Assembly (NCBI GenBank): GCA_000092065.1
Contig: CP000583.1
Direction: 5' to 3' (one strand)
Origin: Ostreococcus lucimarinus
Lineage: Eukaryota
Length of the DNA: 64,000 bases
The notes under the pieces are model-generated. The model worked only from the letters and a program-made list of their open reading frames with translations. It was not told the origin of the DNA and made no database searches. This document shows positions 1-64,000 of the stretch, one piece after another. The translations under genes were made by a program, and so were the position numbers. Positions within the stretch are counted from its first letter, which is position 1. The number at the start of each line of letters is the position of its first letter.

Positions 1-951
1 GGACTCTAAACTTGTCTCGATGAGATAAGCCGCGGCTTGAGTCACGTCGGTGGCGTGAACGCGATTGTGATAATCGTTGTCGCGATATTTCCTCTCAATG
101 TCTGCAATAAAGTTTGAGACAGAATTGCGATCCAAAGGTAAAGCATGAAACAAATTGAAACGGTCAAACAAACCCATACTAAGCGTTTGAAGCGGACCTT
201 TACGTCCGCGCTCGCACTCGCTGGCGAATTTGTAGATGTCGAACGACGTCCAACTCGTGTACATCGGATTCCTGCCTACATCGGCGAAAATTGTATTCAT
301 GGACCCTCCCGGACTGTCCTCATCTCGCACGCCTTCACTGCTCGCCCGCGAAGGTAAAGAAGCGGCAGAATGATTTTGGCTCTGGATGTGATTTCTTGGT
401 CCTCGCATCTCGATCGCCAACTGCGCCATGTTTTGCGCGAGCATGAGCGAGGAGTTGTCCGCCGTGAAAAACTGTTCGACGAAGCCTTTCGCGACTGGAT
501 CGAGCAGATCCACCGCCGCCTGTTTGCTCGCCAAACTTCCATGAATCTGTAAAATCAACGCGTTCGCTAAACTCAGCGCGTTGGCGATCGCCTGTAACGT
601 ATCTAATGGATCGCTATCTGAGCCGTGAGCGCGCTTGGAAGCTTCGAGGTCCACGAGACGGCGAACGGTGTGAAACATCGTGCGATACACCGAGTTCTCC
701 GCAGCCGTCGACGTCCCCGGAACGAATTCACCGGTTTCCTCGTCCGCGATGATCTCATCGATCGCCGCATCCACCAACGCTTTCTTCGAGTTTGTCATCG
801 TCGCGCCGGCGGCGGCTTGCCTGTACAGTTCGAGCGACCGTCTTCGAAGACTCTTTCGCCCCGGCGGTACCCGCGGGCTCGCGCTCGACGTCGCGAACTC
901 CGTCAGCGTATCGCGAGACTCATAATCATCCAATTCGCTCGACTGCGACAT
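1..951 (-). CDS. 3',5'-cyclic nucleotide phosphodiesterase (class I PDE, HD domain), partial: C-terminus lies beyond the window start
   Basis: Minus-strand frame is open from ATG at 949-951 to position 1; I checked every codon by hand and found no stop. Translation ends ...FIADIERKYRDNDYHNRVHATDVTQAAAYLIETSLES, which matches the PDEase_I signature YHNxxHAxDVxQ. An alternative upstream in-frame ATG is at 1129-1131 (MGFFRKKTST...). The ORF track omits it because no stop falls inside the window. Confidence 0.7.
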   Translation of the reverse strand, partial: MSQSSELDDYESRDTLTEFATSSASPRVPPGRKSLRRRSLELYRQAAAGATMTNSKKALVDAAIDEIIADEETGEFVPGTSTAAENSVYRTMFHTVRRLVDLEASKRAHGSDSDPLDTLQAIANALSLANALILQIHGSLASKQAAVDLLDPVAKGFVEQFFTADNSSLMLAQNMAQLAIEMRGPRNHIQSQNHSAASLPSRASSEGVRDEDSPGGSMNTIFADVGRNPMYTSWTSFDIYKFASECERGRKGPLQTLSMGLFDRFNLFHALPLDRNSVSNFIADIERKYRDNDYHNRVHATDVTQAAAYLIETSLES

Positions 952-1872
952 CCGCTCGGTCCCCACCGCCCGAGTCGACCCGTTCTCGCTCAGCTCCCCG
1001 CTCCGCGCGCCCTTCGGCGACGTCGTCCCGTCCGCGCCGTCCCGAAGCGACCGTCTCCCCTCCGCGCTCGCGTTCTCCCTCCCCTCGTCCGAAGACGCTC
1101 GCGTCGACGTCTTCTTTCGAAAAAACCCCATCTCGCGCCGTCCGCCTCGTCCTCACCGCCGCGCGCGCGTCCTCGAGCGATCTCCGGCCCGCCTCGCGAT
1201 GAATCCTCGATGAATCCCCGCGTCGCGTCGTTCGACGCCCCGCGATCCCGCGATCCCGCGATCCCGCGATCCCGCGATTCGCGTCGCCTCGCGCGTCGTC
1301 GACCGCCGCGTCGTCGTCCCTCCGTCGACGCGCGCGATGAAGTCCCGCGTCGCCGTCGCCGTCGCCGTCGCCGTCGCGCGCGGGATAAACCCTAAGCGAC
1401 GCTTCACGACGCTTCACTCATGGGCTTTATCATCGCTCGAATGCGACGAAAACCATACGAGATCCGATCGGGCGATCGCGCGCGCCGATCGACGCACACC
1501 CGCGTGTGCGAATCCCGCGCGCGCCGATCGACGCACACCCGCGTGTGCGAATCCCGCGCGCGCGATCGCCCGATCGGATCTCCCGCGCGAATCGGATCGC
1601 GTCGCGACGCGCGATCGATCTCATGGGCTCGAACATCGCGCGAACGCGAGGAAACCGACCGCGCGGGGATTTATATCATTTATATCGCGCCTCGCCCGCG
1701 CGCGCGCGCGTCCGACGTCGCGCGACAGGTCGCGACGCGCGACACGCGGATCGGATCGCGCGCGCGCCCGACGGTCGTCCGACGACGCGCGAACGAGGAC
1801 GACGCGCGACGCGCGAGACCGCGATCGAACGAGGACGCGCGAAGGATGCGCGCGGCGACGACGACGACGCCG
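952..1872. promoter_or_regulatory. GC/CpG-rich divergent spacer between the PDE gene (-) and the coproporphyrinogen oxidase gene (+); contains tandem repeats
   Basis: It lies between two outward-facing start codons. It contains (CGCGATCCCG)x4 at about 1231-1270, (GTCGCC)x4 at about 1347-1372, and a 39-nt tandem duplication at about 1476-1560. Confidence 0.5.
1476..1560. repeat. 39-nt direct tandem duplication (gcgcgccgatcgacgcacacccgcgtgtgcgaatcccgc x2)
   Basis: Two identical 39-mers visible in the sequence. In the track ORF they give [13 protein letters not shown] twice. The region is GC-rich and non-coding-like. Confidence 0.8.
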
Positions 1873-2991
1873 ATGTCGCGGGCGATGCGGGCAACCGGTG
1901 TGGATAAACCTCGCGCGGTGCGGGCGTCCGCGGTGCGGGCGCGAGCGACGCGGGGAGGCGCGACGCGCGCGCGGGCGGCGGCGCAAGGGATCGAACAGGA
2001 GGTGAAGATCGACGCGGCGCCGACGACGCTGCTGAGAGAGGGATCGGGCGAGGAGGGGGACGCGACGCAGATGCGGGCGAGGTTTGAGAAGATGATTCGC
2101 GCGGCGCAAAATGAGATTTGCGACGCGATCACGGCGTTGGATGGGAAGCCGTTTCACGAGGACGCGTGGACGCGACCGGGTGGTGGTGGTGGGATCTCGC
2201 GCGTGTTGCAAGATGGGAACGTGTTCGAAAAGGCTGGCGTGAACGTGTCGGTGGTGTACGGACAGATGCCGCCCGAGGCGTATCGGGCGGCGACGGGGGA
2301 GGAAGGCGCGTCTAAGGAGATGATTCCGTTCTTCGCGGCGGGTATTTCGAGTGTTATGCACCCGCATAATCCGATGGCGCCGACCGTTCACTTCAACTAC
2401 CGTTATTTCGAGACGGATGCCCCCAAGGGCTCCGCGGGCGCGCCGCGCGCGTGGTGGTTTGGCGGCGGCACGGATTTGACGCCGTCGTACATTTTCGACG
2501 AAGACGTCACGCACTTCCACCAAACTTTGAAGGATATCTGCGATAAGCACGATGGCGAGTTTTACCCGAAGTTCAAGCAATGGGCGGATGATTATTTCAT
2601 GATCAAGCACCGCGGCGAACGTCGCGGCGTCGGCGGCGTCTTCTTTGACGACATGAACGACCGCAGCAAGGATGAACTCCTCGCGTTCGCGACGGACATG
2701 GCGGGCGGTGTCGTCCCGGCGTACGTCCCGCTCGTCGCCAAGCACAAGGACGATGAGTTCACGCCCGAACAACGCGCCTGGCAACAAATGCGCCGCGGTC
2801 GCTACGTCGAGTTCAACCTCGTGTACGACCGCGGGACGACGTTCGGTTTGAAAACCGGCGGTCGCATCGAATCCATCCTCATGTCTCTCCCGCGCTACTG
2901 CGAGTGGCAATACGACCACGCGCCCGAAGCCGGTTCTCGCGAGGCCGACGCGCTCGACGCTTTCAAGAACCCGAGAACGTGGTGCGCGTAA
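1873..2991 (+). CDS. CPOX: coproporphyrinogen III oxidase, oxygen-dependent (HemF/CPOX)
   Basis: The track ORF 1420..2991 has the conserved HemF core ([39 protein letters not shown]...[30 protein letters not shown]). The 5' part of the ORF is GC-rich junk. In-frame ATGs at 1846 and 1873 ([29 protein letters not shown]...) give an Arg/Ala-rich extension that looks like a targeting peptide. Start choice is uncertain. Confidence 0.85.
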
Positions 2992-3393
2992 GCGCGCCTC
3001 GTCCCTCGAGCGCGTGCTCTCTTAGTTTCGCCTCGTTCCGTCGTCGCGTCGACGCGCGTCGACGCGCCGCCTGCCGAGGCCCCTTTACGCACCATTCAAT
3101 CATTCAAACGACGAAGATTCGAGTTTTAAAATCGAAATCAGAATTCACTCCCGTCGTCCCCGCGTCTCGCGCCCTCTCTCGCCGTCTCGCCCTCGTCCTC
3201 GCGCTCGCCCGCGGGCCACCGGTGGCTCGAGCCTCCGCCTCGCGCCGCGTCGCGTTCCGCACTCCTCCGCGCGCGCGACGTCCGCGCGCTCGACGCCGTC
3301 GCCGAAGAACGTCGACGCGAACGCGCGCGACTTCGTTCGCGCTTTCATCGACACGCACCGAGCTTCGACGCGCGGCGTCGAGCGTCGATCGCG

Positions 3394-4266
3394 ATGGGCG
3401 GAGACTCGTTGGTCGTCACCCCCACGGGAGAGCTTCCGTTTCAGTGTGCGTGCGAACGACGCGCGAGCGCGCGGACGACGCGACGAGACGACGCGCGCGA
3501 CGCGCGCGCGAGAGACGGGATCGCGCGGCGACGCGCGACGCGAACGAGACGGTCGAAGGCGTTCGATCGCGAAGAGATCTTTGAATTTCAAAGTGGATTA
3601 TCGGAGACGCGGACGCGCGAGGCGCGCGTGTGATCGACGCGGTGACGAGGGAAGACGGGAGACTGACGATGAATCGATGAATGCGATGTTTCGCGAAACG
3701 CAGTCGAACTTAGAAAGCAGTGCGCGGCTGAACTGGTGTTGAAGAACCCCACGGGGGCGAAGCAGGCGTTCAAGGTGAAGACGACTTCGCCGAAGAAGTA
3801 TTGCGTCAAGCCAAACACTGGAATCGTCGAGCCCGGGGCCGAGATTAAGGTGACGGTGATGATGCAGGCGCATCGAGAGATGCCGGCGGACTTCAACGCG
3901 TGCAAGGATAAGTTTCTGATCCAATCGACGCCTAGCGGAGACTCTTCGGATATGACTGAGTTGTTCTCGCGACCGCCTACGAGTATCTCCGAGACTCGAC
4001 TTCGCGTGAAGTACGTCATGAGTGGTAAGACCGCGGCGATGGCCGAAGAGGTTACTCTTGCGCCGCCGCCGGCGAACGAGAGCGCGGAGCAGGAGCGGGC
4101 GCGCTTGCAGCGCGATGTGGCTCTCTTGCAGTCGCGAAACAAGGCGCTGGCGAACGACATGAATCTGATGATGAAGAAGGGCGGTAAGAGCATCGTTAAG
4201 GGTTTTACTTTGCTTCACATCTTACTCACGGCCATCTTGGCTTTCGTGCTCGGTCGTTATTTGTAA
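3394..4266 (+). CDS. VAP (VAMP-associated protein, MSP domain + coiled coil + C-terminal TM), two exons: 3394..3445 and 3704..4266
   Basis: Exon 1 is ATG at 3394 encoding MGGDSLVVTPTGELPFQ plus one nt, with donor GTGCGT at 3446. Exon 2 follows acceptor CAG at 3701-3703. The spliced product ...ELPFQFELRKQCAAELVLKNPTGAKQAFKVKTTSPKKYCVKPNTGIVEPG reproduces the plant VAP/MSP motif ELxFxFELxKQxxCxLxLxNxT...VAFKVKTTxPKKYCVRPN. Track ORF 3736.. begins with GTG, not ATG, and an in-frame stop at 3670 rules out a single exon. Confidence 0.85.
3446..3703 (+). other. intron (258 nt, GTGCGT...CAG, phase 1) of the VAP gene
   Basis: Removing it restores the contiguous MSP-domain motif. Track ORF 3446..3742 starts exactly at the donor GTG and is an artefact. 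Confidence 0.8.
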
Positions 4267-4387
4267 TCTCGAAATGTAGAAACGCCACTCAGAGTTGTGA
4301 CAATGAAAAAAGGTTTGCATTTATATTGAAACAAGCGCGCTTCTATGAATCAAAAGATAGAAGAAAAGATACACAAGACTGAAAAGA

Positions 4388-5938
4388 TTACAACCCGAGC
4401 TGCACGCGCGACTCGGATGATATTTCGTCGACATCTTCGGTTGACGCCTCTTCATCAGAGGTGTTGCCGATCGAGGTGTCGAGTAAACCGGTTTCGTCGC
4501 GCATGCGCTGAACGAAAATTCTGAACGACTCGAAAGCGAACGGACTGAAAAGCTCGGCGTTGAATCTCAAAAACGTGAAACAGGCCATCGGAGGAAGCAT
4601 TGTGCCCTCTCGCCACATTTCCTCGTCGTTGCCCTCTCCAGCGCAATTTTTGATGATTTTATCATACGCTGCCTGATCGAATCGACAGAGCGCGTTTTCG
4701 CCCGCGAAAGGGACATCGAATCGCGCACACGCTGAGCGAATCTGGCGCAATAAACCCTCGGGTCCGCAATAGCAGTACCACGGATGATCGCTGTCGTGCA
4801 TCTCGACACACGTAAAGTTCAAGCGAGCGCCGTGCTTCTTGCAAACTCTCACGATCGGGGCGTAGCCATCGCGTTCGGAAACAAATTCCCCGGCACGAGT
4901 GTTGAAATATCCAGCGGTAAGCTCTGCGGCGTGTGAACGAACGTTATACCACCAATGCACTCCTGCACATTTAATGGCGAGCGTCACTCCGCGTTTATCA
5001 AAGACTCGCTTCGTCATCTCGAGCATCCGATCGCCGTGGTTAACGAGTTCGCTCGAGTACCAAGACAAGAAGAACGATCCATATTCAGAGTCCCAACTAC
5101 CTCCGTCGTAACGAAAGAAACCGGTCTCAAAGGGTAGGTTGTTGTATCCGCCGGTGTCGTGCGGGCCCGATCCGCCCCACTCAATGTGTCCAGCCTCCGA
5201 CGCCGCGCGAGAGAGAGACAGAAGAGAGCGTTGATCGTAACATTGAAATTCACCAATACCGGGAAATCGCCATTGCGATGCTTTTTGCGCAAATCTGTTC
5301 TCTGGATACGCAGGATACCGCAACTCGCCGCATGGTCCGCAGCCGACGGCGATTTCAGTCAGCGTCGTTCCGAGCTCAGCCTTGAAGGTGTTTCTAAAAC
5401 TAATCATGAAGTCCTTGTACGTATTCATCGGTGTTCGTCCGGCCAACGTCGCGGCGTTGTCGGCCCAAAGCGAAATACACTCCGGATTCCGATAGCCGTA
5501 CTGATCGGTGAAGAACAAGTCTGGGTCCTTCTTCCCCGCTTCGAGCACCCAGTCGGGCAAAGGAATTTCCACGACGTCTCCAACGTTCGCCCCGCACGCG
5601 TGAAACGACATCACCGCCTGTACTTTCAAACCAGCGTCTTTTATCATGTCGATAACTTCTCTATACGCCGCCCAGTCGTACTTTCGCGGACCGTCGCGTT
5701 CGACGATGCCCCACCACACGTCGATCATCACGCCCTCGACTCCAATTTCGCTCAGCGCGCGCAACCCACGCTCGAGCGCCTCGGGATCGTTCACCTCACC
5801 ATCATTCGTCACCACGTTTAAAGGAAGCATCACGTACACCGGCACCGGCTTTCGCACGTACTTTGGCTCGAACGAATCCGCCGCCGCGCGTCCCACCTCC
5901 GCCGCGTCCCTCCCGTCGAACGCGCGCGTCCGCGTCAT
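4388..5938 (-). CDS. beta-amylase (glycoside hydrolase family 14)
   Basis: Track ORF 4388..6103. The GH14 core is unmistakable (PVYVMLPL...GVMIDVWWGIVE...ECISLWAD...GCGPCGELRYPAYPE...). I place the start at ATG 5936-5938 (MTRTRAFDGRD...), confirmed by 'cat' on the plus strand. The upstream part of the ORF is GC-rich. There is an acidic C-terminal tail. Confidence 0.9.
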   Translation of the reverse strand: MTRTRAFDGRDAAEVGRAAADSFEPKYVRKPVPVYVMLPLNVVTNDGEVNDPEALERGLRALSEIGVEGVMIDVWWGIVERDGPRKYDWAAYREVIDMIKDAGLKVQAVMSFHACGANVGDVVEIPLPDWVLEAGKKDPDLFFTDQYGYRNPECISLWADNAATLAGRTPMNTYKDFMISFRNTFKAELGTTLTEIAVGCGPCGELRYPAYPENRFAQKASQWRFPGIGEFQCYDQRSLLSLSRAASEAGHIEWGGSGPHDTGGYNNLPFETGFFRYDGGSWDSEYGSFFLSWYSSELVNHGDRMLEMTKRVFDKRGVTLAIKCAGVHWWYNVRSHAAELTAGYFNTRAGEFVSERDGYAPIVRVCKKHGARLNFTCVEMHDSDHPWYCYCGPEGLLRQIRSACARFDVPFAGENALCRFDQAAYDKIIKNCAGEGNDEEMWREGTMLPPMACFTFLRFNAELFSPFAFESFRIFVQRMRDETGLLDTSIGNTSDEEASTEDVDEISSESRVQLGL

Positions 5939-6919
5939 CGTCTCCCGTCGCCCCACCCCAGATCGTCGCTCGACCCACGCGCGTCGTCCGACTCCGCGCT
6001 CGCGTCGCGCGAGTCCTCCTCGCCGTTCGCGCCGCGCGTCCGCGCGCGTCGCGTTCGAAGACGTCCCCGCCGCGCCCACCATTTCCGCCCCCATCGCCCG
6101 CATCCCTCCGTCGCTCGCGCTTCCGACGTCCCCGATTCACCGTCGCGTCCTCGCGCGCCGTTCGGTCGCGCGCGCGTCGCGCTTGCCCTCGCCTATCGCG
6201 CGAGCACCGCGTCGATCCCACGAATTCGCGCGTCCGACGACGATTGAATGCGCGGGAAACCTCGTCGTCGTCGCGTCGCGTCGCGCGCGTCCGCGCCCGC
6301 GCGTCGCGGACCCGTCGTCGCGGCGACCGCGATCGTCGCGCGCCTATCGCGCGAGCCGCGAGGCGTCCGCGATCGGCGCGCGCGTCTCTGGCGCGCGCGC
6401 GCGTCGACCGCGGTCGGCACCCGTCGCGATCGTCGGACTGTTTGCCCATAGGAAGGGACGTCCCGACGACGACGCCGTCGTCGGCGCGCGCGCGGCGCGA
6501 CTCGCCGACGCGCGCGCGCCGATCGCCGCATGGAGCCGGCGACGCTGACGGTCCTCGCGATCTGCGCGCTCGCGGGCGCGAAACTGTCCGTCGGGGGGTA
6601 CCTCGCGTGGACGCATCGCGGCGCGTGTCGACGCGAGCGCGGCGGACGCGCGGGCGCGGACGCGCGCGAGGAGGACGCGCGCGAGGACGCGAAGGCGGCG
6701 TGATTCGACGCGCGGGGATCGATCGGGGGCGCGGTCGGTCGGAACGCGCGCGCGCGCGCGCGCGCGGTGTGTTCGCGCTGGGAGTTTCGAGGGACGGTTG
6801 AATTAATCTCGTCGTCGTCGGCGCCGCGAGAAGAGACGCGCGCGCGCGGCGCGAGCGACGGGAGACGATGGGATGGACGGGAAGTTTGAGCGATTTTGCT
6901 ACTAAACGCTCGCTAGAGG

Positions 6920-8770
6920 TCATCGGACGCCGACGGAGACGATGTCCCACACGAGACGCCGACGGAAATATTCCATGTGTTTCTGGGAAAACGCGAGTTC
7001 GGCGCCGGCGGAGAGGTAGTCAGCGTATTTGATCATGAAGACGCCGCAATCGCATCCGTTCTTTTGCAGGGGGATGTCTTTGGGGTAGGCTTCGATCCAC
7101 TCGTCCGGGTCCCAGTCCTCGTTGAGTTTATTCTTTGCCTCGTCGATGAGCCAACGCTTGAGATTCTTCACCGCGACGCCGCTCTCGCCGAGGAGAGAGT
7201 CGTAGTAACTGATGCGCTTCTTGCGCGTATCGATCTCAGCGAGCACCCAGTGTACGGATTGATGAATCGGTACGAAGATTTTTTCGCAGCGCAACACGTC
7301 GTACTTGAGCTTCTTCGGCAACGTCCATCTTCGGACGTTCGAGTAGTCGTACATGTTGCTATCCTGGTACAACTTGTTGATGAAAAAGGTGCTGAAAAAG
7401 TGCACCTTTGGCTGCGTCTCTCCTTTGGGCATACTATTTATGGCGCGTTGAGACAGCAAACCGATGGCAAAATTTGCAACCTCGTCGTTCAACCACGTGC
7501 CCGTCTTCAGAGTGGCAATGTCTTTTCCAGTGGCGTCGAGTGCACCCTGACCGACGAACGAACCGCTCGCTAAGATCTGCGTCGACGGCGCTCGCAACGC
7601 ATCTTGAACAGCTTCGAGCTGAGCCGCGGTGAGCGGCTTGAGGAACTTTTTAGCGGCCTTTTCGCGCTCTCGTCGCCTCTTGTGTTCCTCAGCCTCGACG
7701 CTCAGGCGCGAGAGTTGTTCCTCTAACCCGCTCGAAGTGGACGCAGAGAGCACTTGGTTCAACTTCTCTCGCCTGATTCTCAACGTTTCTTGCATATCAC
7801 GAATTGTTGCCGCATGCTTTGCCGAGAGCGATTCCGTCGGCGCGGTCGCCGCGTCGCGGCGGCTGGCGCGGTCCTTCTCTAAAGCCGCTCTTTGCGAACG
7901 TCCGGCGAGCGTTCCGTTCTCATGAGACGCGATCAACGCCTTGTAGTCTGACAAACCTTTCGGATCGTCCCACTTGCGCGTGTTGACGTACTTTTTGAAC
8001 GCATCTCCGAAAATATTGACCTTTTCGAACCGCTTAAACGTCGCGGCGCCGCCAAATCCTCGCTCGACGTCGCGCCCGTTCGAATCTTCCAAAACGCGCG
8101 CGTCTCTCATCCCACTCTGCGTTGTCCCCATGATGACGTCCCCGTACCCTCTATATACTACAGCACCACCGATCTCACTTCGCACCGACGTCCCACCCGG
8201 TTTGCCAAACGCGCTCGCCGTCCTTCTCCACGCCGCGTCCCGTCTGGCCTCTCGCGCAAACGTTGACCCCGTCCCTCCGCCCTCCAGCGATCGATCGCGC
8301 CCACTCCCCCCCACAACGTCGTCAAACAATCCAAAACGTCTCGGCGGCGTCGAATACGGATGCGCACGCGCGTATGCCACGCGTTCGCTCCAAGGACTCG
8401 TTCGCTGCAGCGCCCCGCCCGGGACGAGCACCGGCGTCGCGTGATCGATCTCTCCCGACCTCGCCGCGGCGCGTCCGTGATCTCGCTCGAGCGCCTCTAG
8501 CGTAGAAATCGTCCTCTCGCCCGTCTGTCGATCGCGCGCGAGCCCGTCGCGGGCGTACGTCGTCGTCAGGGGATCTTTAAACACCGCGCTGCGCGGGTTC
8601 AAGTGGTGCTCGTGACGCGCGAGAATGTCGTCGCGCACGCTACCTCGAGCGCTCGCCGGCGCGTTCTCGTCGAACGGTCGATGCGATCGTGACATTCGCA
8701 CGCGTCGTGCGCGAGCACGGGACGCGGGACGCGCGCAGTGAGCGTCGCGGGACTCGAAGTGTGGGATCAT
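6920..8770 (-). CDS. Ulp1/SENP-type SUMO protease (peptidase C48)
   Basis: The C-terminal catalytic domain has the H...D...C triad context (IHQSVHWVLAEID...YYDSLLG...QKNGCDCGVFMIKYADYL). ATG at 8768-8770 checked; alternative ATG at 8695. The N-terminal half is low-complexity. Confidence 0.8.
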   Translation of the reverse strand: MIPHFESRDAHCARPASRARARRVRMSRSHRPFDENAPASARGSVRDDILARHEHHLNPRSAVFKDPLTTTYARDGLARDRQTGERTISTLEALERDHGRAAARSGEIDHATPVLVPGGALQRTSPWSERVAYARAHPYSTPPRRFGLFDDVVGGSGRDRSLEGGGTGSTFAREARRDAAWRRTASAFGKPGGTSVRSEIGGAVVYRGYGDVIMGTTQSGMRDARVLEDSNGRDVERGFGGAATFKRFEKVNIFGDAFKKYVNTRKWDDPKGLSDYKALIASHENGTLAGRSQRAALEKDRASRRDAATAPTESLSAKHAATIRDMQETLRIRREKLNQVLSASTSSGLEEQLSRLSVEAEEHKRRREREKAAKKFLKPLTAAQLEAVQDALRAPSTQILASGSFVGQGALDATGKDIATLKTGTWLNDEVANFAIGLLSQRAINSMPKGETQPKVHFFSTFFINKLYQDSNMYDYSNVRRWTLPKKLKYDVLRCEKIFVPIHQSVHWVLAEIDTRKKRISYYDSLLGESGVAVKNLKRWLIDEAKNKLNEDWDPDEWIEAYPKDIPLQKNGCDCGVFMIKYADYLSAGAELAFSQKHMEYFRRRLVWDIVSVGVR

Positions 8771-8898
8771 CGTCCTGTCTTGTATGGGCGTCCGCTCGGC
8801 GACGGGGCGCGACGCGAGCGAGGACGTGGATGTGACGTGGATTGTGCAATATTCTGATTCGTGTTATTATGAGAAATGCTTCAGTTGCAGCGCTCAAA

Positions 8899-11800
8899 TC
8901 ACAGCTTGAGCCTATCGCGAATGAGTTCAGCGATGGAGTCCTCTCCGGGACCGATATCCTTGAAGGCGTCGAGAACTTCAACGATGACGTCTTGGCGGCG
9001 CTTCCACTTCGGGCTTCCCTTGTTCACACCCGTGGTGCTGAAGGTGCGCAAGACATCCACAGCGGCGGATGGCGTGAGCCCAGTCAAGAGAGTCGCGGCG
9101 AGTTTCACATCAGGTTCGGGTTTGTCTTCCGGCTTCTCCACGCCCGGGCGCGCGCCGAACCCGAGGCTCGCACGGCGAACAATGCTCACTTGTTCTTCAA
9201 TCTCCAATCCAGCATAAATAACCTTCGCAGTCTTGACGTTGCGGTTTGCAACGACGCGGAGGATTTCGACCCCGTTGTACACAACGCTTCGCAGGTAGTA
9301 CGGAAGGACGAATTCAGCGACACCAACCATGCGACCGGGCTCGGACATGTTAACCAAACCGATGGCGGCTTCGGCGTCTCCAAGGTTCTCCACCATAATG
9401 TCAATCAACGTCGCAGCACGGGTCAAATCGAGACCCATGAGCGCTTCAGCGCCTCGGGTATCTTTTGCGCGCCACAAAGCAGCTAGGGCTGTCGCCGCAG
9501 CTTCCACGTTGGCTGCTCCTTGAAGGATCAACGTTGCGGCGATCGGATCTTCGTCTTCAGAGAGCTCGAGGACAACCTCTTCGATTTCCTCCTTGGATGC
9601 GCTCTTTTCAAGTCGCTTTTGCAAACGAGATGCACGCTCATCGGTGACTTCGTTGTCCGGCTTTGACGCGGCTTCAGCTTGTTCGGCCGCGCGCTCCGCG
9701 GCGGCTGCAGCGTCCGCCTTTGCCTTTGCCTCAGCGGCTACGGCTTCCGCCTTTGCCTTGGCCTGTGCATCCGCCTTGGTCTTGGCCTGTGCATCCGCCT
9801 TTGCCTTGGCCTCTGCATCCGCCTTTGCCTTGGCCTCTGCATCCGCCTTTGCCTTGGCCTCTGCATCCGCCTTTGCCTTGGCCTCTGCCTCTGCCTTGGC
9901 GTCCGCCTTGGCTTTGGCCTCTGCCTCTGCCTTGGCTTTGGCCTCTGCCTCTGCCTTGGCCTTGGCGTCCGCCTTGGCTTTGGCCTCGGCATCCGCCTTT
10001 GCCTTGGCTTCAGCATCCGCCTTTGCCTTAGCCGCCTTCGCCTCTTCTTCAGCCTTACGCTTCGCTAATTCGGCTTCCTTTCGCTTCGCTTCCTCAGCAG
10101 CCTTCTGAGCTTTCGCAGCCTCCTCCTGCGCCTTGGCTTCCGCCTTGCGACGTTCTTCCGCCTCCTTCTCAGCGCGACGCTTCGCCTCGGCAGCCTCCTT
10201 CTCAGCTTGCTTTCTCTTCTCTTCTTGTTCCTTCTCGAGACGCTTCTTCTCCTCCTCAGCTCGTTTGGCAGCCGCCTTAGCGTCCTCGTCAGCTTTTTTC
10301 TTGGCGCGCGCAGCTTCCTCCTCAGCTTGCTTGGCCTTTGCCGCAGCTTCCTTCTCAGCTTGTTCTTTGGCGCGGCGCTGCTCTTCAGCTTGACGCTTCA
10401 AGTCTTCTGCTTGCTTTTTGGAGTCCTTCTTCGCTGCTTCAGCCGCCTTGCGACGGCTTTCCTCTTCGTCGAGGGCCAATTGCTTGCGTCTTTCCGAAGC
10501 AGCCACGCGCTCGGCCTCCGCCGCTGCAGTTGCAATTCGTAACTCCTCCGCGCGTTCAGCAGCTGCGACGGCTTCAAGACGACGGGATTCTTCGAAGCTG
10601 ATCGTCGAAGATTCTTTGAACAAAACGCCCTCAGTTTCGGTCTGGTTGAAAAATCTACGAGTGTCCTCGTCTTGTCTAGCGGCCCACTCTGAATCTCTCC
10701 TGCTCAAAGTTTCTGCGTTCCATGCAAGACGTCGAGCATCAATTTCAGCGATGATGGCGGCGAGCTCGGCTTCGAGCTGCTTGATACGCATCTCAGCCAC
10801 CTTTCTACGGGCGTCTTCCTCTTCACGTAGAGCTCGCTCGGCACGAACAGCTGCGTCAGCTTCCGCGCAGACAGCAGCGTGACGTCCATCTTCATTGTGA
10901 GTTCTAGTCTGCTCCTCCGTCACGGTGCGTTCAATGGACATCTGGGACTGAGCACGGCGCGCCTTAAACTCTTCGTAGTTGGCCGCTGCAGTCTTTTCGA
11001 GAGCTTGCAATTCGGGAATGAGGATTTGAAGTTGCGACTCCATCTGCGTAATAGTAGCGTTGAGATTCTGCATCATGTTGTCGATAGCAATAGGCGAAGC
11101 AGCGGCAAGTCGCCGCGCATCTTCCTTACGTTGTCTCTCCTCCATCATCTTCCTGAACTCGGCGCGACGAGCTTCCTCGGCGTTGAACAAAGCCTTGATC
11201 TTCGCCGCAAAGTCGTCAATCTCTTTCTGCTTGCGCTCGCACTGCGCGTCAAAATCAGCTCTTCGTTGTTTCTCAGCGGCCTCCTTTTGCGCGATGGCGT
11301 CGGCAGCTTGCTTACGGCGCATCTCCTCTTGAGTCTGTAAGAACTCCTCCTTGGCTTCAAGTTCCGCTCGGAACTTGTCGAGAATGTCCGGCAGTTCATC
11401 ACGGAATCGGTCGCGTCTAGCGTCCTCTTTCGCGATAATATCGTCGTCGATGGCCTTTTGATCGGCAATCTTCTTGTCCATCGCCTTGCGTCGGGCTTCT
11501 TCTTCGGCACGGCGCATGGCTTCGTCGCGCACAAGCTTCTTGAGCTCTTCACGCATTTGCAGCAGCTTGGCGTCTTCTCTCAGGCGCTCGGCCGCATCTT
11601 CCGCGCGAAGACGTTCATCTTCGGCTATAGCTTCTTCACGAGACTTTCTGAACTCCGTGACTCTTTGCGCTTCAGCCTCAAGTGCAGCCTTGGCGGCGGC
11701 ATCAGCTTCGCGTCGACGACGTTCCAAGTCGCGAATGAAATCGTCAATTTCTTGACGCTTTCTGGACACCTCATTCGCATGATCTTCACGTCTGCGTTCT

Positions 11801-14800
11801 TCCTGAGCGCGGAGATCTTCTTCAGCTCTTTGTTTTGCTTGGAGTTCAGCCTTGAAAGCTTCACGACGAGCAAGCTCGGAGGCCCACGCAGCGTCTTCGT
11901 CGGAGCGCATCTTTGTAATGCGTTCTTCCTCGGCGTTGCGACGAGCGTCTTCCTCGGCCATCTTCTTTCTCTCGGCTTCCGCAGCAGCACGAATAACATC
12001 TTCCGCTTCTTTAGCTCTAGCATCTTCTCTGGCGCGACGAGCTTGTTCTTCTGCGTCGCGACGCGCTTGTTCGCGATCCCAATCGGCACGGCGTTGATCT
12101 TCACGAGCTCGAGTGCGTGCCTCGTCTTCTTCGCGACGACGAAGCTCGTCAGCTGCGCGGGCTCGGCGATTCTCCTCCGCAACGATAGCACGCTCGAGCG
12201 CTTCTTTTCGCGTGCGACTCTCGCCTTCTTGCGCGCGACGTTTATTCTCGGCCTCCATACGTAACCGTTGCTCTTGTTGCTCCATGTCCCGCAACTTTTG
12301 CTCTGCGGCGACGCGACGGCGATTTTCAGCTTCCACTCTTTCGGCTTCCTTGCGCACAGCCTCGGCAGCAGCAGCATCGGCTTCACGTCGACGGCGCTCT
12401 TCCTCTTCACGCTTTCTACGCTCTGCTTCAGCAGCAGCCAAAAGGTCTTGCTTGGCTTGTTTACGTCTCGCTTCTTCCGCTTCACGTTGAAGCTGTTCCT
12501 TCGTCTTGAATTCATCCTTGTTGATGATGAAATCGATGCGACGAGAATCTTCAGAAGTGCGTCGCAGACCTTCTTGGGAATTGAAAATCAAATTCGCCTT
12601 GTCTTGTTCTTGCTGACGACGTGTTTCTTCTTCCTTCTTAGCCGCTTCTTCTCGAGCAAGTTCTTCTTCATGACGCTTATTTTCGGCACGACGTTGATCC
12701 TCTTCGGCACGAAGTCGGTTTTCAGCTTCTCGCGCAGCTCGAGCGGCATCGTCGTAAGCACGTCGACGCGCATCTTCGGCTTCTCTTTTGCGGCGTTCAG
12801 CATCCTCAGCGGCCTCAGCTTGCGCCTCGACACGAGCGCGCCGTTGATCTTCATCAGCAATTTTGCGCTTTTCAGCCTCTTCGAGGATCTTGATTTCTTC
12901 AAGTCGAGATTTGTGGTTGGCCTCAGCAGTGGCGATGCGTCGCACCTCTTCAGCGTTGATTCGAGCGATCTCTTGAGCATACTTTTGCCGTCGGTTTTCT
13001 TCCGTATCCTTAAGACGAATACCAAGCTGCTTGAACTCTTCAAGGGCTCGACGCTTAGCGGCGAGATCATCGTCCTCTGCCTTTCGCCGATCGCCTTCTG
13101 CCTTTGCAGCGGCTCGCATCGCAGCTTGCGCGTTCGCGGCGCGAATTTCTTCAGCCTTAAGCGCAGCTTCGATGTCTTGCTTTCTGCGATCAGCGTCATT
13201 TTCGGCAGCGATGCGTCGATCTTTTGTATCGCGTTCGAACTTGACAATCGCTTCCCGGAGAGCGTTGATGGCAGCTTCGGCTTCGCGGCGGCGCTTGTCC
13301 TCGTCGTCGCGACGCTTTGCCTCGTCATCCTCCATTTGTAGAAGCTTACGCGCAGCATCATCACGACGACGTTCCTCCGCAGCTTGACGATCGGCTTCTT
13401 CGCGTTCAAGACGCGCACGTTCATCATCAACTGCGCGTCTGATGTCTTCACGAGCCTGCTCTCGCCGGGTATCCTCCGTTTCCTGGAGACGCCTCTCTTC
13501 TTCAAGCTCACGCGCGTGTTCGTCATCCCACGCTCGTCGTCGAGCTTCTTCAGCGGAACGATCGGCGGCGAGAGCATCTCGCATACGTTGAATTCGAGCC
13601 TCAGCTTCCGCACGACGCCGATTTTCTTCATCTTGCAAACGAGCCTCCTTCTCCAAAAGAGATCGCGTCTCGGTGTCGAATCTTGCTCGAAGATCGGCCT
13701 CGAGTCCCTTCGCCTTCTCAAAGTTATTCTTCGCCAAGTTGATATCTTGTTCACCTTGCGCGCGGCGTAGTTGAATAGAGTTGCGAAGGGCATCGATTTC
13801 CTTTCGGCGGCGTTCGATTTCTTCGCGCAATTTCGCGACTGAAACGGGTGCGCCATCATCGCCACCCATGAGGTCCTCGAGGTCACCCTTTTGTGTCTCA
13901 GTGATGACCTTAGTCGTGATGATCTCTTCCGAGTAAATGGCTTCACATTCGTCGTACAGCCTATCGATCCTCTCCTTCTCGAGTCGACGACGTCTGTTCT
14001 CTTTACGCCGCTCGTTGTTTTCATCCTCGACAGCCTTTCGAAGAGCCTCCTCGGCTTCCTTGCGGCGTCTATCTTCCTCCTTGCGAAGTTTACGCTCGCG
14101 AGCATCGATTTCGTCGTGGTATTCCTCGTCCGGCAATTCTTCACGCCTACGGGCGAGACGCGTGTTCACCTTCTCTCGCGTCGTGATTATCGTCTTCTTC
14201 GTTCGTCCATCAAAGCTGTACGCTACCGATGTTGTGACGGTGCCTGCGGCGTCTCCGATGGATGCCGCGACTTCACCGAGCCTCACCGGCTTCATCTCAA
14301 GCAAGTGAATGAAGAGATAGACGATGAAAGCAATCGCAGCACCGATAATACTTGCGTACTCCATGTTCACTACGTACGTGTAGAACGCGCCAGAACCCGA
14401 GAAGGCACCGGCTTCGATCAAATAGGAAACACCAGAAATGAGTGAAAGCAAGTTGGGCGCCGCCGCGACGGCAATGGCAATCATGGCGCGTGGATTCACG
14501 CCCTTAAAGAACCAATATGGACCCTTAGTATCGCGCGTCTGCATTGCTCGTCGCGATAATTTGCCAGCACGCATAAGCCAGAAGTCACACAAAATCACAC
14601 CGAGCACGGGAGAGACTAACAACGAACCAACGCCAATGATCCACGAGGCAGCGGCGACGACTTGTTGCCACATCAACTGAGCCGGCGCAAAGAGGCCGAC
14701 AGCGCAGGTGATGATGAGCGCTGCTTGCTTGGACGAGATCGTACCACCAAGATAGTTCTTGGTCTTTGCCCACGGAAGCGAGAATTCTTGCATATACTCC

Positions 14801-15783
14801 TGCGGACCAACGACGTTTGCGGCACTGTTCGTCACGAGCGAGGCGATGGCAATGGACGCAAATAAAATCGGCTTCGGCGCTTGCGCCATGGCCGCGGCGA
14901 CGATAGCAAACAAACCGGACAGCAAGGGAAGCCAGAAAAACTGACCAATAGGTGCAGTTCTAGAGCCCTTGATGTGCGCTGTGTAATCTGGATACACGCT
15001 CGCGAGCGTCACCCAAACGCCCACCATAAGCCAAGCGTGCTTCCAGAACTCGTTCGGCAAGGCGCCCGGCATACCCGCGGAAATCAACGAACCGATCGCG
15101 GTCTGAGGAATACCTTGACGCAAAGTCCAAGCGATGAAACCTGCCACGAGCGCTAAGACGGTCTGACCAGACGCGAGAAGTCTCGATGAAGGGACGGTGC
15201 GCAAGGAAATTGCGAGCTGCACCACCCAAAACATCGCGTACGACATCGCTCGCACGACTACATCGCTTTCGATACTCGCGGCGATAAACGTCGTTTTGAA
15301 CAATCCGAACACCGCTTCGCCCCCGACCAAAGTTTGCACGGCGTAGAGCAAGAATCCAAGCGTCGCGCGACAGGCGTCGGTGAACTCCGCCCCCCAAATC
15401 CCGAAACTCGAACGCGCCAGGATCGGCATATTCAGTTCGTACTTCGCCGCGGGGTATCCGATTGCAGAGATAAATGGCATCGCCATCAAAGTACCGAGCG
15501 CTGTCGCCAAACCGAGTTCATACCAGAGCAACGGCGCGAGCGTGTGCAAGTTCCACCGAACGAAACCGTACGGCACCGAATACATCACCGCGCACGTCGC
15601 CAGCGCCGCCCACAGCGAGAGTTCCTTGCCCTTCTCGATCGCATTCTCCTCCGTCGTCGGCGGGATGATCAAATCCTCGTCCCCAGGCGCGACGATGAAC
15701 CCTTCGTCATCCTTATCGTCGTCGCCGGTTTGATCGGCGTACCCCAATCCGACGGCGTTCGCGCGCGTCGACGCCTCCCTCAT
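8899..15783 (-). CDS. giant multi-domain protein: N-terminal NCS1-family permease-like 12-TM domain, about 1,600-aa E/R/K-rich charged coiled coil (single alpha helix-like), (AKAKADAEA)n repeat, C-terminal helical domain
   Basis: Single stop-free track ORF 8899..16101 (2400 aa) with coding-like composition throughout. I choose ATG at 15783 (MREASTRANAVGLGYADQTGDDD...). The membrane domain contains NMPILARSSFGIWGA, reminiscent of the LARSSFGI(Y/F)GS motif of Fur4/Dal4-type NCS1 permeases. The middle is RRKEAEDARRRAYDD...-type E/R/K repeats. The KA repeat lies at about 9740-10030. Confidence 0.55.
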   Translation of the reverse strand: MREASTRANAVGLGYADQTGDDDKDDEGFIVAPGDEDLIIPPTTEENAIEKGKELSLWAALATCAVMYSVPYGFVRWNLHTLAPLLWYELGLATALGTLMAMPFISAIGYPAAKYELNMPILARSSFGIWGAEFTDACRATLGFLLYAVQTLVGGEAVFGLFKTTFIAASIESDVVVRAMSYAMFWVVQLAISLRTVPSSRLLASGQTVLALVAGFIAWTLRQGIPQTAIGSLISAGMPGALPNEFWKHAWLMVGVWVTLASVYPDYTAHIKGSRTAPIGQFFWLPLLSGLFAIVAAAMAQAPKPILFASIAIASLVTNSAANVVGPQEYMQEFSLPWAKTKNYLGGTISSKQAALIITCAVGLFAPAQLMWQQVVAAASWIIGVGSLLVSPVLGVILCDFWLMRAGKLSRRAMQTRDTKGPYWFFKGVNPRAMIAIAVAAAPNLLSLISGVSYLIEAGAFSGSGAFYTYVVNMEYASIIGAAIAFIVYLFIHLLEMKPVRLGEVAASIGDAAGTVTTSVAYSFDGRTKKTIITTREKVNTRLARRREELPDEEYHDEIDARERKLRKEEDRRRKEAEEALRKAVEDENNERRKENRRRRLEKERIDRLYDECEAIYSEEIITTKVITETQKGDLEDLMGGDDGAPVSVAKLREEIERRRKEIDALRNSIQLRRAQGEQDINLAKNNFEKAKGLEADLRARFDTETRSLLEKEARLQDEENRRRAEAEARIQRMRDALAADRSAEEARRRAWDDEHARELEEERRLQETEDTRREQAREDIRRAVDDERARLEREEADRQAAEERRRDDAARKLLQMEDDEAKRRDDEDKRRREAEAAINALREAIVKFERDTKDRRIAAENDADRRKQDIEAALKAEEIRAANAQAAMRAAAKAEGDRRKAEDDDLAAKRRALEEFKQLGIRLKDTEENRRQKYAQEIARINAEEVRRIATAEANHKSRLEEIKILEEAEKRKIADEDQRRARVEAQAEAAEDAERRKREAEDARRRAYDDAARAAREAENRLRAEEDQRRAENKRHEEELAREEAAKKEEETRRQQEQDKANLIFNSQEGLRRTSEDSRRIDFIINKDEFKTKEQLQREAEEARRKQAKQDLLAAAEAERRKREEEERRRREADAAAAEAVRKEAERVEAENRRRVAAEQKLRDMEQQEQRLRMEAENKRRAQEGESRTRKEALERAIVAEENRRARAADELRRREEDEARTRAREDQRRADWDREQARRDAEEQARRAREDARAKEAEDVIRAAAEAERKKMAEEDARRNAEEERITKMRSDEDAAWASELARREAFKAELQAKQRAEEDLRAQEERRREDHANEVSRKRQEIDDFIRDLERRRREADAAAKAALEAEAQRVTEFRKSREEAIAEDERLRAEDAAERLREDAKLLQMREELKKLVRDEAMRRAEEEARRKAMDKKIADQKAIDDDIIAKEDARRDRFRDELPDILDKFRAELEAKEEFLQTQEEMRRKQAADAIAQKEAAEKQRRADFDAQCERKQKEIDDFAAKIKALFNAEEARRAEFRKMMEERQRKEDARRLAAASPIAIDNMMQNLNATITQMESQLQILIPELQALEKTAAANYEEFKARRAQSQMSIERTVTEEQTRTHNEDGRHAAVCAEADAAVRAERALREEEDARRKVAEMRIKQLEAELAAIIAEIDARRLAWNAETLSRRDSEWAARQDEDTRRFFNQTETEGVLFKESSTISFEESRRLEAVAAAERAEELRIATAAAEAERVAASERRKQLALDEEESRRKAAEAAKKDSKKQAEDLKRQAEEQRRAKEQAEKEAAAKAKQAEEEAARAKKKADEDAKAAAKRAEEEKKRLEKEQEEKRKQAEKEAAEAKRRAEKEAEERRKAEAKAQEEAAKAQKAAEEAKRKEAELAKRKAEEEAKAAKAKADAEAKAKADAEAKAKADAKAKAEAEAKAKAEAEAKAKADAKAEAEAKAKADAEAKAKADAEAKAKADAEAKAKADAQAKTKADAQAKAKAEAVAAEAKAKADAAAAAERAAEQAEAASKPDNEVTDERASRLQKRLEKSASKEEIEEVVLELSEDEDPIAATLILQGAANVEAAATALAALWRAKDTRGAEALMGLDLTRAATLIDIMVENLGDAEAAIGLVNMSEPGRMVGVAEFVLPYYLRSVVYNGVEILRVVANRNVKTAKVIYAGLEIEEQVSIVRRASLGFGARPGVEKPEDKPEPDVKLAATLLTGLTPSAAVDVLRTFSTTGVNKGSPKWKRRQDVIVEVLDAFKDIGPGEDSIAELIRDRLKL
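9738..10030 (-). repeat. in-frame coding tandem repeat (27-nt period) encoding (A-K-A-K-A-D-A-E-A)n inside the giant protein
   Basis: Visible as gcctttgccttggcctctgcatccgcc units on the plus strand. Antisense track ORFs 9593..10108, 9663..10031 and 9679..10068 are artefacts of this repeat. Confidence 0.85.
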
Positions 15784-16171
15784 CCCCACGCCTCGCCTTC
15801 GCGTCCCACCCGCGCACGCGGCCTCCCACGCCAATCCACATCGTTTCTTTCCTCCACCGACCACGCGCGCGACGACCGTCGCGCCCCGCGCGCGCGCCCC
15901 GCCCCCCGCCGTTGCCGCATGCGATTGCCCAACGATTGATTTCGCAAATGTCCCGATCGACCCCGCCCGTCGCCCGCTCTCGCGCGCGCCGCTCCGCCGC
16001 TCCGCCGCCGCGCTCGCGGCGGCGCGCAGCGCCATTCGCGCTCGCGCTCGCGACGACTCGCGCGTCCGCGCCACGCACGTCCGCGCGCGCGGCGTTCTCA
16101 CGCGCGCGAAGAGCGAGCGAATTTAAGGGATCGTCGACGAAGATACGACGTCGCGGCGGTTCGCGCGCGTC

Positions 16172-16212
16172 CGTCGATCGATCGCGCGCGTCGGTCGATC
16201 GATCGCGCGAGG
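16172..16212. repeat. tandem repeat (gtcggtcgatcgatcgcgcgcg-like, x2) in the 5' spacer of the giant gene
   Basis: Seen directly. The surrounding 15784-16313 spacer is CpG-rich low complexity with (GAC/GATGAC)n at 16311-16345. Confidence 0.6.
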
Positions 16213-16309
16213 CTCGCGCGATCGATCGACGTCGCGCGCGCGCGACCGACCGAGGGATCGGCGGTCGGTCGACCGCGCGCGCGCGGCGCGAGAGCGCGGC
16301 GCGCGGGTT

Positions 16310-16313
<4 letters not shown>

Positions 16314-16343
<30 letters not shown>

Positions 16344-16745
16344 CGCGCGATGGCGCCGACGCGCGCGCGACCGGGTCGCGCGGCGAAGAGGGACGAGACG
16401 CGCGGAGGGGCGGTGACGCGCGCGGCGAAGGCGAGCGGTGGGCCGTACGAGGCGCGGAACGAGTTCGTGATCCCGGGCGGGGATGGCGGCGTCGTCGCGC
16501 GATTCGAGGAGGAGATGCGCGCGCGGGAGAAGATGGCGAAGGAGTGCGGGGCGACGGAGGCGAAATTGGTGAAGCTTAAGGCGAATGAGTACGCGTTTGA
16601 GCAGAAATGGGCGTCTAAGGAGGCGTACGAGGCGTACATGAACACCCCGGGGCGACGACGAAGCCACCTGACGGTGGGAGTGTATCAACGCTTGCCGAAG
16701 GATAAATGGAGCGTGCCGGAAAACTTTACGCCGGTGACGCGGTAA
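16314..16745 (+). CDS. small ABM/Dabb-like (antibiotic-biosynthesis-monooxygenase-fold) protein with T/R-rich targeting-peptide-like N-terminus
   Basis: The C-terminal 100 aa of track ORF 15912..16745 are coding-like (NEFVIPGGDGGVVARFEEEMRAREKMAKECGATEAKLVKLKANEYAFEQKWASKEAYEAYMNTP...HLTVGVYQRLP). It resembles the ABM signature ...W.S.EA..AH... In-frame ATG at 16314 (MTTTMTTTTTRAMAPTRARPG...). Confidence 0.4.
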
Positions 16746-16877
16746 GGCAGTGTGCGCGAGAGACGAGAGATATATTTGACGCCGCGCAACTTGTAAAACG
16801 AACGATTCAGTCAGGAAACATTTGCTTCATCACAACGCGCGGCGACGGGGACCGAAACGAAATTTCGTCGCTCGCTA

Positions 16878-18131
16878 CTAAGCCCCAATCTTTCCCTTGT
16901 AAAGATCGAGGAAAACATCCGCACCCCACACGGGTGATCCATTCGCACCCGTATCGAGTTTTGCGAGGTCCGAACCCATCGTCATCGCGGCATCTAAAGA
17001 ATCGGGATCGCCGGCTTGGTCGGGCGACAGCAAGAGCGCCGTCAAGCCGACGATGATGAAAATCGGCGCCGCGATGGCGCTCGCCAGCACGGCGTAAATC
17101 ACCGATACGTATTCTTGCTTGGACAACACCGAGGTGGTGTCTCCCATCTGTCGCTGAAAGCTTTGCCATTCGAGCTCGATGAGAACGTCCAGGAACCAAG
17201 ACGTTTCATTTTTCCCCGGCGGCGAGAGAGTGTTGTAAAACATGTTCACCGCCGTTTCTTCCGCTAGTTGCTCCCACTCCGCTTCCTCTTCTTCGGGCGT
17301 CTCGGGGAAGAAGTCGTCTCCAGATTGACTTCCAGGCTCGGGATCGGTGCGAAAATCAATCCTGTCCAAGCGACTGGCGATGAGGCCGTCCCTGTTCACC
17401 TTGTATGTCGTTCTCCCAAAGAGTCGGAAATTCAAGTCGGTTCTGGGTTCCTTCCCGTCCGCCACCGTCGCCGTCGCCGGGTATCCCGGTGCAACCTTCT
17501 CCCCGTACTCACCTTCCACGATCCTGCGAACTGCGCCTTCGTGCATGGAACCGAGCAAGAGATTACTAAACTTCTTGCCAAATCGCGCGCCCTCCCACAC
17601 CGCCGTCCACTGAATGAGCAACACCCCCGGCTCGATCGAGCTCGCTCTTCGCGTGACAAACTTGAACCCCTTCAACGCCGACTTCGTCGCATCGCTAAAG
17701 TGTTCCATGAGCTCTCGATACTCGTCCAATCCGCGCACGGCGTGCACGTCGTTGTCGTACTCGACGTTCGCCGCGAACGCCTCCCGCCCGAGCTCGCGCA
17801 GAAACGGATCTCTCTCGAACCCCTCGCGCAATCTTTGCGTCACCGCGATCTGCCGTTCCAACGACGATCCTTCTTTCGACGATCGCGCGGACGTCGACGC
17901 GCGATCACCTCCCCGGTCGCGCTCGCTCGCGGCGTTTCCCTCGCGATCGTCCCGCTCGCCCGCCGTCCCGCTCGCCGAGCTCTCGCGGCGAACCCTCCGC
18001 CTTCGCGCGTCGTCGCCTCGCATCGCGCGCGCGACGCGCGCGTTCGCGAGCGTTCGCGTCGCCCGCGTCGCGCGCGCGCGTCGCGCGACGCGCGCGGTCG
18101 TCGCCGCGGGCGCCGCGTTCGTCGCGCGCAT
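16878..18131 (-). CDS. hypothetical single-pass membrane protein (TM helix SVIYAVLASAIAAPIFIIVGLTALLL near the C-terminus)
   Basis: Track ORF 16878..18320. Coding-like composition begins about 17880, with an R/A-rich N-terminus upstream. ATG at 18131 (cat at 18129-18131 checked); alternative MRGDD... further downstream. I recognised no family. Confidence 0.4.
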   Translation of the reverse strand: MRATNAAPAATTARVARRARATRATRTLANARVARAMRGDDARRRRVRRESSASGTAGERDDREGNAASERDRGGDRASTSARSSKEGSSLERQIAVTQRLREGFERDPFLRELGREAFAANVEYDNDVHAVRGLDEYRELMEHFSDATKSALKGFKFVTRRASSIEPGVLLIQWTAVWEGARFGKKFSNLLLGSMHEGAVRRIVEGEYGEKVAPGYPATATVADGKEPRTDLNFRLFGRTTYKVNRDGLIASRLDRIDFRTDPEPGSQSGDDFFPETPEEEEAEWEQLAEETAVNMFYNTLSPPGKNETSWFLDVLIELEWQSFQRQMGDTTSVLSKQEYVSVIYAVLASAIAAPIFIIVGLTALLLSPDQAGDPDSLDAAMTMGSDLAKLDTGANGSPVWGADVFLDLYKGKIGA

Positions 18132-18422
18132 GTCGTTATGCCGACCGCGACGGCGTCGGGGCGCGCCTCCGCGCGAACGGCGCGCAAACAGTCGGGCGCG
18201 CGCGCGCGGATTTATGATTTCCACGCGCGCGCGGCGCGTCATCGACGTTTGAATCGCCGAATGCGAAAGAAATGAAAATCGGCGAGAAAATCGATGCGCG
18301 CCGAATGTCCGAACGTACAATTAGGGCTTTCCGACGAGGGCTTTGCGATCGCGCGCGGCGCGCGATCCGTCTCTCCGCGACGCCGTCGACGCCTCGCGCG
18401 CGCACACACGAACGCGAACACG

Positions 18423-19295
18423 ATGGCTCCTCAAATGTCCCAAAAAGAGGCCGACATCGCGATGATGCTCGCCGCCGGGTGCCACCTCGGGACGAAGAAC
18501 GTGGACTTCCAAATGGAGCGCTACGTGTGGAAGCGACGGGCCGACGGGATCCACATCATCAACCTCGGACGGACGTGGGATAAGCTCATGCTCGCCGCGC
18601 GCATCATCGTTGCGTGCGAAAACCCGCAGGATGTGATCTGCCAAGCGGCGCGCCCGTACGGTCAACGCGCGGTGTTGAAGTTTGCGCAATACACCGGTGC
18701 GAAAGCCATCGCGGGTCGTCACACGCCGGGGACGTACACGAACCAAAAGGACGCGATTTTCGCGGAACCGCGCGTGTTGATCGTCACCGATCCGCGCACG
18801 GATGCGCAGCCTATTTCTGAGACCGCGTACGTCAACTTGCCGACGATTGCGTTCTGCGACACGGATTCTCCGTTGAAGAACGTCGACGTCGCCATTCCGG
18901 CGAACAACAAGGCGAAGCACTCGATCGGTTGCTTGTACTACTTGCTCGCGCGCATGGTTTTGCAAATGCGAGGCACGGTCTCCGCGGCGAACCCGTGGGA
19001 CGTGATGGTGGATTTGTTCTTCTACCGCGATCCGGAGGAGCTCGAGGCCAAGGAAGAGGAAGCCGCCGCCGCGGCGGCGGCTCCGGCGGAATCCGCGGGT
19101 TACAACGCCGTTGCGGACGCCGCGTACGGCGCCGAGTCTTGGGACGAGCAAAAGCCGGCCGAGGCGTTCCCGACGGGTGGTTTCGCTCCGGCTGCGGGTA
19201 ACTGGTCCGAGGCGCCCGCGCCCACGGGCTGGGATGCTCAGCAAGGTGGTGACTTTGGCTCTGGCTTTGGCGCGATGCCGCCGCAAGGCTACTAA
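18423..19295 (+). CDS. RPSA: 40S ribosomal protein SA (uS2 / laminin-receptor-like)
   Basis: [55 protein letters not shown]...[31 protein letters not shown]... is a near-textbook uS2 sequence. ATG at 18423 and stop TAA at 19293-19295. Confidence 0.95.
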
Positions 19296-19538
19296 GTCTT
19301 CGTTTGAATGCGAAAGTCATTCTTTCGGTGAAGCGCGCCGTCGTCTCGACGGCGACGCGCGGCACACGAGCTCGTTTGGTTGGTGATACACGCGGCATCT
19401 AATTTCTAGGCGGCGGAATAGCCAGCGCGAGCTAACATAACACGTTTTTGTAGTACGAACGTAGTTTTCTTCACAACGACGTCCCTCGCCGACGCGCCGA
19501 CTCTAATCGATCGCTAACCGATCTCTACCCACACAAAC

Positions 19539-19964
19539 CTACCCTCGCTCGTTCACCGACCGCGCGATATCCGCGATCGCCACGTCGAACAACTCACACC
19601 GCACCGGCATCTCCACCTCGTAAAACGGATTCTTCAGCGCGTAGTCGCAGTACGCCCGGTGCGTCCTTCGCAGCGTCCCGCTCGCGTCCGCGCTCCCTTT
19701 CGTCATCGTCACGAATATCTTCATCCCCGTCTCCGCTTGAAAGCAATACAAATCAAACGTATCGCACTCCAGGCTCTCTATCCCCGCGCACCCCGTCACC
19801 GGCGCCACCTTCCTCGAGATCGCGTGCAGCGAGTGCCACACGCTCGCCAGGCGCAGGCACGCGTTCGCGTCCAGCGTCGGCGCGTCCTCGCGCAGCGCGC
19901 GGTGATAGATCAGTCCCCCGGACTTGTTCACGAGCCACACCGCGAGGAGCTTCCCGGTCGCCAT
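19539..19964 (-). CDS. TRAPP complex subunit, sybindin-like family (Bet5/TRAPPC1-type)
   Basis: MATGKLLAVWLVNKSGGLIYHR...FQAETGMKIFVTMTKGS...YALKNPFYEVEMPVRCELFDVAIADI matches the longin-like Bet5/TRAPPC1 pattern. ATG at 19964 checked. The upstream part of track ORF 19539..20105 is GC-rich. Confidence 0.7.
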   Translation of the reverse strand: MATGKLLAVWLVNKSGGLIYHRALREDAPTLDANACLRLASVWHSLHAISRKVAPVTGCAGIESLECDTFDLYCFQAETGMKIFVTMTKGSADASGTLRRTHRAYCDYALKNPFYEVEMPVRCELFDVAIADIARSVNERG

Positions 19965-20236
19965 CGGTCCGCGCGCCGTCGTCGAGCGCGTCGCGCGCGC
20001 GTCGCGCGCTGGGGCGACCGCGGCGACCGACCGCGAATCCGCGCGGATCCGCGGCGCGCGAAAAACCCGCGTGTGCGCCGCCGTCGACGGCGACGGTTGC
20101 CACACGCGCGCGCGACGAGGCGCGACGACGCGCGAGCGACGACGCGCGGGCGAACGCGATGACGGGCGCGATCGATGCGATGACGCGAGCGACGGCGCGC
20201 GCGGTGACGCCGACGACGGGAAGCGCGACGCGAAGG

Positions 20237-21439
20237 ATGCGATCGGGACGCGCGATGCGCTTTTTGAATCGACCGCGCGACGACGCGGGCGCGAACGAGA
20301 CGCGAGGAGGGCGCGCGGTGGCGCGCGCGGGCGCGAGACCGGGCGCGGGGAATCGGTTGTATAACTTTTCGGCGGGACCGGCGACGCTGCCGTTGGACGT
20401 GCTCGAGGAGATTCAACGGGACTTGGTCGATTATAAGGGCAGCGGGATGAGCGTGCTGGAGATGTCGCATCGAGGGAAGGATTACATGGCGATCGCGGAG
20501 AAGGCGGAGAAGGATCTGCGAGAGTTGGTTGGAATTCCTGATAACTATAAGGTGCTGTTTTTGCAAGGCGGGGCGTCGACGATGATGGCGTCTAACTGCC
20601 ATAACTTGGCGGCGGCGACGGACAGCGCGGATTTCGTCGTCACCGGGGCGTGGAGCGTCAAGGCGCAAAAAGAAGGGGCGAAGATGCTCGCGAAGGCGAA
20701 TGTGATCGCGTCGTCTAAGGATCAGTCGTTCACGACGATTCCGGACGTTAAGGACTGGAAATTCACCGAAGGATCCAAGTTTGTCCACATCTGCTCCAAC
20801 GAAACCATCGGCGGCGTCGAGTTCAAGGAAGTCCCGGACGTGGGCAACCGCGTGCTCGTCGCGGACATGTCTTCCAACTACTTGTCCAAGCCGATTGAAG
20901 TTGAAAAGTACGGTATCATTTACGGTGGCGTGCAAAAGAACATCGGTCCGGCGGGCATGGGTATCGCCATCGTTCGCGAAGATTTGATGGGCAACACTCG
21001 CGCGGATACCCCGTCCATGTTCGATTACAAGCTCATGGCTGACAACGACTCCATGTACAACACCCCGCCGTGCTTTACGTGGTACGTCTCTGGTCTCGTC
21101 TTCGCCAAGCTTCTCAAGGATGGTGGTCTCAAGGCGATGGAGCAGCGCAACATCGAAAAGGCGAATGTTTTGTACGGCGCCATCGACGGGAGCGGCGGCT
21201 ACTACGTCTCCCCGGTTGACACCAAGTACCGTTCCTTGATGAACGTCCCTTTCACCTTGGCAGGAGGTGAAGAATTGGAAAAGAAGTTCCTCGCCGAAGC
21301 CAAGGCTGAGGGCTTCGAGGCGCTCAAGGGTCACCGCTCCGTTGGAGGCGCGCGCGCGTCCATTTACAACGCCATGCCCAAGGAAGGCGTCGAAGCGCTC
21401 GTGTCCTTCATGAAGGATTTCCAAGCTCGCAACGCGTGA
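20237..21439 (+). CDS. PSAT: phosphoserine aminotransferase (SerC, class V aminotransferase)
   Basis: The NFSAGPATLPLDVLEEIQRDLVDYKGSGMSVLEMSHRGKDYMAIAEKAEKDLRELVGIPDNYKVLFLQGGAS... core is diagnostic. Track ORF begins 20159. The N-terminal approximately 60 aa are GC-rich and transit-peptide-like. ATGs at 20159, 20237 and 20255 are all in frame, so the start is uncertain. Confidence 0.9.
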   Translation: MRSGRAMRFLNRPRDDAGANETRGGRAVARAGARPGAGNRLYNFSAGPATLPLDVLEEIQRDLVDYKGSGMSVLEMSHRGKDYMAIAEKAEKDLRELVGIPDNYKVLFLQGGASTMMASNCHNLAAATDSADFVVTGAWSVKAQKEGAKMLAKANVIASSKDQSFTTIPDVKDWKFTEGSKFVHICSNETIGGVEFKEVPDVGNRVLVADMSSNYLSKPIEVEKYGIIYGGVQKNIGPAGMGIAIVREDLMGNTRADTPSMFDYKLMADNDSMYNTPPCFTWYVSGLVFAKLLKDGGLKAMEQRNIEKANVLYGAIDGSGGYYVSPVDTKYRSLMNVPFTLAGGEELEKKFLAEAKAEGFEALKGHRSVGGARASIYNAMPKEGVEALVSFMKDFQARNA

Positions 21440-21471
21440 TTTACGAAGGATGAAATTTTGCTACAGATTAT

Positions 21472-22587
21472 CTAATACAACGCATCTACTTTAGTGCCAC
21501 GCACCCACCACGGTTCGAACGCTCGAATGATCGTGCCGCTCGGGCCGAGCGCGCAGTCGCGCTTGATGTGCATCTCTGAGGCTTGCAAACCGAGATATTC
21601 GCTCGGTTTCTGCACCCTCACCTCGCCATCGTCGCCCGGAGCGCGGTACAGCGTCTCACCTACCAAAGGAGCACTCAAAGCCGCGAATTGCGCGCGAATT
21701 TGATGCGTTCGTCCGGTTAAGAGTTCCACCTTTGTCTCCCATCGCGCCGGGGCGATGTTTTCGCTCTTCAACACTCGCAAAATACAGCGCTTCGGCCCAC
21801 TCACGCCTCCCCGCTCGCCACCACCGCGTTCTGCCGATCGTTCTATTTCACCATCGATGTCGTCGGTGTCGACCTTCGTCATGATCATCTTTCGCGGACC
21901 CTCGGTCGCCGGCTCGGCGTCGTGGATGTGAACGCCGCGAGGCACGGCGTTCTCCGTCAGCACGCGATACACCTTGGTGACGCTCCTGTCCGCCAACATA
22001 TCACCGAACTCCTTCGCAAAGGCACTCGTCGTACCGAGCACTAAAACCCCTTCCGTGCCGACGTCCAAGCGATGAATCGGCTTTAATGTTCCCTCCTTCA
22101 GACCCGCGGCGCGTTCGAGCATCGCCAGACACGATTCCTTGACGTTATCGACCGTCGGCACCACGCTCACGCCCGCCGGTTTATGCGCACAAACGTACCC
22201 CTCACCCACTTTCAACACGCACGCCTTCCAATCGACCGCGAACGCCGCCGGAAACCGCTTCGGTTGCACGTGAACGCGAAGATAGTTGCCCGCCCGCAGC
22301 GGCGCATCCGCGTCGCGAGGCGACAACCGCCTCGCGCGCGCCGTTCTCGGCACCCCTCTCAGTTCCCTCGGCGGCTGCGCCGTCGCGAACCACACCGCAC
22401 CGATGTCCAACAACTCTTCGGCGTACGTCTCGTCCACGCCCTCGTCCCCGAGCGTCTTCGCGAGGTATTTCGTCACCGTCAGCGCCGTCCCGGTCCCGCC
22501 GTCGTCGTCCACGACCAGGTGCGCCACTTTCGCCGGCAGAGGCTCGGCGAGAGGAAACAACCGCAGCGCGCACGCGCGCGCCGACAT
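21472..22587 (-). CDS. RluA-family pseudouridine synthase (bacterial-type rRNA/tRNA pseudouridine synthase)
   Basis: Catalytic motif IHRLDVGTEGVLVLGTT. ATG at 22587 (MSARACALRLFPLAEPLPAKV...; cat at 22585-22587 checked). I counted 371 aa to the stop at 21472. Confidence 0.8.
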   Translation of the reverse strand: MSARACALRLFPLAEPLPAKVAHLVVDDDGGTGTALTVTKYLAKTLGDEGVDETYAEELLDIGAVWFATAQPPRELRGVPRTARARRLSPRDADAPLRAGNYLRVHVQPKRFPAAFAVDWKACVLKVGEGYVCAHKPAGVSVVPTVDNVKESCLAMLERAAGLKEGTLKPIHRLDVGTEGVLVLGTTSAFAKEFGDMLADRSVTKVYRVLTENAVPRGVHIHDAEPATEGPRKMIMTKVDTDDIDGEIERSAERGGGERGGVSGPKRCILRVLKSENIAPARWETKVELLTGRTHQIRAQFAALSAPLVGETLYRAPGDDGEVRVQKPSEYLGLQASEMHIKRDCALGPSGTIIRAFEPWWVRGTKVDALY

Positions 22588-22746
22588 CGTCGCCCTCGAC
22601 GCGCGTCGCAAAGCCACCGTCGCGCGTCGCAAGGCCAGCGCGATGCGCATGGGACAAAAAGTGCTTTTCCGCAAATGTTCGCGCGCGCGAATGACGCGCT
22701 GACGCGAGCGCCGCCGGCGCGAAAGCGCGTCGAACGATGCGTGACG
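22588..22746. promoter_or_regulatory. 159-bp bidirectional promoter between the RluA-type pseudouridine synthase (-) and the RsmE methyltransferase (+)
   Basis: Start codons at 22587 (minus) and 22747 (plus) face outward. Confidence 0.55.
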
Positions 22747-23580
22747 ATGCGTAATCGCATTCTCTTCGAGCGCGCCGAGATCGACGCCCGAACGCGGACG
22801 GTGACGCTGCGCGCGGACGACGCGCGCGCGACGCACGCGCGAGAGGTGCTGCGAAGCGACGTCGGCGACCACGTGCGCGCGGGAACGATCGACGTCGGCG
22901 CGTGCGAGGCGACGATCGCGACGATGGATGATGATGAAATCGTGCTGAAGCTCGGAGACGACGCGCGCGGACGCGGGAGGCCGGAGATCGACTTGTTGCT
23001 CGCGACGCCGCGGCCTAAAGTTTTGAGGCGGCTGTGGGCGCCGCTCGCGTCGCTGGGCCTCGGTCGTGTCGTGCTGGCGAACGCGCAAAAGGTGGAGCGA
23101 TATTACTTTGATAGTAAAGCGTTGGACGCAGAGACGATTCGTGGGGAGATATTGCGCGGTTTGGAGCAGGCGGGGGATTTTTTGGTGCCGCAAGTGGGCG
23201 TGGCGATGCGGTTGCCGCCGGTCGTGGACCGGTTGAAGGGCGCTTTGGGGAATTCGAGCGTCACGAATGGGTTCGAGTGGTTGTTGGATGGACCACGTGA
23301 GCTCGGTTGGGATGAGTTCGACGCGGCCGATGTGCGCTTGCTGGCGCATCCAGGGGATTCTGGGACGAGCGTGGCGGAAGCGTTGGAGGGCGTCGACGCG
23401 CGGCGCTCGCGCGTGCTCATCGCCGTCGGACCCGAGGGCGGATGGACGGATTATGAGCTCGATTTATTCGAGGGCGCCGGGTTCAAGCGCGTTGGCCTAG
23501 GAACGAGAACATTTACCACGGACGTGGCGTGTATCTCGCTCGTGAGCGCGGTTCGAGAGCGGTTGCAGTCGTGGTCGTGA
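22747..23580 (+). CDS. RsmE-family 16S rRNA (uracil-N3)-methyltransferase (DUF558)
   Basis: MRNRILFERAEIDARTRTVTLRADDARATHAREVLR...RVLIAVGPEGGWTDYELDLFEGAGFKRVGLGTRTFTTDVACISLVSAV is the RsmE architecture. ATG at 22747 and TGA at 23578-23580. The upstream part of track ORF 22183.. is antisense to the neighbouring gene. Confidence 0.8.
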   Translation: MRNRILFERAEIDARTRTVTLRADDARATHAREVLRSDVGDHVRAGTIDVGACEATIATMDDDEIVLKLGDDARGRGRPEIDLLLATPRPKVLRRLWAPLASLGLGRVVLANAQKVERYYFDSKALDAETIRGEILRGLEQAGDFLVPQVGVAMRLPPVVDRLKGALGNSSVTNGFEWLLDGPRELGWDEFDAADVRLLAHPGDSGTSVAEALEGVDARRSRVLIAVGPEGGWTDYELDLFEGAGFKRVGLGTRTFTTDVACISLVSAVRERLQSWS

Positions 23581-23624
23581 AATGACTAGAATTGACGACT
23601 ACAAATTAGATAGCGCACTTAGGC

Positions 23625-24380
23625 TTAGGACATCGAAAAGACGATGTACAGCGTGTAAAGCATCATGCAAGGATACGTCACGATCATGCGTTTGCCCTCC
23701 GACTGCGGCATCGCCTGTATCAACCCCACGCTCGCCTTTCTCGAGCTCCACGTCACGCAGAGCACCGCGAGCGCCTTGCTCAACATCCCAGTTTTCGAAG
23801 GTAAAAACAGCACGATCCCACTGTACCCCACCACGGGCAGCAGCGCGTAGCCTAAAATACTCCCGCACCGGTTCAACCCGATCCCTTCCCCTCCGCCGAT
23901 GATTTGGTTCAACAACCAGTACATCCCGAGCGACGCGAGCGTGCTCCAACCCAAAATGTACCCAAAGTGCAACTTCCCCGCCAGTAAGTTACACGCGCCC
24001 ATGACGAGACAAAACAACAGCGGTCCCGCGAGATCTTCATCCGTGCTATCCTCGACCCTGAACGGATGCATCACACCCATCGTCCGACGATAAATCTGCT
24101 TCGGATCCACGCCGAGTTCCTCGAGCAACGGCACCTCGTCCTCGACGTGCGCGTACGACCCTCCCACGTCGCCGTCGCGCGCCCCGAACCCGAACCCACC
24201 GCCCTGGTGTCCCGAGCCGTGTCCACCACCCCCCCCGTACCCGTGCGAGCCCGAACTCGTCGCTCGCGGCGCGTACGCGTCGTAGTTCGGGTACGCCTGC
24301 GCGCGATTAAAATCCATAAACTGCATGTTCGCGTTCGCGCCCTGCGCGCCCTGCGGCATCGGTCGCGGTATGTCCGCCAT
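23625..24380 (-). CDS. Yip1-domain Rab-GTPase-interacting membrane protein (YIPF5/Yip1-like)
   Basis: Gly-rich N-terminus followed by DEVPLLEELGVDPKQIYRRTMGVMHPFR...DLAGPLLFCLVMGACNLLAGKLHFGYILGWSTLASLGMYWLLN...VTYPCMMLYTLYIVF, which aligns with YIPF5 along its length. ATG at 24380 (MADIPRPMPQG...) checked. Confidence 0.8.
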   Translation of the reverse strand: MADIPRPMPQGAQGANANMQFMDFNRAQAYPNYDAYAPRATSSGSHGYGGGGGHGSGHQGGGFGFGARDGDVGGSYAHVEDEVPLLEELGVDPKQIYRRTMGVMHPFRVEDSTDEDLAGPLLFCLVMGACNLLAGKLHFGYILGWSTLASLGMYWLLNQIIGGGEGIGLNRCGSILGYALLPVVGYSGIVLFLPSKTGMLSKALAVLCVTWSSRKASVGLIQAMPQSEGKRMIVTYPCMMLYTLYIVFSMS

Positions 24381-24587
24381 ATCTCGCCGTTCCGTCGCGC
24401 GCGCGTCCGCGTCGCCCGAGACGCGCGTCGCGGTCGCCCGTCGCGCGTCGCGGTGCGTCGCCAACGGGACGCGGCGCGCGCGTCTCGGGCGACGCGAGTC
24501 TCACACACGGACCACGACGCCCGCGACCGCGCGCGGTCTCCTCGCGACCCGCGCGCGCGTTCTCTTCGCGACGCGCGCGACGCGAAC

Positions 24588-25243
24588 ATGGTGCGTGACC
24601 TCGAGCGAGCGACGAAAGACGACGCGAGCGCGAACGACGCGCGCGCCGGTGGCGCGCGACGGCCGGGACGCGCGTCGGGCGGACGCGCGCGGACGGAACG
24701 ACCGCGGACGAGACGCGGCGATCGCGACGACGCGCGCGCGCGTTCGAGGGCGGTCGCGCGCGATGCGATCGTCGCGCGCGCGGTCGGCGCGCGCGGATGA
24801 AGGGTGGATATCGTGAATTCGACGCCGGCGCGGCGCGCGGCGGCGACGGCGGCGGTGGGAGGGCGACGGGCGGGCGATGGGGGGGCGCGGCGCAAGCCCT
24901 AGAGTCGACGACGGCGCGAACGCGACGCGCGGAGGACTGACCGAGACGTTTTATCGACGCAGCCGTCCAACAAGACTTTCAAGGTGAAGAAGATTTTGGG
25001 GAAGAAGCAAAAGCAAAACCGCCCGCTTCCCCAATGGATCCGCATGCGCACGGGTAACACCATTCGGTACGTACGCGTTTAGGTTTTTTCGCGCGACGAG
25101 CGCCGACGAGTCGCGCGAACGACGCGATCGATGACGCGATTTTGACGACGACGACGCGCGAGTACTGACGATGATGATGTGTTCGTACGCGCAGCTACAA
25201 CGCGAAGCGTCGACACTGGAGACGCACCAAGCTCAACTTGTAA
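24588..25243 (+). CDS. RPL39: 60S ribosomal protein L39e, three exons: 24588..24590 (ATG only), 24963..25066, 25195..25243
   Basis: ATG is followed directly by donor GTGCGT at 24591. Acceptor ...cgacgcag precedes 24963. Exon 2 encodes [35 protein letters not shown] plus 2 nt, with donor GTACGT at 25067. Acceptor gcgcag precedes 25195. Exon 3 encodes (R)[15 protein letters not shown] followed by stop TAA at 25241-25243. The spliced 51-aa product matches eL39 nearly residue for residue. No track ORF covers it. Confidence 0.85.
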
Positions 25244-25591
25244 GCGAGCGCGGTGGGATTTGTGTAGACGAACGAGCAGAGTCGTGTTCGACGTCGGCGC
25301 TCTCGAGCGGAATAGCGTTCTGTAGTGGAACTCGCGCGAGGGCACGAACGGAGATGAGACGAACATCGCACGTAACTTAGCGATTTAAGAAGCAGAATTA
25401 GTTCTTCCTCATCGCGTCGCGCGACGCCGACGCGTCCGCCCGCCCGCGCCGTCGTCTCGTCCCCCGAACGCGCCCTCGCGCGCGCGACGACGTCACGACG
25501 CGCGCGCGACCGCACTCCCATCACTCGCAGTATTATTTCGTATTATTTCAATCTTCATCCATCGCGATCCCGCTTCGCGCGCGATCTCGTC

Positions 25592-25924
25592 TCAACCGTC
25601 GGCGCCTTCGCTCGCGCATCCGTCCCCCTCCCGCGTCGACGTCGCGTCCCCCTCGCGCGCGCCTCGCTCGTCCGGTTCCCTCGCGCTGTCCTCCGTCGTC
25701 CCCTCCCCCATCGCGCGCCCCTCGCTCCTCGTCGCCGCCGTCCCGCCCGCGTCCCGCCGCCGCGCCTCCTCCGCGCTCTTCCGCATCGCCCAATCCGCGC
25801 TGTCGAAGTGTTTCACGTCCGTCGCGATCAACCGCGGTTTCGGTCGCAGATCGTCGCCGTACTTCGCCCTGAACGCGCGCTCCGCCTCCGTCGCCGCCGT
25901 CGCCGCCGTCGCCTCCCGCGCCAT
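25592..25924 (-). CDS. endosulfine/ARPP-19-like small protein (putative Greatwall-kinase substrate / PP2A-B55 inhibitor)
   Basis: In-frame segment of track ORF 25592..28027. ATG at 25924 (MAREATAATAATEAERAFRAKYGDDLRPKPRLIATDVKHFDSADWAMRK...). It parallels the ENSA core EAKLKAKYPSLGQKP...KGQKYFDSGDYNM, including the FDSGDY-type phospho-site motif. The tail is acidic, Gly-rich and disordered. Confidence 0.5.
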   Translation of the reverse strand: MAREATAATAATEAERAFRAKYGDDLRPKPRLIATDVKHFDSADWAMRKSAEEARRRDAGGTAATRSEGRAMGEGTTEDSAREPDERGAREGDATSTREGDGCASEGADG

Positions 25925-26701
25925 GTCGCGCGTCGCGCGATGCGCGCGATCGCGCGACGCGCGCGCGGCGCCATCCGACGTGGCGGGGCGCGCGCGACGG
26001 ATTCGCGCCGCGCGACTGTTTGCGCATACGACAGAGGGTTCGTCTCGAGTCGCGAACGGTCGACGCACGCGCTCGCGCCGGCGCGCGCGAAACGACGAAT
26101 CGTGACTCGTGACTCGATAAACGACGAATCGTGACTCACGACTCGATGGCCGGCGTCCATACGTACCCCCCGACTCTTGAGTCACGATCGGTCGTTTCAC
26201 AACCCTCGACACGAGGCTCGAATCCGCCGGCGTCGACGTCCGCGCGCGACGCGCGACCGACCGCGCGCGCGACGCGAGATCGCGGCGCGTTCGCGCGACG
26301 AGCGACGCGCTCGAGCGCGTCGACGTCGGCGTCGCGCGCCGAGCGAAAGCGCCGCGCGCGCGCGCGAACGCGGCGACGCGACGGACGCGAATCATCGATC
26401 GCGGGCGTCGATCGCGCGATTCGTCGCGGCGATCGATCGACCGATCGCGGGCGCGGACGCGCGCGAAGACGCGCGGGAGGGCGCACGCGCGGGCGCGGGA
26501 CGCGGGATGCGCGCGGCGGTGACGCGGGCGACGCCGGGGGGGCGCGCGGGCGAGGCGAGCGGGCGGGGGGGAGGGAGGGCGCGCGCGGGGACGCGCGGGA
26601 CGCGGGCGACGCGGGGACGCGCGCGATTCGTGGCGACGCGCACGAGCGGTAGCGTGGGGGACGCGGAAGCGCAGGAGGGAGATGAGCCGGACGTGAACGA
26701 T

Positions 26702-28432
26702 ATGTTCGCGGCGGCGGCGAATGAAATGCAGGCGTCGGAACGATTGGAGCGGGACATTCCGGAGTCGATGACGGTGAGGAAGTCGGCGCCGAGGACGATG
26801 GCGTCGTTCGACGGCGCGGACGAGGATGATGAGGGGAACACTGTGTTGGAAACCGTTCTCGATGTCGCGCGCGATCCGGAGAAGGTCATCAAGGGCGTTG
26901 CCGCGGCGGTGACGTTGGGGACGGCGTACACGGTGGCGAGCGAGCCGGCCTTGGCCGCGGGAGGGGCGGCGGCGGCGCTCCTCGTCATCAAGGTTCTCGA
27001 AGCGTTGGCGAAGGAGGGAGATCAAACTCCGGCTGAATTCCAAGCGTCGCTTAAGAAGGATATCAAACCGTTGATGGAAAAGTTGCCGAAAGATTTCGAC
27101 GCGGAGGCGCTCACGAAGAAGGCGTCGGAGACCGGGGCGAAACTCTTTGAAAGGGCGCAGTCGGTGACTGATTCTTTCGATGAGGTGTTTGGTGGGTTGA
27201 ACTTTGGTGGCGACGCAGACGATGAAGCCGAAGCCGCGGCTTCCAAGTTGCTTGAAATCCGTAGGGCGGACGAGAAGGCTGCGTTGGAAGCGCAAGCCGC
27301 CGAAGACGCCGCGGCGTCGTTCGCCGAAACCGAGGCCAAGGCCAAGGCTGACGCTGCCGCCGCCGCCGCCGCCGCCGCCGCTGAAGCCAAGGCGAAGGCT
27401 GACGCCGAAGCCGCGAAGATTGCCGCCGAAGCCAAGGCGAAGGCTGACGCCGAAGCCAAGGCGAAGGCTGACGCCGAAGCCGCGAAGATTGCCGCCGAAG
27501 CCAAGGCGAAGGCTGATGCCGAAGCCAAGGCGAAGGCTGATGCCGAAGCCAAGGCGAAGGCTGACGCCGAAGCCGCGAAGATTGCCGCCGAAGCCAAGGC
27601 GAAGGCTGACGCCGAAGCCAAGGCGAAGGCTGACGCCGAAGCCAAGGCGAAGGCTGACGCCGAAGCCGCGAAGATTGCCGCCGAAGCCAAGGCGAAGGCT
27701 GATGCCGAAGCCAAGGCGAAGGCTGACGCCGAAGCCAAGGCGAAGGCTGACGCCGAAGCCGCGAAGATTGCCGCCGAAGCCAAGGCGAAGGCTGACGCCG
27801 AAGCCGCGAAGATTGCTGCTGCCAAGGCGAAGGCTGACGCCGAAGCCAAGGCGAAGGCTGATGCCGAAGCTGCGAAGGTTGCCGCTGCCAAGGCAAAGGC
27901 TGATGCCGACGCCGAAGTTAAGGCGAAACGCGCGGCTGAAGCTGAAGCCAAGAAGCGCTCGCAAGAGGAAGCCGAACAGAAGGTTGCGCAACAAGTGATG
28001 GCGGCACAGAAGGTGGCGAAGAAACAAGAAGAGTGGGAGAACTCTTTGCTAAAATTGCAGTACAGCGAGCAGATCATTGAAGATATTCGCGTCGCGGACG
28101 CAAACGCGGTTGAACGCGCGCATGCGCGTCGCCTCGGATTGGATTTCACCCCAGAAGTGGCAAAACAAATGCCAGGAACCGAGTACTCTTGGGGCTCGCA
28201 GACGAACGTCAAACCTGGTGAAGTGATCAGCGCTTTGAACTCCGCCGATGAAGGTTTTGCGTCGTCGAAGAACCGCGCTCGTTCGGCGCTCGGATTGCCG
28301 CAGAAAGACGACCAGCCGGTGGCGGAGAAGCAAGAGCCGTGGTGGGCGACTTTCATAAGAGTTTTCGTGAACATGTTGATCGCTGCCGCCATCGCTGCGT
28401 TCACGTACTTGGTCGTTCGTAGCATGCTGTAA
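26702..28432 (+). CDS. tail-anchored coiled-coil protein with ([11 protein letters not shown] / AEAAKIAA)n repeats and a C-terminal TM helix
   Basis: Coding-like part of track ORF 26177..28432, from ATG 26702 (MFAAAANEMQASERLERDIPESM...). The repeat block is about 27340-27900 (27-nt period with 24-nt variants). The C-terminus WWATFIRVFVNMLIAAAIAAFTYLVVRSML is a terminal TM helix. The 5' 525 nt of the ORF are GC-rich and probably UTR. Confidence 0.6.
   Translation: MFAAAANEMQASERLERDIPESMTVRKSAPRTMASFDGADEDDEGNTVLETVLDVARDPEKVIKGVAAAVTLGTAYTVASEPALAAGGAAAALLVIKVLEALAKEGDQTPAEFQASLKKDIKPLMEKLPKDFDAEALTKKASETGAKLFERAQSVTDSFDEVFGGLNFGGDADDEAEAAASKLLEIRRADEKAALEAQAAEDAAASFAETEAKAKADAAAAAAAAAAEAKAKADAEAAKIAAEAKAKADAEAKAKADAEAAKIAAEAKAKADAEAKAKADAEAKAKADAEAAKIAAEAKAKADAEAKAKADAEAKAKADAEAAKIAAEAKAKADAEAKAKADAEAKAKADAEAAKIAAEAKAKADAEAAKIAAAKAKADAEAKAKADAEAAKVAAAKAKADADAEVKAKRAAEAEAKKRSQEEAEQKVAQQVMAAQKVAKKQEEWENSLLKLQYSEQIIEDIRVADANAVERAHARRLGLDFTPEVAKQMPGTEYSWGSQTNVKPGEVISALNSADEGFASSKNRARSALGLPQKDDQPVAEKQEPWWATFIRVFVNMLIAAAIAAFTYLVVRSML
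27340..27900 (+). repeat. coding tandem repeat array (27-nt units gccgaagccaaggcgaaggctgacgcc, interspersed with 24-nt gccgaagccgcgaagattgccgcc units)
   Basis: Direct repeats visible in the sequence. Antisense track ORFs 25592..28027 (upper part), 27022..28479, 27111..27896 and 27204..27998 are artefacts of the repeat. Confidence 0.85.
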
Positions 28433-28491
28433 ATTTCGCGCATAAGGACACATTTAATGAGCAAACTTGATCTTATCATTACACTTCTCGT

Positions 28492-31248
28492 TTAGGACGC
28501 TTTCAGTAGAACCTCGAGGATGGAGTCGGGCGCGATTCTTGCCACGTCGTCGTCGTCCGCAATCAAGGTGTCCGGTACCTTGAAAATCTGAAGCACTTGC
28601 ACGGGCTTAACTCTGAATTTGAGCGCAATCTCTTCTCGTAGTTCAAGGTACGTCTGTCGACCGAAAGGAATCTCGCGATAGTAACGCTCATTTGGAACCT
28701 TCACCTTGAGAGACACCGCTTGGTCGATAGGAAGTCCGATGGCTTGCTTGTCGACCTTGGCACGCATTCGGCGCGTATTATCAATGATTGTCGCCGCGTC
28801 TTCTGGCGTTAGCACCGCCGCTTCTTGCAATTCGGTGAAAAATCTAATCTTCAACGTCTCTGGACGAAGCTTTGCCGGTACTGATGCTCGTCTGGTTATC
28901 GTGAGATGCACATCGAGCAGAAATCCATGCTTGACGTCGTACACGAGTTCAATGATGGGGAGGTATCCTTCCCAACGCGTGATATCTTCCTCTTGCCACC
29001 TGACGCGCTGAATTGTGGTATCACCATTCGCGACACCATCTTCGCCAATGATAGCTTTGAACGCCAAATACTCGTCGAGAGCGTCGAGATTCATTGGTTT
29101 GTTCACCTTGATGCGATATGAAATTGCTCCCGCAGACTTGTCATCGATCGCCCTCGTTAAATAATACACGCCAAACGCAACCCCGACCCACGTACACATG
29201 CTAAGAATGAACCAGACCAGTGGTTTGTTCATAAACGGATCAACAATGTACGATCGAGCCCACTCTGTGTGCACGACGCTCCATTCGCCAGTGAGTCTGT
29301 CGAGCAACTCAAACGCAAGCATACCCGCGAAAATGAACTGCATGGTGTATAAGCTTGTCCCTTGTTTGCTGTTCGACTTGATTTGCACCAGCATCTCTCC
29401 ACTACTACCGCGAATGTCTTCGTGCACGCGCAACGCCTGCGACTCGGCTACTGTGTCCACCATGATTCGTAACCCATCGATTTCTTTGCGCGCCGCCTCG
29501 AGGATTTTCCGCATATCCGCCACACGAACCGTGAGATCAGCGAGCATAACTTTCAGGCCAAGGATTTCATAAAGTCTTCTTCCGCTTTCAGTATCTGGAA
29601 TGGTGTGAATACTCTCGTCTTGTTCGATTGATTCCTTCAAGTACACCAGGATTTCCTCGAGCAAAATGATGTCGCGCGAAGTCTCAGCGAGAGTGTGACG
29701 AATATTCGCAACACTGTTCGGATCTTCCTCGTGATTTTTAATCATCTGCCGGACGAGCTTGAGAATGTCATCCGTCATAAATATTCTGTTGAATACGTTG
29801 TGCACGAAGACATCTCTGGACATGATGGACAGGTACATCAACATCACTGGTTCCTGCGCCTTGGCGTTTGGGCCCGTGAGTAAGATGCCGTGAGAACCGG
29901 TGATGACGACATCACGGTCGCTCAAATCGTACGCTTCGTGCGTATCACCTAATACTTGTCTTAACTCGTTTTCGAACGCGTCCTTATCCATGTACATGTC
30001 CGCAGCCTGTTGCGGGGCAATGCGCTCGGCGATGATGATGTTAATTTTGTCTCGTCGTTCGGCGTTACCGAGGAAAACAGTTTGGAGCAAATCACGCTGA
30101 TGATCGCTCAATAGCGAATCTAAAATCGTACTTGAGTCCATATGCACGTCCACGAGTAAGCGCGCCAAGTTATCGAGCGAGATATTGTCCAAAATTCGAT
30201 CCATGACTGATTCAATCATCAAACCGTGCACAATGGTGCCGTCTTTGCGCAAGTGAATGCCAAAGTGCTCGACTTGCACGATACCATCGTCCTCAGGGAA
30301 GTGTACTTGAGCCTCAATGTTGGTGAACGTCGTCATATCATGGTCCAAAATGCTTACATTTGTCAAACCAGCTGGGATCTCACACGTTGCGTTGGTCGAG
30401 TCCGTATCCACCGTGGGGGTGAAGAATCCGCCCTGACATCTGTCGTTTGATCCCAGCTTCATGTTCAACTTGACGATTTGATTCACTCCGAACGGAATCC
30501 ATTCACCAACTAAGATTGTCACGTTGGATACCGTCATGACCTCGTCCAAATCATCGCGAATCGTGCTGTCTTTAGCCGCGCTCTCCGACGCTCGGTGCGA
30601 ATTTGACGACGTCACGGGACCACCTACACGCCGTAAAGCCAACGGAAGATACGGTGATACGACGTACGACACGTCTTCTACATCAGTTATTGTCGATTCG
30701 AACGAAATCGTTTCATTTCTCAAGTAAAAGGTCTCATCTTCCCACACCACTTGCAAAAGTTTCCCGTCGGCGACGCACAGCTCGTCCACCAACTGTCGAT
30801 CCTCTTCGCTCATGCGCTTACTCACGAGCGCCAACCCAGCGGCGGTGATCTGAAACGCCAAAACGCTCTGATGTTCCGCACTGCTCAGCCTCAACCCACG
30901 AATGAGCTCTCCCTCGATCAAATCGTCCAAATCGTCCACCCCCTCCTGCGACACGTTCAAGTACAAGCGCGTATTCTTCACCACCGTCGACTCCGGCGCG
31001 TAATCGTACTCGAACACCTTCTGCACGATCCCCTCATAAATCAACACCAACAGCGGCAACTTCCGCACCCACACCTCCTTCTCGTACGCCGACTGCGCGC
31101 GGTGCGAATACTTCGACACCAAGTACAACAGCTTCAGGTGGCTCACCGTCCAGTAATCGTCGTGAAACTCTCGACGCACTCTCGGCGTCAACCGCGCCGT
31201 CTCCGCCCTCGCGTCGACCAACGGTTTATCCTCGTACCCACTCCCCAT
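28492..31248 (-). CDS. conserved hypothetical 918-aa protein with two C-proximal TM helices and a C-terminal ubiquitin/PB1-like fold
   Basis: Track ORF 28492..31530. The coding-like body starts at ATG 31248 (MGSGYEDKPLVDARAETARLTPRVRREFHDDYWTVSHLKLLYLV...); alternative ATG at 31338. TM pair: MQFIFAGMLAFELL...LVWFILSMCTWVGVAFGVYYL. The C-terminus ...LELREEIALKFRVKPVQVLQIFKVPDTLIADDDDVARIAPDSILEVLLKAS is beta-grasp-like. Family not recognised. Confidence 0.55.
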   Translation of the reverse strand: MGSGYEDKPLVDARAETARLTPRVRREFHDDYWTVSHLKLLYLVSKYSHRAQSAYEKEVWVRKLPLLVLIYEGIVQKVFEYDYAPESTVVKNTRLYLNVSQEGVDDLDDLIEGELIRGLRLSSAEHQSVLAFQITAAGLALVSKRMSEEDRQLVDELCVADGKLLQVVWEDETFYLRNETISFESTITDVEDVSYVVSPYLPLALRRVGGPVTSSNSHRASESAAKDSTIRDDLDEVMTVSNVTILVGEWIPFGVNQIVKLNMKLGSNDRCQGGFFTPTVDTDSTNATCEIPAGLTNVSILDHDMTTFTNIEAQVHFPEDDGIVQVEHFGIHLRKDGTIVHGLMIESVMDRILDNISLDNLARLLVDVHMDSSTILDSLLSDHQRDLLQTVFLGNAERRDKINIIIAERIAPQQAADMYMDKDAFENELRQVLGDTHEAYDLSDRDVVITGSHGILLTGPNAKAQEPVMLMYLSIMSRDVFVHNVFNRIFMTDDILKLVRQMIKNHEEDPNSVANIRHTLAETSRDIILLEEILVYLKESIEQDESIHTIPDTESGRRLYEILGLKVMLADLTVRVADMRKILEAARKEIDGLRIMVDTVAESQALRVHEDIRGSSGEMLVQIKSNSKQGTSLYTMQFIFAGMLAFELLDRLTGEWSVVHTEWARSYIVDPFMNKPLVWFILSMCTWVGVAFGVYYLTRAIDDKSAGAISYRIKVNKPMNLDALDEYLAFKAIIGEDGVANGDTTIQRVRWQEEDITRWEGYLPIIELVYDVKHGFLLDVHLTITRRASVPAKLRPETLKIRFFTELQEAAVLTPEDAATIIDNTRRMRAKVDKQAIGLPIDQAVSLKVKVPNERYYREIPFGRQTYLELREEIALKFRVKPVQVLQIFKVPDTLIADDDDVARIAPDSILEVLLKAS

Positions 31249-31734
31249 CGTTTCCCACCCCCCCCCGCCGCGCCCGTCCTCGCCGTCGTCCTCGCGCGCG
31301 CCCTCGCGCGCGCCGTTCCCCCGCGGCTCGCGTCCCATCGTCGTCGTCGTCGTCCCCCCCCGCGCGTCGTCGCGCGTCCGCTCGCGCCGCACCGCGCCGT
31401 CGCGCACCGCCCGCTGCGCCTCGCGCGCGCCCGCGTCCGCGAGTCGCGCGATCGCGCGCGCGTCCATCGTCGCGCGCGCGTCGCTTAGTGCGACGCGCGC
31501 GCGACGCGAACGGGCGCCGCGGGCGCGCACGGTGCGCGATGCGGGACGGGATTTCGTGACGCGTTTTTACCCCGATCGATCGATCGGACGTTGGACGCGC
31601 ACATAGCACTAACGGCGCGTACACTACGCGCGACGCGAACGAATAGGGGCGCGACGCGGGACGGGATTTTGTGATTTGACGGCGCGGATTCGATTCGATT
31701 CGATTCGACGCGACGGGCGTCGGACGGCGACGCG

Positions 31735-32271
31735 ATGCCGGCGGTGGACGACCCGAAGTGGCGCGACGACGAGCGCAAGGGCGCGCCGGTCGTCACGCTG
31801 CACACGACGCACGGGGACGTGACGGTGGAGCTGTACTATAAACACGCGCCGCGGACGTGCGAAAACTTTTTCGAGCTCGCGAAGCGCGGGTACTACGACG
31901 GGACGATCTTCCATCGCGTGATCGCGGAGTTCGTGATCCAGGGGGGGGATCCGACGGGGACGGGGCGGGGGGGGGAGAGCGCGTTCGGCGGGACGTTCGA
32001 GGACGAGATAAGCCGAGGGCTGAGGCACGTGGGGGCGGGGATTTTGGTGATGGCGAATAGCGGGCCGAACACGAATAAGAGTCAGTTTTTTATCACGCTC
32101 GCGGCGACGCCGTGGTTGGACGGGAAGCACGCGATATTCGGTAGGGTTGAAAGCGGGATGCACGCCGTGCGCGCGATCGGGGCGGTGAAAGTTGATAAGA
32201 ATGATCGACCGACGAAGGAGGTGAAGATTGTCGGCGTCACGTGCGACGATCGAGGATTCAAGTGGTACTGA
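31735..32271 (+). CDS. PPIL1: cyclophilin-type peptidyl-prolyl isomerase, PPIL1-like
   Basis: VTLHTTHGDVTVELYYKHAPRTCENFFELAKRGYYDGTIFHRVIAEFVIQGGDPTGTGRGGESAFGGTFEDEI...GAGILVMANSGPNTNKSQFFITLAATPWLDGKHAIFGRV is the PPIL1 pattern. ATG at 31735 and TGA at 32269-32271. (CGATT)x3 sits at 31691-31707 in the 5' UTR. Confidence 0.9.
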   Translation: MPAVDDPKWRDDERKGAPVVTLHTTHGDVTVELYYKHAPRTCENFFELAKRGYYDGTIFHRVIAEFVIQGGDPTGTGRGGESAFGGTFEDEISRGLRHVGAGILVMANSGPNTNKSQFFITLAATPWLDGKHAIFGRVESGMHAVRAIGAVKVDKNDRPTKEVKIVGVTCDDRGFKWY

Positions 32272-32332
32272 TTCAGATTAGCTCTAGATGCGTGAAATGT
32301 GATGACGAAGAAGTCATTTGCTTTGTTTTTTG

Positions 32333-33262
32333 TTACGTCAAATCGTCTCCGGCGTCTTCGTCCGTGGTGTCGCCCGTGGGGAGGTCGGCGCCCATCTTCG
32401 TAGCGACGGCGCCGAGCTCGTGTTTCGGATTGGGGAGCTTGCGCGCCAGACGCGAGAACACGATGTCCAAGAAGCGCGCGCACGAGCTATCCTCGATGGC
32501 GTACTTGATTTTATCCGCATCCGCCGCGCGATACGCGGTGAGCAACCTATACGCGGTTTCTCGCTCTTCGCTCTTGTCGAACCCGGGCAACTCGTGCACG
32601 TCGTTAAACGTCGCCTGCGCGCCGACGCCGTCGCCGTCGTACAATAACGCTATGATGGCGCTCAAATATGCCTTGGCTAAAGAATTCATCTGACCAGCGC
32701 GCGCGCACGATGCCCCGTACTTGACGCACGCCTCGGCTGCGTCTTGATACCGCTCTGCTCGCACCAACGTCGCCCCCAACTGCTTGTGATGGTCGCTGGC
32801 GTACACGTCTTTCCCATCTTCCTGCAAATTCTCGACGCAAAGCATCAACAGCGCGGCGGACGTCTTCGTATCGCTCGTTTCCAACAATCTCGCGGCCCGG
32901 CTCAGCGACTCCGCGCCGACTTGCGTGCGATTCGCCATGACGTACGCGTCGTTCGCTCGTTCCGCCATCTGCAACACCGCGCCGCCGTCCAAAGGTTCAC
33001 ACTTCGTCAACAACTCCGTCGCCCTCTCCAGCGCTTTACCCGCGTGCCAGTAATTATCGAGTCGCACGTTCGCGTCTGCGCTCTTCTCCTCGGCCTCGCA
33101 CGCCATTTTGAAGTTATTCGACGCTCGGTACGCGCGCGCGGCGTCTTCATAGAGTTCGATCGCTTCGTCGTAATTTGGTTTCCAGCGCATCAACGACGGT
33201 TTCATGCGCGCATCTGCGCGCTTCATGAGATTCTTGGCGTATATCTCGTTCGTGTTGGACAT
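32333..33262 (-). CDS. soluble NSF-attachment protein, gamma-SNAP-like (TPR-like SNAP family)
   Basis: MSNTNEIYAKNLMKRADARMKPSLMRWKPNYDEAIELYEDAARAYRASNNFKMACEAEEKSAD... matches the SNAP N-terminus (KxxFLKWKPDYDSAASEYxKAAVAFK) with the helical repeats continuing. ATG at 33262 checked. Confidence 0.8.
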   Translation of the reverse strand: MSNTNEIYAKNLMKRADARMKPSLMRWKPNYDEAIELYEDAARAYRASNNFKMACEAEEKSADANVRLDNYWHAGKALERATELLTKCEPLDGGAVLQMAERANDAYVMANRTQVGAESLSRAARLLETSDTKTSAALLMLCVENLQEDGKDVYASDHHKQLGATLVRAERYQDAAEACVKYGASCARAGQMNSLAKAYLSAIIALLYDGDGVGAQATFNDVHELPGFDKSEERETAYRLLTAYRAADADKIKYAIEDSSCARFLDIVFSRLARKLPNPKHELGAVATKMGADLPTGDTTDEDAGDDLT

Positions 33263-33381
33263 CGTTAGAGGCGGCAGTGGCGCGCGCGCGCGCGAGTACC
33301 GTCGATCGAGTGCGCGGTGGGCGTTGGAAAAACAGTTGGCGAGTTGTTTGGATCTCTAATGATTAAAAGGCTATGGCGCGC

Positions 33382-34704
33382 TCACTCGTTCTTGAAAGAG
33401 CTGTCGTAGGACGCGGCGGGTTCCAATTTCTTCGCCTCCACGAGCTTGCGGACGGCTTTCATGAAATCGTCCTGAACGCAGTAATCGCGGTCGTCGCGAA
33501 TGGCGAACATTCCCGCCTCCGTGCACACGTTGCGCATGTCGGCGGCGTTGAATTCTTCGGCAATCTTGGAGATAGACTCGTAATCGATTTCACCCTCTTT
33601 GTTCAACTTTTGCGCGTGAATTTTCAAAACCTCCACGCGACCTTGCTCGTTCGGAAGCGGGATTTCAATCTTTCTGTCGAGACGACCAGGGCGCATCAAC
33701 GCCGGGTCCAACACATCGGGTCTGTTCGTCGCCATGATCATCTTGACCTTGCCAAGAACGTCGAAACCATCGAGCTGATTCAAAAGTTCCATGAGTGTAC
33801 GTTGAATCTCGCGATCGGCCGACGTGCCTTCGGAAAAGCGCTTGCCACCGATGGCGTCGATTTCGTCCATGAAGATGATGCACGGCTCGTGGTCCCGAGC
33901 GTAACCGAACATCTCTCTGATCAATCTCGCGGACTCGCCGATATACTTATCCACTATAGCGCTAGAAACAATCTTCAAAAAGTTTGCGTCGATGTTACTC
34001 GCGATCGCCTTGGCGAGGAGCGTCTTCCCCGTCCCTGGCGGTCCGTAGAGCAATACGCCCTTCGGCGGCGCGATGCCCACGCGCACAAAAAGTTCGGGAT
34101 TCATCAACGGCAACTCGATCGACTCTCTAAGCGCTCGAATCTGCTCCCCGAGCCCACCGATAGAGCTATAGTCCACGTGCCCCGTGGACTCGCTGAGCAT
34201 GTTAAACACTAACGGATCCACCTCTCGCGGCAGCGCGCGCATGATGGTTAACGTCGTCATGTCGAGCGTCACCCGCGTCCCGTTCACTAGCTTGCTCTTA
34301 TCGAGCTTCGTTCTGCACCCAACGACGTATCTCGGCCCCGAGCTCGCCTTCACGATGAATCTGTCTTCGTCCAACTGTCTCAAAACCTCCCCGATAATCT
34401 GCCCCATCGACTGCAACGCCTTCAAATCGTCCTCCGTCTTGTCAAACCTCTTTCGAATGTCAATCAACTCGAACCTCGACGCTCGCACTCTCGCATCCAA
34501 TTCCTACGTCATCGCGCGTCATCACGACAATAAACCGTCAGTCACTCGCTCGAATACGACGCCTCGCACCACCGTTCGCGTCCACGAACCATCCTTCGGT
34601 CTCTCCGTCGCGCGCGATCTCACCTTGTGCTGCAGCAACAACCCGGCGTACTTCCTCAACGCCTCCTTCCGCGGATCCGGCGGCGGCGCCCGCGGCGTCG
34701 TCAT
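33382..34704 (-). CDS. PSMC6: 26S proteasome regulatory subunit Rpt4 (PSMC6/S10B, AAA-ATPase), two exons: 34624..34704 and 33382..34503
   Basis: Exon 1 is ATG 34704 ([27 protein letters not shown]) with donor GTGAGA at 34623. Acceptor TAG at 34504-34506. Exon 2 is [44 protein letters not shown]...[12 protein letters not shown]...Walker A GPPGTGKT... The spliced N-terminus aligns gap-free with human PSMC6 ([52 protein letters not shown]). Exon 2 alone (track ORF 33382..34500) starts with TTG preceded by an in-frame stop. Confidence 0.9.
34504..34623 (-). other. intron (120 nt, GTGAGA...TAG, phase 0) of the Rpt4 gene
   Basis: Donor and acceptor are placed by exact alignment to PSMC6 across the junction. 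Confidence 0.8.
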
Positions 34705-34996
34705 CGCTTCCCCAGAATCACCTCCCTGCGGCGTTTGCGGCGTTTCTCCCGTCGCTTGCGTCTCCATCGCGTCGTTCGCGCCGTCGTCCGTCGTCATCGC
34801 GGTCGCGATCTCGGTCCCAGTCTTCGCGCGTCTCTCGTCGCGATCGCGCGCGCGTCGGCGTCCGCGAGCGCGTCGAACGACGACGCGCGATCACCTCCGC
34901 GCGCTGTTCGCTCGCGCGTCGTCGCGGCGCGCACGTCGGCGTCGCGAAGTGCGAACGCGTCGTCCACCGAGTCAAACGACTTCACAGTCGCGCGCG

Positions 34997-36073
34997 ATGC
35001 CGCGCGTGTTCGTCCCGGGACGCGTGTGTCTGCTCGGCGAGCACTCGGATTGGGCCGGCGCGCGCGCGGCGCGCGATGGCCCGGGAGCGTGCGTCGTCGT
35101 CGGCACGCGCGAGGGCGTCAGCGCGCGGTGCGACGTCGGTGAAGGGCCGCGGTTTCGCGTGGTTGGCGCGGACGGCGACGCGTTCGAGTGCGATGTGAGC
35201 GTCGATGACGCGCTCGAGCGAGAGGCTTCGAGCGGAGGGTACTGGTCGTACGTCGCCGGGACCGCGCTGGAGGTTTTGAGGCGATTTCCGCGGTGTCGCG
35301 AGCGCGGGCTCGTCGTGGAGACGCTCGAGACGACGCTGCCGACGAGGAAAGGCTTGAGCTCGTCGGCGTGCGTCTGCGTCCTCGTGGCGCGGTGTTTCGG
35401 CGTGGCGTACGAGTTGGATCTCGAGCTGAAGGATGAGATGGAGTTGGCGTATCGAGGGGAGGCGGTGCACACGCCGAGCAAGTGTGGAGCGATGGATCAG
35501 GCGTGCGCGTACGGGAGCGAGCGCGTCGTGGCGCTCACATTCGACGGCGAAGACGTGGACGTCAGAGCGTGCGAGGTTGACGGTGAAATACACATCGTCG
35601 TGTGTGATTTGGCGGCATCGAAGAGTACGGTGCGGATTTTAGCCGATTTGCAAGGAGCTTTCGACCGAGGGGACGAGGCGCTGCGCTCGGCGCTCGGTGC
35701 CCGTAATCGAGCGCTCGTGGCCGAAGGATTAGACGCGATCAAACGCGGCGATGCGCGGGCTTTAGGCGCGGTGTATACGCGCGCACAGACCACATTTGAC
35801 GAAGCTGCGATCCACATCTGCCCATCCGAGCTCACGGCGCCTCGTTTGCGCGAGACGCTCGCCGCCGTCGCCCACGACGTTCCGGAAACTGTCTTTGGCG
35901 CGAAAGGCGTCGGAAGCCAAGGCGACGGTGCCGCGCAATTCGTGGCGGTATCTGAAGCAGCGGCTAAAACACTCCGACAGTACTTGCACGACTTTTCGGG
36001 CGGTCGGTTTAAAGTATTCGACGTCGTTCTGCGAGACGAAGAGCGCCACGCACGAACTAGCACACACAAATAG
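34997..36073 (+). CDS. GHMP-family sugar kinase (galactokinase-like)
   Basis: MPRVFVPGRVCLLGEHSDWAG matches the galactokinase signature PGRVNLIGEHxDY. GLSSSACVCV is GHMP motif 2 and GAKGVGSQGDGAAQFV is motif 3. ATG at 34997. Only 5 aa precede the signature, so a short upstream exon cannot be excluded. The 5' part of track ORF 34184..36073 is antisense to the Rpt4 gene. Confidence 0.7.
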   Translation: MPRVFVPGRVCLLGEHSDWAGARAARDGPGACVVVGTREGVSARCDVGEGPRFRVVGADGDAFECDVSVDDALEREASSGGYWSYVAGTALEVLRRFPRCRERGLVVETLETTLPTRKGLSSSACVCVLVARCFGVAYELDLELKDEMELAYRGEAVHTPSKCGAMDQACAYGSERVVALTFDGEDVDVRACEVDGEIHIVVCDLAASKSTVRILADLQGAFDRGDEALRSALGARNRALVAEGLDAIKRGDARALGAVYTRAQTTFDEAAIHICPSELTAPRLRETLAAVAHDVPETVFGAKGVGSQGDGAAQFVAVSEAAAKTLRQYLHDFSGGRFKVFDVVLRDEERHARTSTHK

Positions 36074-36134
36074 CGCTGTAGAAAATTCTTAGACGAATAG
36101 GCCGCATTCATCGACGCCGCGACCGGCGAACGCG

Positions 36135-36941
36135 ATGTCCGTCGACGACACCACGCTCGCGCGTTCTTTCTCCCTGCGCGGTGCCACCGCCGTCGTCACC
36201 GGTGGCACGCAAGGCCTCGGAAAAGCCATCGTCGAAGCGCTTTGCCATCACGGCTGCCGCGTATTCACCTGCGCACGCACGGCGGGAGACGTCGAGACGT
36301 GCGTCGAGGACTGGCGGCGCCGTGGATACGACGTCGATGGGTGTGTTTGCGACGTCAGTGACGCGAACGCGCGAGAAGAACTCGCGCGGAGGGTGTCGGA
36401 AAAGTTTTCGGGCGAGTTGAACATACTGGTGAGCAACGTGGGCTTTAACATTCGAAAGCCGACGGTGGAATTCACGAGCGAAGATTACCAAAGGCTGATG
36501 CGGACGAACTTAGAGGCATCATTCGAGCTTTGCAAGAGGTTTCACGCGATGTTGAAGGCGAGCGGTGATGGGAGGATCGTATTTAATTCATCCGTCGCCG
36601 GCCTCGTGTCTATCCAGAGCGGCGCTCTGTATGCAATCTCGAAGGGTGCCATGAATCAACTGACGAAGAGTCTGGCGTGCGAGTGGGCGAAAGATAACAT
36701 TCGTGTGAACGCCGTCGCGCCTTGGTACACCAACACGCCGCTCGCGAAGCAGGTGCTGAAAAACCAAGTCTACCTCAAAGCCGTCGTGGACCGAACGCCG
36801 ATGGGTCGCGTCGGCGAGCCTCACGAAGTCGGCGCCGTCGTTGCGTTTCTATGCATGCCCGCGTCCTCGTACGTCAACGGTGTCATCGTGCCAATAGATG
36901 GCGGTTTCACCGTCCACGGGTTCATCCCGCCCAAATTGTGA
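36135..36941 (+). CDS. short-chain dehydrogenase/reductase, tropinone-reductase-like
   Basis: [13 protein letters not shown] (TGxxxGxG), NILVSNVG, catalytic S...[16 protein letters not shown] at 36135 and stop at 36941. Confidence 0.85.
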
Positions 36942-37046
36942 TGTAGTTCCTAGAGCCAAGCACACGCGCGTCGCGGAGCTTCATGTCAAGCGGCGGACGT
37001 CACGCGACGTCATCGAAACGAAACGTCATATCGGGCTCGACGCGGC

Positions 37047-37904
37047 ATGTCAGCCTTCGCGCCCGCGCCGTTCGCGCCCGGTGCGCGTGAAACGCGTCAC
37101 GCGCGCGCGCCTCGCGCGCCTCGCGCGCCCCGCTCGCGCGTCGTCACCGCGCGCGCGGGAAAAGATGGCGCGAGTTTCGTCGATTGGTTGAAGAAGGAGA
37201 TCGATCTGACGTTTAATCCGCGCACGCCCGGAGCGAAGATCGCCGGGCGGTGCCCAGACACGCAGACGCAACCGAGCGAGGTGTCGAAGGATGCGATGAG
37301 CGAAGAAGAGGATGCGGAGACGCTCGGCGGGGATTTTGATTTGAGAGCGTTCACGGCGCAGCTCGAGAGGGCGATGTTGGAGGGTGGTGACGACGACGAG
37401 GGCGCGATGACTTTGACAGCCACGAAAAGCGTTTCGGTGGTGCAAACGGAAGTGGTGGATGATGTATCGATGCTCGAGGAGGAGGATGACGAGGATGGTG
37501 GTTTCGAATACGAGTTGGACGGCGCGAGCGAAGGCCCGCTCACTGGGCGCGAGTTAGCGCTGTTGTGCATTAAAAAGTACGGCAAGGCACACGACATGGC
37601 TATCAAGCACGTCAAAATGGGGTCCGGTATGAAGCGGTGGGTTAGCCTCAATCTTTACGTCGGGCATCTCGGGCAAAGATCTTACCCGCAGACGGAGGCG
37701 GAATATTTGGAACAACTAGACGTCATCGCGTATTTGATCAACACTTGGTCGCAGGCAGACTACACGCGAGTATTTTTCCGAGAGAAACCGATCGCGCGAC
37801 GAGGTTTACCATCGCGTCCGCGCGTCGATACGTGCGTCACGTTGCAGTTCGCGCGCAGCCCGACATGGGACGACGAATTAGGAGACGAATTCTTCCCCTA
37901 CTAG
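37047..37904 (+). CDS. conserved cyanobacteria/plastid-lineage protein (DUF3067-like) with chloroplast-transit-peptide-like N-terminus
   Basis: MSAFAPAPFAPGARETRHARAPRAPRAPRSRVVTARA is S/A/R-rich and lacks acidic residues. The C-terminal block GRELALLCIKKYGKAHDMAI...WVSLNLYVGHLGQRSYPQTEAEYLEQLDVIAYLINTWSQADY...RPRVDTCVTLQFARSPTWDDE resembles DUF3067. I identified the family from memory. Confidence 0.45.
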   Translation: MSAFAPAPFAPGARETRHARAPRAPRAPRSRVVTARAGKDGASFVDWLKKEIDLTFNPRTPGAKIAGRCPDTQTQPSEVSKDAMSEEEDAETLGGDFDLRAFTAQLERAMLEGGDDDEGAMTLTATKSVSVVQTEVVDDVSMLEEEDDEDGGFEYELDGASEGPLTGRELALLCIKKYGKAHDMAIKHVKMGSGMKRWVSLNLYVGHLGQRSYPQTEAEYLEQLDVIAYLINTWSQADYTRVFFREKPIARRGLPSRPRVDTCVTLQFARSPTWDDELGDEFFPY

Positions 37905-37938
37905 ATGTAACACTACTCGCTTTCTACGTTGCTATTCG

Positions 37939-38571
37939 CTACAAATCCGGCGCTGGAAGTCCCGGCACTCGCCCCCAAACCGTCTTTGGTGTCTGTCCAG
38001 ACACATCACACAACACCCTATTGACGTCAACACGCCACTCCACCGTCGTCGATTCCGCGAACCGCCGCATCGCCTCCACGCGCTCCTCGCTCGCTCCCGC
38101 CACCCACAAAAGCGACACGTGCGGGTCCGGATCATCGTAATACTTTGGAAACCCGAGTGGAACGATCGCCTTATCCACTCTCTCGATCGCTCGCACCAAC
38201 GCCACCTTCGACGCGCTCGTCGACCCCTCCCGAAACCCCGCGGCGACGAACGCCCGCGAGCCGTCGTCGTTCGTAAACACCCGCATCGCATCAAACACCA
38301 CCTCAAACGCCTCCATATCCCTCAACTCTCGTCTCAAATTCCCAAACAACCGTTCCCAATCTCCCTTCACGCACGCAAACGTCCTCGACAGCGACACGTG
38401 CGCGCCATCCTCTCTCTTCAAATCGCTCACTTTTTCCAATTCCCCGAACGCCTCCACGAACGCGTCGAGCGTCTTCTCCGTCGCGCGCGTCGCCGCGCCC
38501 GCGCGCGCCCTGACGTGCGTCGCGTAGTTTCCCTCGACGTGTTCGAACGTCCGCTTCCGCGCCGCGCGCAT
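37939..38571 (-). CDS. USB1: U6 snRNA phosphodiesterase USB1/Mpn1 (2H phosphoesterase, two H-x-S motifs)
   Basis: THVRA...AHVSLSRTF and PHVSLLWVAG are the paired HxS/T motifs of the 2H family in USB1 spacing. ATG at 38571 checked. Its stop is only 34 bp from the stop of the convergent upstream gene. Confidence 0.65.
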   Translation of the reverse strand: MRAARKRTFEHVEGNYATHVRARAGAATRATEKTLDAFVEAFGELEKVSDLKREDGAHVSLSRTFACVKGDWERLFGNLRRELRDMEAFEVVFDAMRVFTNDDGSRAFVAAGFREGSTSASKVALVRAIERVDKAIVPLGFPKYYDDPDPHVSLLWVAGASEERVEAMRRFAESTTVEWRVDVNRVLCDVSGQTPKTVWGRVPGLPAPDL

Positions 38572-39017
38572 GCGCGCGACCGCGTCCCGCGCGCGTCCGA
38601 CGGTGCCGCGGCGCGCGTCCCGCGCGTCGCGTCCCGCCCGCGCGCGCGCCGATCGATCGTTCGATCGCGCGGTCGTTCGATCTCGATCGCTCGATCTCGA
38701 TCGGCGTCTCGGGACGCGCGTCTCGGCCGTCTCGGCCGTCTCGGACGCCGCACACGGCGACGACGCGCGCGGCGACGACGCTCGAGGTGCGCGCGCGACG
38801 ACGACGACGACGACGACGACGCGAGCGCGGGAAGAAAGACGCGCGCGACGCGCGCGATGGAGAAGACGCGACGACGCGACGCGAGACGCGCGCGACGGGC
38901 GAGACGCGAACGCGCGAGGGGAACGACCCCAACGGTCGAGGGTCGACGCGCGACGCGACGCGACGCGACGCGCGATCGGTGACTGACGGCGCGCGATCGC
39001 GACAGAAATCGCGCGCG

Positions 39018-39587
39018 ATGGGGAAGAACCTGATCGTGTCGATCCTGCGCGTCGTGCCGCTGGCGCTGTACCTGCGGTCGGCGGCGTGTAAGTTTGCGAT
39101 TCCGATCGCGGGGTGCGACGGGGCGCTGTGCCCGGTGGCGCTGGGGAAACCGGGTGATTGCGCGCCGACGGCGAACACGGCGGAGCAATACGCGTGGTGT
39201 GAACACGCGTGGACGCCGTGGGCGAACGGGCTGATCGCGCGCGTGCCCGGGGTTTCGAGCGTGGCGCCGAAGATTCGATGCTCCAAGGCGGATGGGTACG
39301 AATTCGCGAAAATCATCGGCGCGCTCGAGGTGCTGGGATACCTGGCGCTGTGGACGACGCCGGCGCGGGGGGCGTTTCTGCTCACAGCCATCATGGCGGG
39401 AGCGATTCACTTTCACATGACGTTCCTGAAGGATCCGATCGGGAAGCTGACGATTCAGTTTGCGCTGTTATTCGCGTCGGCGACCATCGCGATGCTGACG
39501 ACGGAGAAGAAGGCGAAGAAGAAAGCGACGACGAAGTCAAAGTCGACTCGACGCACGACTTCATCGAGAAAGACGAAGCGAGGATAA
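39018..39587 (+). CDS. DoxX-family-like small 4-TM membrane protein with Lys-rich C-terminal tail
   Basis: Coding-like portion of track ORF 38787..39587, from ATG 39018 (MGKNLIVSILRVVPLALYL...EFAKIIGALEVLGYLALW...AGAIHFHMTF...TTEKKAKKKATTKSKSTRR). Similar layout to the gene at 61091..61591. Confidence 0.4.
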   Translation: MGKNLIVSILRVVPLALYLRSAACKFAIPIAGCDGALCPVALGKPGDCAPTANTAEQYAWCEHAWTPWANGLIARVPGVSSVAPKIRCSKADGYEFAKIIGALEVLGYLALWTTPARGAFLLTAIMAGAIHFHMTFLKDPIGKLTIQFALLFASATIAMLTTEKKAKKKATTKSKSTRRTTSSRKTKRG

Positions 39588-39681
39588 ACTCGTGGATGAC
39601 GATGAACGTGACGCACGATCACGAACGATGGTTGCGACTTATTTAAAAAGTAATATCACGTACAGCATGTTACAAATCGCG

Positions 39682-42600
39682 TCAACACTCCGCGCGCAAC
39701 GCCTCGAGGATGAAATCGTTCACCGTCGGGCACATGGCGTCGGAGAGGATCTCACACACGTCTAAAAGCTCTTGCGCATCTTCCGCGTCCATCGCTTCGT
39801 CGAGCCATTCGAGAGTGTCTTTCGCACCGGATATCATGGAAGGGATATCGTGGAGTCGCTCGTTCAGGGTGACGGCTTCCGGCGAGCCCGTCGTCGTGGA
39901 CGCCGGCGCTTTGCCGATGGTCACCGCGTTTCCGAGGTCCGGTCGACGTTTAGGTTTGAACCACTCAAACATTTTGTTCACCAAACCGAAATAAATCAAC
40001 ATCGGTTTTAGCTTGGCGTAGCGATCGAGTTCGTTAAGCTGTTCCCACGGAACGCTCGCAGAGACGTCGACGCTCGCCGGGTACGTCGCGATTCTCGCGC
40101 ATTCGTACTTCTTCGTGTGCCTCAAAATCGCTATCAGCGCGTTGCGTCGAGACGCTTCCCATTGATCGTGCGACCAGACCGCGAGCGAAAGCACGAGTGC
40201 TGCCGGTAGGAGCGGTGAAAAGCTAAACTCGCGATCGTTCCATATCTCATCTTCGCACGAAAGGCGGGCTAGCACGGCGTTGTACTCTTCCAATCCTTTC
40301 TGCGGGCACAATGAGACTTGATGGACGAGCAATCGCACGAGGTGCGGAAGGAGACTCATGTTGCTATCTTTTCCACCGCCACGACAGTCAGCGCTGAACG
40401 ACGCCCCCATGGCGAATCGACCGAGAAGTAGGCTGACGTCCCAAGCGACTTGTCGCGCGCGCGTCGGCGGCGAAATGAACGCGCCGACAGAGAAGCAATT
40501 TTGCCACCACGCATCTACCGCGGCGGCGTATGAAGCATCTGTGACCATATTCCCCATCACCGGTAGCAAGTTGTTGCATAGTGTCTCACTGTTGCGTAAC
40601 GCAGCGCCTTCCCACTCGCGCTTGGGAGTTCTCAACGCGACGTCCGCGCGCTTGGCGGATTGGTGACACGAAAAGTGAATCGCGTTGAAGTGCGATACAG
40701 TGCATACAGTCTGAGACATATCTCCGTTCGCAGATGGAGTTGATGCAAGTTTATTGAAGCAATAGATCCCGAGAAGCTCGTTCGGTTTCAACACGTATCC
40801 TTCAAAGCAAACTCTACAAACAATTGAGTCTTGTTCGCTTTCCATAGCCATCGAGTCGTACCCTCGCAGAGATCTGGGAGAGTGAGAGACGCCGATGGTA
40901 GACGCTCCCGGACTCGAGGAGTTTTTGACTACTGTCATGCCCATTTCAGTGAGCATTTGTTGGCGCTTTGCGAGTGCCTTGCGACGATTCGCTTCTTTCG
41001 TCTCTGCTCGCAAATTATCCAAATGTTTCTGTACCAACTCGGATCCGCTCGCAAACGTCTCCAGACAGTTCTCTGCCAAAGTTCCAATATCACGCTCGGT
41101 GACTGATTCAAGTTTATGTAGTAAGTCAAGCAGTGTCGGATGTTTGGTGACGTCGAGAGTGTAGCCCAGTGTGATTCCGTTCAAAAGCTCGAGCGCAAGC
41201 GGTAAGCCACTCCGCTTCATCGCCTTATTCCACGCGTCAGAACCACGATCTTGAGACATTTCTGCCCCGAAAGCTTCAGCTTCGATGTAATTCGTGATAA
41301 ACGACACAGTTCCTTGTGACCATATCGCTTCAAGCACGCGTTGACCTGAAAAATCTCGCGGGATCGCTTCAGCCAATCTCGTTGCACATTCGAGCTCGAG
41401 CTGTAGCGCACCGTGCTGAGAGTCTTCCTCGCTCATCTCGTCAAGACGTACAAGTTTACGAATGGAAGCGTCAAAGTTCTTCGCCATGATTGCTTTTGAT
41501 TCAACGGTTGATCCCGCGAGCCTTGGAATCACACGCGCGAGGATATCGGCCTCATGCCTCTCTCGTGCTCGAATGAGCTGCTTGAGTTGAGACAGGAAAA
41601 TTTCAACGTGATTCATCTCGTGCTCGCGCACCGCTATCGCAATCGTCTGCAGCGAAGAACTACTTTTTTGAAGGCGCGGTGAACCAGGACGATGCGCTGT
41701 TTCGCTGCTCTCTTCTAATTCGCGAGCGAGCATACTGCTCGTCGATGCTGACGCTTTCAATTCACTCATTGATCCGTGGGAAGTGTCTTCTTGTTCCTCG
41801 CGCAACAGCGTCTCAATGACGAGAAGGAGTCCCTTGCCTGAACGCGAGTTCTCAGTGAAAGCTCGCGCGGCTTCGTCAAGTAAACTTGCGAGCGCTCCAA
41901 TCGCGAGCATATGTTGTCTATTCTTCTTCACGTAGCATGCTGATCGAAGGATTTCAAGAAGTTTTGCCGAAGCGTCTTCACCGCCGGCGTACAATGCAGA
42001 TGAATTGTGCCGAATCTTTGGTAACAGTTGAATCAAAGTTTTAAAGCCAACATCTTCTTGGAAAACATTTGTGCCAGCAAACTTTGTTTCGATGTCTTCG
42101 TCTTCCTCTTGTACCGGCGCGAGTTCATCAACGCGCTCTTCCGTCGCTTCGCCATCCAAACCGCTCAGGCGGAAAGTCACCGCCATTGGTGGACCGATTG
42201 GATCGTTTGGAGAAACATTTTGACGTCGCTGAGTGCCATTGAATAATGAAGGTATCCAAATTCGTTCGAAAACATCTTCCACGGAGAGATCAAGGCTGAT
42301 TATTTGATTCGAAACCAATAACTCCATCCCAAAATCATCTTCGAGCAGGCCTAACATTTCCAACTCATGACAGATGAGATTCTTGACATCTCTCATCAAC
42401 GGCTGCGCGCTCATTTGTGCAGTCGAGTATGGATTTCGCGCCATCGTGCCGGGAATGAACTCTTCTTGACTCGCACTTTTCAGTAGTCGTAAAAGATACA
42501 CCTTCGATGGCGGAGCTCGAGGTAATACCAACATCGCAAGTTCATTCAATATGATGCACAGTGGCAGACGCGTCTTGTCAACTTGGGGTCGAACATGCGC

Positions 42601-45600
42601 TCGAGCAATTTTGACGCAAATCTTCGCCACTTCTTGCTGCATCGATTCTGATGACTCCAAACAGAATGATAGAAGTTCATCAAACGTCTCAGCGGCATTC
42701 ACAGCGCTAGGCATTTGACAAATTTGCAAAGTACGCGCACACAAGACAGAGCGGACGAGCGTCTCCAATCCAGTTTTGTTGAACTCTTTCATAAATTTTG
42801 TGGACTCCTTGAAAGTATCCCTTAAGAGCATCGAAATCGCATGTAATCCAGATCCGATGTCAACATTCGTTGATGCGAAAAGCGCCTTGTCGGATGCGGT
42901 GAACTTGCAACCAATATCCAATTCTTTTTGAAGTATCGATAGTAAAATGTCCACGAGTTTGCGAGTGTCATTCAACTTCATGATGATTGACTCGCTACGA
43001 AGCGTGAGACTCAGGGCGCTGAGATAATCCGCATACGATTCCTGTTCGATGCTTTTTATTGAATCGATGAGAAGGCTTCCAACCTCGACGTTCATCTCAT
43101 CGTCTTGCCGCAACACGAGACCAAAAATTTGTAGAACTTCTCGACGAACAAACTTTGAACCGCAGTGGAGTGCAGATACAAGTATAGGAATTAAACCAGA
43201 CATATTCGCAGATTCTTTCATATCTGCGATGCTGTAATTGTCCAACACTTTCGCTGCGGCGACAATTTCCTGCAGAATGCTAGAGTTCGTCATCGCTTGC
43301 TTCACTAGATCGAGAGCCGGGAGGAGAGTGTTCTCAACGAGAACTGCATTTGAACTCAATTGTTCAGAATTTAATGTCGTGCACGCCAAGGAAATGAGCG
43401 CTGATCGCTCACCGCCCGGAGTCAAAGCCGTTCCCGCTTCCAAGCGATATGTACTAGCGTGTACCAAATCTTTAAGAAGTAAGATGTCTTGATTGCTCTG
43501 TGAAATCATCGTCCCATGCCAGGCGTTCACCTGAAGTAATGAATCGCTTGCTCTCTCAAAGGCAGCCTCGCAAAGAAATTTGGCAACTTCATCGCTCCCG
43601 GCTGCCATGTTTGATAAAACAGTGCGAACTGTGTTGCAAACCGTCAAATTAGTGATGCGAGGGTTGAGCATGCGGTTAAACAGATGGCGGTGTATGTCAC
43701 CTTGGCTGAGCGCTTTGACGCCCAAAGGCGTACGTGAAAGACTTGTGCATAATTTCAATGCACAATTCAAATAATCGCAACAGACGCCATAGTTTCCAGA
43801 TACGTTTCGTAAATCCGTTTCATCTTCCGAACTTGCTTTTGATAAGAATCGCAAAATCGCGTCGTGAATTGCGCCGCACTTGTAATTTGCGGCGATGAAT
43901 TCCATTCTTCGACCTCTGCCCACAACTTTGAACATGTGCTCAACATCTCCAGATCCCTCACCTTGCTCGAAAAGCACTCGTCTTAACGAACTTTCTGTGC
44001 TTTCGATACAGTCAGTGACACGCTTTATAGATTCCGTCTGCAGTTTCAGCTCCTCGACTGCGTTGGCGAGATCATCGCTGCTGAGCAGTTTTGGATACCG
44101 TGTGCACAACGTCGGGTGTGCACTCAATGTTGTCTGAATCTTGGCGTACCGACAGTGCCCACACTCGCTGCATATGAAAGCATCAATCTTCTCATAGTTG
44201 ATGTTTCTACAGTAACGGCATTGATACGCGTTCTCCCGGCAATTGGTGCAGATGCCATGTTTTGTGTCTGTCACTTGCCGAGCGCATCGAGGACAGTGTA
44301 ACATGGTCATCATCTTTGCTTGAACACTCTCGTGGAAAGATTTGAAAACAAAGTTCAGAGCGGATGCATCGACCGGAATTTCAAATTCAAGCTCGGCGAT
44401 GTGCGCTGAAGCAGAAAACTTCAGTGTACCGAGCAATTGCCAACGAGAGGAATCAAAAGTGCGCATGGAGCTTATATCCTTGTTCGCATCCGTACGCCAA
44501 ACTTCAACTTCCTTGACATGAATATAGCGTTTAAGCTCCGTCACGTTCATAGAAATCGACTGGATCGTCATCGATTCACGTAATTTTGTCATCGCACTAT
44601 TTTTTGTGAAAGCTTGGCTCTTCTTCAGGCTATCGAGTGTATGATCTGTGAACTCATGGCATGCAATGTACGACGTCACGTCGCGCATACTTGGCTCTGA
44701 CTCCAACCAGTACTTGTCAGACGCGTCACTTTGTAAAAGCTGACGTTGCTGCAGCGCTCGATAAAGATCTGCACGTGGATGATCGCTGACTCTCAATAAC
44801 GTGTCTTTAACGCCTTGGCAGAATTTTTCAATGCTTGTCTCAAACATAGCGATGGCATCCGTGTCAGTCATCACGATGCTCTTCGTAAACTCCAGGAGCT
44901 CATTCGCTCGATGCCCGTAGTTCCTCATGCTTTCCATCAGTACCATCAACACTCGCATTACGTCATCTCGATACGTCTCGCAAGAGTACCACATGGCTTT
45001 TAAGATGCGCGTTGCGGCAGTACGTGTATCCGATTCAACGGCAAGGAGTCCACACTTGTTGACGACAACATCCAAGTGTTGGACTATTTCTCGCATGATT
45101 GAAGTTCTGCGATGATGATCGTTCTCATCGCAGTCTCGGTAGGACTCGATGATGTGCGATATTAAGTCACATACGCTTGTGGCGAAAGCCGCCGGAAGCT
45201 GCGGCACTGCTTCCATCAAAGCTGCAACCAACTCGACCGCAAAATCAACATGCTCGAGGAAATATCGCAAGCTTTTACGACACGCCTTCGCTACTTGCGT
45301 AACTTTAAAAATAGCATCTTTCACTTCCATCAGCTCATCATACGCTACTTCATCAACATACCAATGTGAAGTAAAATTTCCACTCACGAGCTTCCGGAGA
45401 ACTGGTGCTAAATTCAACAACTCTCCAGCTCGAACTAGAAGAGCCACCTCGCCCTCTTCGTCGCCAGCGAGTTGTTTGATCATAGAAATAGCATTTTCGG
45501 AAGGACATTCTGGTGTCAGCGCGGACACGCGGGCGAGAACTTGGAGCCACTCACTTTTCTCACGCGCAGGTAAAGTACTGAGATCGAGCTTGCGAGCATT

Positions 45601-48600
45601 CGCTGAGGCATGGAGAATTGTAGAATCGAGAGCATTGATGGCGACGTCTCGAACGTTCTTCATGGGAACTTGTTGTTGGAGCAAAGCTCCATATCCTTTT
45701 TCGGCCGGCATCTCTTCTTTATCGTACGAATCGATGCGTCTTAAAAGTTCGCACGTCAACGCATACGAGTGCAAAAAAGCCTCGCGTGCGTCTTTCGTTG
45801 TGATCTCCTGTAACTGTGAGCATTCAGCCGCAATTGCGAGGCGCCAAGTAATTGCGTCGTACTCAAGAATGTCTCCACGCAGGGGCGGCAGCTTGCATAA
45901 ATCTGGATTTAAGCATTCTGAGTATGCTTCAGACAGCGATCGAACAAGTGTAGCTTGCGAACGGTACAACACGTCGTCGTTGAGCTGCATGATAGCCGAT
46001 ACAAGGTCTCGGATGCCGTTCGCTTTCGCGCACTTGTCTCGTTTGAACGCCGGATTGGGAACGAAAATACACCTTGCTTGATCTAAATTCAAGCGCTCAT
46101 TTCCACTGATCGTGGTCAGATGCCAAAGCAATGTGTCTGATGCCGCGGCGCGAACGTCCTCGCGATCGGATTTGATGAGTTTTAAGACAGATTCGACAAG
46201 ATTGGCGTCACGTTCATGAGTGAGCACAGCGATGAGAGCGTGCACGATGTGAGGTACGATCTCGTCGGCATCCCATGCTCCAGCGCCAACATGGAGCATC
46301 GCAGTCGCACTATTTGCCAATGTGGCTAAATAAGGAGATGAGTCCAACAATGCGTTTGGACGTCGGATTGCGAGACGGCCAAGTTTTCGCATCGCGCAAT
46401 AGAACTCAAAAAGGTCGTCGTCTGAGACACTCATCGGCCGCTTCAAAATTCGAGGACAGATGCGTTCGGCAACCTTGTGACCGAATAATAACGTTGAGTT
46501 ATCTTTGATGTTAACTGCTGTCAGCGTATTATCGCGAGTGTGGACACTCAATACTTTCCAGGCGATAAACTTCGCTGAACGATGTGCTGGGGTTTCCAAT
46601 GTAACAAATTGCCTTTTCCTCAACATTGATTCGTAGCACACGCGCAGCTTGCTCGATTTCAAGTCAAGCTCGCAGTGTCGCAGCGCCTGGATGATTGAAG
46701 TCGTACCGCTCAGCCACGCTGAAGAATCTGTGATCTCACTATCCTTTTGACGAACCAAGTGGCGCCTAGCACGACTCACGTGAGATGCAAGCGCATCATC
46801 AATCGCCTGAGTTTCGCTATCACGCTCAACTTTCATGTCTGCTTCAAATACATCCTCGTTGCACGCATACACCTCCATTCGGTCGATACGTATGCATAGC
46901 TGATTCACAGACTCAGCAACAAATTTGAGCTTTAGCGGTTGCGTACTACTTTTGATGGTATTAGACTCTGAGCATGTGAACGGCACGTCGTACCATCTCT
47001 TTGATTCGCGTTCAAATTTGACCACTCTTCCCCCAGGAAGGATGAGCTTTGAAGGCGCATGAGACTGCACCGTCATACCGCCAACATGAATTCGAACGCC
47101 TCGAATAACACGTAGATCTCCGCCTCCTAACTCCAATGTTAAATGTGCATCGTCAGAATTTGCCGATTCTATGTAACCGTCGTCTGATTGTAGGACGCCA
47201 CGCAACGCCGCCGGAAGTGATCCTCGATTGAAAGATCCGCCGAAGTCAACATTCGACGTTACCTTGGCAAGTTTCTCAAAAAAGTCGTACGGAAATCTCG
47301 TCACACTCGTCGAAACTTCTTCAGTACGTGCTTCTAAGAATTGACTTTTCGGCGTAGGTGACGACTTCACGGCTTCGTAAGAGTTGATTTGCATCGAACC
47401 ATCGCTGCGCAAAATGATCAGTGCAGATGGAAATTCTCCAGATCCCGTTTTCTGATATCCCACATGACCAACGACGCTTGCAGAAGAAGGAGGTATGGAG
47501 ATTATGCTCGCTTCTAAACCATCAAACACCAGTAGTGCAGCAGAATCGCCCATGGAATCCGTACTGACAAAAACTTGCGCAGGAATTTGCAACGTTGCAT
47601 CTGGACCCGGTTTGTTTGGTAAACAGAAATCTGACACCCTAAATGAGTGATGACTATCATTCAGCTTAGCTTTATTGAGCATTGCGACGGTCACTTTATT
47701 TTCCTCGTTTCGTTCGACACACGAAATGATAACTTCACCGTCGTTCGTGCTGACGATGATAACGTCGTGCGTTTCTGAGTGCATGACAGCTTGCGCACCA
47801 TTCGTATTTTGAATGTCGATTTTACTCGACTCAGTCAATTGAACGATCTCGTTTGCCTGTTTCATTCGCACTTCTTGCACATGCACATCACTTTCACTCG
47901 TTGTCATTGCGTTGCATACATGACCACGGAGTGCAGAGGCGAACCACGCTGACGAAGTGATGCAAGCCGGCGAAGTAGAAATTGTACACACGGGTGTGTA
48001 TGCATCGCAACTCAGGTCATACACACTAGTTGAGTGCTGTCCAGTGATGGAGAACAAATACGTAGAGTTCGAAACCCAAGAAGCGTCTATGATGAGCTCA
48101 AAATCATGCTCACCCGCCGGGGTTCCAAGTCGCAACCTGTCGAGAATTTCTCCGCCTCGGCCAAGTGTGCATATTTGCACCTCGTGTAAACCGACAACGG
48201 CGAGGTAATCTTTGTTCATATGGTTGAATTGAACCTTCATCACCTCGAAACCAATCAAATTCCTAGACAATGGTCTGATACCAACCTTATCTCCGAGTCG
48301 AACTGCCTTATTCTCGCTATTCGTCGGTTGCGCGCCTACGACGATATTCGCGTCCAGAATTGAAAGCTTGTCGCCTTCCGCTATGGCGAGATGCCCATCT
48401 CTCGAGCAAGCTGCGGTATTTCTGACAATGACACCGGAAAGCAGTAACTCTTGTACTTGTGCTTTGCTAGGTACCGGTCCGACTTCGAAGGATCCAGCTT
48501 TGAAATTACGAGCGACGTGTAGCGTGGCGTCAGTGTCTTTGACTTTGATCTCCAAACCATCATCAGCCAAGCTTTGGTCTACTCGTGTAACATCGTCTTC

Positions 48601-51111
48601 ATGTAACGGCCTGAACCACGATACGAGTACACTTTCTAACTTGTCCTGCACTTTCGCTTTTTGCAAAGCCATCTTAAGCGCTTCGAGCGCTGAGACAGAG
48701 CAAAGACGTCGAGCGAGGTTCGGCTCGTAAGATTCTTCCATGGATTCTTCACCTTCAGAATCACTGCCTGGATCTATTTCGAAGCGATCGGCCGCCTTTT
48801 CTGACGTTGTTCGACGTGCATTTACGTCTTCCAAGTCGCGTCCGTTTAAACAATAACATCTGTGTTGGGGCGCTGGAGTCGCACCGTCCGCACCGCAGTC
48901 GCAGAAAAATCTTGACTTTCTAGAGTACGCCACTCGATGTCCCGAATGACAGGTTTTCGCGCAGTTGCTGCAGCATCCACGGCTTGCAACAAGATTACAG
49001 TCATAGCAGAAATACCAATGCTGTTCTTGAAACGACTCACCACTTGTCACGAACGTACAGAGCCCAGATGATACGTCCGTCATATCGTTCGGCTCTGCCC
49101 CGTCGTTCGTATCGTCGTGTGGTAACAGTATTCGGTCGCGCAAGCGGTCGCGATTTCCTTCATCTTGCGCGACAAGGCGCCCCCAAAGCTGTGGGAGCGT
49201 GTTACGTGCGGATTCTTCACCTGAAGGTCGGTCGACGGCGAGCGTCGCAACGGCAGCGTCAAGGACCGCATCCAAGCGCGCAAGTCGGCTTTCGAGCAGT
49301 TCATCCGATGGATTGTCATCCAGTAGATTTTCTGGCATCGCAAATAAATTTCCCAACTCGTCTTGAAGGTTCAAGGCAACGGTCCTAGCGTTCTCACTCG
49401 CAGCTTCTAAATCGTCCTCTGCCTGGTCCCGAAGTGCGAGTTGAGCGTCATTTGTCTCCGTCGGCGTGATATGAGCGGCAGCGAGCTGTTCGACGAGCGG
49501 CATCGACACCAGTTCGTGATTCGCGTTTTTCCTTTCACGCAGCACAAAGCTTACCATCCGTATGGCAGGAATAAATCTTAAAATCTTTGCATCTTCTCCG
49601 GCGAATAGTTTCGCTCGTTCCAAAGTCGCAAGAAGGCACTCCGCAATTGAAGTCGGTCCGTCGCGCTGGCAGCCTAAACCAAGTCGAATCAGCGTCAATG
49701 GGGCAGAGTCTAAAATCAATTTATTCGCTTTCGCCACCGTGAAGCGTTCATCCAATAGGAACGAATCGGGGAACTCTCCTAGAACCGTGGCGAGCAGTCC
49801 GGTCACGCACCCGTGAGATTCATCATTTACGTCGTCGTTGCTCATCATTGCTTCCAGAAATTTCACCACGGAATCTCGAACGTCTAAATCACTGCCGCAG
49901 AGTCTAATCAACACACTCTTTGCCACTGCTTTGCGAGGGAATAAAGCGAAAGATGAATCGATCTTGCGTGCATTTTCCGTGCTCGAAACAGCCACTGTGT
50001 ACAGTGCGCTCGCGAGGGCGCACGACGTTTCGCCCGACAATTCGGTCCAATCTGACGAATTGACGAAGACTGCGACGACGCCTGCGATAAACTTATACTC
50101 ATTATCCGTTAAATGCGGCCCGAGAAGCGTGCACGCCCTTTCGCATTCCAAAACGATGCGATCCGTCACGCGGATCTCTGTGTTCGTGTTAAGCGCCTCC
50201 AAGCACAACTGCGCCATCAGCCGTGGCACCTCTCCCAATCGCATCGCCGTTTTCCCGAGCTTTTGACGCAAAAGAACTGAGCATCGCTCAAGCGTTGAAC
50301 GGTACAGCTCGACGATTAAACCATCCATGGGCGAACTCACCCGCGACGTCTCGCCGCTCACGGAGAATTCCTCAACCGACTCGGAGAGCGCGTGCATGAG
50401 CGCAACCTCTTCGCTCGCCGCGAACTCGCTCACATCGCTCAACGCCCCACTTTCGCAGCGCAACCGTTCCATTATCTTCGCAGACCACCTCTCGGCGTAC
50501 GTTCGCGACGTGCACGCGCGAAGAACGTCTCCCCACCTCGCCGCGAAGTCGCCGTCTCTCCCCGCGTCGGCGCGCTCGAGCGCGAACGCCGCCATCTTCA
50601 TCGCCGTAAAGTACGCATCATAAACCGCCTGTTCATCATCTCTCAACGCCGCACTCAACGCGCTTCCGCACGCCGTGAACGTCCCCACGCACGCTTCACA
50701 AGCCTCCAACGCCGCCGCGCGTCCTCGCGTCGTCGCTCGCCCTCCCAAGACCTCGTCCAATCCGTCCCCGCGTTCGACCAGCGCCTTCAGGCAGTGCGGC
50801 GCAAGCGCGTGCGACGCCATCTTCGACGACCCACGCGACGTCTGTTTCGCCGCCCGTCGCAGCGCTCGCACGAGCTCTTCCAGCCCATCGTTCGCGTCGT
50901 CTTCCTCTTCGTTCGTCCCGATGCGCGTCGCCGTCGTCGTCCTCGTCATCATCGTCGCTTCCGCGTCCCCACCGTCGTCGTCGTCCATCGCGCGCGCGCG
51001 CGCGTCCTCGCGAGACCTCGCGTTCGCGCTCTCGCGCGTCTCGTCGTCCGTCGCCGCGCGCGCGACGCCGCGGTCGCCCGCGCGTCGCGTCGCGTCCGAA
51101 TCGGCATTCAT
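39682..51111 (-). CDS. UBR4/BIG-like giant E3 ubiquitin ligase (UBR-box plus ZZ-type zinc finger), 3809-aa single exon
   Basis: The UBR box CTFVTSGESFQEQHWYFCYDCNLVASRGCCSNCAKTCHSGHRVAYSRKSRFFCDCGADG fits the UBR consensus. The ZZ-like segment is CPRCARQVTDTKHGICTNCRENAYQCRYCRNINYEKIDAFICSECGHC. Size and armadillo-like helical composition match BIG/UBR4 (p600). ATG at 51109-51111 checked. Confidence 0.75.
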   Translation of the reverse strand: MNADSDATRRAGDRGVARAATDDETRESANARSREDARARAMDDDDGGDAEATMMTRTTTATRIGTNEEEDDANDGLEELVRALRRAAKQTSRGSSKMASHALAPHCLKALVERGDGLDEVLGGRATTRGRAAALEACEACVGTFTACGSALSAALRDDEQAVYDAYFTAMKMAAFALERADAGRDGDFAARWGDVLRACTSRTYAERWSAKIMERLRCESGALSDVSEFAASEEVALMHALSESVEEFSVSGETSRVSSPMDGLIVELYRSTLERCSVLLRQKLGKTAMRLGEVPRLMAQLCLEALNTNTEIRVTDRIVLECERACTLLGPHLTDNEYKFIAGVVAVFVNSSDWTELSGETSCALASALYTVAVSSTENARKIDSSFALFPRKAVAKSVLIRLCGSDLDVRDSVVKFLEAMMSNDDVNDESHGCVTGLLATVLGEFPDSFLLDERFTVAKANKLILDSAPLTLIRLGLGCQRDGPTSIAECLLATLERAKLFAGEDAKILRFIPAIRMVSFVLRERKNANHELVSMPLVEQLAAAHITPTETNDAQLALRDQAEDDLEAASENARTVALNLQDELGNLFAMPENLLDDNPSDELLESRLARLDAVLDAAVATLAVDRPSGEESARNTLPQLWGRLVAQDEGNRDRLRDRILLPHDDTNDGAEPNDMTDVSSGLCTFVTSGESFQEQHWYFCYDCNLVASRGCCSNCAKTCHSGHRVAYSRKSRFFCDCGADGATPAPQHRCYCLNGRDLEDVNARRTTSEKAADRFEIDPGSDSEGEESMEESYEPNLARRLCSVSALEALKMALQKAKVQDKLESVLVSWFRPLHEDDVTRVDQSLADDGLEIKVKDTDATLHVARNFKAGSFEVGPVPSKAQVQELLLSGVIVRNTAACSRDGHLAIAEGDKLSILDANIVVGAQPTNSENKAVRLGDKVGIRPLSRNLIGFEVMKVQFNHMNKDYLAVVGLHEVQICTLGRGGEILDRLRLGTPAGEHDFELIIDASWVSNSTYLFSITGQHSTSVYDLSCDAYTPVCTISTSPACITSSAWFASALRGHVCNAMTTSESDVHVQEVRMKQANEIVQLTESSKIDIQNTNGAQAVMHSETHDVIIVSTNDGEVIISCVERNEENKVTVAMLNKAKLNDSHHSFRVSDFCLPNKPGPDATLQIPAQVFVSTDSMGDSAALLVFDGLEASIISIPPSSASVVGHVGYQKTGSGEFPSALIILRSDGSMQINSYEAVKSSPTPKSQFLEARTEEVSTSVTRFPYDFFEKLAKVTSNVDFGGSFNRGSLPAALRGVLQSDDGYIESANSDDAHLTLELGGGDLRVIRGVRIHVGGMTVQSHAPSKLILPGGRVVKFERESKRWYDVPFTCSESNTIKSSTQPLKLKFVAESVNQLCIRIDRMEVYACNEDVFEADMKVERDSETQAIDDALASHVSRARRHLVRQKDSEITDSSAWLSGTTSIIQALRHCELDLKSSKLRVCYESMLRKRQFVTLETPAHRSAKFIAWKVLSVHTRDNTLTAVNIKDNSTLLFGHKVAERICPRILKRPMSVSDDDLFEFYCAMRKLGRLAIRRPNALLDSSPYLATLANSATAMLHVGAGAWDADEIVPHIVHALIAVLTHERDANLVESVLKLIKSDREDVRAAASDTLLWHLTTISGNERLNLDQARCIFVPNPAFKRDKCAKANGIRDLVSAIMQLNDDVLYRSQATLVRSLSEAYSECLNPDLCKLPPLRGDILEYDAITWRLAIAAECSQLQEITTKDAREAFLHSYALTCELLRRIDSYDKEEMPAEKGYGALLQQQVPMKNVRDVAINALDSTILHASANARKLDLSTLPAREKSEWLQVLARVSALTPECPSENAISMIKQLAGDEEGEVALLVRAGELLNLAPVLRKLVSGNFTSHWYVDEVAYDELMEVKDAIFKVTQVAKACRKSLRYFLEHVDFAVELVAALMEAVPQLPAAFATSVCDLISHIIESYRDCDENDHHRRTSIMREIVQHLDVVVNKCGLLAVESDTRTAATRILKAMWYSCETYRDDVMRVLMVLMESMRNYGHRANELLEFTKSIVMTDTDAIAMFETSIEKFCQGVKDTLLRVSDHPRADLYRALQQRQLLQSDASDKYWLESEPSMRDVTSYIACHEFTDHTLDSLKKSQAFTKNSAMTKLRESMTIQSISMNVTELKRYIHVKEVEVWRTDANKDISSMRTFDSSRWQLLGTLKFSASAHIAELEFEIPVDASALNFVFKSFHESVQAKMMTMLHCPRCARQVTDTKHGICTNCRENAYQCRYCRNINYEKIDAFICSECGHCRYAKIQTTLSAHPTLCTRYPKLLSSDDLANAVEELKLQTESIKRVTDCIESTESSLRRVLFEQGEGSGDVEHMFKVVGRGRRMEFIAANYKCGAIHDAILRFLSKASSEDETDLRNVSGNYGVCCDYLNCALKLCTSLSRTPLGVKALSQGDIHRHLFNRMLNPRITNLTVCNTVRTVLSNMAAGSDEVAKFLCEAAFERASDSLLQVNAWHGTMISQSNQDILLLKDLVHASTYRLEAGTALTPGGERSALISLACTTLNSEQLSSNAVLVENTLLPALDLVKQAMTNSSILQEIVAAAKVLDNYSIADMKESANMSGLIPILVSALHCGSKFVRREVLQIFGLVLRQDDEMNVEVGSLLIDSIKSIEQESYADYLSALSLTLRSESIIMKLNDTRKLVDILLSILQKELDIGCKFTASDKALFASTNVDIGSGLHAISMLLRDTFKESTKFMKEFNKTGLETLVRSVLCARTLQICQMPSAVNAAETFDELLSFCLESSESMQQEVAKICVKIARAHVRPQVDKTRLPLCIILNELAMLVLPRAPPSKVYLLRLLKSASQEEFIPGTMARNPYSTAQMSAQPLMRDVKNLICHELEMLGLLEDDFGMELLVSNQIISLDLSVEDVFERIWIPSLFNGTQRRQNVSPNDPIGPPMAVTFRLSGLDGEATEERVDELAPVQEEDEDIETKFAGTNVFQEDVGFKTLIQLLPKIRHNSSALYAGGEDASAKLLEILRSACYVKKNRQHMLAIGALASLLDEAARAFTENSRSGKGLLLVIETLLREEQEDTSHGSMSELKASASTSSMLARELEESSETAHRPGSPRLQKSSSSLQTIAIAVREHEMNHVEIFLSQLKQLIRARERHEADILARVIPRLAGSTVESKAIMAKNFDASIRKLVRLDEMSEEDSQHGALQLELECATRLAEAIPRDFSGQRVLEAIWSQGTVSFITNYIEAEAFGAEMSQDRGSDAWNKAMKRSGLPLALELLNGITLGYTLDVTKHPTLLDLLHKLESVTERDIGTLAENCLETFASGSELVQKHLDNLRAETKEANRRKALAKRQQMLTEMGMTVVKNSSSPGASTIGVSHSPRSLRGYDSMAMESEQDSIVCRVCFEGYVLKPNELLGIYCFNKLASTPSANGDMSQTVCTVSHFNAIHFSCHQSAKRADVALRTPKREWEGAALRNSETLCNNLLPVMGNMVTDASYAAAVDAWWQNCFSVGAFISPPTRARQVAWDVSLLLGRFAMGASFSADCRGGGKDSNMSLLPHLVRLLVHQVSLCPQKGLEEYNAVLARLSCEDEIWNDREFSFSPLLPAALVLSLAVWSHDQWEASRRNALIAILRHTKKYECARIATYPASVDVSASVPWEQLNELDRYAKLKPMLIYFGLVNKMFEWFKPKRRPDLGNAVTIGKAPASTTTGSPEAVTLNERLHDIPSMISGAKDTLEWLDEAMDAEDAQELLDVCEILSDAMCPTVNDFILEALRAEC

Positions 51112-51592
51112 CTCGCGTCGCGTCGCGCGCGCGTCGTCGTCGTCGCTCGCGTTCGCTCGCGTCGCGCGCGTCTCGCGCGTCTCGCGTCGCGTCGCTCGCG
51201 CGCGCGTCGCGGCGTCGCGATGCGCGGCGCGCGCGTCGCGGCGTCGCCGACGGACGACGGCGGTTACGCCGCGTCACCGGACTGTTTGCCTGTGCGGACA
51301 GACGGATATGGACATACAGTGCGCCGACTGTTTCGCGCGCGCGTCCGCGACGTCCGCGACGCGGGCGCGACGCAGACGTCGGCGCGCGCGCGCGGGGTCG
51401 CACCGTCGCGCGAACGCGCGCGCGGTTTTATCCGCATCGGTTCGCGCGCGCGCGGCGCGCGAAGGCGCGTCGCAGAGGCGCGGAGACGGCGATCGCCGTC
51501 GCCCGCGCGGGACGCGCATCGCGCGGCGCGAACGAAGCGACGACGCCGGCGACGACGCGATCTCGACGGACGCGCGCGCGGAAGCGCGAACG

Positions 51593-53440
51593 ATGGATGC
51601 GACTGCGGTGACACCGCCGACGCGGTCGAGGTCGCCGCCGACGCCGCCGAGCGCGAGCGGGGGAGGGAAGGGAGGGACGGCGGGCGGCGCCGCGGCGCCG
51701 GCGAGCGCGAAGCGAGCGAAGCGAGTCGACGGGCTCGGTGTCGATGCGCTCGGGAACGCGCCGGACGTGGATGAACGAGGAGAGTTGATGTTTGGATGCG
51801 AAAAGTGTGGGTTCGAGCCGGACGGGTGCGAGGCGTGTTTGGGCGGACCGCCGATTCGGAGCGCGTGCGCGTGGGACGAAGCGCGCGCGAGGGACGTGCC
51901 GCCTGTGAAGACGTACAGACCGACGGAGCAGGAGTGGGCGGGCGATCCTTTGGAGTACATAAATTCCATTCGTCCAGAGGCGGAGAAATATGGGGTGTGT
52001 AACATCATTCCCCCGGCGAGTTGGCAGCCCGAGTTTTGCTTGCCTGGGAAGGAAAAGTTGCGGTTTCGGACGAGAATACAGGCGTTGAACGAGTTGCAGA
52101 ATCGACCCGCGGGGCCGAGCGCGAGGGCGCGAGCGAAGATGCTCGAAGAAGAGAAGAACGGGGTCAAATCGACGAAGAATCAGGGCGTGGCGTCGGGTGG
52201 ACGCATGAGCGGCGGACGCATGGGCGCCTCGGCGCAAGCCGACGCGGACGCCGTAGCGGAAAAGTATGGCTTCCAACAAGGACAACGACACAATTTGGCG
52301 ACTTTGGAGCGATACTCGAAATATTTCAAGCGAAAATACTTCAGCAAAAATGGAAAACCGGTGGAGAACGTGACGGTGAAAGATATGGAAGGGGAATTTT
52401 GGCGTCTCATCGAGGACAACAAGGGGCGAAGCGTCGAGGTGATTTACGGCGCCGACATCGCCACCATGGACGTCGGAAGTGGATTCGCAAAGAAAGGTAG
52501 CGCGTCGTGTCCGCCTGGGCAAGAGCGTTACGCTGAAAGTCCGTGGAACGTGTGCAACATGCCGTACAATTCAGAAAGCTGTTTGAGTCACGTCGAGGCG
52601 ACCACGGGCATCACCGTGCCTTGGTTGTACTTTGGCATGACGATGTCCGCGTTTTGCTGGCACGTCGAAGATCACAACTTTTACAGCGTCAACTATCACC
52701 ACTTTGGCGCACCGAAGGTTTGGTATTCCATTCCCGCCACGCACTCAAAACAGTTTGAAGAGGTGATGCGCAAGCGTTTGCCGCATTTATTTCAATCGCA
52801 ACCAGACTTGCTCCACAGCTTGGTCACCATCTTGTCCCCGAAAGTGCTGCAAGACGAAGGAATTCCCGTGTATCGCGTGGAACAACACCCGCGAAGTTAC
52901 ATTATCACTTTCCCGTACGCGTACCACGCTGGGTTCAACACAGGTTTCAATTGCGCCGAGGCAGTCAACTTTGCACCAATAGACTGGTTACCCTTTGGCG
53001 TCGGCGCCACGGAGCGTTACGTGAGCGATAAGCGATATCAATCCGTGGCACACGACCAGCTATTATCTACTCTCACGGAGAGCGCACATAAGCACCCGCG
53101 GTTCCCTCCGGTTCTTGCCGAGGTAATGCGAGTGCGAGTCAAGGAAGAAGACGAACGTCGCACCGCGGCAAAGAGATCCGTCGCGCACGAAGTTCGCATG
53201 AAAAACACCACAGAAGCGCCAGACTTTAACGAACGCGATTGTACGACATGTTTGGCCGATTTGAACTGGTCCTGTGTCACGTGCGCGTGCACGTTCGCGA
53301 AGAGTCGCGGTTACGCCTACTGCCTGCGGTGCGTCAAAGCGTGCGAGTGCGAGGCAGAAAAACGCACGCTCTTCTTTAGGAACACGCTCGACGAACTACG
53401 CGAAAAGGTTCGCACGCTCGAAAATCTAGCAAGCATGTAA
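51593..53440 (+). CDS. JmjN/JmjC histone lysine demethylase with C5HC2 zinc finger (JMJ14/KDM5-type, no ARID seen)
   Basis: JmjN: VPPVKTYRPTEQEWAGDPLEYINSIRPEAEKYGVCNIIPPASWQP. JmjC: WLYFGMTMSAFCWHVEDHNFYSVNYHHFGAPKVWYSIP...FPYAYHAGFNTGFNCAEAVNFA. Cys-rich C-terminus. ATG at 51593 (MDATAVTPPTRSR...) is in frame within track ORF 50675..53440, whose 5' part is antisense to the BIG gene. Confidence 0.8.
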   Translation: MDATAVTPPTRSRSPPTPPSASGGGKGGTAGGAAAPASAKRAKRVDGLGVDALGNAPDVDERGELMFGCEKCGFEPDGCEACLGGPPIRSACAWDEARARDVPPVKTYRPTEQEWAGDPLEYINSIRPEAEKYGVCNIIPPASWQPEFCLPGKEKLRFRTRIQALNELQNRPAGPSARARAKMLEEEKNGVKSTKNQGVASGGRMSGGRMGASAQADADAVAEKYGFQQGQRHNLATLERYSKYFKRKYFSKNGKPVENVTVKDMEGEFWRLIEDNKGRSVEVIYGADIATMDVGSGFAKKGSASCPPGQERYAESPWNVCNMPYNSESCLSHVEATTGITVPWLYFGMTMSAFCWHVEDHNFYSVNYHHFGAPKVWYSIPATHSKQFEEVMRKRLPHLFQSQPDLLHSLVTILSPKVLQDEGIPVYRVEQHPRSYIITFPYAYHAGFNTGFNCAEAVNFAPIDWLPFGVGATERYVSDKRYQSVAHDQLLSTLTESAHKHPRFPPVLAEVMRVRVKEEDERRTAAKRSVAHEVRMKNTTEAPDFNERDCTTCLADLNWSCVTCACTFAKSRGYAYCLRCVKACECEAEKRTLFFRNTLDELREKVRTLENLASM

Positions 53441-53483
53441 ACGACATGTGTGTAATGTACAATTGTGCTAATGTACGGCTATA

Positions 53484-54368
53484 CTACCAACCATCTGAAG
53501 TTAAATCGCCGCTCATACTGGCCTCGACTTGTCGCAGCGTTCCGTTATCATACAAAATCATATCGTGGCGGCTTTGCACGCTCAACAGCAAACCAGGCTG
53601 CCCACCGAGCACCTTAGTCAACGTTTCGTCGTCCGTTACGCTCAGCTTTTCCTTCAACGCCTCGATGTTCTCTCGAAAGTCGCGAACGTCCCACAGCTCT
53701 GGGAAATCCGAAAGAATCTTGTCCCATCGCAAGCGCGGCGCGCACGCGCGCAAATCACTGATCTTCTTTTGCAGCTCATCCGCATCAGCGAGCAATAAAC
53801 TCGGCCTCGCCGCGACCATCCTTTCCAAATTCGCCTCTGGTAAGATGTCTTTCAATCGAATCATCGCCAAAGCCACGTCTGGCACGCGCGCCGCCAGCCG
53901 CGTCACGTCCGCGATCCTAATGTCCCCCATCCGCCCCTCCAGCCCCGGCACGAGCGTAAACAACTGCGCCAGCCGCTTCCCAACCTCATCCTCGTCGATT
54001 CCGAGCTCATCGCTCACCGTCATCACGCAAAACCGCATCTTCCCGGCGTCGTCCCAGCCCGGCTGTTCGCTGATGTTCTCCGAAGCCTCCTCCTCTCCCA
54101 CGATGTCCCCCAATTCGTTCACCAAGTGCGCCTTACGCTTCGACTTATACGTCCCGACGTTCCACGTCCCATCCGCGAGCTCACGCAGCGCGCCGATCGC
54201 GTCCTCGGTGACTCGCTCGCCCTCCGTCGCCCGCGCGGTGGCGCGTTCGCGTCCCGAACCACACCATCGCGCGCGCGCGCGTCGCGCCGTCGTCGTCGTC
54301 GTCGTCGTCAGCGCGCGCGTCATCGTCGACGCCGACGGACTCGCGGTCGTTCGCACCACCAACGCCAT
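53484..54368 (-). CDS. mTERF-like repeat protein with organellar targeting-peptide-like N-terminus
   Basis: ATG 54368 (MALVVRTTASPSASTMTRALTTTTTTTARRARARW...). The body has about 30-aa helical repeats resembling mTERF motifs (LAARVPDVALAMIRLKDILPEANLERMVAARPSLLL..., ILSDFPELWDVRDFRENIEALKEKLSVTDDETLTKVLGGQPGLLLS). Family call made from memory. Confidence 0.4.
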   Translation of the reverse strand: MALVVRTTASPSASTMTRALTTTTTTTARRARARWCGSGRERATARATEGERVTEDAIGALRELADGTWNVGTYKSKRKAHLVNELGDIVGEEEASENISEQPGWDDAGKMRFCVMTVSDELGIDEDEVGKRLAQLFTLVPGLEGRMGDIRIADVTRLAARVPDVALAMIRLKDILPEANLERMVAARPSLLLADADELQKKISDLRACAPRLRWDKILSDFPELWDVRDFRENIEALKEKLSVTDDETLTKVLGGQPGLLLSVQSRHDMILYDNGTLRQVEASMSGDLTSDGW

Positions 54369-54566
54369 CGTCGTCGTCGTCGTCGTCGCGCGTCGTCGTG
54401 CGTCGTCGCGCGTCGTCGCGCGTCGCCGTCGCCGCGTCGCCGTAGGCGCCGCGCGCGGTGTGATTATCGACGAATCGCGAATGCGCGGTGCGCGCGGTCT
54501 GCGCGGCACACCGCGCCGACGCCGCGACTCGACCGATCGACCGAGCGAGCGACCGAGACATAAACC

Positions 54567-56253
54567 ATGGGCGTGTGTGGATCATCGCCCGCGGTGCCGG
54601 TGCGTCGCGCGACGCGAACGCGAACGACGCGAACGACGCGTGTGGAATAATCGTGGCGTCGAATTGCCACGTTGAATTCCCGCGCGCGATCGAGCGCGCG
54701 ACCGCGATGGGAACGCGCGATGAGGCGATGAGAACGGTGATAGGGGCGTGAAGAGCGAGACGTGAATCGAGACTGACCGCGCGCGTGATCGTTGACGCGT
54801 TTCGCGCGAGTAGTATGAGGAAACGAATAAGCGGACGGGGAAGCAGAATCCCGTGGGGAAAACCGCGCGACCGTCGAGCGTGCTCGGACGGGAAACGCCG
54901 GATGTGAATGATTTATTTGAGTTCCACGAAGAACTTGGACGCGGTCAGTTCGGGACGACGTTCTTGGTGACAGAAAAGGCGACCGGTCGTAAGTGCGCGT
55001 GCAAGGCTATCTCTAAGCGTCAATTGTCGAACGCCGAGGACATTGAAGAGGTGAGAAATGAAGTGAGAATTCTTCATCACCTCGCCGGTCACGAGCACGT
55101 CGTCGAACTCGTCGGTGCGTATGAAGGAAGCAAGCACGTGTACATCGTCATGGAACTCTTGTCCGGCGGCGAATTGTTCGATCGCATTGTTGAAAAGGGC
55201 AAGTACAGTGAAAAGGACGCGTCCGAGACGGTGCGCACCATCGTTGAAACTGTTCAATACTGCCACGAGTTGAGCGTCATGCACCGTGATTTGAAGCCTG
55301 AAAATTTTGTCTTGAAGAATAAGGATAAGAATTCTCCGGTCTGCGCTATCGATTTCGGTTTATCTACGTTCTTCCGCGAGAACCAAGTCTTCATGGATCT
55401 TGTCGGGAGCCCGTACTACGTTGCGCCGGAAGTATTGCGTCGTCGATACTCAAACGAATCCGACGTCTGGTCATGCGGTATCATCCTTTACATTCTCTTG
55501 TCTGGTGTCCCGCCGTTCTGGGCTCAAACCGAGCAAGGAATTTTCGACGCCATCTTGCAAGGCGCACTGGATCTCGAGAGCGACCCATGGCCGAAGATCA
55601 GTGCGGAGGCGAAAGAACTCATCTCTGGCATGCTCCAAGCGGACCCGAAGAAGCGCCTGACGGCGGCTCAAGTGTTGAAACACCCGTGGGTGGCTGATCC
55701 GAACGTTGCGCCGAAGACAAAGCTAGACAACGTCGTGTTCAAGCGGTTCAAGAACTTTGCTGGTATTTCCAAGTTCAAGAGGATGGGTTTGATGGCGATG
55801 GCTCGCACCATGACTGCGGACGAAGTCGCTGGCTTGAGAGAACTCTTCAAGAGCTTCGATACCGACAACTCTGGTACGATTTCCATCGACGAACTTCGCC
55901 AAGGCTTGAAACTCAAGTCTGCGGGTCCCGCAATGGAGGAACTCCGCACACTCATGAAGACTATTGACGTCGATGGCAGCGGCGAACTTGACTACGAAGA
56001 GTTCATTGCCGCTACGCTCGCGCAATCGAGACAAGCGTCCGACGCCGCTGTGAGACGCGCTTTTGATTACTTTGATACCGATGGGGATGGTTCCATCACG
56101 GTGCAAGAATTTGAACAAGCCTTCAAAAAGATGTCTGATGTTGAGCGTGCCAACTTGGGAGACATTGGCGAGTTGATTGCCAGCGCCGACACTGACGGTG
56201 ATGGTTGCATCGATTTCAACGAGTTTATGGCTATGATGAAAGCGGACAAGTAG
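54567..56253 (+). CDS. CDPK: calcium-dependent protein kinase (CDPK: Ser/Thr kinase, autoinhibitory junction, four EF-hands); probable exons 54567..54599 and about 54847..56253
   Basis: Kinase domain LGRGQFGTTFLV...HRDLKPENF...DFGLS...SPYYVAPE. Four EF-hand loops (DTDNSGTISIDE, DVDGSGELDYEE, DTDGDGSITVQE, DTDGDGCIDFNE). Track ORF 54853.. starts on GTG, with an in-frame stop at 54811 and no ATG between them. An upstream micro-exon ATG 54567 (MGVCGSSPAVP) ends at donor GTGCGT (54600). It carries a classic N-myristoylation/palmitoylation motif. The acceptor is one of several in-frame AGs between 54813 and 54846, the best being gcag|AAT at 54843-54846. Confidence 0.85.
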
Positions 56254-56459
56254 GCTGCGCGCGCTTCGCTGGGCCGTATTTAATACTGCCGGTACTTTAT
56301 TTTCAATCTCTCGTTTTTCATATAATTAACAAGAAGGTAACGTAAATGAGAAACGAAGCGCTCCGCGCTCGTCGCTCGCAACCAACGCGCAAACATTTGC
56401 CATCGCGTACTATCGTAGACGAACGGCGACGAAACCATCGTAACAGAAGGCGCGACTGA

Positions 56460-57057
56460 TTAAACGCCCACCTTGACGAGCTCCATCTCGAAAATGAGCA
56501 CGGAGTCCGGCTTGATGAGCGGCGTAGGGGATGATTTACCGTACGCCAGCTCGGACGGAATTACGAGTTCCCACTTATCGCCCTCCTTCATGAGCTGCAT
56601 CGCCTCGGTCCAGCCACTGATGACTTGATTCGGCGCGAACGTCGTCGGTTGACCGCGCTTGTACGACGAATCAAACTCCTCGCCCTGGATATTCTTCCCA
56701 GAGTAGTGACACGAGCACGGCGTCGACTTCGAGGGCGAGGGCCCACCCTCCGGTCCAGATTTCAAAACGCGATACTGCAACCCCGACGGCAGCTCGACCA
56801 CGCCCGGTTTCAACTTATTGGCCTGCGTCGCGCGACGAACCATCGTCGTCAGTCCACATCGCGTCGTCGGACGCGTCCGGTTCGTCGAGTCATCGAACCA
56901 TCCCATCATCGCGCGCGCGCATTCGTTCGCCGCGCACCGCGAGAAACGCCGCGCCGTCGCTCTTCGCGTCCGCCATGCCGCCGACGAACGCGCAACCGAT
57001 CAACGCGATCACCGCCAGGACGAGCGCGAGCGTCGTCGATCGTCGCCCGCGAGCCAT
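56460..57057 (-). CDS. FKBP-type peptidyl-prolyl isomerase, Mip/FkpA-like, with signal peptide; two exons: 56938..57057 and 56460..56822
   Basis: Exon 1 is ATG 57057 (MARGRRSTTLALVLAVIALIGCAFVGGMADAKSDGAAFLA), a signal peptide ending at donor GTGCGC. Exon 2, after acceptor CAG, is ANKLKPGVVELPSGLQYRVLKSG...FKBP domain (FDSSYKRGQPTTF...VISGWTEAMQLMKEGDKWELVIPSELAYG...LIFEMELVKV). The junction ...AAFLA|ANKLKPGVVELPSGLQY reproduces the Mip/FkpA linker FLxxNKxKPGVxxLPSGLQYKV. Track ORF 56460..56909 begins on an internal ATG-ATG. Exon 2 coordinates are derived from the ORF frame and may be off by one. Confidence 0.8.
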
Positions 57058-57084
57058 CGCGGAGTGCGGATTCGCCGATCGCGC

Positions 57085-57150
57085 GCGCGTCGACCGATCG
57101 ATCGACCGATCGATCGATCGATCGACCGATCGATCGACCGACCGCGTCGA
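57085..57150. repeat. GATC-containing tandem repeat (CGATCGATCGAC-type units) in the 5' region of the FKBP gene
   Basis: gtcgaccgatcgatcgaccgatcgatcgatcgatcgaccgatcgatcgaccgacc, seen directly. Confidence 0.7.
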
Positions 57151-57657
57151 GCGTCGGCCGAATCCGATCGCGACGCGACGATTCGATTCGTCACACTGGT
57201 CGAGACGCGCGTCGAGACGCGCGCGCGCGCTCGACGCGCGCGCGGCACACGACGACGACGACGCGCGCGGCGCGCGACGAGTGATTTTTAGAGAAAGCTC
57301 GCGCGCGCGACGCGACGCGACGCGACGAGGGCGCGGCGGGGATGACGGCGAAGAAACGCGCGGAGGAACGCGCGAGGCGAGGGGAGACGAAGCGCTGCGG
57401 CAACGCGCCGTGCGGGAGCGAGGTGGGACGATCGATCGGCGCGATCGCGGACGACGGGACTGACGATGATTGGTAATCGTGCGCGCAGGAGACGCCGATG
57501 TGGCGTAAGGGGTGGATCGATGATGATGGGGTTGAGGTGGACTTGTGTAACGCGTGCGGTGCGCGGCGCGCGCGCGACGAGACGAAGACGACGCGAAAGC
57601 GCGCGGACGACGATGCGCGTGACACGCGACTGACGCGCGCGCGCTTGAATCGTAGGT

Positions 57658-59313
57658 TTGATTTTCAAGCGAGGGTGGTGGTGCGCGTGGTGTGCGTTGC
57701 CGTATCGCAAAGTGGGTGAAAACGATGAGGCGTTGCGTTCGCGGTGGGTTCCTTGCGAGTATTGTCATCGGTTTACACATTACGACTGCGAGAAACGCGA
57801 AGCGCCGGAGGCTTTGGAGGCTGAGCGATACGCGTGTCCGACGTGCAGAAATTTGAAAAAACTTCCGAAGCCTGCGAAAGAGATTGACCCCCCGAAGAGC
57901 TCGGAGGCGCAAATGATCGATGGACTTTTGGTGGTGATTCGTCCGTACGATCGAGCGCCGAAGAAATTCGACGAGGTCGGGGAAGTAAAGATCGTCAAGA
58001 AGACCGCGCATCGCCCGAGCGTGTCCACGAAACGTCCACGAAGTGCAGATGGGAAATCAAGCCGCACCGCACGAGTGCTCAAGTCGTCGTCTTCGGAGAA
58101 AGAGAAGAAGAAGCTTCCGTTATCGTCGAATGCGCCGCGGCGCGCAGTGTCAAAATCGATTCGCGGAGGCAAGCCGACGGGGCTCGCATCACTGGCCAAG
58201 GTGGCGACTCGAGTGTTACCAGAGCGTATGGTTCGATCTGAAGCTTACAAACGCGCGCAAGCAGCAGAGGAAGCGAAAGAGGAGGAGCTCGCATTGAGTA
58301 CTCGTCGAAGCGGACGCGCGCCAAAGGAGTTGGCGAAGGCCGCCGGGCAAGATTTCTTGCACGAACCTCGACATCAATCTCGTCCAAGTCAACCAGTTTT
58401 TCGAAGCGGTGTCCGTCAGCAGTCAACTGTCAATGAATCGTTGTACGCCGAACCTTTTTACGGTCAACACGGTGGTCTTGGTTTCGCCGCATCCATGGAA
58501 GCGCGATTGGTACACAACGAATTGTCACCGCAAGGCGTCCTGTATCCCGAAGAAACGGGTGGTATGGTTGGTCCGCTACGTACGTTGGGTATGGGTACTA
58601 AGACTCCGGATCAAACCTTCGTTCGACGACCCCCGCTCGCTCCAAAGCAGCAACGCGGGTCTCCAAAAGTTCCAGACCAATTGACGTCTTCGACGGTGAA
58701 GAAGTCAATTCGTCGGGAAAGCGGAGGGCGCGCGGAAGAACACGAGCTCATGACGGTTGCATCACAATTGATCGAGGCACAGTGTGAAGCATACGATCAA
58801 TACACGGTCACAATCAATGTTTGTAGACTGCTGAACAAGCTCGACGTGATGCGCGGATACACGACGCGCGATATGATCGTCAAGTTCAATTTGCATCGCA
58901 TCGTTGGAGATCTCTTGATGAATGATGACATTCGCATCCGTCTTGCGGCTGACAAGTTGCTGAAAATTCCATCATGGCGCGAGGCTATCTGCGGAAACGC
59001 GACGCCTCAGCGTTCGATGCAATTGCCCGTGATGCCGACGCACCAGCCTTTCGCATCGTTACAAGCCGCTCCTTCGATGGAGGCGGCTGCACCGCCGACG
59101 CATATCGTGAGCAAGCCCGTACCACGACGTCCTCGAGCGCCACGCGAAGCGAAAGCAATGGCCTTAATGGCGTCGCAGTCTTCACCCACCGAGACGATCA
59201 CTCCACCTCAGACTCAGTATCCGTACTTTGAGACGGCGAGCCAGGATGTCGCTGACATCGACAACGCGCTCTTGCTCTCTGGTGGTCAAGATGCGAGTCA
59301 ACGAATGATTTAG
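57658..59313 (+). CDS. PHD-finger (C4HC3) protein; 5' end unresolved (track ORF starts on TTG; possible upstream GATA-like zinc-finger exon(s) at about 57342-57650)
   Basis: PHD: WWCAWCALPYRKVGENDEALRSRWVPCEYCHRFTHYDCEKREAPEALEAERYACPTCRN (C-x2-C-x17-C-x2-C-x4-H-x2-C-x16-C-x2-C). The rest is low-complexity, Ser/Pro/Lys-rich. No ATG near the 5' end. Upstream in another frame, ATG 57342 ...KRCGNAPCGSE (donor GTGGGA), then ETPMWRKGWIDDDGVEVDLCNACG, resembles a GATA-type finger (TPLWRxG...LCNACG). Confidence 0.55.
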   Translation: MIFKRGWWCAWCALPYRKVGENDEALRSRWVPCEYCHRFTHYDCEKREAPEALEAERYACPTCRNLKKLPKPAKEIDPPKSSEAQMIDGLLVVIRPYDRAPKKFDEVGEVKIVKKTAHRPSVSTKRPRSADGKSSRTARVLKSSSSEKEKKKLPLSSNAPRRAVSKSIRGGKPTGLASLAKVATRVLPERMVRSEAYKRAQAAEEAKEEELALSTRRSGRAPKELAKAAGQDFLHEPRHQSRPSQPVFRSGVRQQSTVNESLYAEPFYGQHGGLGFAASMEARLVHNELSPQGVLYPEETGGMVGPLRTLGMGTKTPDQTFVRRPPLAPKQQRGSPKVPDQLTSSTVKKSIRRESGGRAEEHELMTVASQLIEAQCEAYDQYTVTINVCRLLNKLDVMRGYTTRDMIVKFNLHRIVGDLLMNDDIRIRLAADKLLKIPSWREAICGNATPQRSMQLPVMPTHQPFASLQAAPSMEAAAPPTHIVSKPVPRRPRAPREAKAMALMASQSSPTETITPPQTQYPYFETASQDVADIDNALLLSGGQDASQRMI

Positions 59314-59346
59314 AAGAAATGTGCGCGTGAATTTTACTACACTCTA

Positions 59347-60870
59347 CTAAAGTTCGTCTCGAACGCTCGGATTCGCACTCGTGCCTTCTTCGCCCAAAAG
59401 GTCTTCATCTTCTTTGTCAGCATCTTCGTTGGCGTCTTCCATAACGTTGTCTTCGGGAATTGGTGGTGTTGGTTTCGGAGGCTGCGGCGGTTTCTTTTGT
59501 TTGGCATCGAACGTCCAACCCGCGGGTTTTGATTTCGGCAAACGCGCCGATCCTCGCGGTGCCTTTGGAGATGACGAGTCACACTGCGCGACTTCGCGCT
59601 CAAGCATCGCGTTGCGTTGTCTCAACGCGAGGTTTTCCTTTTGAAGCGTTTCGAGCTCCTCTAATGAGCCAGCGGCTTCGGTGTATTCGTTCGCCATATC
59701 ACGATGAGCCGCGGTGAGTCCCGCGAGACCGCACAACCATTGCTCAGGGACGAGAGTTTTGTCACCCTTACCGTGACCGTCGAGCAAATCGAGCAAATCG
59801 GCTTTGATGAATTCCCACGCGCTTGGCGGCGGCATCAACTCGTAAGCTTGCTCTTCTTGACCTTCCACCGCTTGCGCATACTCGGGATGAATTGAGTTCG
59901 CAGCGAGCTCCCAAACGGCGTTTGCGCATACGACATCGATCGTCGATTCCATCATCGCTGCGTATCCGAGTTCGCGCTCGGCCTCAATCAAAGTCTCGGC
60001 GATTTCGTAATAGTTAAGCGTTTCGTTTTGTCGACGAATCAATCTCACCTCTACTCGTTTCGCATGATCATCGTCTTCTATGCTTTCCATCTTCGGCACG
60101 AATAACAACCCGGCGACCCCTGCTTCGTGAAATGGCAATCCCATGATGTACCTCGATCCGACGAGCGACGACGCCCTGGCGTACGCCACCTTCCCGTCGA
60201 ACGATTTTGCCAACACTTTCAACCACGGCACCTCCTCCAATAAAATCGCCCGCACTACCGTCTCATTACGTTCGACAAACTCTAACACTTCGTGTCTCGA
60301 GCGCACCTCCTCCACCTCCTCGAATCGATTCTCTGGAACGTACTTCACCAGCCAATTCGCCAACGCGGCGCCGTCGGTCGCGTCCCCTTCGAACATGTGC
60401 ATCTCGTTACTTATCGCCAGCGCGATGAACCCGCACCCCGCCTTCCTCGCTCTCGCGCGCATCCCGTGTCGATCCGTTGGTTTCGAGAGCGCCTTCACCT
60501 CCGCGATTCTCGACACATCCGTCCCTTCGTGCGTCGCCTCCGCCACGACGACGTCTCGCAGTCGTCCCGCGCCGTCGATCGCCCGCGCGAACCGTCGCCA
60601 CGACGCTTTCACGCTCGAGCCCTCGCAATACGACGACGTGTCTTCGGGAAACACACCGAGGACGTAATCTGCGCTGGCGCTCATGAGCTTCATCTCGATC
60701 TCGACGAATCGCACGCGCGCGACGGTTTTCGGCAGCGCCAGCGCGGTGTCGTTCGCGTCGCCTCCTATGGCGAACGCGTGCGCTCGAGGCGCGTCCGCGC
60801 GCGACGAGCGAACCATCAGCGCGCATGCGACCGCCAGCGCGCACGCGCGCGCGAGGCGACGACGTCTCAT
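59347..60870 (-). CDS. ER-resident protein: signal peptide plus C-terminal RDEL retrieval motif; function unknown
   Basis: ATG 60870 ([32 protein letters not shown]...) gives a signal peptide. The ORF ends ...GEEGTSANPSVRDEL*. Internal coiled coil LEELETLQKENLALRQRNAMLEREVAQ. No CxxC. The upstream part of track ORF 59347..61014 is GC-poor but lacks a signal peptide. Confidence 0.5.
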   Translation of the reverse strand: MRRRRLARACALAVACALMVRSSRADAPRAHAFAIGGDANDTALALPKTVARVRFVEIEMKLMSASADYVLGVFPEDTSSYCEGSSVKASWRRFARAIDGAGRLRDVVVAEATHEGTDVSRIAEVKALSKPTDRHGMRARARKAGCGFIALAISNEMHMFEGDATDGAALANWLVKYVPENRFEEVEEVRSRHEVLEFVERNETVVRAILLEEVPWLKVLAKSFDGKVAYARASSLVGSRYIMGLPFHEAGVAGLLFVPKMESIEDDDHAKRVEVRLIRRQNETLNYYEIAETLIEAERELGYAAMMESTIDVVCANAVWELAANSIHPEYAQAVEGQEEQAYELMPPPSAWEFIKADLLDLLDGHGKGDKTLVPEQWLCGLAGLTAAHRDMANEYTEAAGSLEELETLQKENLALRQRNAMLEREVAQCDSSSPKAPRGSARLPKSKPAGWTFDAKQKKPPQPPKPTPPIPEDNVMEDANEDADKEDEDLLGEEGTSANPSVRDEL

Positions 60871-61090
60871 CGCTCGAGGCGCGGAATGCAGGTCGAACGC
60901 CAACCGGATTACCGTCGACGCCGGCGGATTACGGTTGGCGACGCGTCGTCGAAGTCGCGATGCGTTCGCTAGATATTGTATCCTCGTATTACATTCATGC
61001 GTGCATTCATTCACTCATTCATTCACTCACTCATCGCGCCGTTTCATCAATCATCCGTCGCGTCGCGTCGCCGCGCGACGGTCGCCGCCC

Positions 61091-61591
61091 TCACGCGCGC
61101 TTCTCCTTCGCCTTCGACGCCTCTCTCAACTCGCTCAGCTCGCTTCGCATCCCCAACCAAAACATCAGCGCTCCCACGAGGGCGATGTTCTTAAAAAACA
61201 TAATCATTTCGATTCCCGCCGTCGCCTCGTCGCCCAGCACCGCGGCTTCGCTCGCGCTTCGCCAAAACGGATGCATCGCGAGCGACACGCTCAGCGTGAA
61301 CAGAATCAACATCTTCGCCCCGAGCGCGTACCCGCACGCGAAGAGCGCGGATCCCGCGAGCTCCACGACCGTCGCCGCTCTCACCAGCGCGTGATCGCTC
61401 GGAAGCAGCGCGCAGAGATCGACGCCGACGTTGGCGTTGATTGAAGATTTGAGCGACCGCAGCGCCGGCGTGACGGATTGGAAGAGCGCGGCGTCGGCGC
61501 CGTGCGCGCGAAGGGCGCGCCATTTCTCCAGGGCGCTGGCGAGGAAGATGAAAGAGAAGAGCGCGCGGCCGATGGCGGTGGTCGCGGCCAT
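61091..61591 (-). CDS. DoxX-family-like small membrane protein (paralog-like to 39018..39587)
   Basis: Track ORF 61091..61681 starts on TTG. ATG at 61591 (MAATTAIGRALFSFIFLASALEKWRALRAHG...VVELAGSALFACGYALGAKMLILFTLSVSLAMHPFW...IALVGALMFWLG). 4 TM. Confidence 0.4.
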   Translation of the reverse strand: MAATTAIGRALFSFIFLASALEKWRALRAHGADAALFQSVTPALRSLKSSINANVGVDLCALLPSDHALVRAATVVELAGSALFACGYALGAKMLILFTLSVSLAMHPFWRSASEAAVLGDEATAGIEMIMFFKNIALVGALMFWLGMRSELSELREASKAKEKRA

Positions 61592-61768
61592 GGTCGCGTC
61601 GAGGAGTGACGCGGCGGTCGAAGCGAGCGCGCGAGCGCGTGATTCGACCGATTGGCGCGTTTGAAGCGTTGGATTGGACAAACAACAGCCGCGTGTGTTG
61701 GGTTATTAAAATCGTCTCGAGCGTGTCTTCGCTTGGTGCGACGCGATTTCGACGCCATGAATGTGCGC

Positions 61769-63757
61769 TCACGAAGAGCGGCGGACGCGGCGCTTGGACG
61801 GGGTCTTCTTCTCGTCTTCGGCCGGCGGCTCGTTTTCGTCGCCCTCGTTTTCGTCGTCGTCGTCCTCCTTGACGTCGTCGTCCTTCTTCTTCTTCGCGTC
61901 CTTGGCTTGTTGCGCCTTCTTCGACTTTTGCTCGTCGGTCGGGCGCATGAACTTGACGGCGATGAAGAGAATGATCAACGCGATGGGGAGAGTGACGAAA
62001 GTGAGGTAGTAGTGGAGGGCGTTGGTGGCAAAGTGCGACATGGCATCTTGCGCGAAGACGCCGACGGGGCCCGGGATTTTGTCGGCGATGGACTCGAAGA
62101 AACGGAGACCGATCGGAGCCGAGGGCTCGCGAGCGGCTTCGGCGTCAGCCTTGGCCTTCGCTTCTTGTTCACGAGCTTCGACGGCAGAGTTCACCGCTTC
62201 AGCCTTGGCCTCAAACGCATCCTTACCGAAAGCCTTGACGGCGGCGATGTCTTCGTCGGCGACAATGTTGTCGAGCACTAAGCCCTTGGACATGGTCCAG
62301 ACTTCGACACCAACGGCACCAATCTTACCGATGTTCGCCAATGGAGTCTTGTCTTCGTAGAACTTCGGGTTCGCGATTTGCTTCGGCTTCCATTCGCCCT
62401 TGTACTTCGGGTTGTCGATCATCGGCGCGTACCACTTGCCCTTGTACTCCGGGTTGGGCTTTTCCGGACGAGTCCACTCGCCGCAACCAGAAACTTCGGC
62501 GCACGCCGGGTTGGGCACCATCGGAGCTTCCCAGTCACCGTCTTCTTCGACGTCCCAGTCTTCGGGGATGACGGCTTCCTCGTCTTCGACTTGGGCCGGT
62601 TCGTCGTCGAGCCAGTCATCCGGCTTGACGGCGTCCATGTCCGGAATCATCGCCGGAGCGTCTTCGTCCCAGTCCGCCGGCTTCTTCGCCTTGGGATCCG
62701 GAATCTTGTCTTCATCGACCCAATCTTCGGGCTTCTTGTCATCGGGATCGTCAATCTCCTTGGGCGGGTTGAACGGCGGCTCAAAGTCCTCGAACAGAGA
62801 GCCCGTGCGTTCCTCCTTGCCGTCGATGGAGACGGTGTACGTGTTATCCTCGTTGACCTCCAAAGAGTAGAGATGCACCTTCTCGTCGACCGGCATGCGC
62901 GGCGGGTTCTTCAAGTGCTTCTCTTCGACTTCGCCGTCGAGCGGGGACTTGTGCTTGAAGATGACGTGCACCTTGTTCGTACCGCCGCACTTATCCGGAC
63001 CAAACATCACCGTGTACGGCGTGTCTCCGTCGAACGAATCCGCGTCGTACTCGTCGGCGTTCAAGTACTTCAAGTACGCACCACCGCATTCCAACCCTTC
63101 TTCTTGGCGCGCTTCGAACTGAAGCGCGAAACCGTTGGACGGATCGAGCGGGGAAGACAACGCCTTGGACACGCCGTAGTGCTGCGCCTCCTTCGGAAGG
63201 TACAACCCGTAGTCATCCGTATCCTTCGCCTTCTTCGCGATCGCCTTACCTACATCGCGCGAAACCATCGATCGTTCGAGTCAGTCACGCATCGCGACGC
63301 GCGTTTCGTCCCATCCACCGCCGTCGTCCCCCCGTCGTCGATTCCCGTCCCGTCGCCGTCGCTCGCGCTCGCGCGATCTCGGATCTCCGTCTCGCCTCGC
63401 GCGTCCCCCTCCCGCCCCTCCGCGCGCGCCTCGACGCCCGCTCGACCCTCTCCCGCGCCTCCGCGCGTCTTCCCGCGCCCGCGCGTCCGTCCTCGCGCGC
63501 GCGTCCCGATCGTTCGCGCGTCATCCCTCGCGCCTCCGCCATCGAATCTCGTCGAAGCCGCCGTCCATCGCGATGGGCGTCTTCTTGCGCGATCGTCGCG
63601 TCGCGCGTCGCGCACCCGTGTACTTGGCCTCGCTCGAGCGCGTCCATCCCGCGAGCGCGCCGTCGTCGAACGTCTCCGCGAGCTTGAGCGCGCTCGCGGG
63701 CGCGCAGAGCGCGCCGAGGGCGACCGCGCACGCGACGCGCGTCGCGCGCGTCGGCAT
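61769..63757 (-). CDS. CNX: calnexin (ER lectin chaperone; signal peptide, lectin domain, P-domain repeats, TM, acidic/Lys tail); two exons: 63616..63757 and 61769..63249
   Basis: Exon 2 (track ORF 61769..63268) has [12 protein letters not shown], the P-domain repeats [14 protein letters not shown] / [10 protein letters not shown] and [25 protein letters not shown], a TM ([17 protein letters not shown]) and a KKKD-rich tail. Exon 1 is ATG 63757 ([47 protein letters not shown] plus g). Donor GTGCGC at 63615; acceptor TAG at 63250-63252. The spliced junction [20 protein letters not shown] parallels human AKYDGKWEV...GDKGLVL. Alternative start ATG 63799. Confidence 0.85.
63250..63615 (-). other. 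intron (366 nt, GTGCGC...TAG, phase 1) of the calnexin gene
   Basis: It coincides exactly with junk track ORF 63250..63615 (-). That ORF starts on the donor GTG and ends on the acceptor TAG. Confidence 0.75.
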
Positions 63758-63876
63758 CGCGTCGTCGAGTGGCGACGCGACGCGGCGATCGCGCGCCAAT
63801 CGGATCGCGCGGCGCGTGCGATCGCGCGCGCGTGGGCATACAGTGAGGCGATCGGACGCGCGGAGACAGAGAGATC

Positions 63877-63953
63877 TCGGGGAGGGTGTTTCGCCCGGGG
63901 CGCGCGTCTCGCCCGGGGAGGGTTTTTCGCCCGGGGAGGGTTTTTCGCGTCGT
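63877..63953. repeat. tandem about 20-mer repeat (cgcccggggagggtttttcg x2 plus degenerate copies)
   Basis: Seen directly at the window end, upstream of the calnexin start. Confidence 0.7.
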
Positions 63954-64000
63954 CGTCGGACGAGGGTGGTTTCGCGCGTCGCGACGGCGCGACGGCGACG

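What the first reader, a model, noticed from the sequence alone, without database searches (positions are those of the whole stretch)
1..64000. Inverted compositional architecture: moderate-GC exons embedded in extremely GC/CpG-rich spacers and introns, with AT-rich islands only at convergent 3' ends
Coding segments are about 50% GC with mixed third positions. 5' spacers and introns are 70-80% GC, built from ACGCG/CGCGCG low complexity and microsatellite-like tandem units, and they generate long stop-free junk ORFs on both strands (for example 5646-6950). Short AT-rich stretches occur essentially only where two genes converge 3'-to-3' (4267-4387, 28433-28491, 39588-39681, 53441-53483, 56254-56459). 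This is the opposite of the usual eukaryotic pattern. It implies either strong GC-biased gene conversion or mutation bias acting preferentially on non-coding DNA, or functional CpG-island-like promoters and introns in an unmethylated genome.
Basis: seen in the sequence. Interest (0 to 1): 0.6.

Follow-up and report, generated by a model that had tools for sequence, protein, structure and literature searches.

The report
Promoter-centred GC peaks in Ostreococcus
In this very compact green-alga (Ostreococcus) chromosome segment, GC and CpG content peaks at every gene start and falls with distance into the genes, while a short conserved AT-rich patch follows every stop codon; this is a real and strong pattern, but it depends on position relative to gene starts, not on exon versus non-coding DNA.

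Summary
The window is nuclear DNA of an uncultured Ostreococcus species: 35 genes, 85% coding, syntenic with O. tauri. Head-to-head 5' spacers are 73% GC, the ten introns 69%, CDS 57%, and tail-to-tail spacers 49%. CpG observed/expected is 2.0 in non-coding DNA.

The details need correcting:
- Coding DNA is 57% GC, not about 50%, and GC3 is 66%.
- Half the introns are below 65% GC.
- AT-rich patches follow every stop codon, in tandem pairs too, and also occur deep inside one giant gene.

The main result is that the contrast is positional. GC at fourfold-degenerate sites falls from 0.87 next to a start codon to 0.46 beyond 3.5 kb. It rises again where a gene's 3' end nears a neighbour's promoter. 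Introns and spacers are GC-rich because they all lie in the 5' zone.

The GC-rich spacers are repeat-rich and the fastest-evolving sequence here. The AT patches are conserved.

The most likely cause is GC-biased gene conversion focused at promoters. Hypomethylation of 5' ends probably adds a CpG-specific part. O. tauri shares the pattern; Bathycoccus does not. The kind of pattern is known from grasses, birds and yeast, but I found no report of it for this lineage.

The parts
1132..1845 (.). Divergent 5'-5' spacer between the phosphodiesterase and coproporphyrinogen oxidase genes. GC 0.706, CpG o/e 2.06.
   Evidence: Only 70.6% identical to sister species L005, with 22 indels that are mostly not multiples of 3. 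TRF arrays present.
2992..3393 (+). Tandem spacer. An AT-rich patch after the CPOX stop (3092-3145, GC 0.31) is followed by the GC-rich MSP promoter zone.
   Evidence: The first 160 nt are 96.2% conserved and the next 240 nt 87.6%.
3446..3703 (+). Intron of the MSP/VAP gene (GTGCGT...ACTGAC...CAG). GC 0.647.
   Evidence: The splice restores the MSP-domain N-terminus and an open CDS.
4267..4387 (.). Convergent 3'-3' AT-rich spacer (MSP / beta-amylase). GC 0.347.
   Evidence: 94.2% identical to L005 with no indels.
6095..6919 (-). Tandem spacer upstream of beta-amylase. GC 0.741.
   Evidence: 81.8% identical to L005 with 14 indels.
8696..8898 (-). Tandem spacer. An AT-rich patch after the stop of the 2378-aa gene (8838-8887) is followed by the Ulp1 promoter zone.
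   Evidence: 3' patch 96.6% conserved.
8899..16035 (-). 2378-aa gene with a U-shaped GC3 profile: 0.81 at the 5' end, 0.37-0.41 mid-gene, 0.65-0.68 at the 3' end next to the Ulp1 promoter.
   Evidence: Spearman -0.85 against distance to the nearest ATG.
16036..16514 (.). Divergent spacer, GC 0.745.
16746..16877 (.). Convergent spacer, GC 0.523, 40-bp minimum 0.35.
18024..18293 (.). Divergent spacer upstream of RPSA, GC 0.722, containing a (CG)n array. Its left boundary is uncertain.
19296..19538 (.). Convergent spacer (RPSA / sybindin), GC 0.539, 40-bp minimum 0.33.
19965..20158 (.). Divergent spacer (sybindin / aminotransferase), GC 0.804.
21440..21471 (.). Convergent spacer of 32 bp, GC 0.281.
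23581..23624 (.). Convergent spacer of 44 bp, GC 0.386.
24381..24587 (.). Divergent spacer (Yip1 / RPL39), GC 0.783.
24591..24962 (+). RPL39 intron 1 (372 nt, GC 0.763). It follows a first exon made only of ATG.
25067..25194 (+). RPL39 intron 2 (128 nt, GC 0.586).
25244..25591 (.). Convergent spacer (RPL39 / endosulfine), GC 0.612, with AT patches (40-bp minimum 0.30 at 25519).
25925..26701 (.). Divergent spacer, GC 0.750. The most polymorphic stretch of the window.
28433..28491 (.). Convergent AT-rich spacer, GC 0.356.
31468..31734 (.). Divergent spacer, GC 0.674, a SNP hot spot.
32272..32332 (.). Convergent spacer, GC 0.361.
34504..34623 (-). RPT4 intron (120 nt, GC 0.600).
   Evidence: tblastn with O. 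tauri RPT4 and the sequence itself.
34798..34996 (.). Divergent spacer (RPT4 / GHMP kinase), GC 0.724.
37905..37938 (.). Convergent spacer of 34 bp, GC 0.412.
38572..39017 (.). Divergent spacer (HVSL / DoxX-like), GC 0.756. It contains a putative 5'-UTR intron at 38787-39004 (GC 0.739).
   Evidence: The intron is inferred from splice signals only.
39588..39681 (.). Convergent spacer, GC 0.436, 40-bp minimum 0.25.
39682..51111 (-). 3809-aa UBR4-like gene. GC3 is 0.83 at the 5' end, plateaus at 0.41-0.58 more than 2 kb from either end, and rises to 0.69-0.76 at the 3' end. This gene explains the 45-49% GC stretch at 42-49 kb.
   Evidence: (Pfam E3_UbLigase_R4).
51112..51307 (.). Divergent spacer (UBR4-like / JmjC), GC 0.770, with dense (TCGCG)n-type arrays.
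53441..53483 (.). Convergent spacer, GC 0.372.
54369..54566 (.). Divergent spacer upstream of CDPK, GC 0.727.
54600..54813 (+). CDPK intron (214 nt, GC 0.636). It follows an 11-codon exon encoding MGVCGSSPAVP.
56254..56459 (.). Convergent spacer (CDPK / FKBP), GC 0.495, 40-bp minimum 0.20 at 56293.
56823..56937 (-). FKBP intron (115 nt, GC 0.661).
57058..57341 (.). Divergent spacer (FKBP / GATA-PHD gene), GC 0.708, with a (TCGA)n array.
57423..57488 (+). GATA-finger gene intron 1 (66 nt, GC 0.636).
57559..57655 (+). GATA-finger gene intron 2 (97 nt, GC 0.711).
59314..59346 (.). Convergent spacer of 33 bp, GC 0.364.
63250..63615 (-). Calreticulin intron (366 nt, GC 0.727, with TRF arrays). It lies between the signal-peptide exon and the main exon.
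63758..64000 (.). Start of the divergent spacer upstream of calreticulin (GC about 0.72-0.78), hypervariable in the population. The next gene's ATG lies just beyond the window.

Best explanation
The window comes from a normal, recombining chromosome of an Ostreococcus species.

Shown:
- Base composition depends on distance to the nearest gene start. Every promoter/5' zone (spacer, 5' UTR, first exon, first intron) is a GC and CpG peak. GC is 0.70-0.80 in non-coding DNA and 0.83-0.87 at fourfold-degenerate sites.
- The peak decays on both sides over about 1.5-2.5 kb, to about 0.46-0.50 at fourfold sites.
- A short conserved AT-rich patch follows each stop codon.

Inferred mechanism: meiotic recombination starts preferentially in promoter regions, as in other organisms that lack PRDM9. 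GC-biased repair of the heteroduplex (gBGC) raises the fixation of A/T-to-G/C changes within a conversion-tract length of each promoter. This works against a GC-to-AT mutation bias that pulls distant sites down.

Inferred second component: 5' ends are hypomethylated and gene bodies are CG-methylated. Gene bodies therefore lose CpG faster, which steepens the gradient at CpG-forming sites.

Inferred from composition and variability: the spacers are weakly constrained, repeat-prone and fast-mutating. That makes them CGCGCG-type microsatellite-like sequence with accidental long ORFs.

Inferred from conservation and motif enrichment: the AT-rich 3' patches are kept by selection as polyadenylation/termination signals, including TGTA[AG], shared by overlapping convergent 3' UTRs.
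For: Positional pattern:
- GC4 by distance to the nearest ATG: 0.87 (0-75 nt), 0.81 (300-450), 0.73 (600-900), 0.60 (1.2-1.8 kb), 0.51 (1.8-2.5 kb), 0.46 (>3.5 kb).
- A logistic model on distance to the nearest ATG of any gene fits better than one on distance to the gene's own ATG (logL -5223 vs -5265; null -5620).
- 18 of 21 genes have higher GC3 in codons 0-99 than in codons 200-299 (Wilcoxon p=3e-4).
- Both giant genes have U-shaped GC3 profiles that rise again towards a neighbour's promoter.
- 100-bp GC against distance to the nearest ATG: Spearman -0.71.
- The gradient persists at fourfold sites that cannot form CpG (about 0.66-0.76 within 600 nt of an ATG, falling to 0.44-0.48). It is steeper at CpG-forming sites (0.91 falling to 0.46). 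CpG o/e falls from 2.04/1.75 to 1.38 while TpG/CpA rise from 0.5-0.7 to 1.0-1.16.
- The same gradient is seen in conserved, homology-aligned codons of O. tauri (GC4 0.86 falling to 0.60) and of the sister species, so it is not an artefact of start-codon choice.
- The syntenic O. tauri locus has the same spacer pattern: divergent 0.733, genes 0.589.

Literature:
- The mutational equilibrium GC is only 0.37 in O. tauri, against 0.59 observed (PMC5455958).
- The O. tauri site-frequency spectrum fits gBGC, GC rises with per-chromosome recombination rate, and LD halves within 2 kb (PMC5498103).
- Non-recombining mating-type regions are 9-17% lower in GC (PMC8557840).
- 5mCG is lowest at the ATG and reaches a plateau by 200-300 bp.

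Constraint:
- 5' spacers are 71-88% identical to the sister species. Third codon positions are 91% identical and 3' patches 88-97%.
- Within the species, divergent spacers carry 43.6 SNP positions and 17.2 indel events per kb, against 7.3 and 1.3 in CDS.
- TGTA[AG] lies within 60 nt after 12 of 34 stops, against 3.6 expected.
Against: - There is no recombination map and no valid polarised substitution or allele-frequency data for the promoter zones. My three-taxon polarisation was invalid, because the supposed ingroup L006 is a mosaic.
- Polarised SNPs were available only far from promoters, and they show no W-to-S frequency advantage.
- Mutation-accumulation data report that the GC-to-AT bias is significant in coding but not in intergenic DNA, and that intergenic mutation rates are two-fold higher (PMC5455958). 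This favours a mutational cause.
- Bathycoccus has a weak GC4 gradient but AT-rich spacers. Synonymous GC can therefore be decoupled from spacer GC in this order.
- Distances beyond 1.8 kb are sampled from only 2-3 genes.
- Some start codons and introns are inferred without RNA evidence.
Confidence: 0.5

Rival explanations
1. Regional mutation bias without biased fixation. Promoter-proximal DNA is hypomethylated, nucleosome-poor and partly untranscribed, and it has a different mutation spectrum: little 5mC deamination, no transcription-coupled repair, replication slippage of CG-rich repeats. Its mutational equilibrium is therefore GC- and CpG-rich. Methylated, transcribed gene bodies decay towards AT.
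For: - CpG-forming fourfold sites show the steepest gradient, and TpG/CpA rise as CpG falls.
- O. tauri 5mCG is about 6% at the ATG and 31-33% in gene bodies.
- Mutation-accumulation lines show no significant GC-to-AT bias in intergenic DNA and a two-fold higher intergenic mutation rate (PMC5455958).
- Spacers are hypervariable and repeat-rich.
Against: - Methylation reaches its plateau 200-300 bp into the CDS, but GC4 keeps falling out to about 2-3 kb.
- The gradient is also present at sites that cannot form CpG.
- CpG o/e never drops below 1.3, even deep in gene bodies.
- GC3 rises again inside the 3' ends of genes that abut a neighbour's promoter, in DNA that is still transcribed gene body.
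Confidence: 0.25
2. Selection on composition. GC/CpG-rich 5' zones are kept because they work as CpG-island-like promoters (nucleosome exclusion or positioning, transcription-factor CGCG boxes, 5' splice sites GTGCG[CT]). High GC3 near starts would reflect selection on 5' mRNA or on codon usage.
For: - The pattern is regular at every gene start.
- It is shared by O. tauri.
- Splice signals are themselves GC-rich.
- Bathycoccus shows that synonymous GC can be high beside AT-rich spacers, which suggests some codon-level selection in the order.
Against: - The spacers are the least conserved sequence in the window, full of non-3n indels and tandem-array turnover.
- The effect is symmetric around promoters and reaches the 3' ends of upstream genes, which mRNA-level selection does not predict.
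- It spans about 2 kb, far more than a promoter needs.
Confidence: 0.12
3. A process specific to non-coding DNA makes spacers and introns GC-rich, while exons sit at a separate coding equilibrium of about 50% GC.
For: Class means do differ: 0.73 and 0.69 against 0.57.
Against: - Fourfold-degenerate coding sites near starts are more GC-rich than the spacers. First exons inside the 5' zone are GC-rich too; for example the endosulfine CDS is 0.75.
- Non-coding 3' spacers are AT-rich.
- Distance to a promoter predicts GC within single genes.
Confidence: 0.03

Closest known systems
5'-to-3' GC3 gradients and GC-rich 5' UTRs of grasses and other angiosperms, attributed to gBGC at promoter-proximal recombination hotspots (my own knowledge of the Glemin/Serres-Giardi work). 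PMC3887541 reports that monocot 5' UTRs are the most GC-rich class.
   Same: A GC3 gradient that declines from the start codon over about 1 kb. 5' UTR and upstream DNA as GC-rich as CDS or more so. The effect is seen at synonymous and non-coding sites alike.
   Different: Here the genome is haploid and tiny, with genes every 1.8 kb. The peaks therefore overlap and only giant genes reach the baseline. Spacers are CGCGCG microsatellite-like, and CpG is over-represented everywhere. I found no published description for this lineage.
Promoter/CpG-island recombination hotspots with gBGC footprints in eukaryotes that lack PRDM9: yeast, birds, dogs (my own knowledge). In Chlamydomonas, recombination is highest flanking genes (PMC7186780).
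   Same: GC/CpG peaks at transcription starts, symmetric decay on a kilobase scale, and hypomethylated 5' ends.
   Different: No recombination map shows hotspots at Ostreococcus promoters. In Chlamydomonas, short intergenic tracts actually recombine less than average, and the upstream 200 nt are the least GC-rich class (PMC7186780, PMC3887541).
Vertebrate CpG islands
   Same: CpG-dense, GC-rich stretches a few hundred bp long at promoters and first exons/introns. They are probably unmethylated while gene bodies are methylated.
   Different: The background genome is not CpG-depleted (CpG o/e 1.4-1.6 in gene bodies). The standard CpG-island thresholds are met by the whole window and do not discriminate. 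The sequences are tandem-repeat-rich and evolve fast.
Low-GC outlier (mating-type / BOC1, SOC) regions of Mamiellales (PMC8557840, PMC3491373, PMC13298755)
   Same: The accepted logic is the same: without recombination, GC falls by 9-17% under a GC-to-AT mutation bias. Interiors of the giant genes here reach similar GC (GC3 0.41-0.58).
   Different: Those are contiguous regions of 150 kb to 1.7 Mb, with many small AT-rich introns and transposons. Here the low-GC stretch is the interior of a single 11.4-kb intronless gene on a standard chromosome.
TSS-proximal 5mCG depletion in O. tauri (preprint 10.64898/2026.07.10.737489)
   Same: It is centred on the ATG, as the GC/CpG peak is.
   Different: Methylation recovers within 200-300 bp, whereas the GC4 gradient extends about ten times further. 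That preprint does not discuss base composition around starts, judging by my term searches.

Membership tests
Promoter-centred gBGC footprint (5'-3' GC gradient of the grass / PRDM9-less type) | Synonymous-site GC declines with distance from the gene start | tested here: met
   GC4 falls from 0.87 to 0.46. 18 of 21 genes show it in a paired test, p=3e-4. It is also seen in O. tauri and in the sister species.
Promoter-centred gBGC footprint (5'-3' GC gradient of the grass / PRDM9-less type) | The effect is a property of DNA position: it is symmetric around promoters and also affects non-coding DNA and neighbouring genes' 3' ends | tested here: met
   The nearest-ATG model beats the own-ATG model (delta logL 41). 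Both giant genes have U-shaped GC3 profiles. Spacers and introns in the zone are GC-rich.
Promoter-centred gBGC footprint (5'-3' GC gradient of the grass / PRDM9-less type) | Excess fixation, or higher derived-allele frequency, of W-to-S over S-to-W changes in the GC-rich zones | tested here: inconclusive
   The three-taxon polarisation is invalid because L006 is a mosaic. Polarised SNPs were available only about 2.8 kb from promoters: S>W 69 and W>S 40, with no frequency skew.
Promoter-centred gBGC footprint (5'-3' GC gradient of the grass / PRDM9-less type) | GC peaks coincide with measured recombination or double-strand-break hotspots | not testable with these tools
   This needs an LD-based or pedigree map. 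Only chromosome-scale correlations are published for O. tauri (PMC5498103).
CpG island (vertebrate sense) | At least 200 bp with GC >=0.5-0.55 and CpG o/e >=0.6, at promoters | tested here: met
   Divergent spacers have GC 0.73 and CpG o/e 2.05. The whole window also passes (GC 0.59, o/e 1.62), so the criterion does not discriminate.
CpG island (vertebrate sense) | Stands out from a CpG-depleted, methylated background | tested here: not met
   CpG o/e is 1.34-1.5 in gene bodies at every distance class beyond 300 nt.
CpG island (vertebrate sense) | Unmethylated while flanking DNA is methylated | not testable with these tools
   Literature for O. tauri only: about 6% 5mCG at the ATG and 31-33% in gene bodies.
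Mamiellales low-GC outlier region (BOC1 / SOC) | Contiguous multi-gene low-GC block with many small AT-rich introns, transposons and lost colinearity | tested here: not met
   The 42-49 kb low-GC stretch is the interior of one intronless 3809-aa ORF. The window is colinear with O. tauri and Bathycoccus. Its introns are 66-372 nt and GC-rich.
Micro/minisatellite arrays | Head-to-tail repeated units with length polymorphism | tested here: met
   TRF reports 93 rows and covers 43.5% of divergent spacers. Indel polymorphism is 17 events per kb there.
Green-algal TGTAA-type polyadenylation signal in 3' AT patches | The motif is enriched just downstream of stop codons | tested here: met
   TGTA[AG] lies within 60 nt after 12 of 34 stops, against 3.6 expected from shuffles. 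Cleavage sites were not mapped.

The most novel reading that the evidence does not exclude
Every promoter of a standard Ostreococcus chromosome is a meiotic recombination / gene-conversion hotspot. The GC4 landscape (0.87 at starts, 0.46 beyond 3 kb) would then be a base-pair-scale fossil map of recombination in an organism whose sex has never been observed directly. The trait would be lineage-specific, since the spacer part is absent in the sister genus Bathycoccus. That would give a natural contrast for asking what sets gBGC strength or hotspot usage in minimal eukaryotes.
Probability: 0.4. Interest if true: 0.65.

Novelty: new member of a known kind. Interest (0 to 1): 0.45.

Why it matters
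If the promoter-centred gradient is a gBGC footprint, composition alone gives a fine-scale picture of historical recombination in the smallest free-living eukaryotes, for which no crosses exist. It would also explain several things at once:
- why gene length predicts GC in these genomes;
- why gene finders over-extend ORFs into the 5' zones;
- why spacers are hypervariable between strains in metagenomes;
- why intergenic and coding mutation spectra looked different in mutation-accumulation studies.

The Ostreococcus/Bathycoccus contrast (GC-rich versus AT-rich spacers in syntenic loci) is a simple comparative system.

In practice, 'GC-rich means non-coding' is a poor annotation rule here. First exons, signal and transit peptides, and one whole small gene (endosulfine, 75% GC) lie inside the GC peaks.

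Tried and rejected
1. Homologue search with the whole 3809-aa protein timed out. An 800-aa internal piece returned nothing at E<=1e-30. I had hoped to fetch divergent relatives for 30-61 kb.

2. Three-taxon polarisation of substitutions gave GC* of 0.62 near promoters and 0.27 far from them. I reject this result. L006 is L005-like at 1-2200 and mostly window-like from about 2650, with only 15 private differences. L005 is therefore not an outgroup, and the counts are unpolarised species differences.

3. SNPs polarised with L005 as outgroup cover only promoter-distal sites and have implausibly high derived frequencies. This probably reflects introgressed haplotype blocks. Inconclusive.

4. Rfam and tRNA scans found nothing in the moderate-GC gap at 24.9-25.6 kb. 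That gap turned out to hold RPL39, with two introns.

5. Max-suffix single-exon gene models truncated N-termini and missed 5' exons. They were replaced by hand-curated models.

6. I considered that the 42-49 kb low-GC stretch might be outlier-chromosome DNA. Rejected (see the membership test).

7. I considered that the GC-rich ORFs might be real low-complexity coding sequence. Rejected for the spacers: GC1/2/3 are flat, coding potential is absent and indels against the sister species are not multiples of 3. Accepted for several first exons.

8. Literature searches found no statement that Ostreococcus non-coding DNA is more GC-rich than coding DNA, and no report of a 5'-3' GC3 gradient. Derelle 2006 and Huff & Zilberman 2014 were not held, so prior description cannot be excluded.

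Full report
**What the window is.** The 64-kb window is 58.8% GC, with CpG o/e 1.62 and TpA o/e 0.50. It is packed with long ORFs that have eukaryotic Pfam domains, including beta-amylase, Ulp1 protease, RPSA, RPT4, CDPK, calreticulin, JmjC and a UBR4-like E3 ligase. RPT4 is 90% identical to Ostreococcus tauri. Thirteen consecutive genes are colinear with an O. tauri contig, and another block is colinear with Bathycoccus. Exact copies of its proteins occur only in marine metagenome assemblies, in more than 1000 blocks of the collection, including contigs of about 0.96 Mb. It is therefore a standard chromosome of an abundant, uncultured or unannotated Ostreococcus species. Rfam and tRNA scans found nothing.

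**Annotation.** No annotation was supplied, so I built one. I trained a codon log-likelihood track on Pfam-supported segments. I located start codons. I resolved 5' exons and introns from domain truncations, homologue alignments and splice signals. The result is 35 genes, with 84.7% of the window in CDS, and ten introns (one of them a putative 5'-UTR intron). All ten introns are 5'-proximal. Eight of ten have the 5' splice site GTGCG[CT], the confirmed ones I inspected carry an ACTGAC branch site about 30-40 nt before the acceptor, and nine end in YAG. Every spliced CDS translates without internal stops. Some start codons remain uncertain, for example those of CPOX, g16878, JmjC and g16413.

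**Checking the observation.** Class statistics:
- CDS: GC 0.572 (GC1 0.60, GC2 0.45, GC3 0.66, fourfold sites 0.69).
- CDS without the two giant genes: GC3 0.72, GC4 0.76.
- Introns: 0.69 (range 0.59-0.76).
- Thirteen divergent 5'-5' spacers: 0.734.
- Eight tandem spacers: 0.669.
- Thirteen convergent 3'-3' spacers: 0.489, each with a 40-bp minimum of 0.20-0.41.
- CpG o/e: about 2.0 in all non-coding classes and 1.54 in CDS.

The differences are significant (Mann-Whitney p about 1e-5). TRF arrays cover 43.5% of divergent spacers and 23.7% of introns, against 3.4% of CDS. CGCGCG is the top hexamer. The stop-free ORFs at 5646-6950 exist and are not coding beyond 6094: their GC1/2/3 are flat, they have no coding potential, and their indels against a sister species are not multiples of 3.

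The direction of the claim is therefore right, but three details are not. Coding DNA is not about 50% GC. Half the introns are below 65%. AT-rich patches are not confined to convergent ends. The 50 nt after stop codons average 0.45-0.46 GC over all genes, and such patches occur in tandem pairs too. Of the 28 most AT-rich 40-bp segments, 19 lie inside CDS, mostly deep in the 3809-aa gene.

**What it really is.** The contrast depends on position.
- GC at third and fourfold positions falls steadily with codon index: GC3/GC4 are 0.85/0.87 (codons 0-25), 0.77/0.83 (100-150), 0.64/0.64 (300-500), 0.58/0.58 (500-1000) and 0.52/0.50 (>1000).
- Synonymous sites near starts are thus more GC-rich than the spacers.
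- The periodicity GC3 > GC1 > GC2 shows that these sites are real coding sequence.
- The paired within-gene test is significant: 18 of 21 genes, p=3e-4.
- Distance to the nearest start codon of any gene predicts GC4 better than distance to the gene's own start (delta logL 41).
- The two giant genes have U-shaped GC3 profiles. One runs 0.81, then 0.37-0.41, then 0.65-0.68. The other runs 0.83, then a plateau of 0.41-0.58, then 0.69-0.76. Each rises again where its 3' end approaches a neighbour's promoter.
- For 100-bp windows, GC against distance to the nearest ATG gives Spearman -0.71.

Introns and 5' spacers are GC-rich because they all lie inside the promoter-centred peak. CDS averages lower because of amino-acid constraint (GC2 0.45) and because long gene bodies lie far from promoters. 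The 45-49% GC stretch at 42-49 kb is simply the interior of one gene.

**Constraint.** I compared the window with a sister species about 94% identical (L005; L038 and L039 are the same species).
- CDS is 95.6% identical, and third positions 91%.
- 5' spacers are 71-88% identical, with many non-3n indels.
- The MSP intron is 88.8% identical.
- The AT-rich 3' patches are 88-97% identical.

Among 28 haplotype contigs of the same species (99.4-99.9% identical over the well-aligned stretches), divergent spacers carry 43.6 SNP positions and 17.2 indel events per kb, against 7.3 and 1.3 in CDS. The GC-rich DNA is therefore the least constrained sequence here, and the AT-rich 3' patches are under purifying selection. 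TGTA[AG] occurs within 60 nt after 12 of 34 stops, against 3.6 expected. Convergent stops can be only 32-44 bp apart, so the 3' UTRs must overlap.

**Mechanism.** Two components can be separated.
- At fourfold sites that cannot form CpG, GC falls from about 0.66-0.76 near promoters to 0.44-0.48 far away.
- At sites that can form CpG, it falls from 0.91 to 0.46. Over the same range CpG o/e drops from 2.04 (non-coding) and 1.75 (proximal CDS) to 1.38, and TpG/CpA rise from 0.5-0.7 to 1.0-1.16.

The literature supplies the context:
- Mamiellales mutation is GC-to-AT biased, with equilibrium GC 0.37 against 0.59 observed in O. tauri. Intergenic mutation rates are two-fold higher and not significantly GC-to-AT biased (PMC5455958).
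- The O. tauri site-frequency spectrum fits gBGC, chromosome GC tracks recombination rate, and LD halves within 2 kb (PMC5498103).
- Non-recombining mating-type regions are 9-17% lower in GC (PMC8557840, PMC13298755).
- O. tauri CG methylation is about 6% at the ATG, recovers within 200-300 bp and plateaus at 31-33% in gene bodies (preprint 10.64898/2026.07.10.737489).

I favour gBGC focused on promoter-associated recombination initiation as the main driver (confidence about 0.5). It fits the symmetric kilobase-scale decay, its presence at sites that cannot form CpG, its extension well beyond the methylation transition, and a baseline close to that of non-recombining DNA. Hypomethylation of 5' ends probably adds the CpG-specific excess. 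A purely mutational explanation remains a serious rival (about 0.25). Selection on composition is less likely (about 0.12), given how freely the spacers evolve.

I could not obtain valid polarised data. My first attempt must be disregarded, because L006 is a mosaic of the two lineages. The polarised SNPs are all far from promoters and are uninformative.

**Relatives.** The syntenic O. tauri locus has the same architecture: genes 0.589, divergent spacers 0.733, convergent spacers 0.545, and GC4 falling from 0.86 to 0.60. The sister species shows the same gradient (GC4 from 0.82 to 0.52). Bathycoccus, syntenic for another block, has the usual pattern: genes 0.50 and spacers 0.35-0.42, with only a weak GC4 gradient (0.75-0.80 to 0.64-0.67). 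A 68%-GC relative (L037, unidentified, possibly Micromonas) has no spacer contrast but does have a GC4 gradient (0.95 to 0.80). GC-rich spacers thus look like a trait of the genus Ostreococcus, on a very small sample. The Bathycoccus case warns that synonymous GC and spacer GC can be decoupled.

**Comparison with what is known.** The pattern works like the 5'-to-3' GC gradients and GC-rich 5' UTRs of grasses, and like the promoter/CpG-island hotspots of organisms that lack PRDM9. It does not qualify as a vertebrate-type CpG island system, because the background is not CpG-depleted. It is not outlier-chromosome DNA. In Chlamydomonas and Volvox the order is the reverse: CDS 66%, introns 58%, and 5' UTR and upstream DNA 52% (PMC3887541). 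In the papers I could search, I found no description of non-coding DNA being more GC-rich than coding DNA, or of a promoter-centred GC3 gradient, in Ostreococcus. Two key older papers were not available.

**Verdict.** This is a real and statistically strong compositional architecture. It is best filed as a new member of a known kind of pattern. Interest is moderate (0.45). It would rise if genome-wide tests confirm the gBGC-hotspot reading, above all the mating-type-region control.

Noticed in passing
L006 aligned to window 1-6438: Contig L006 (ERZ10646569) is a mosaic. It matches the sister species L005 at window 1-2200 and mostly matches the window from about 2650 on, with only 15 private differences. 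It is either a natural recombinant between two cryptic Ostreococcus lineages or a chimeric metagenome assembly.
   Followed up: partly
window 11500-14500 and 35250-35750: Dense SNP clusters lie inside CDS among haplotypes that are otherwise 99.5-99.9% identical: up to 15 SNPs per 250 bp in the 2378-aa gene, and 50 SNPs in 500 bp of the GHMP kinase gene. This suggests divergent or introgressed haplotype blocks.
   Followed up: no
window 9746-10033 (- strand gene) and 27352-27914 (+ strand gene): Two unrelated genes carry in-frame tandem arrays of a similar 24-nt unit, roughly an Ala/Lys/Glu/Asp-rich octapeptide by my reading. Large indels, many of them multiples of 3 and up to 393 bp, segregate between haplotypes.
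   Followed up: partly
window 24588-25243: The ribosomal protein L39 gene was missed by all ORF-based callers. Its first exon is the ATG alone, followed by a 372-nt intron of 76% GC and then a 128-nt intron.
   Followed up: yes
all ten introns, e.g. 3446-3703, 54600-54813, 63250-63615: Splice signals are unusually uniform and GC-rich. The 5' splice site is GTGCG[CT] in 8 of 10 introns, and the confirmed introns I inspected have an ACTGAC branch site about 30-40 nt before the YAG acceptor. Every intron is 5'-proximal.
   Followed up: partly
divergent gene pairs across the window: ATG-to-ATG distances of head-to-head genes cluster at 194-284 bp (8 of 13 pairs). One pair (pseudouridine synthase / RNA methyltransferase, 22651-22674) is only 24 bp apart by my start-codon choices. 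Stop-to-stop distances of convergent pairs go down to 32-44 bp, which implies overlapping 3' UTRs.
   Followed up: partly
60 nt downstream of stop codons, e.g. 4274-4282, 36077-36083, 39660-39670: TGTA[AG] is enriched after stop codons (12 of 34 genes, 3.6 expected). It resembles the TGTAA polyadenylation signal of Chlamydomonas (that comparison is from my own knowledge).
   Followed up: partly
window 6531-6704 (+): A 57-codon ATG-initiated ORF lies in the GC-rich spacer between beta-amylase and Ulp1. It has a hydrophobic N-terminal stretch and a charged tail. Conservation against the sister species is poor (10-bp and other indels), so it is probably not a gene.
   Followed up: partly
window 38560-38585: The palindrome GCGCGCATGCGCGC lies at the HVSL start codon and provides an ATG on both strands.
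   Followed up: no
L036 (Bathycoccus, OZ116916.1) against window 1-19000: Gene order is conserved between this Ostreococcus and Bathycoccus (RPSA ... Ulp1, beta-amylase, MSP, CPOX, PDE), but spacer composition is opposite: 35-42% GC against 67-80%.
   Followed up: partly

Follow-up and report, generated by a model that had tools for sequence, protein, structure and literature searches.

Spliceosomal introns and gene-model corrections in a 64,000-nucleotide stretch of the Ostreococcus lucimarinus genome

In this study, we examined a 64,000-nucleotide stretch of nuclear DNA of the tiny green alga Ostreococcus lucimarinus CCE9901 (contig CP000583.1 of assembly GCA_000092065.1; hereafter the window), in which short GC-rich regions near the starts of genes had been interpreted as introns. 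We found support for that interpretation. The regions are GT-AG introns, cut from the mRNA by the spliceosome, and they are almost certainly canonical U2-type introns of the class found outside chromosome 2 of this species, whose genome is intron-poor and highly compacted. Ten introns of 66–372 nt were placed in the window, nine in coding sequence (CDS) and one, a candidate, in a 5'UTR, and each contains exactly one copy of the hexamer ACTGAC. It is this motif, rather than the donor, that is the truly stereotyped element and the reliable anchor for intron finding in this genome. The introns are correct but ordinary; their signals were already characterised and published in 2008, so the scientific weight of the finding is small, and the only new material is a set of gene-model corrections.

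Results

The nine CDS introns have a mean length of 193 nt, are located in seven of the approximately 34 genes of the window (eight intron-bearing genes with the 5'UTR case), and all have GT...AG termini whose removal restores an unbroken conserved reading frame. Seven of the ten donors are GTGCG[TC], the remainder being GTGAGA, GTACGT and GTGGGA. All ten introns lie in a 5'UTR or no more than 175 nt into the CDS, a 5' bias that is known for intron-poor genomes. The original prediction had placed six introns to the base, one each in VAP, Rpt4, FKBP and calnexin and two in RPL39, and all six were right, their termini being read from the sequence. Its tally of donors, in which an intron in CDPK was also counted (GTGCGT three times, GTGCGC twice, GTGAGA and GTACGT once each), was correct, and the acceptors were indeed CAG or TAG at all six and in CDPK (TAG). 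The length range it gave, 114–372 nt, stands at its maximum but not at its minimum, as the shortest of its introns is 115 nt.

Removal from RNA was observed for Rpt4, FKBP and CDPK, whose introns are absent, at the predicted junctions (marked here by a slash), from contigs that are 99.7–100% identical to the window (L001–L012), the Logan contigs being classed as RNA-derived because the introns are missing from them. The intron of the 26S proteasome ATPase Rpt4 (34504..34623, minus strand; 120 nt, phase 0) has the donor aag/GTGAGA, ACTGAC at 34542 and a TAG acceptor. Six contigs (L007–L012) give the junction CAGCACAAG/GAATTGGAT, and the spliced 431-aa product, which was found only in transcript-derived sources, equals the ORF of MMETSP Transcript_2427. 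The intron of the FkpA/Mip-like FKBP (56823..56937, minus strand; 115 nt, phase 0; GTGCGC, ACTGAC at 56853, CAG) is missing from L001 and L003, which give the junction CTTATTGGC/CGCGAGAAAC as read on the plus strand. Its spliced product is identical to XP_001416984.1, with Pfam FKBP_N at residues 29–59 crossing the junction at 40/41. A further contig, L005, extends into the FKBP intron and could represent unspliced pre-mRNA or antisense read-through.

The CDPK intron had been predicted to run from 54600 to about 54846. Its donor was borne out by six RNA assemblies; its acceptor was not, and is instead the TAG at 54813 (54600..54813, plus strand; 214 nt, phase 0; GTGCGT, ACTGAC at 54772). The intron sits after 11 codons (MGVCGSSPAVP), and the junction GTGCCG/TATGAGG is present in all of the Logan RNA contigs L001–L006. 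The CAG at 54846, which is also the acceptor chosen by NCBI, is not the site used. Taking the first YAG after ACTGAC as the acceptor predicted the site that is verified by transcripts and mis-set in the annotation. Alternative splicing, in which both acceptors would be used to give 490-aa and 479-aa isoforms, might be suspected from both sites being in frame and both product sequences being present in databases, but we consider it quite improbable. The 479-aa form (acceptor 54846) is confined to annotation-derived sources (NCBI, UniRef, EukProt), the 490-aa form (acceptor 54813) to contig-derived ones (JGI/IMG and Logan, none longer than 2.2 kb). In addition, acceptor 54813 was present in all six RNA contigs examined, out of ten carrying the 490-aa product, and the distance from the branch A to the acceptor would be 70 nt for CAG 54846, compared with 19–37 nt in all other introns.

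For RPL39, removal from RNA was observed in a close relative, as two cDNA-like contigs (L013 and L014), at 98% and 87% identity and not from this strain, lack both introns. Intron 1 (24591..24962, plus strand; 372 nt; GTGCGT, ACTGAC at 24936, CAG) comes right after the ATG at 24588–24590, and its junction in those contigs reads ...ATG/CCGTCCAAC (also given as ATG/CCGTCC). Intron 2 (25067..25194, plus strand; 128 nt, phase 2) has the donor GTACGT, ACTGAC at 25164 and a CAG acceptor. The spliced 51-aa product is identical to XP_001416689.1, and Pfam Ribosomal_L39 was matched over model positions 1–42 of 42, across the junction of intron 2.

For the VAP, calnexin, GATA/PHD and 5'UTR introns, we infer splicing. 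The first intron of the MSP-domain protein VAP (3446..3703, plus strand; 258 nt, phase 1; agt/GTGCGT, ACTGAC at 3662, CAG) follows coding exon 1 at 3394–3445. The spliced 204-aa product is identical to XP_001416683.1, and Pfam Motile_Sperm spans its residues 6–107, crossing the junction at residue 17/18. Divergence from an environmental variant (L037) is 12.6% in the intron versus ~2–3% in the exons, ~5 times the exon rate; the splice signals are the same in both. A search for a VAP transcript by way of the neighbouring beta-amylase gene returned genomic metagenome contigs and one RNA contig ending at 4149, and found no such transcript. The calnexin intron (63250..63615, minus strand; 366 nt, phase 1, G/GT; GTGCGC, ACTGAC at 63285, TAG) follows coding exon 1 at 63616–63757, which encodes the signal peptide and the start of the lectin domain. 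Across this junction, Pfam Calreticulin matches residues 36–377, W38 and G48 are invariant in the alignment, and KYTG/K fits the consensus KYxGK. In an ortholog (L034), both position and phase are matched by an intron that is ~154 nt long, unalignable, and contains ACTGAC. Exact and degenerate patterns of the calnexin exon junction had no match in the metagenome contigs, and the 540-aa spliced product was absent from the protein collection, in which no member of the cluster is longer than the genomic ORF of 499 aa. The NCBI calnexin model is partial (364 aa).

Many first exons had been described as tiny, carrying only the start codon or a signal or acylation peptide. This is the case for RPL39 (ATG only) and CDPK, and in part for calnexin and FKBP. 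Exceptions are VAP, whose first exon contains the start of the MSP domain, and Rpt4, whose first exon has 58 codons.

The original description of the introns as stereotyped missed the strongest shared feature, ACTGAC, and left three introns unplaced. The motif is located 22–37 nt from the 3' splice site in the CDS introns and 19 nt from it in the 5'UTR intron. Of the 20 copies of ACTGAC that the window contains, nine fall within the 1,736 nt of CDS-intron sense strand (1.4%; binomial p = 2.3e-12). The full signature, which we defined as a GTRNG donor, ACTGAC and the first YAG 15–41 nt downstream, occurs 12 times in the window compared with 3.6 ± 1.9 in Markov-3 simulations. Ten of these matches are introns. 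The other two, with ACTGAC at 44016 (minus strand, within the continuous UBR4 ORF) and at 36359 (minus strand, antisense to an SDR gene), were dismissed as chance matches and fit the 3.6 expected by chance. The ACTGAC anchor predicted the CDPK acceptor and the three introns that had been left unplaced, two in the GATA/PHD gene and one in a 5'UTR.

Intron 1 of the GATA/PHD-finger gene (57423..57488, plus strand; 66 nt, phase 0; gag/GTGGGA, ACTGAC at 57459, CAG) separates coding exon 1 (57342–57422) from exon 2 (57489–57558) and is missing from the public model. A Pfam GATA match (33.8 bits, cutoff 26.8) at residues 24–56 crosses its junction. An ortholog (L031) shares exon 1 (..CGNAACGTK) and has this intron at the identical position and phase, with a GTGGGC donor, ACTGAC and TAG. 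Intron 2 (57559..57655, plus strand; 97 nt, phase 1; GTGCGC, ACTGAC at 57629, TAG) is also conserved in position in L031, and its removal from a product beginning at ATG 57498 gives XP_001416698.1. Among the orthologs, intron position and phase are thus kept, whereas intron sequence and length have diverged.

The candidate 5'UTR intron belongs to a gene for a DoxX-like membrane protein (38787..39005, plus strand; 219 nt; gag/GTGCGC, GTGACTGACGG at 38982, CAG), its acceptor being 12 nt upstream of the ATG of a 189-aa CDS (39018–39587). The same donor/ACTGAC/YAG layout just 5' of the ATG is shared by O. tauri (L032) and by a member of another clade (L033). A look-up of transcripts for this gene gave genomic contigs, and the population variants were too similar to inform.

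Further micro-exons had been suggested for five other genes, and were found in the PHD gene only. The single-exon products of USB1 and GHMP kinase equal the NCBI models, and the signature scan had no match upstream of CPOX or PSAT; a small minus-strand gene, TRAPP/sybindin-like, occupies the gap before the latter. RPSA is likewise single-exon.

Discussion

Two of the ORFs reported for the window had been recognised as beginning on intron donors, and this was confirmed: the 121-aa ORF 63250..63615 (minus strand) is exactly the calnexin intron, and the 98-aa ORF 3446..3742 (plus strand) begins on the VAP donor, each with a GTG start. A third, 38787..39587, begins on the donor of the 5'UTR intron. 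These ORFs had been correctly explained as artefacts that arise when GTG is accepted as a start within GC-rich non-coding DNA. The contrary possibility, that the motifs arose by chance in GC-rich sequence and that all three ORFs are real coding sequence, is scarcely tenable. It could draw on the overall counts of GTGCG[TC] (131) and ACTGAC (20), which are about as expected for the window, and on NCBI annotating 38787..39587 as a 266-aa partial CDS that reads through the candidate intron. However, it is already refuted for Rpt4, FKBP and CDPK by RNA contigs that lack the regions. The placement of ACTGAC (p = 2e-12), the restoration of conserved domains only once the regions are excised, and the rapid evolution of the VAP intron also argue against it, as do homologs of the 189-aa DoxX-like protein, which are 160–200 aa long and begin at the ATG.

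Another explanation for the stereotyped appearance of the introns is that they were copied from a mobile family of introner elements, such as those of Micromonas (Worden et al. 2009; Simmons et al. 2015, PMC4540971), a related picoalga of the Mamiellophyceae that also has stereotyped-looking introns. The common donors and branch motifs, and weak BLAST matches between introns (e.g., 77% over 99 nt between RPL39 intron 1 and the VAP intron), would be compatible with such an origin. Those matches, however, are multiple, overlapping and on both strands, are low complexity of the (GACGCG)n type, and also occur in intergenic DNA and UTRs across the window (51111–51246, 18000–18130 and 6260–6690). 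Micromonas introners are repeated and mutually alignable, whereas the introns of the window share just splice signals and low-complexity composition, have no colinear full-length similarity, range from 66 to 372 nt, and cannot be aligned with orthologous introns at a shared position. We therefore rejected the introner hypothesis, to which we assign a negligible probability, as the similarity between introns is CG-rich low complexity that is also present in intergenic DNA. Minor-class splicing was equally without support, as none of the ten donors or branch regions matches the U12-type donor (G/A)TATCCTT or branch TCCTTAAC. An Rfam scan of the whole window at gathering thresholds gave no match, and in the three longest introns, scanned permissively, the sole hit was Hammerhead_1 (E = 0.35; 16.8 bits versus a 34-bit threshold); such scans miss algal snoRNAs outside Rfam, so intron-hosted snoRNAs of that kind may be present.

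Spliceosomal removal of these introns would depend on a few nearly invariant signals. The 5' splice site is /GTGCG(T/C), with GTGAGA, GTACGT and GTGGGA as variants. The C at donor position +4 could be matched by a putative compensatory change in the U1 snRNA of Ostreococcus, which is outside this window. The single motif (G)ACTGAC(G) would pair with U2 snRNA with its second A bulged, by analogy with yeast UACUAAC, and the lariat would presumably form at the A of ACTGAC. The 3' splice site would then be the first CAG or TAG ~19–37 nt past the branch A, with only a vestigial T-patch in place of a polypyrimidine tract. From these patterns we infer both the U1/U2 pairing and the first-YAG rule. 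Intron interiors are unconstrained; they are CpG-rich and low-complexity like intergenic spacers, and for that reason stay open in some frame and are called as GTG-initiated ORFs by a prokaryote-style track.

These features closely match published descriptions from the identical organism. Irimia and Roy (2008; PLoS Genet 4:e1000148, PMC2483917; genome of Palenik et al. 2007) described EST-confirmed introns outside chromosome 2 with ACTGAC in 87.2%, GACTGACG in 66.5%, and an atypical 5' consensus, GTGCGTG. According to Lanier et al. (2008; PMC2367439), introns average 188 bp and occur in ~16% of EST clusters. With the non-chromosome-2 class as Irimia and Roy describe it, the introns of the window have in common GT-AG termini, GTGCGT(G), (G)ACTGAC(G) near the 3' end, GC-rich interiors, low density and a mean of ~190 nt; no substantive difference from that description is evident, GTGGGA, GTGAGA and GTACGT falling inside the published spread. 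The window, part of a contig of 982,987 bp, is probably from chromosome 3, an assignment based on the numbering of its EukProt indices (P001326–P001627) against the gene counts in Table 1 of Lanier et al. (2008). Introns of the low-GC outlier region of chromosome 2 share the genome and spliceosome with those of the window. They are short and AT-rich. As described by Irimia and Roy (2008), they also have weak signals (GTRNGT, with a maximum of 4.6% sharing one branch hexamer) and are much denser. The introns of the window have none of these chromosome 2 features.

A likeness also exists to the introns of Saccharomyces and other hemiascomycetes (GTATGT ... TACTAAC ... YAG), the shared traits being an intron-poor genome, near-invariant 5' splice and branch sites, a strong 5' bias, enrichment in ribosomal-protein genes, and choice of the first AG after the branch. 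The yeast introns differ in having GTATGT rather than GTGCGT, ACTAAC rather than ACTGAC, and AT-rich rather than GC-rich sequence. The resemblance is convergent, not homologous.

Conclusions

Our results demonstrate that conserved protein motifs allow a reader without tools to locate introns with single-base precision, and that some ORFs called by a prokaryote-style track in GC-rich DNA of a eukaryote are themselves introns. The public CCE9901 models conflict with transcript or comparative evidence in four of the eight intron-bearing genes: CDPK has the wrong acceptor, calnexin is truncated and without exon 1, the GATA/PHD gene is without its first zinc-finger exon, and the DoxX-like gene reads through its 5'UTR intron. 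These four corrections are of use only for Ostreococcus annotation work. If they are representative, a substantial share of the reference first exons, signal peptides and 5'UTR introns would be wrong, and the model "GTRNG ... ACTGAC ... first YAG" could repair them genome-wide, a prospect for and against which we give equal weight.

Introns and their removal from RNA

In this study, six introns of the original prediction, in the genes for VAP (3446-3703, +), RPL39 (24591-24962 and 25067-25194, +), Rpt4 (34504-34623, -), FKBP (56823-56937, -) and calnexin (63250-63615, -), were found to agree with the sequence in their termini, donor hexamers and acceptors, and splicing exactly at these positions gave complete proteins for all. 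Exact-sequence look-up identified the spliced VAP, RPL39 and FKBP products as NCBI proteins of O. lucimarinus CCE9901 on a 982,987-bp contig (XP_001416683.1, XP_001416689.1 and XP_001416984.1, respectively), and that of Rpt4 as an MMETSP transcript ORF. The identity to CCE9901 proteins establishes the window as nuclear DNA of the picoalga O. lucimarinus, and gene-index numbering compared with per-chromosome gene counts (Lanier et al. 2008, PMC2367439) suggests that it lies on chromosome 3. The expected conserved sequence was found across the junctions (marked by a slash) of VAP (GELPFQ/FELRK), RPL39 (M/PSNKTF), Rpt4 (LLQHK/ELDARV), FKBP (AAFLA/ANKLKPGV) and calnexin (EAKYTG/KAIAKK). Pfam domains ran uninterrupted across the junctions of VAP (Motile_Sperm, residues 6-107), RPL39 (Ribosomal_L39, model positions 1-42 of 42), FKBP (FKBP_N, residues 29-59) and calnexin (Calreticulin, residues 36-377). 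As had been noticed, the 121-aa GTG-started ORF at 63250..63615 (-) is identical to the calnexin intron, and ORF 3446..3742 begins at the VAP donor. That first exons hold just the start codon or a signal/acylation peptide, as originally described, is true of RPL39 and CDPK, partly true of FKBP and calnexin, and untrue of VAP and Rpt4.

Transcript evidence came from short contigs in public assemblies that are 99.7-100% identical to the window and lack the introns. Six of these (L007-L012) connect 34624 to 34503, and two (L001 and L003) connect 56822 to 56938, bearing out excision of the Rpt4 and FKBP introns at the predicted bases. For CDPK, a seventh intron had been proposed from 54600 to about 54846; its start was correct but its acceptor was not, since L001-L006 join 54599 to 54814, making the intron 54600-54813 with a TAG acceptor. 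Two JGI contigs of a close relative, encoding the identical RPL39 protein, read ATG/CCGTCC without intron 2. Transcripts of VAP and calnexin were sought in public assemblies and none was found. For calnexin, alignment with ten calnexins showed no variation at W38 or at G48, the residue split by the intron. An intron of ~154 nt interrupts this codon in the same phase in an ortholog contig (L034, 77% amino-acid identity); it cannot be aligned with that of the window and has its own GTGCGG donor, ACTGAC and TAG. The VAP intron differs by 12.6% in an environmental variant versus ~2-3% in the flanking exons, with donor, branch and acceptor unchanged. Together, these analyses confirm the original observation, with one acceptor corrected, and support its interpretation that the introns are excised from RNA.

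The VAP intron also contains an AT-richer palindrome, CTTTGAATTTCAAAG (3577-3591), within a 55-nt stretch (3574-3628) that is unaltered in the divergent variant, which is not statistically compelling; the stretch had no Rfam match. Rfam likewise gave no match for the whole window, nor for the three longest introns. The introns have a GC content of 0.68 versus 0.59 for the window, and a CpG observed/expected ratio of 2.0 versus 1.6. That they form a repeat family was rejected, as all-against-all BLAST yielded only overlapping, both-strand (GACGCG)n-type low-complexity matches, which also occur on intergenic regions throughout the window.

Signature scan and branch motif

A scan for the signature GT[GA]NG[TCA] ... 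ACTGAC ... first YAG, a test suggested with the original prediction, gave 12 matches versus 3.6 +/- 1.9 in Markov-3 simulations, comprising the seven introns above, three new ones and two attributed to chance (one within the continuous UBR4 ORF, one antisense to the SDR gene). Two of the new introns lie in the GATA/PHD-finger gene, where micro-exons had been suspected: 57559-57655, used by NCBI model XP_001416698.1, and 57423-57488 (66 nt, GTGGGA donor), absent from the public model. Splicing of the latter adds an exon whose product, MTAKKRAEERARRGETKRCGNAPCGSE, contributes the first two cysteines to a GATA finger, and Pfam GATA spans its junction (33.8 bits versus a cutoff of 26.8). This exon recurs in an ortholog contig (L031) with a GTGGGC donor, ACTGAC and TAG, and the second intron is present there too, both at the positions and phases of the window gene. 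That second intron (L031 positions 500-605) has ATTGAC in place of ACTGAC, and a T-rich tract; as L031 is from another Ostreococcus lineage, this shows some variation of the branch motif within the genus. The third new match, 38787-39005 (+), stops 12 nt short of the ATG for a DoxX-like membrane protein of 189 aa, which makes it a candidate 5'UTR intron; the matching donor, ACTGAC and YAG order stands directly 5' of the ATGs in O. tauri (L032) and in another clade (L033). Micro-exons suggested elsewhere were not recovered: the single-exon products of USB1 (210 aa) and GHMP kinase (358 aa) equal the NCBI models, RNA contig L007 follows the genomic sequence without interruption between 37797 and 34623, and the signature is absent upstream of CPOX and PSAT.

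ACTGAC, omitted from the original account of shared features, occurs exactly once in each of the nine CDS introns, usually within GACTGACG, and its second A lies 22-37 nt 5' of the 3' splice site. It is not enriched window-wide (20 copies on both strands versus ~18 expected); the CDS introns, at 1.36% of the sequence searched, hold nine of the 20 on their sense strand (binomial p = 2.3e-12). When the search begins about 15 nt past the branch A, the first CAG/TAG coincides with the acceptor in every case, including the transcript-verified CDPK TAG. This shows the branch motif to be the best anchor for intron finding here.

All nine CDS introns fall in the first 175 nt of coding sequence (at 3, 33, 52, 81, 107, 120, 142, 151 and 174 nt), and the tenth is in a 5'UTR. 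By arithmetic from the coordinates, such positions would have a probability of ~2e-6 under uniform placement along the CDSs. A 5' bias is established for intron-poor genomes.

Gene models and other features of the window

Four public CCE9901 gene models conflict with transcript or comparative evidence. At 38787-39587, the DoxX-like model, a "partial" CDS of 266 aa, takes the GTG of the donor as its start and continues across the candidate 5'UTR intron; at 57342-57558, the GATA/PHD model starts in exon 2 without half of the GATA finger; at 61769-63757, the calnexin model is a partial protein of only 364 aa; and at 54600-54846, the CDPK model uses the wrong acceptor, the same CAG at 54846 as originally guessed, its 479-aa product being found in annotation-derived sources only. 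L001 and L003 (window 54519-57065) merge the CDPK mRNA with the spliced, convergent FKBP mRNA, indicating overlapping 3' ends, and the 5.2-kb L007 (window 37797-33339) holds spliced Rpt4, GHMP kinase, SDR and DUF3067. In O. lucimarinus, whose genome is compact, overlap between transcription units is already known (Lanier et al. 2008, PMC2367439).

A 2,400-aa ORF at 8899-16101 (-) joins an NCS1-type permease at its N terminus (Pfam Transp_cyt_pur, aa 198-573) to a tail of ~1,800 aa in which E, R, K and A are abundant and which has a coiled-coil appearance. The tail terminates in (AEAKAKAD)n, encoded by a tandem repeat with a 24-nt unit (9746-10033). The strong AT skew at 10-14 kb is due to this gene, and the same long ORF is present in metagenome contigs (2,362 aa). 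The AEAKAKAD repeat recurs (27379-27870, +; 24-nt unit, ~21 copies, GC 0.67, marked purine skew) in the otherwise unrelated, opposite-strand ORF 26177-28432, which has no Pfam match. An intronless gene at 39682-51111 (-) encodes a 3,809-aa UBR4/BIG-like E3 ligase (Pfam E3_UbLigase_R4, zf-UBR), its central part having a GC of 0.46-0.50, well under the window mean of 0.59. A small single-exon gene at 19539-19960 (-), judged from its translation alone (MATGKLLAVWLVNKSGGLIYH) to be TRAPP/sybindin-like, occupies the apparent gap between RPSA and PSAT, and the long open frame 5' of the PSAT ATG (19454-20158) is therefore spurious.

Discussion

The RNA excision, junctions and motif geometry observed here belong to ordinary major-spliceosome splicing with tightly constrained signals, likewise a feature of yeast introns. 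By established spliceosome biology, the 5' splice site would be recognised by U1 and U6, and ACUGAC would pair with the U2 GUAGUA box, a G.U wobble replacing the yeast A-U pair. The bulged A would be the branch nucleotide, and the first YAG downstream would then be selected.

Among EST-confirmed O. lucimarinus introns outside chromosome 2, ACTGAC is present in 87.2% and GACTGACG in 66.5%, and the 5' splice site is strong (4.8 bits), its consensus GTGCGTG being atypical; the introns of chromosome 2 have weak signals (Irimia & Roy 2008, PMC2483917). Lanier et al. (2008, PMC2367439) reported that introns average 188 bp in length and that 265 of 1,670 EST clusters contain them; the nine CDS introns of the window average 193 nt and occur in seven of ~34 genes. 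Given the agreement with both studies, our finding is a correct rediscovery of a published feature. The intron class is already known in this organism, and the new content consists only of the local gene-model corrections and the branch motif as the best intron anchor.

What the first reader, a model, noticed from the sequence alone, without database searches (positions are those of the whole stretch)
9738..10030. The same (A-K-A-K-A-D-A-E-A)n nonapeptide repeat is encoded with different codons in two unrelated membrane-anchored proteins 17 kb apart
The giant protein (here) and the tail-anchored protein at 26702-28432 (repeat at 27340-27900) both carry long arrays of [13 protein letters not shown] units with a 27-nt period. 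At the nucleotide level the units differ: gcagaggccaaggcaaaggcggatgc in one, gccgaagccaaggcgaaggctgacgcc in the other. So this is not a recent DNA duplication; the peptide repeat itself is conserved, or it has converged. The second gene adds a higher-order AEAAKIAA variant. An amphipathic Lys/Asp/Glu/Ala helix repeated about 30 to 60 times on two membrane-anchored proteins suggests a shared binding or structural module.
Basis: seen in the sequence. Interest (0 to 1): 0.65.

Follow-up and report, generated by a model that had tools for sequence, protein, structure and literature searches.

The report
Fast-evolving alanine-lysine helical spacer repeats
Two unrelated membrane proteins of the tiny marine alga Ostreococcus lucimarinus both carry tandem copies of the eight-residue unit AKAKADAE, but comparison with sister species shows these are fast-changing, dispensable helical spacers of a well-known kind, not a conserved shared binding module.

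Summary
The repeat is real, but it is described inaccurately. The unit is an octapeptide, AKAKADAE (24 nt), not a nonapeptide (27 nt). There are about 12 units in the 2400-aa protein P1 and about 21 in the tail-anchored protein P2, not 30-60.

The window is Ostreococcus lucimarinus CCE9901 nuclear DNA. The consensus units of the two arrays differ at 5 of 8 codons, all at third positions. That equals the chance expectation, so there has been no recent duplication.

The "shared conserved module" reading fails on orthologues:
- In five other Ostreococcus lineages and other Mamiellales, P2 has a proline-rich spacer at this position, often (KPEPVEEV)n. Its AKAKADAE array is specific to clade A.
- P1 keeps an Ala/Lys/Asp/Glu array at a fixed position, but the unit drifts: AKAKAEAE, AAAKAKADAD, or degenerate.
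- Both arrays vary in copy number among strains.

As a helix the unit is not amphipathic. Every charge has an opposite charge at i±4, and AlphaFold predicts long helices. The best reading is a single-alpha-helix-like rod or spacer that grows and shrinks by slippage. The same octad array has arisen independently in bacteria and phages and resembles the EAK16 peptide.

One unexplained oddity: the P2 codon string is identical to P1 units of a sister species.

The parts
9746..10033 (-). P1 [16 protein letters not shown] array: 24-nt unit, about 11.8 copies, with a 66-nt higher-order period. Canonical units span 9786-10032.
   Evidence: TRF; unit and codon parse.
8899..16101 (-). P1 ORF, 2400 aa. 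The probable start is Met23, at about 16035. This is the giant membrane protein that carries the first array.
   Evidence: ORF list and translation. Full-length orthologues of 2358-2542 aa occur in five other Ostreococcus lineages.
14404..15531 (-). P1 N-terminal NCS1-type permease domain (aa 191-566), multi-pass membrane.
   Evidence: Pfam PF02133, E=2.3e-28, 99.6 bits against a cutoff of 23.5. Eight hydrophobic segments by hydropathy.
10036..14184 (-). P1 rod of about 1380 aa, rich in Glu/Arg/Ala/Lys (A 19%, E 19%, R 17%). The AK array is its C-terminal continuation.
   Evidence: Translation; composition. AlphaFold models the last about 120 aa of it as one continuous helix, pLDDT 80-88.
8902..9642 (-). 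P1 conserved all-alpha C-terminal domain, about 247 aa.
26507..28432 (+). P2 gene, 641 aa from Met at 26507. The NCBI model starts at 26702. Arg-rich presequence, N-domain with a hydrophobic hairpin, spacer, conserved C-domain, C-terminal transmembrane anchor.
   Evidence: Translation. The NCBI O. lucimarinus protein P0037 is an exact substring. Orthologue alignment shows conservation upstream of the NCBI start.
27379..27870 (+). P2 AKAKADAE array: 24-nt unit, 21.4 copies. The 93-nt higher-order unit is three AKAKADAE plus one AAKIAAE. Degenerate edges reach 27375-27914.
   Evidence: TRF; 15 exact units with near-uniform codons.
27197..28024 (+). Whole P2 spacer, about 276 aa (47% Ala, 18% Lys, 0% Pro), between the conserved motifs SFDEVF and EEWEN. 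It is replaced by Pro-rich sequence in all other lineages.
   Evidence: AlphaFold predicts helices at aa 239-375 and 384-542, pLDDT 70-83.
28361..28417 (+). P2 C-terminal transmembrane tail anchor (VFVNMLIAAAIAAFTYLVV).
   Evidence: Kyte-Doolittle 19-residue mean of 2.34. The segment is conserved in position in all orthologues.

Best explanation
Both arrays are lineage-specific, rapidly evolving low-complexity spacers, not recognition modules.

The octad A-K-A-K-A-D-A-E puts helix-favouring Ala at every odd position. It puts charges at even positions in a ++-- pattern, so each Lys has Asp or Glu four residues away and vice versa. Read as an alpha-helix, this gives two continuous i/i+4 salt-bridge ladders and no hydrophobic face. 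That is the signature of a stiff, soluble, monomeric single-alpha-helix-type rod.

- In P1 the array is the last 80-100 residues of a charged rod of about 1500 residues. The rod connects a multi-pass NCS1-like permease domain to an MgtE-N/FliG-like alpha-helical end domain.
- In P2 the array, with its degenerate helical flanks, is the linker between an N-terminal domain and a conserved juxtamembrane domain next to the tail anchor.
- In the O. lucimarinus lineage this linker replaced a proline-rich extended linker.

At the DNA level the arrays are 24-nt coding minisatellites. They expand, contract and homogenise by replication slippage or unequal exchange, which explains the uniform codons within each array, the different codons between arrays, the higher-order periods of 66 and 93 nt, and the copy-number variation among strains.

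Shown here: sequence pattern, helix prediction, phylogenetic distribution, polymorphism. Inferred: monomeric rod behaviour, spacer function, subcellular location.
For: 1. Unit and pattern. The period is 24 nt. There are 0.48 opposite-charge i/i+4 pairs per residue and no like-charge pairs. The hydrophobic moment at 100 degrees is 0.05.
2. Structure prediction. AlphaFold models both arrays as long helices: P2 aa 239-542 at pLDDT 70-83, and the P1 rod plus array at pLDDT 60-88.
3. P2 spacer is dispensable in sequence.
   - 43 clade-A variants have spacers of 133-282 aa with 4-16 canonical units and 0% Pro.
   - About 110 variants from other lineages have spacers of 67-148 aa with 16-24% Pro and no AK unit. 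In one lineage spacer lengths step by 8 aa, reflecting (KPEPVEEV)n.
   - More distant Mamiellales relatives also have non-AK spacers.
4. P1 array is fixed in position but drifts in sequence.
   - AKAKADAE in the window, L021 and L029; AKAKAEAE in L001; AAAKAKADAD in L036; degenerate in L047.
   - It is absent in the 1013-aa homologues from other genera.
5. Concerted evolution. Codons are nearly uniform within each array and differ between arrays. Between-array codon matches equal the chance expectation.
6. The same octad array arose independently elsewhere.
   - It occurs in bacterial TolA-like and small proteins.
   - It occurs in at least 5 unrelated phage or prophage ORFs.
7. Literature criteria for single alpha-helices. 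[quoted passage not shown]
Against: - Charge density is half that of canonical E/R/K single alpha-helices, because the unit is 50% Ala. There are no i/i+3 pairs.
- The strict Ala/charged alternation gives a very high beta-type moment (0.89 at 180 degrees). It is the pattern of EAK16-II (AEAEAKAK)2. According to PMC2387071, that 16-residue peptide (in both its L- and D-forms) forms beta-sheet assemblies at neutral pH. So the solution structure of a long array is not certain.
- AlphaFold helix predictions for low-complexity charged sequence are not proof. pLDDT is only 60-83, and the whole P2 model is poor (pTM 0.20).
- The localisation and function of both proteins are unknown. P2 has no Pfam or PDB relatives.
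- Some copy-number variation among metagenome-derived proteins may be assembly collapse.
Confidence: 0.68

Rival explanations
1. Paralogous seeding. The P2 array in the O. lucimarinus lineage was copied from a P1-type array by ectopic repair or gene conversion. P1 lies 17 kb away in inverted orientation. Each array then homogenised on its own, so the shared peptide unit reflects common descent, not convergence.
For: - P1's array is older. It is present in all six Ostreococcus lineages examined, while P2's is restricted to clade A.
- The P2 unit GCC AAG GCG AAG GCT GAC GCC GAA matches 8 of 8 codons of P1 units in sister species L021 and 6 of 8 in L029.
- The P2 array against the L021 P1 array is the only array pair with a megablast hit: 87.8% over 246 nt.
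- P(8/8) is 0.0011 under the window's codon usage.
Against: - Against the window's own P1 the match is only 3 of 8 codons, which is chance.
- Four-fold-site identity between the window and L021 is 0.40, near saturation, against 0.79 for L021-L029. Vertical descent from their common ancestor therefore predicts P(8/8) of only about 0.003.
- With array-specific codon bias (GCC and AAG are nearly fixed in all arrays), my rough estimate is that the chance of a full match rises to about 0.01 per comparison. Three comparisons were made.
- Flank similarity is not specific. The best matches of P2's 3' flank in P1 fall in the pre-array region.
- The window's P1 codons resemble those of the more distant L001 and L036. 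Seeding would therefore need a mixed ancestral array and later lineage sorting.
Confidence: 0.3
2. Independent convergence. P2's array arose de novo in clade A by slippage-driven expansion of a short Ala/Lys/Asp/Glu seed. It landed on the same octad as P1 because very few Ala-spaced ++-- octads exist and they are favoured as helical linkers.
For: - Exact (AKAKADAE)n arrays occur in unrelated bacterial proteins.
- They also occur in at least 5 unrelated viral-contig ORF families. Their codon strings match either Ostreococcus type at only 1-4 of 8 codons.
- Only the D/E choices at two positions separate the variants seen in P1 orthologues.
- Codon matches between P1 and P2 in this genome are exactly at chance.
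- The degenerate, non-repetitive helical flanks of the P2 array look like eroded older repeats unique to P2.
Against: - The 8/8 codon identity with a sister species' P1 units is unexpected under independence, with p about 0.001-0.01 per comparison.
- The only other array of this unit in the 64-kb window is 17 kb away on the same chromosome.
- The rest of the genome could not be scanned for other donors.
Confidence: 0.35
3. The identical unit is a functional module shared by the two membrane proteins, for example ionic self-complementary pairing (as in EAK16) that lets P1 and P2 co-assemble or bind a common partner.
For: - Both proteins are membrane-anchored and carry the same unit in the same genome.
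- The ++-- Ala-alternating pattern is that of the self-assembling peptide EAK16-II (PMC7889856; PMC2387071).
- Both proteins have Arg/Ala-rich N-terminal presequences, which is compatible with the same organelle. That is an inference only.
Against: - The sister species L021 and L029 keep AKAKADAE in P1 but have (KPEPVEEV)n in P2. L036, L047, L023 and other Mamiellales also lack it in P2. Any P1-P2 pairing through the array would be a clade-A novelty and is not needed for either protein's conserved function.
- Unit sequence and copy number vary freely.
Confidence: 0.07
4. Recent segmental DNA duplication between the two loci.
For: None beyond the shared peptide unit and a 24-nt period in both arrays.
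Against: - There is no megablast hit. Gapped identity is about 68%, and the longest exact shared word is 14 nt.
- In the best ungapped overlay of the arrays, which is broken by indels, third-position identity is only 0.28.
- 5 of 8 consensus codons differ.
Confidence: 0.01

Closest known systems
Single alpha-helix (SAH, 'ER/K') domains, e.g. myosin-6/10, INCENP, CAF-1 KER, and designed AEEEKKK repeats (PMC5347031, PMC4183817, PMC4571873, PMC10335832)
   Same: - Long, highly charged, predicted helical, with no hydrophobic seam and dense i/i+4 opposite-charge pairs.
- Sits between two functional domains as a spacer or rod.
- In P1 it continues a rod of about 1400 aa that is rich in E/R/K.
   Different: - It is 50% alanine, so it has half the charge density.
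- It uses Asp as well as Glu and has no Arg in the array.
- It is a strict 8-residue tandem repeat, not an irregular E/R/K-rich sequence.
- Monomeric helicity has not been tested.
EAK16-II, (AEAEAKAK)2, the ionic self-complementary peptide taken from yeast zuotin (PMC7889856, PMC2387071)
   Same: - The same alternation of Ala with charged residues, and the same ++-- ('modulus II') charge pattern with an 8-residue period.
- The P1 orthologue in locus L001 carries AKAKAEAE repeats, which is literally the EAK16-II sequence, at least 6 times.
   Different: - The natural arrays are 80-200 residues long and embedded in membrane proteins.
- The window's unit has Asp at position 6.
- EAK16's beta-sheet self-assembly is an in-vitro property of a 16-mer and has not been shown for these proteins.
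TolA domain II (bacterial cell-envelope protein)
   Same: An Ala/Lys/Glu/Asp-rich helical stretch that links a membrane anchor to a distal globular domain. Many of the bacterial proteins that carry AKAKADAE arrays are annotated 'membrane protein involved in colicin uptake / TolA'.
   Different: There is no homology. The NCBIfam TolA model scores 21 and 18 bits against a cutoff of 213, driven by composition. The organism, the topology and the flanking domains all differ.
PEVK-type proline-rich extended linkers
   Same: The orthologous P2 spacers in sister species are (KPEPVEEV)n or other Pro/Glu/Val/Lys-rich tracts. They also have an 8-residue unit and variable copy number. So the AK array occupies a slot that an extended linker normally fills.
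   Different: The chemistry and the predicted conformation are opposite: alpha-helix rather than polyproline-II or disordered.

Membership tests
Single alpha-helix (SAH) domain | [quoted passage not shown] | tested here: met
   50% of residues are charged. There are 0.48 opposite-charge i/i+4 pairs per residue and no like-charge i/i+4 pairs. There are also no i/i+3 pairs, and the density is half that of E4K4.
Single alpha-helix (SAH) domain | No hydrophobic seam, so not a coiled coil or an amphipathic helix | tested here: met
   The hydrophobic moment at 100 degrees is 0.05, against 0.46-0.79 for the controls. The only apolar residue is Ala, apart from Ile in the AAKIAAE variant.
Single alpha-helix (SAH) domain | Adopts a long continuous alpha-helix | tested here: inconclusive
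   AlphaFold predicts helices at P2 aa 239-375 and 384-542 (pLDDT 70-83) and at 2-160 and 174-244 of the P1 fragment (pLDDT 60-88). This is a prediction only.
Single alpha-helix (SAH) domain | Monomeric and helical in solution over a range of salt and pH | not testable with these tools
   Needs circular dichroism, ultracentrifugation or SAXS on recombinant protein.
EAK16-type ionic self-complementary peptide (modulus II) | Alternating hydrophobic (Ala) and charged residues with a ++-- charge pattern | tested here: met
   Read directly from the sequence. The beta-type moment at 180 degrees is 0.89. The reference sequence AEAEAKAKAEAEAKAK is given in PMC7889856.
EAK16-type ionic self-complementary peptide (modulus II) | Spontaneous beta-sheet self-assembly | not testable with these tools
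   This is an in-vitro property. AlphaFold predicts helix instead.
TolA | Sequence membership (NCBIfam NF007065 equivalog) | tested here: not met
   21 bits for P1 and 18 bits for P2, against a cutoff of 213. The match is confined to the Ala/Lys-rich stretch.
NCS1 nucleobase:cation symporter family (P1 N-terminal domain) | Match to Pfam PF02133 above the gathering score | tested here: met
   99.6 bits against 23.5, covering aa 191-566 and 39-429 of 440 profile positions. The TIGR00800 subfamily model scores only 86 bits against a cutoff of 353, so this is a divergent member.
MgtE N-domain / FliG-like helical domain (P1 C-terminal domain) | Fold similarity, plus sequence-family membership | tested here: inconclusive
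Recent segmental duplication | High nucleotide identity between the two copies | tested here: not met
   No megablast hit, about 68% gapped identity, and 3 of 8 consensus codons shared, which is chance.

The most novel reading that the evidence does not exclude
The codon-for-codon identity between the O. lucimarinus P2 unit and the P1 units of a sister species reflects a real transfer of a coding minisatellite. The transfer would run from one gene into an unrelated gene, and possibly between lineages after speciation. It would have swapped a proline-rich extended linker for a self-complementary helical one, so that in clade A the two membrane proteins can now pair through identical EAK16-like arrays.
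Probability: 0.06. Interest if true: 0.6.

Novelty: new member of a known kind. Interest (0 to 1): 0.27.

Why it matters
- It is a clean natural example of linker turnover. In one orthologous tail-anchored protein, the spacer between two invariant motifs is a proline-rich octad repeat in some Ostreococcus species. In O. lucimarinus it is an alanine/lysine helical octad repeat.
- It shows that long natural arrays of the EAK16-type octad exist in an alga, in bacteria and in phages. These run to about 16-21 units, and one orthologue carries the exact EAK16-II sequence. That may interest people who study single alpha-helices or self-assembling peptides.
- It does not reveal a new mechanism or system, and it does not identify a function for either protein.

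Tried and rejected
1. Flank homology between the P2 and P1 arrays. A 'KRAAE' motif follows both arrays. However, Smith-Waterman scans place the best matches of P2's flanks in the pre-array E/K/A-rich rod of P1, not at the array border. Rejected as non-specific.
2. P0049, at '80% identity', looked like a separate species with AKAKAEAE in P2. Its contig (L007) is 95-99% identical to the window and full of frameshifts, so it is a noisy long-read assembly. Rejected.
3. Searching the 5.8-billion-protein database with (AKAKADAE)12 to list other Ostreococcus carriers. Only short bacterial proteins came back, and even P1 and P2 were not recovered. The search is uninformative about how common the repeat is in this proteome.
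4. The ungapped overlay of the two arrays is broken by indels, with a best value of 53%. Unit consensus and gapped blastn were used instead.
5. The P2 AlphaFold model is too poor outside the helix (pTM 0.20) for a fold search. The afdb50 library was unavailable.
6. The PDB sequence search with the repeat hits only the KPKAQAQA tail of mammalian eL29 and other low-complexity tails. These are not homologues.
7. A frameshift origin of the AK spacer from the KPEPVEEV coding sequence was checked by hand in all frames. No frame gives an Ala/Lys pattern. Rejected.
8. Conservation of the physical length of the P2 spacer. The helical spacer is 276 aa, or about 41 nm. The Pro-rich spacers are 63-148 aa, or about 20-46 nm if fully extended. 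The ranges overlap, but the Pro-rich spacers vary more than 2-fold, so no length constraint can be claimed.
Full report
**What is in the window.**
- The window is nuclear DNA of Ostreococcus lucimarinus CCE9901 or a near-identical strain. The NCBI 'predicted protein [Ostreococcus lucimarinus CCE9901]' (P0037, 576 aa) is an exact substring of the protein encoded at 26507-28432.
- The finding's coordinates, 9738-10030, lie in a 2400-codon ORF on the minus strand (8899-16101), here called P1.
- The second array lies in an ORF on the plus strand, here called P2. Its most likely start is the Met at 26507.

**Checking the observation.**
- Tandem Repeats Finder gives a 24-nt period for both arrays. 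P1 at 9746-10033 has 11.8 copies with 86% matches. P2 at 27379-27870 has 21.4 copies.
- P2 also has a 93-nt higher-order unit (5.0 copies, 93% matches). P1 has a 66-nt one.
- The unit is the octapeptide AKAKADAE, not a nonapeptide. P1 has 5 exact units plus [16 protein letters not shown] and AKAKADAQ variants. P2 has 15 exact units interleaved with 7 AAKIAAE-type heptads.
- The copy numbers are therefore about 12 and about 21, not 30-60.
- The codon consensus is GCC AAG GCA AAG GCG GAT GCA GAG in P1 and GCC AAG GCG AAG GCT GAC GCC GAA in P2. All five differences are at third positions.
- There is no megablast hit between the arrays. Gapped blastn identity is about 68%, and the longest shared exact word is 14 nt.
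- With codon usage taken from 18 ORFs of the window, two independent encodings of AKAKADAE should share 3.5 of 8 codons. The observed value is 3, and P(<=3) is 0.51.
- Nucleotide identity therefore sits at the floor set by the shared peptide.
- A six-frame scan finds the motif nowhere else in the 64 kb, apart from one isolated match.

**The two proteins.**
- P1 has an N-terminal NCS1-type permease domain (Pfam PF02133, 99.6 bits, aa 191-566) with at least 8 hydrophobic segments.
- Next comes about 1380 aa of Glu/Arg/Ala/Lys-rich sequence, then the AK array, then a conserved C-terminal domain of about 250 aa.
- P2 has an Arg/Ala/Thr-rich presequence, an N-domain with a hydrophobic hairpin, the motif SFDEVF, and the spacer.
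- After the spacer comes a block that is invariant among the Ostreococcus sequences aligned here (EEWENxLLKLQYSEQIIEDIRVADANAVERAHARRLGLDFTP), and then a C-terminal transmembrane helix.
- Outside the arrays the two proteins share nothing. The best BLASTP E-values are 0.13 and 5.5.
- P2 has no Pfam hit. P1's C-terminal region has no PDB sequence relative.
- An exhaustive HMMER search of 1.84 billion cluster representatives finds only 8 clusters of the P2 family. All have the same architecture and appear to be Mamiellales.

**Orthologues decide the interpretation.**
- I fetched syntenic loci from metagenomes. Some came through the P1 C-domain and P2 hits. Others came from a scan centred on the ribosomal protein SA gene that lies between P1 and P2, so that both arrays fall within one locus.
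- A tree from 903 ungapped P1 columns gives ((window, (L021, L029)), L001), (L036, L047). Homologues of 1013 aa from other genera (L074, L082) form the outgroup.
- P1 keeps an Ala/Lys/Asp/Glu array immediately before its C-domain in all six Ostreococcus lineages, but the unit differs between them.
  - The window, L021, L029 and L008 have AKAKADAE.
  - L001 has AKAKAEAE.
  - L036 and L004 have AAAKAKADAD plus a longer unit.
  - L047 has a degenerate array.
  - Homologues from other genera have no array.
- P2 carries AK units only in clade A. L021/L009 and L029/L010 have (KPEPVEEV)n. L036 has (APKPVEPV)3 in a Pro-rich tract. L047 and L023 have non-repetitive Pro/Ala-rich tracts. Two more distant relatives have Thr/Pro/Val-rich tracts.
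- Across all family members held, 43 clade-A variants have spacers of 133-282 aa with 4-16 canonical units and no proline.
- About 110 non-A variants have spacers of 67-148 aa with 16-24% Pro and no AK unit. In one lineage their lengths step by 8 aa.
- Non-repeat parts of the clade-A variants are nearly identical, while unit number and order differ. Some of that difference may be assembly collapse.
- L029 is the same species as L008 and L010. It has AKAKADAE in P1 and KPEPVEEV in P2.
- A module that had to be shared by both proteins cannot therefore be ancestral or required.

**How the unit most likely works.**
- Read as an alpha-helix, the octad has a hydrophobic moment of 0.05 at 100 degrees. 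Control amphipathic helices give 0.46 and 0.79. It is therefore not amphipathic.
- Every Lys has Asp or Glu at i+4 and every acid has Lys at i+4. That gives 0.48 such pairs per residue and no like-charge pairs. All intervening residues are Ala.
- This meets the published sequence criteria for single alpha-helices: charged, no hydrophobic seam, dense intrahelical salt bridges. Such helices act as semi-rigid spacers or constant-force springs (PMC5347031; PMC4183817).
- AlphaFold predicts helices through both arrays, with pLDDT 70-83 in P2 and 60-88 in P1.
- My preferred reading is a rod or spacer. In P1 it is the distal end of a very long charged rod. In P2 it replaces an extended proline-rich linker.
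- One caveat applies. The strict Ala/charge alternation gives a moment of 0.89 at 180 degrees. It is the pattern of the self-assembling peptide EAK16-II (AEAEAKAKAEAEAKAK, from yeast zuotin; PMC7889856).
- PMC2387071 studied this 16-residue peptide in its D- and L-forms. For the D-form it reports beta-sheet at neutral pH and switching to helix with temperature or pH. The L001 orthologue of P1 repeats the exact EAK16-II octad. The real conformation therefore needs experiment.

**Conserved, converged, or copied?**
- The exact (AKAKADAE)n array exists in unrelated bacterial proteins, several of them annotated TolA-like.
- It also exists in at least five unrelated ORF families on viral contigs. 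Their codon strings match the Ostreococcus types at only 1-4 of 8 codons. Convergence on this octad is therefore demonstrably common.
- Against that, one result was unexpected. The P2 codon string is identical (8 of 8 codons) to P1 units of the sister species L021 and matches 6 of 8 in L029. The P2 array against the L021 P1 array is the only array pair with a megablast hit, at 87.8% over 246 nt.
- Under the window's codon usage P(8/8) is 0.0011. Allowing for the array-specific bias toward GCC and AAG, I estimate roughly 0.01 per comparison, with three comparisons made.
- Four-fold-site identity between the window and L021 is 0.40, essentially saturated, against 0.79 for L021-L029. Simple inheritance from the common ancestor therefore predicts the match hardly better, at about 0.003.
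- The window's own P1 codons resemble those of the more distant L001 and L036.
- Apparent flank similarity, a KRAAE motif after both arrays, is not specific.
- I therefore cannot separate 'seeded from a P1-type unit' from 'independent origin'. I record the coincidence as unexplained. My rough split is 30% seeding and 35% convergence, conditional on the spacer reading.

**Comparison with what is known, and novelty.**
- The closest known things are SAH/ER-K domains, EAK16-type ionic self-complementary sequences, and the Ala/Lys-rich domain II of TolA.
- Membership in TolA is rejected, at 18-21 bits against a cutoff of 213.
- No paper in the searchable library contains 'AKAKADAE'.
- This is a new instance of a known kind of low-complexity helical linker. 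It comes with a clear case of linker replacement between sister species.

**Verdict.** It was right about no recent duplication. It was wrong about unit size, copy number, amphipathicity and a conserved shared module. Interest is low to moderate.

Noticed in passing
window 8899-16101 (-); loci L021, L029, L036, L047, L074, L082: P1 is an unusual fusion of three parts: an NCS1-type permease domain, a charged helical rod of about 1500 aa, and an MgtE-N/FliG-like all-alpha end domain. Ostreococcus orthologues are 2358-2542 aa. Homologues from other genera are only about 1013 aa, so the rod expanded greatly within Ostreococcus.
   Followed up: partly
window 27379-27870 compared with L021:1005-1484 (minus strand): The P2 array unit of O. 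lucimarinus is codon-for-codon identical to P1 array units of a sister species. Synonymous sites between the two species are saturated. The window's own P1 uses different codons. This is unexplained.
   Followed up: partly
proteins P0050-P0120; loci L009, L010, L021, L029: In sister Ostreococcus lineages the P2 spacer is a (KPEPVEEV)n octad array. In one lineage its length varies among environmental variants in steps of 8 aa (68, 84, 92 ... 148). This is a coding minisatellite with the same 24-nt period but a completely different peptide.
   Followed up: partly
window 26507-26701; P0037: The NCBI gene model for P2 starts at MFAAAANEM (26702). Orthologues conserve about 20 residues upstream and all carry an Arg-rich presequence. 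The deposited model is probably truncated at the N-terminus and misses a likely organellar targeting peptide.
   Followed up: partly
L001-L006, L008 (metagenome scaffolds): Short-read scaffolds have runs of N exactly at the P1 array. Prokaryotic gene callers split P1: they call its C-domain as a separate protein of 200-310 aa and call antisense ORFs across the E/R-rich rod. As a result the full-length protein is missing from the protein database.
   Followed up: yes
window 39682-51111 (-): This 3809-aa ORF is orthologous to products with zf-UBR and E3_UbLigase_R4 Pfam hits in L009 and L010. Its G+C dips to 0.45-0.49 over 42-50 kb, against about 0.6 for the rest of the window.
   Followed up: no
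window, e.g. 1001-2000, 6001-7000, 24001-25000, 26001-27000, 51001-52000: Stretches that are intergenic or at 5' gene ends are richer in G+C (0.70-0.73) than coding sequence. They are full of imperfect CGCGCG/GACGCG-type short tandem repeats, which make up most of the 93 TRF rows.
   Followed up: no
L097:2567-2710, L099:1535-1678, L098:1082-1225, L092-L095, L100: Viral-contig ORFs carry 3-7 exact AKAKADAE units. They include predicted lipoproteins with signal peptides and a small protein, P0203-like. These are independent inventions of the same octad array.
   Followed up: partly
PDB chains 6d90_b, 11he_29, 7nfx_b (eL29): The best PDB sequence matches to the repeat are the C-terminal tails of mammalian ribosomal protein eL29. 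These are built from a different 8-residue Ala/Lys repeat, (A/G)KPKAQAQ.
   Followed up: no
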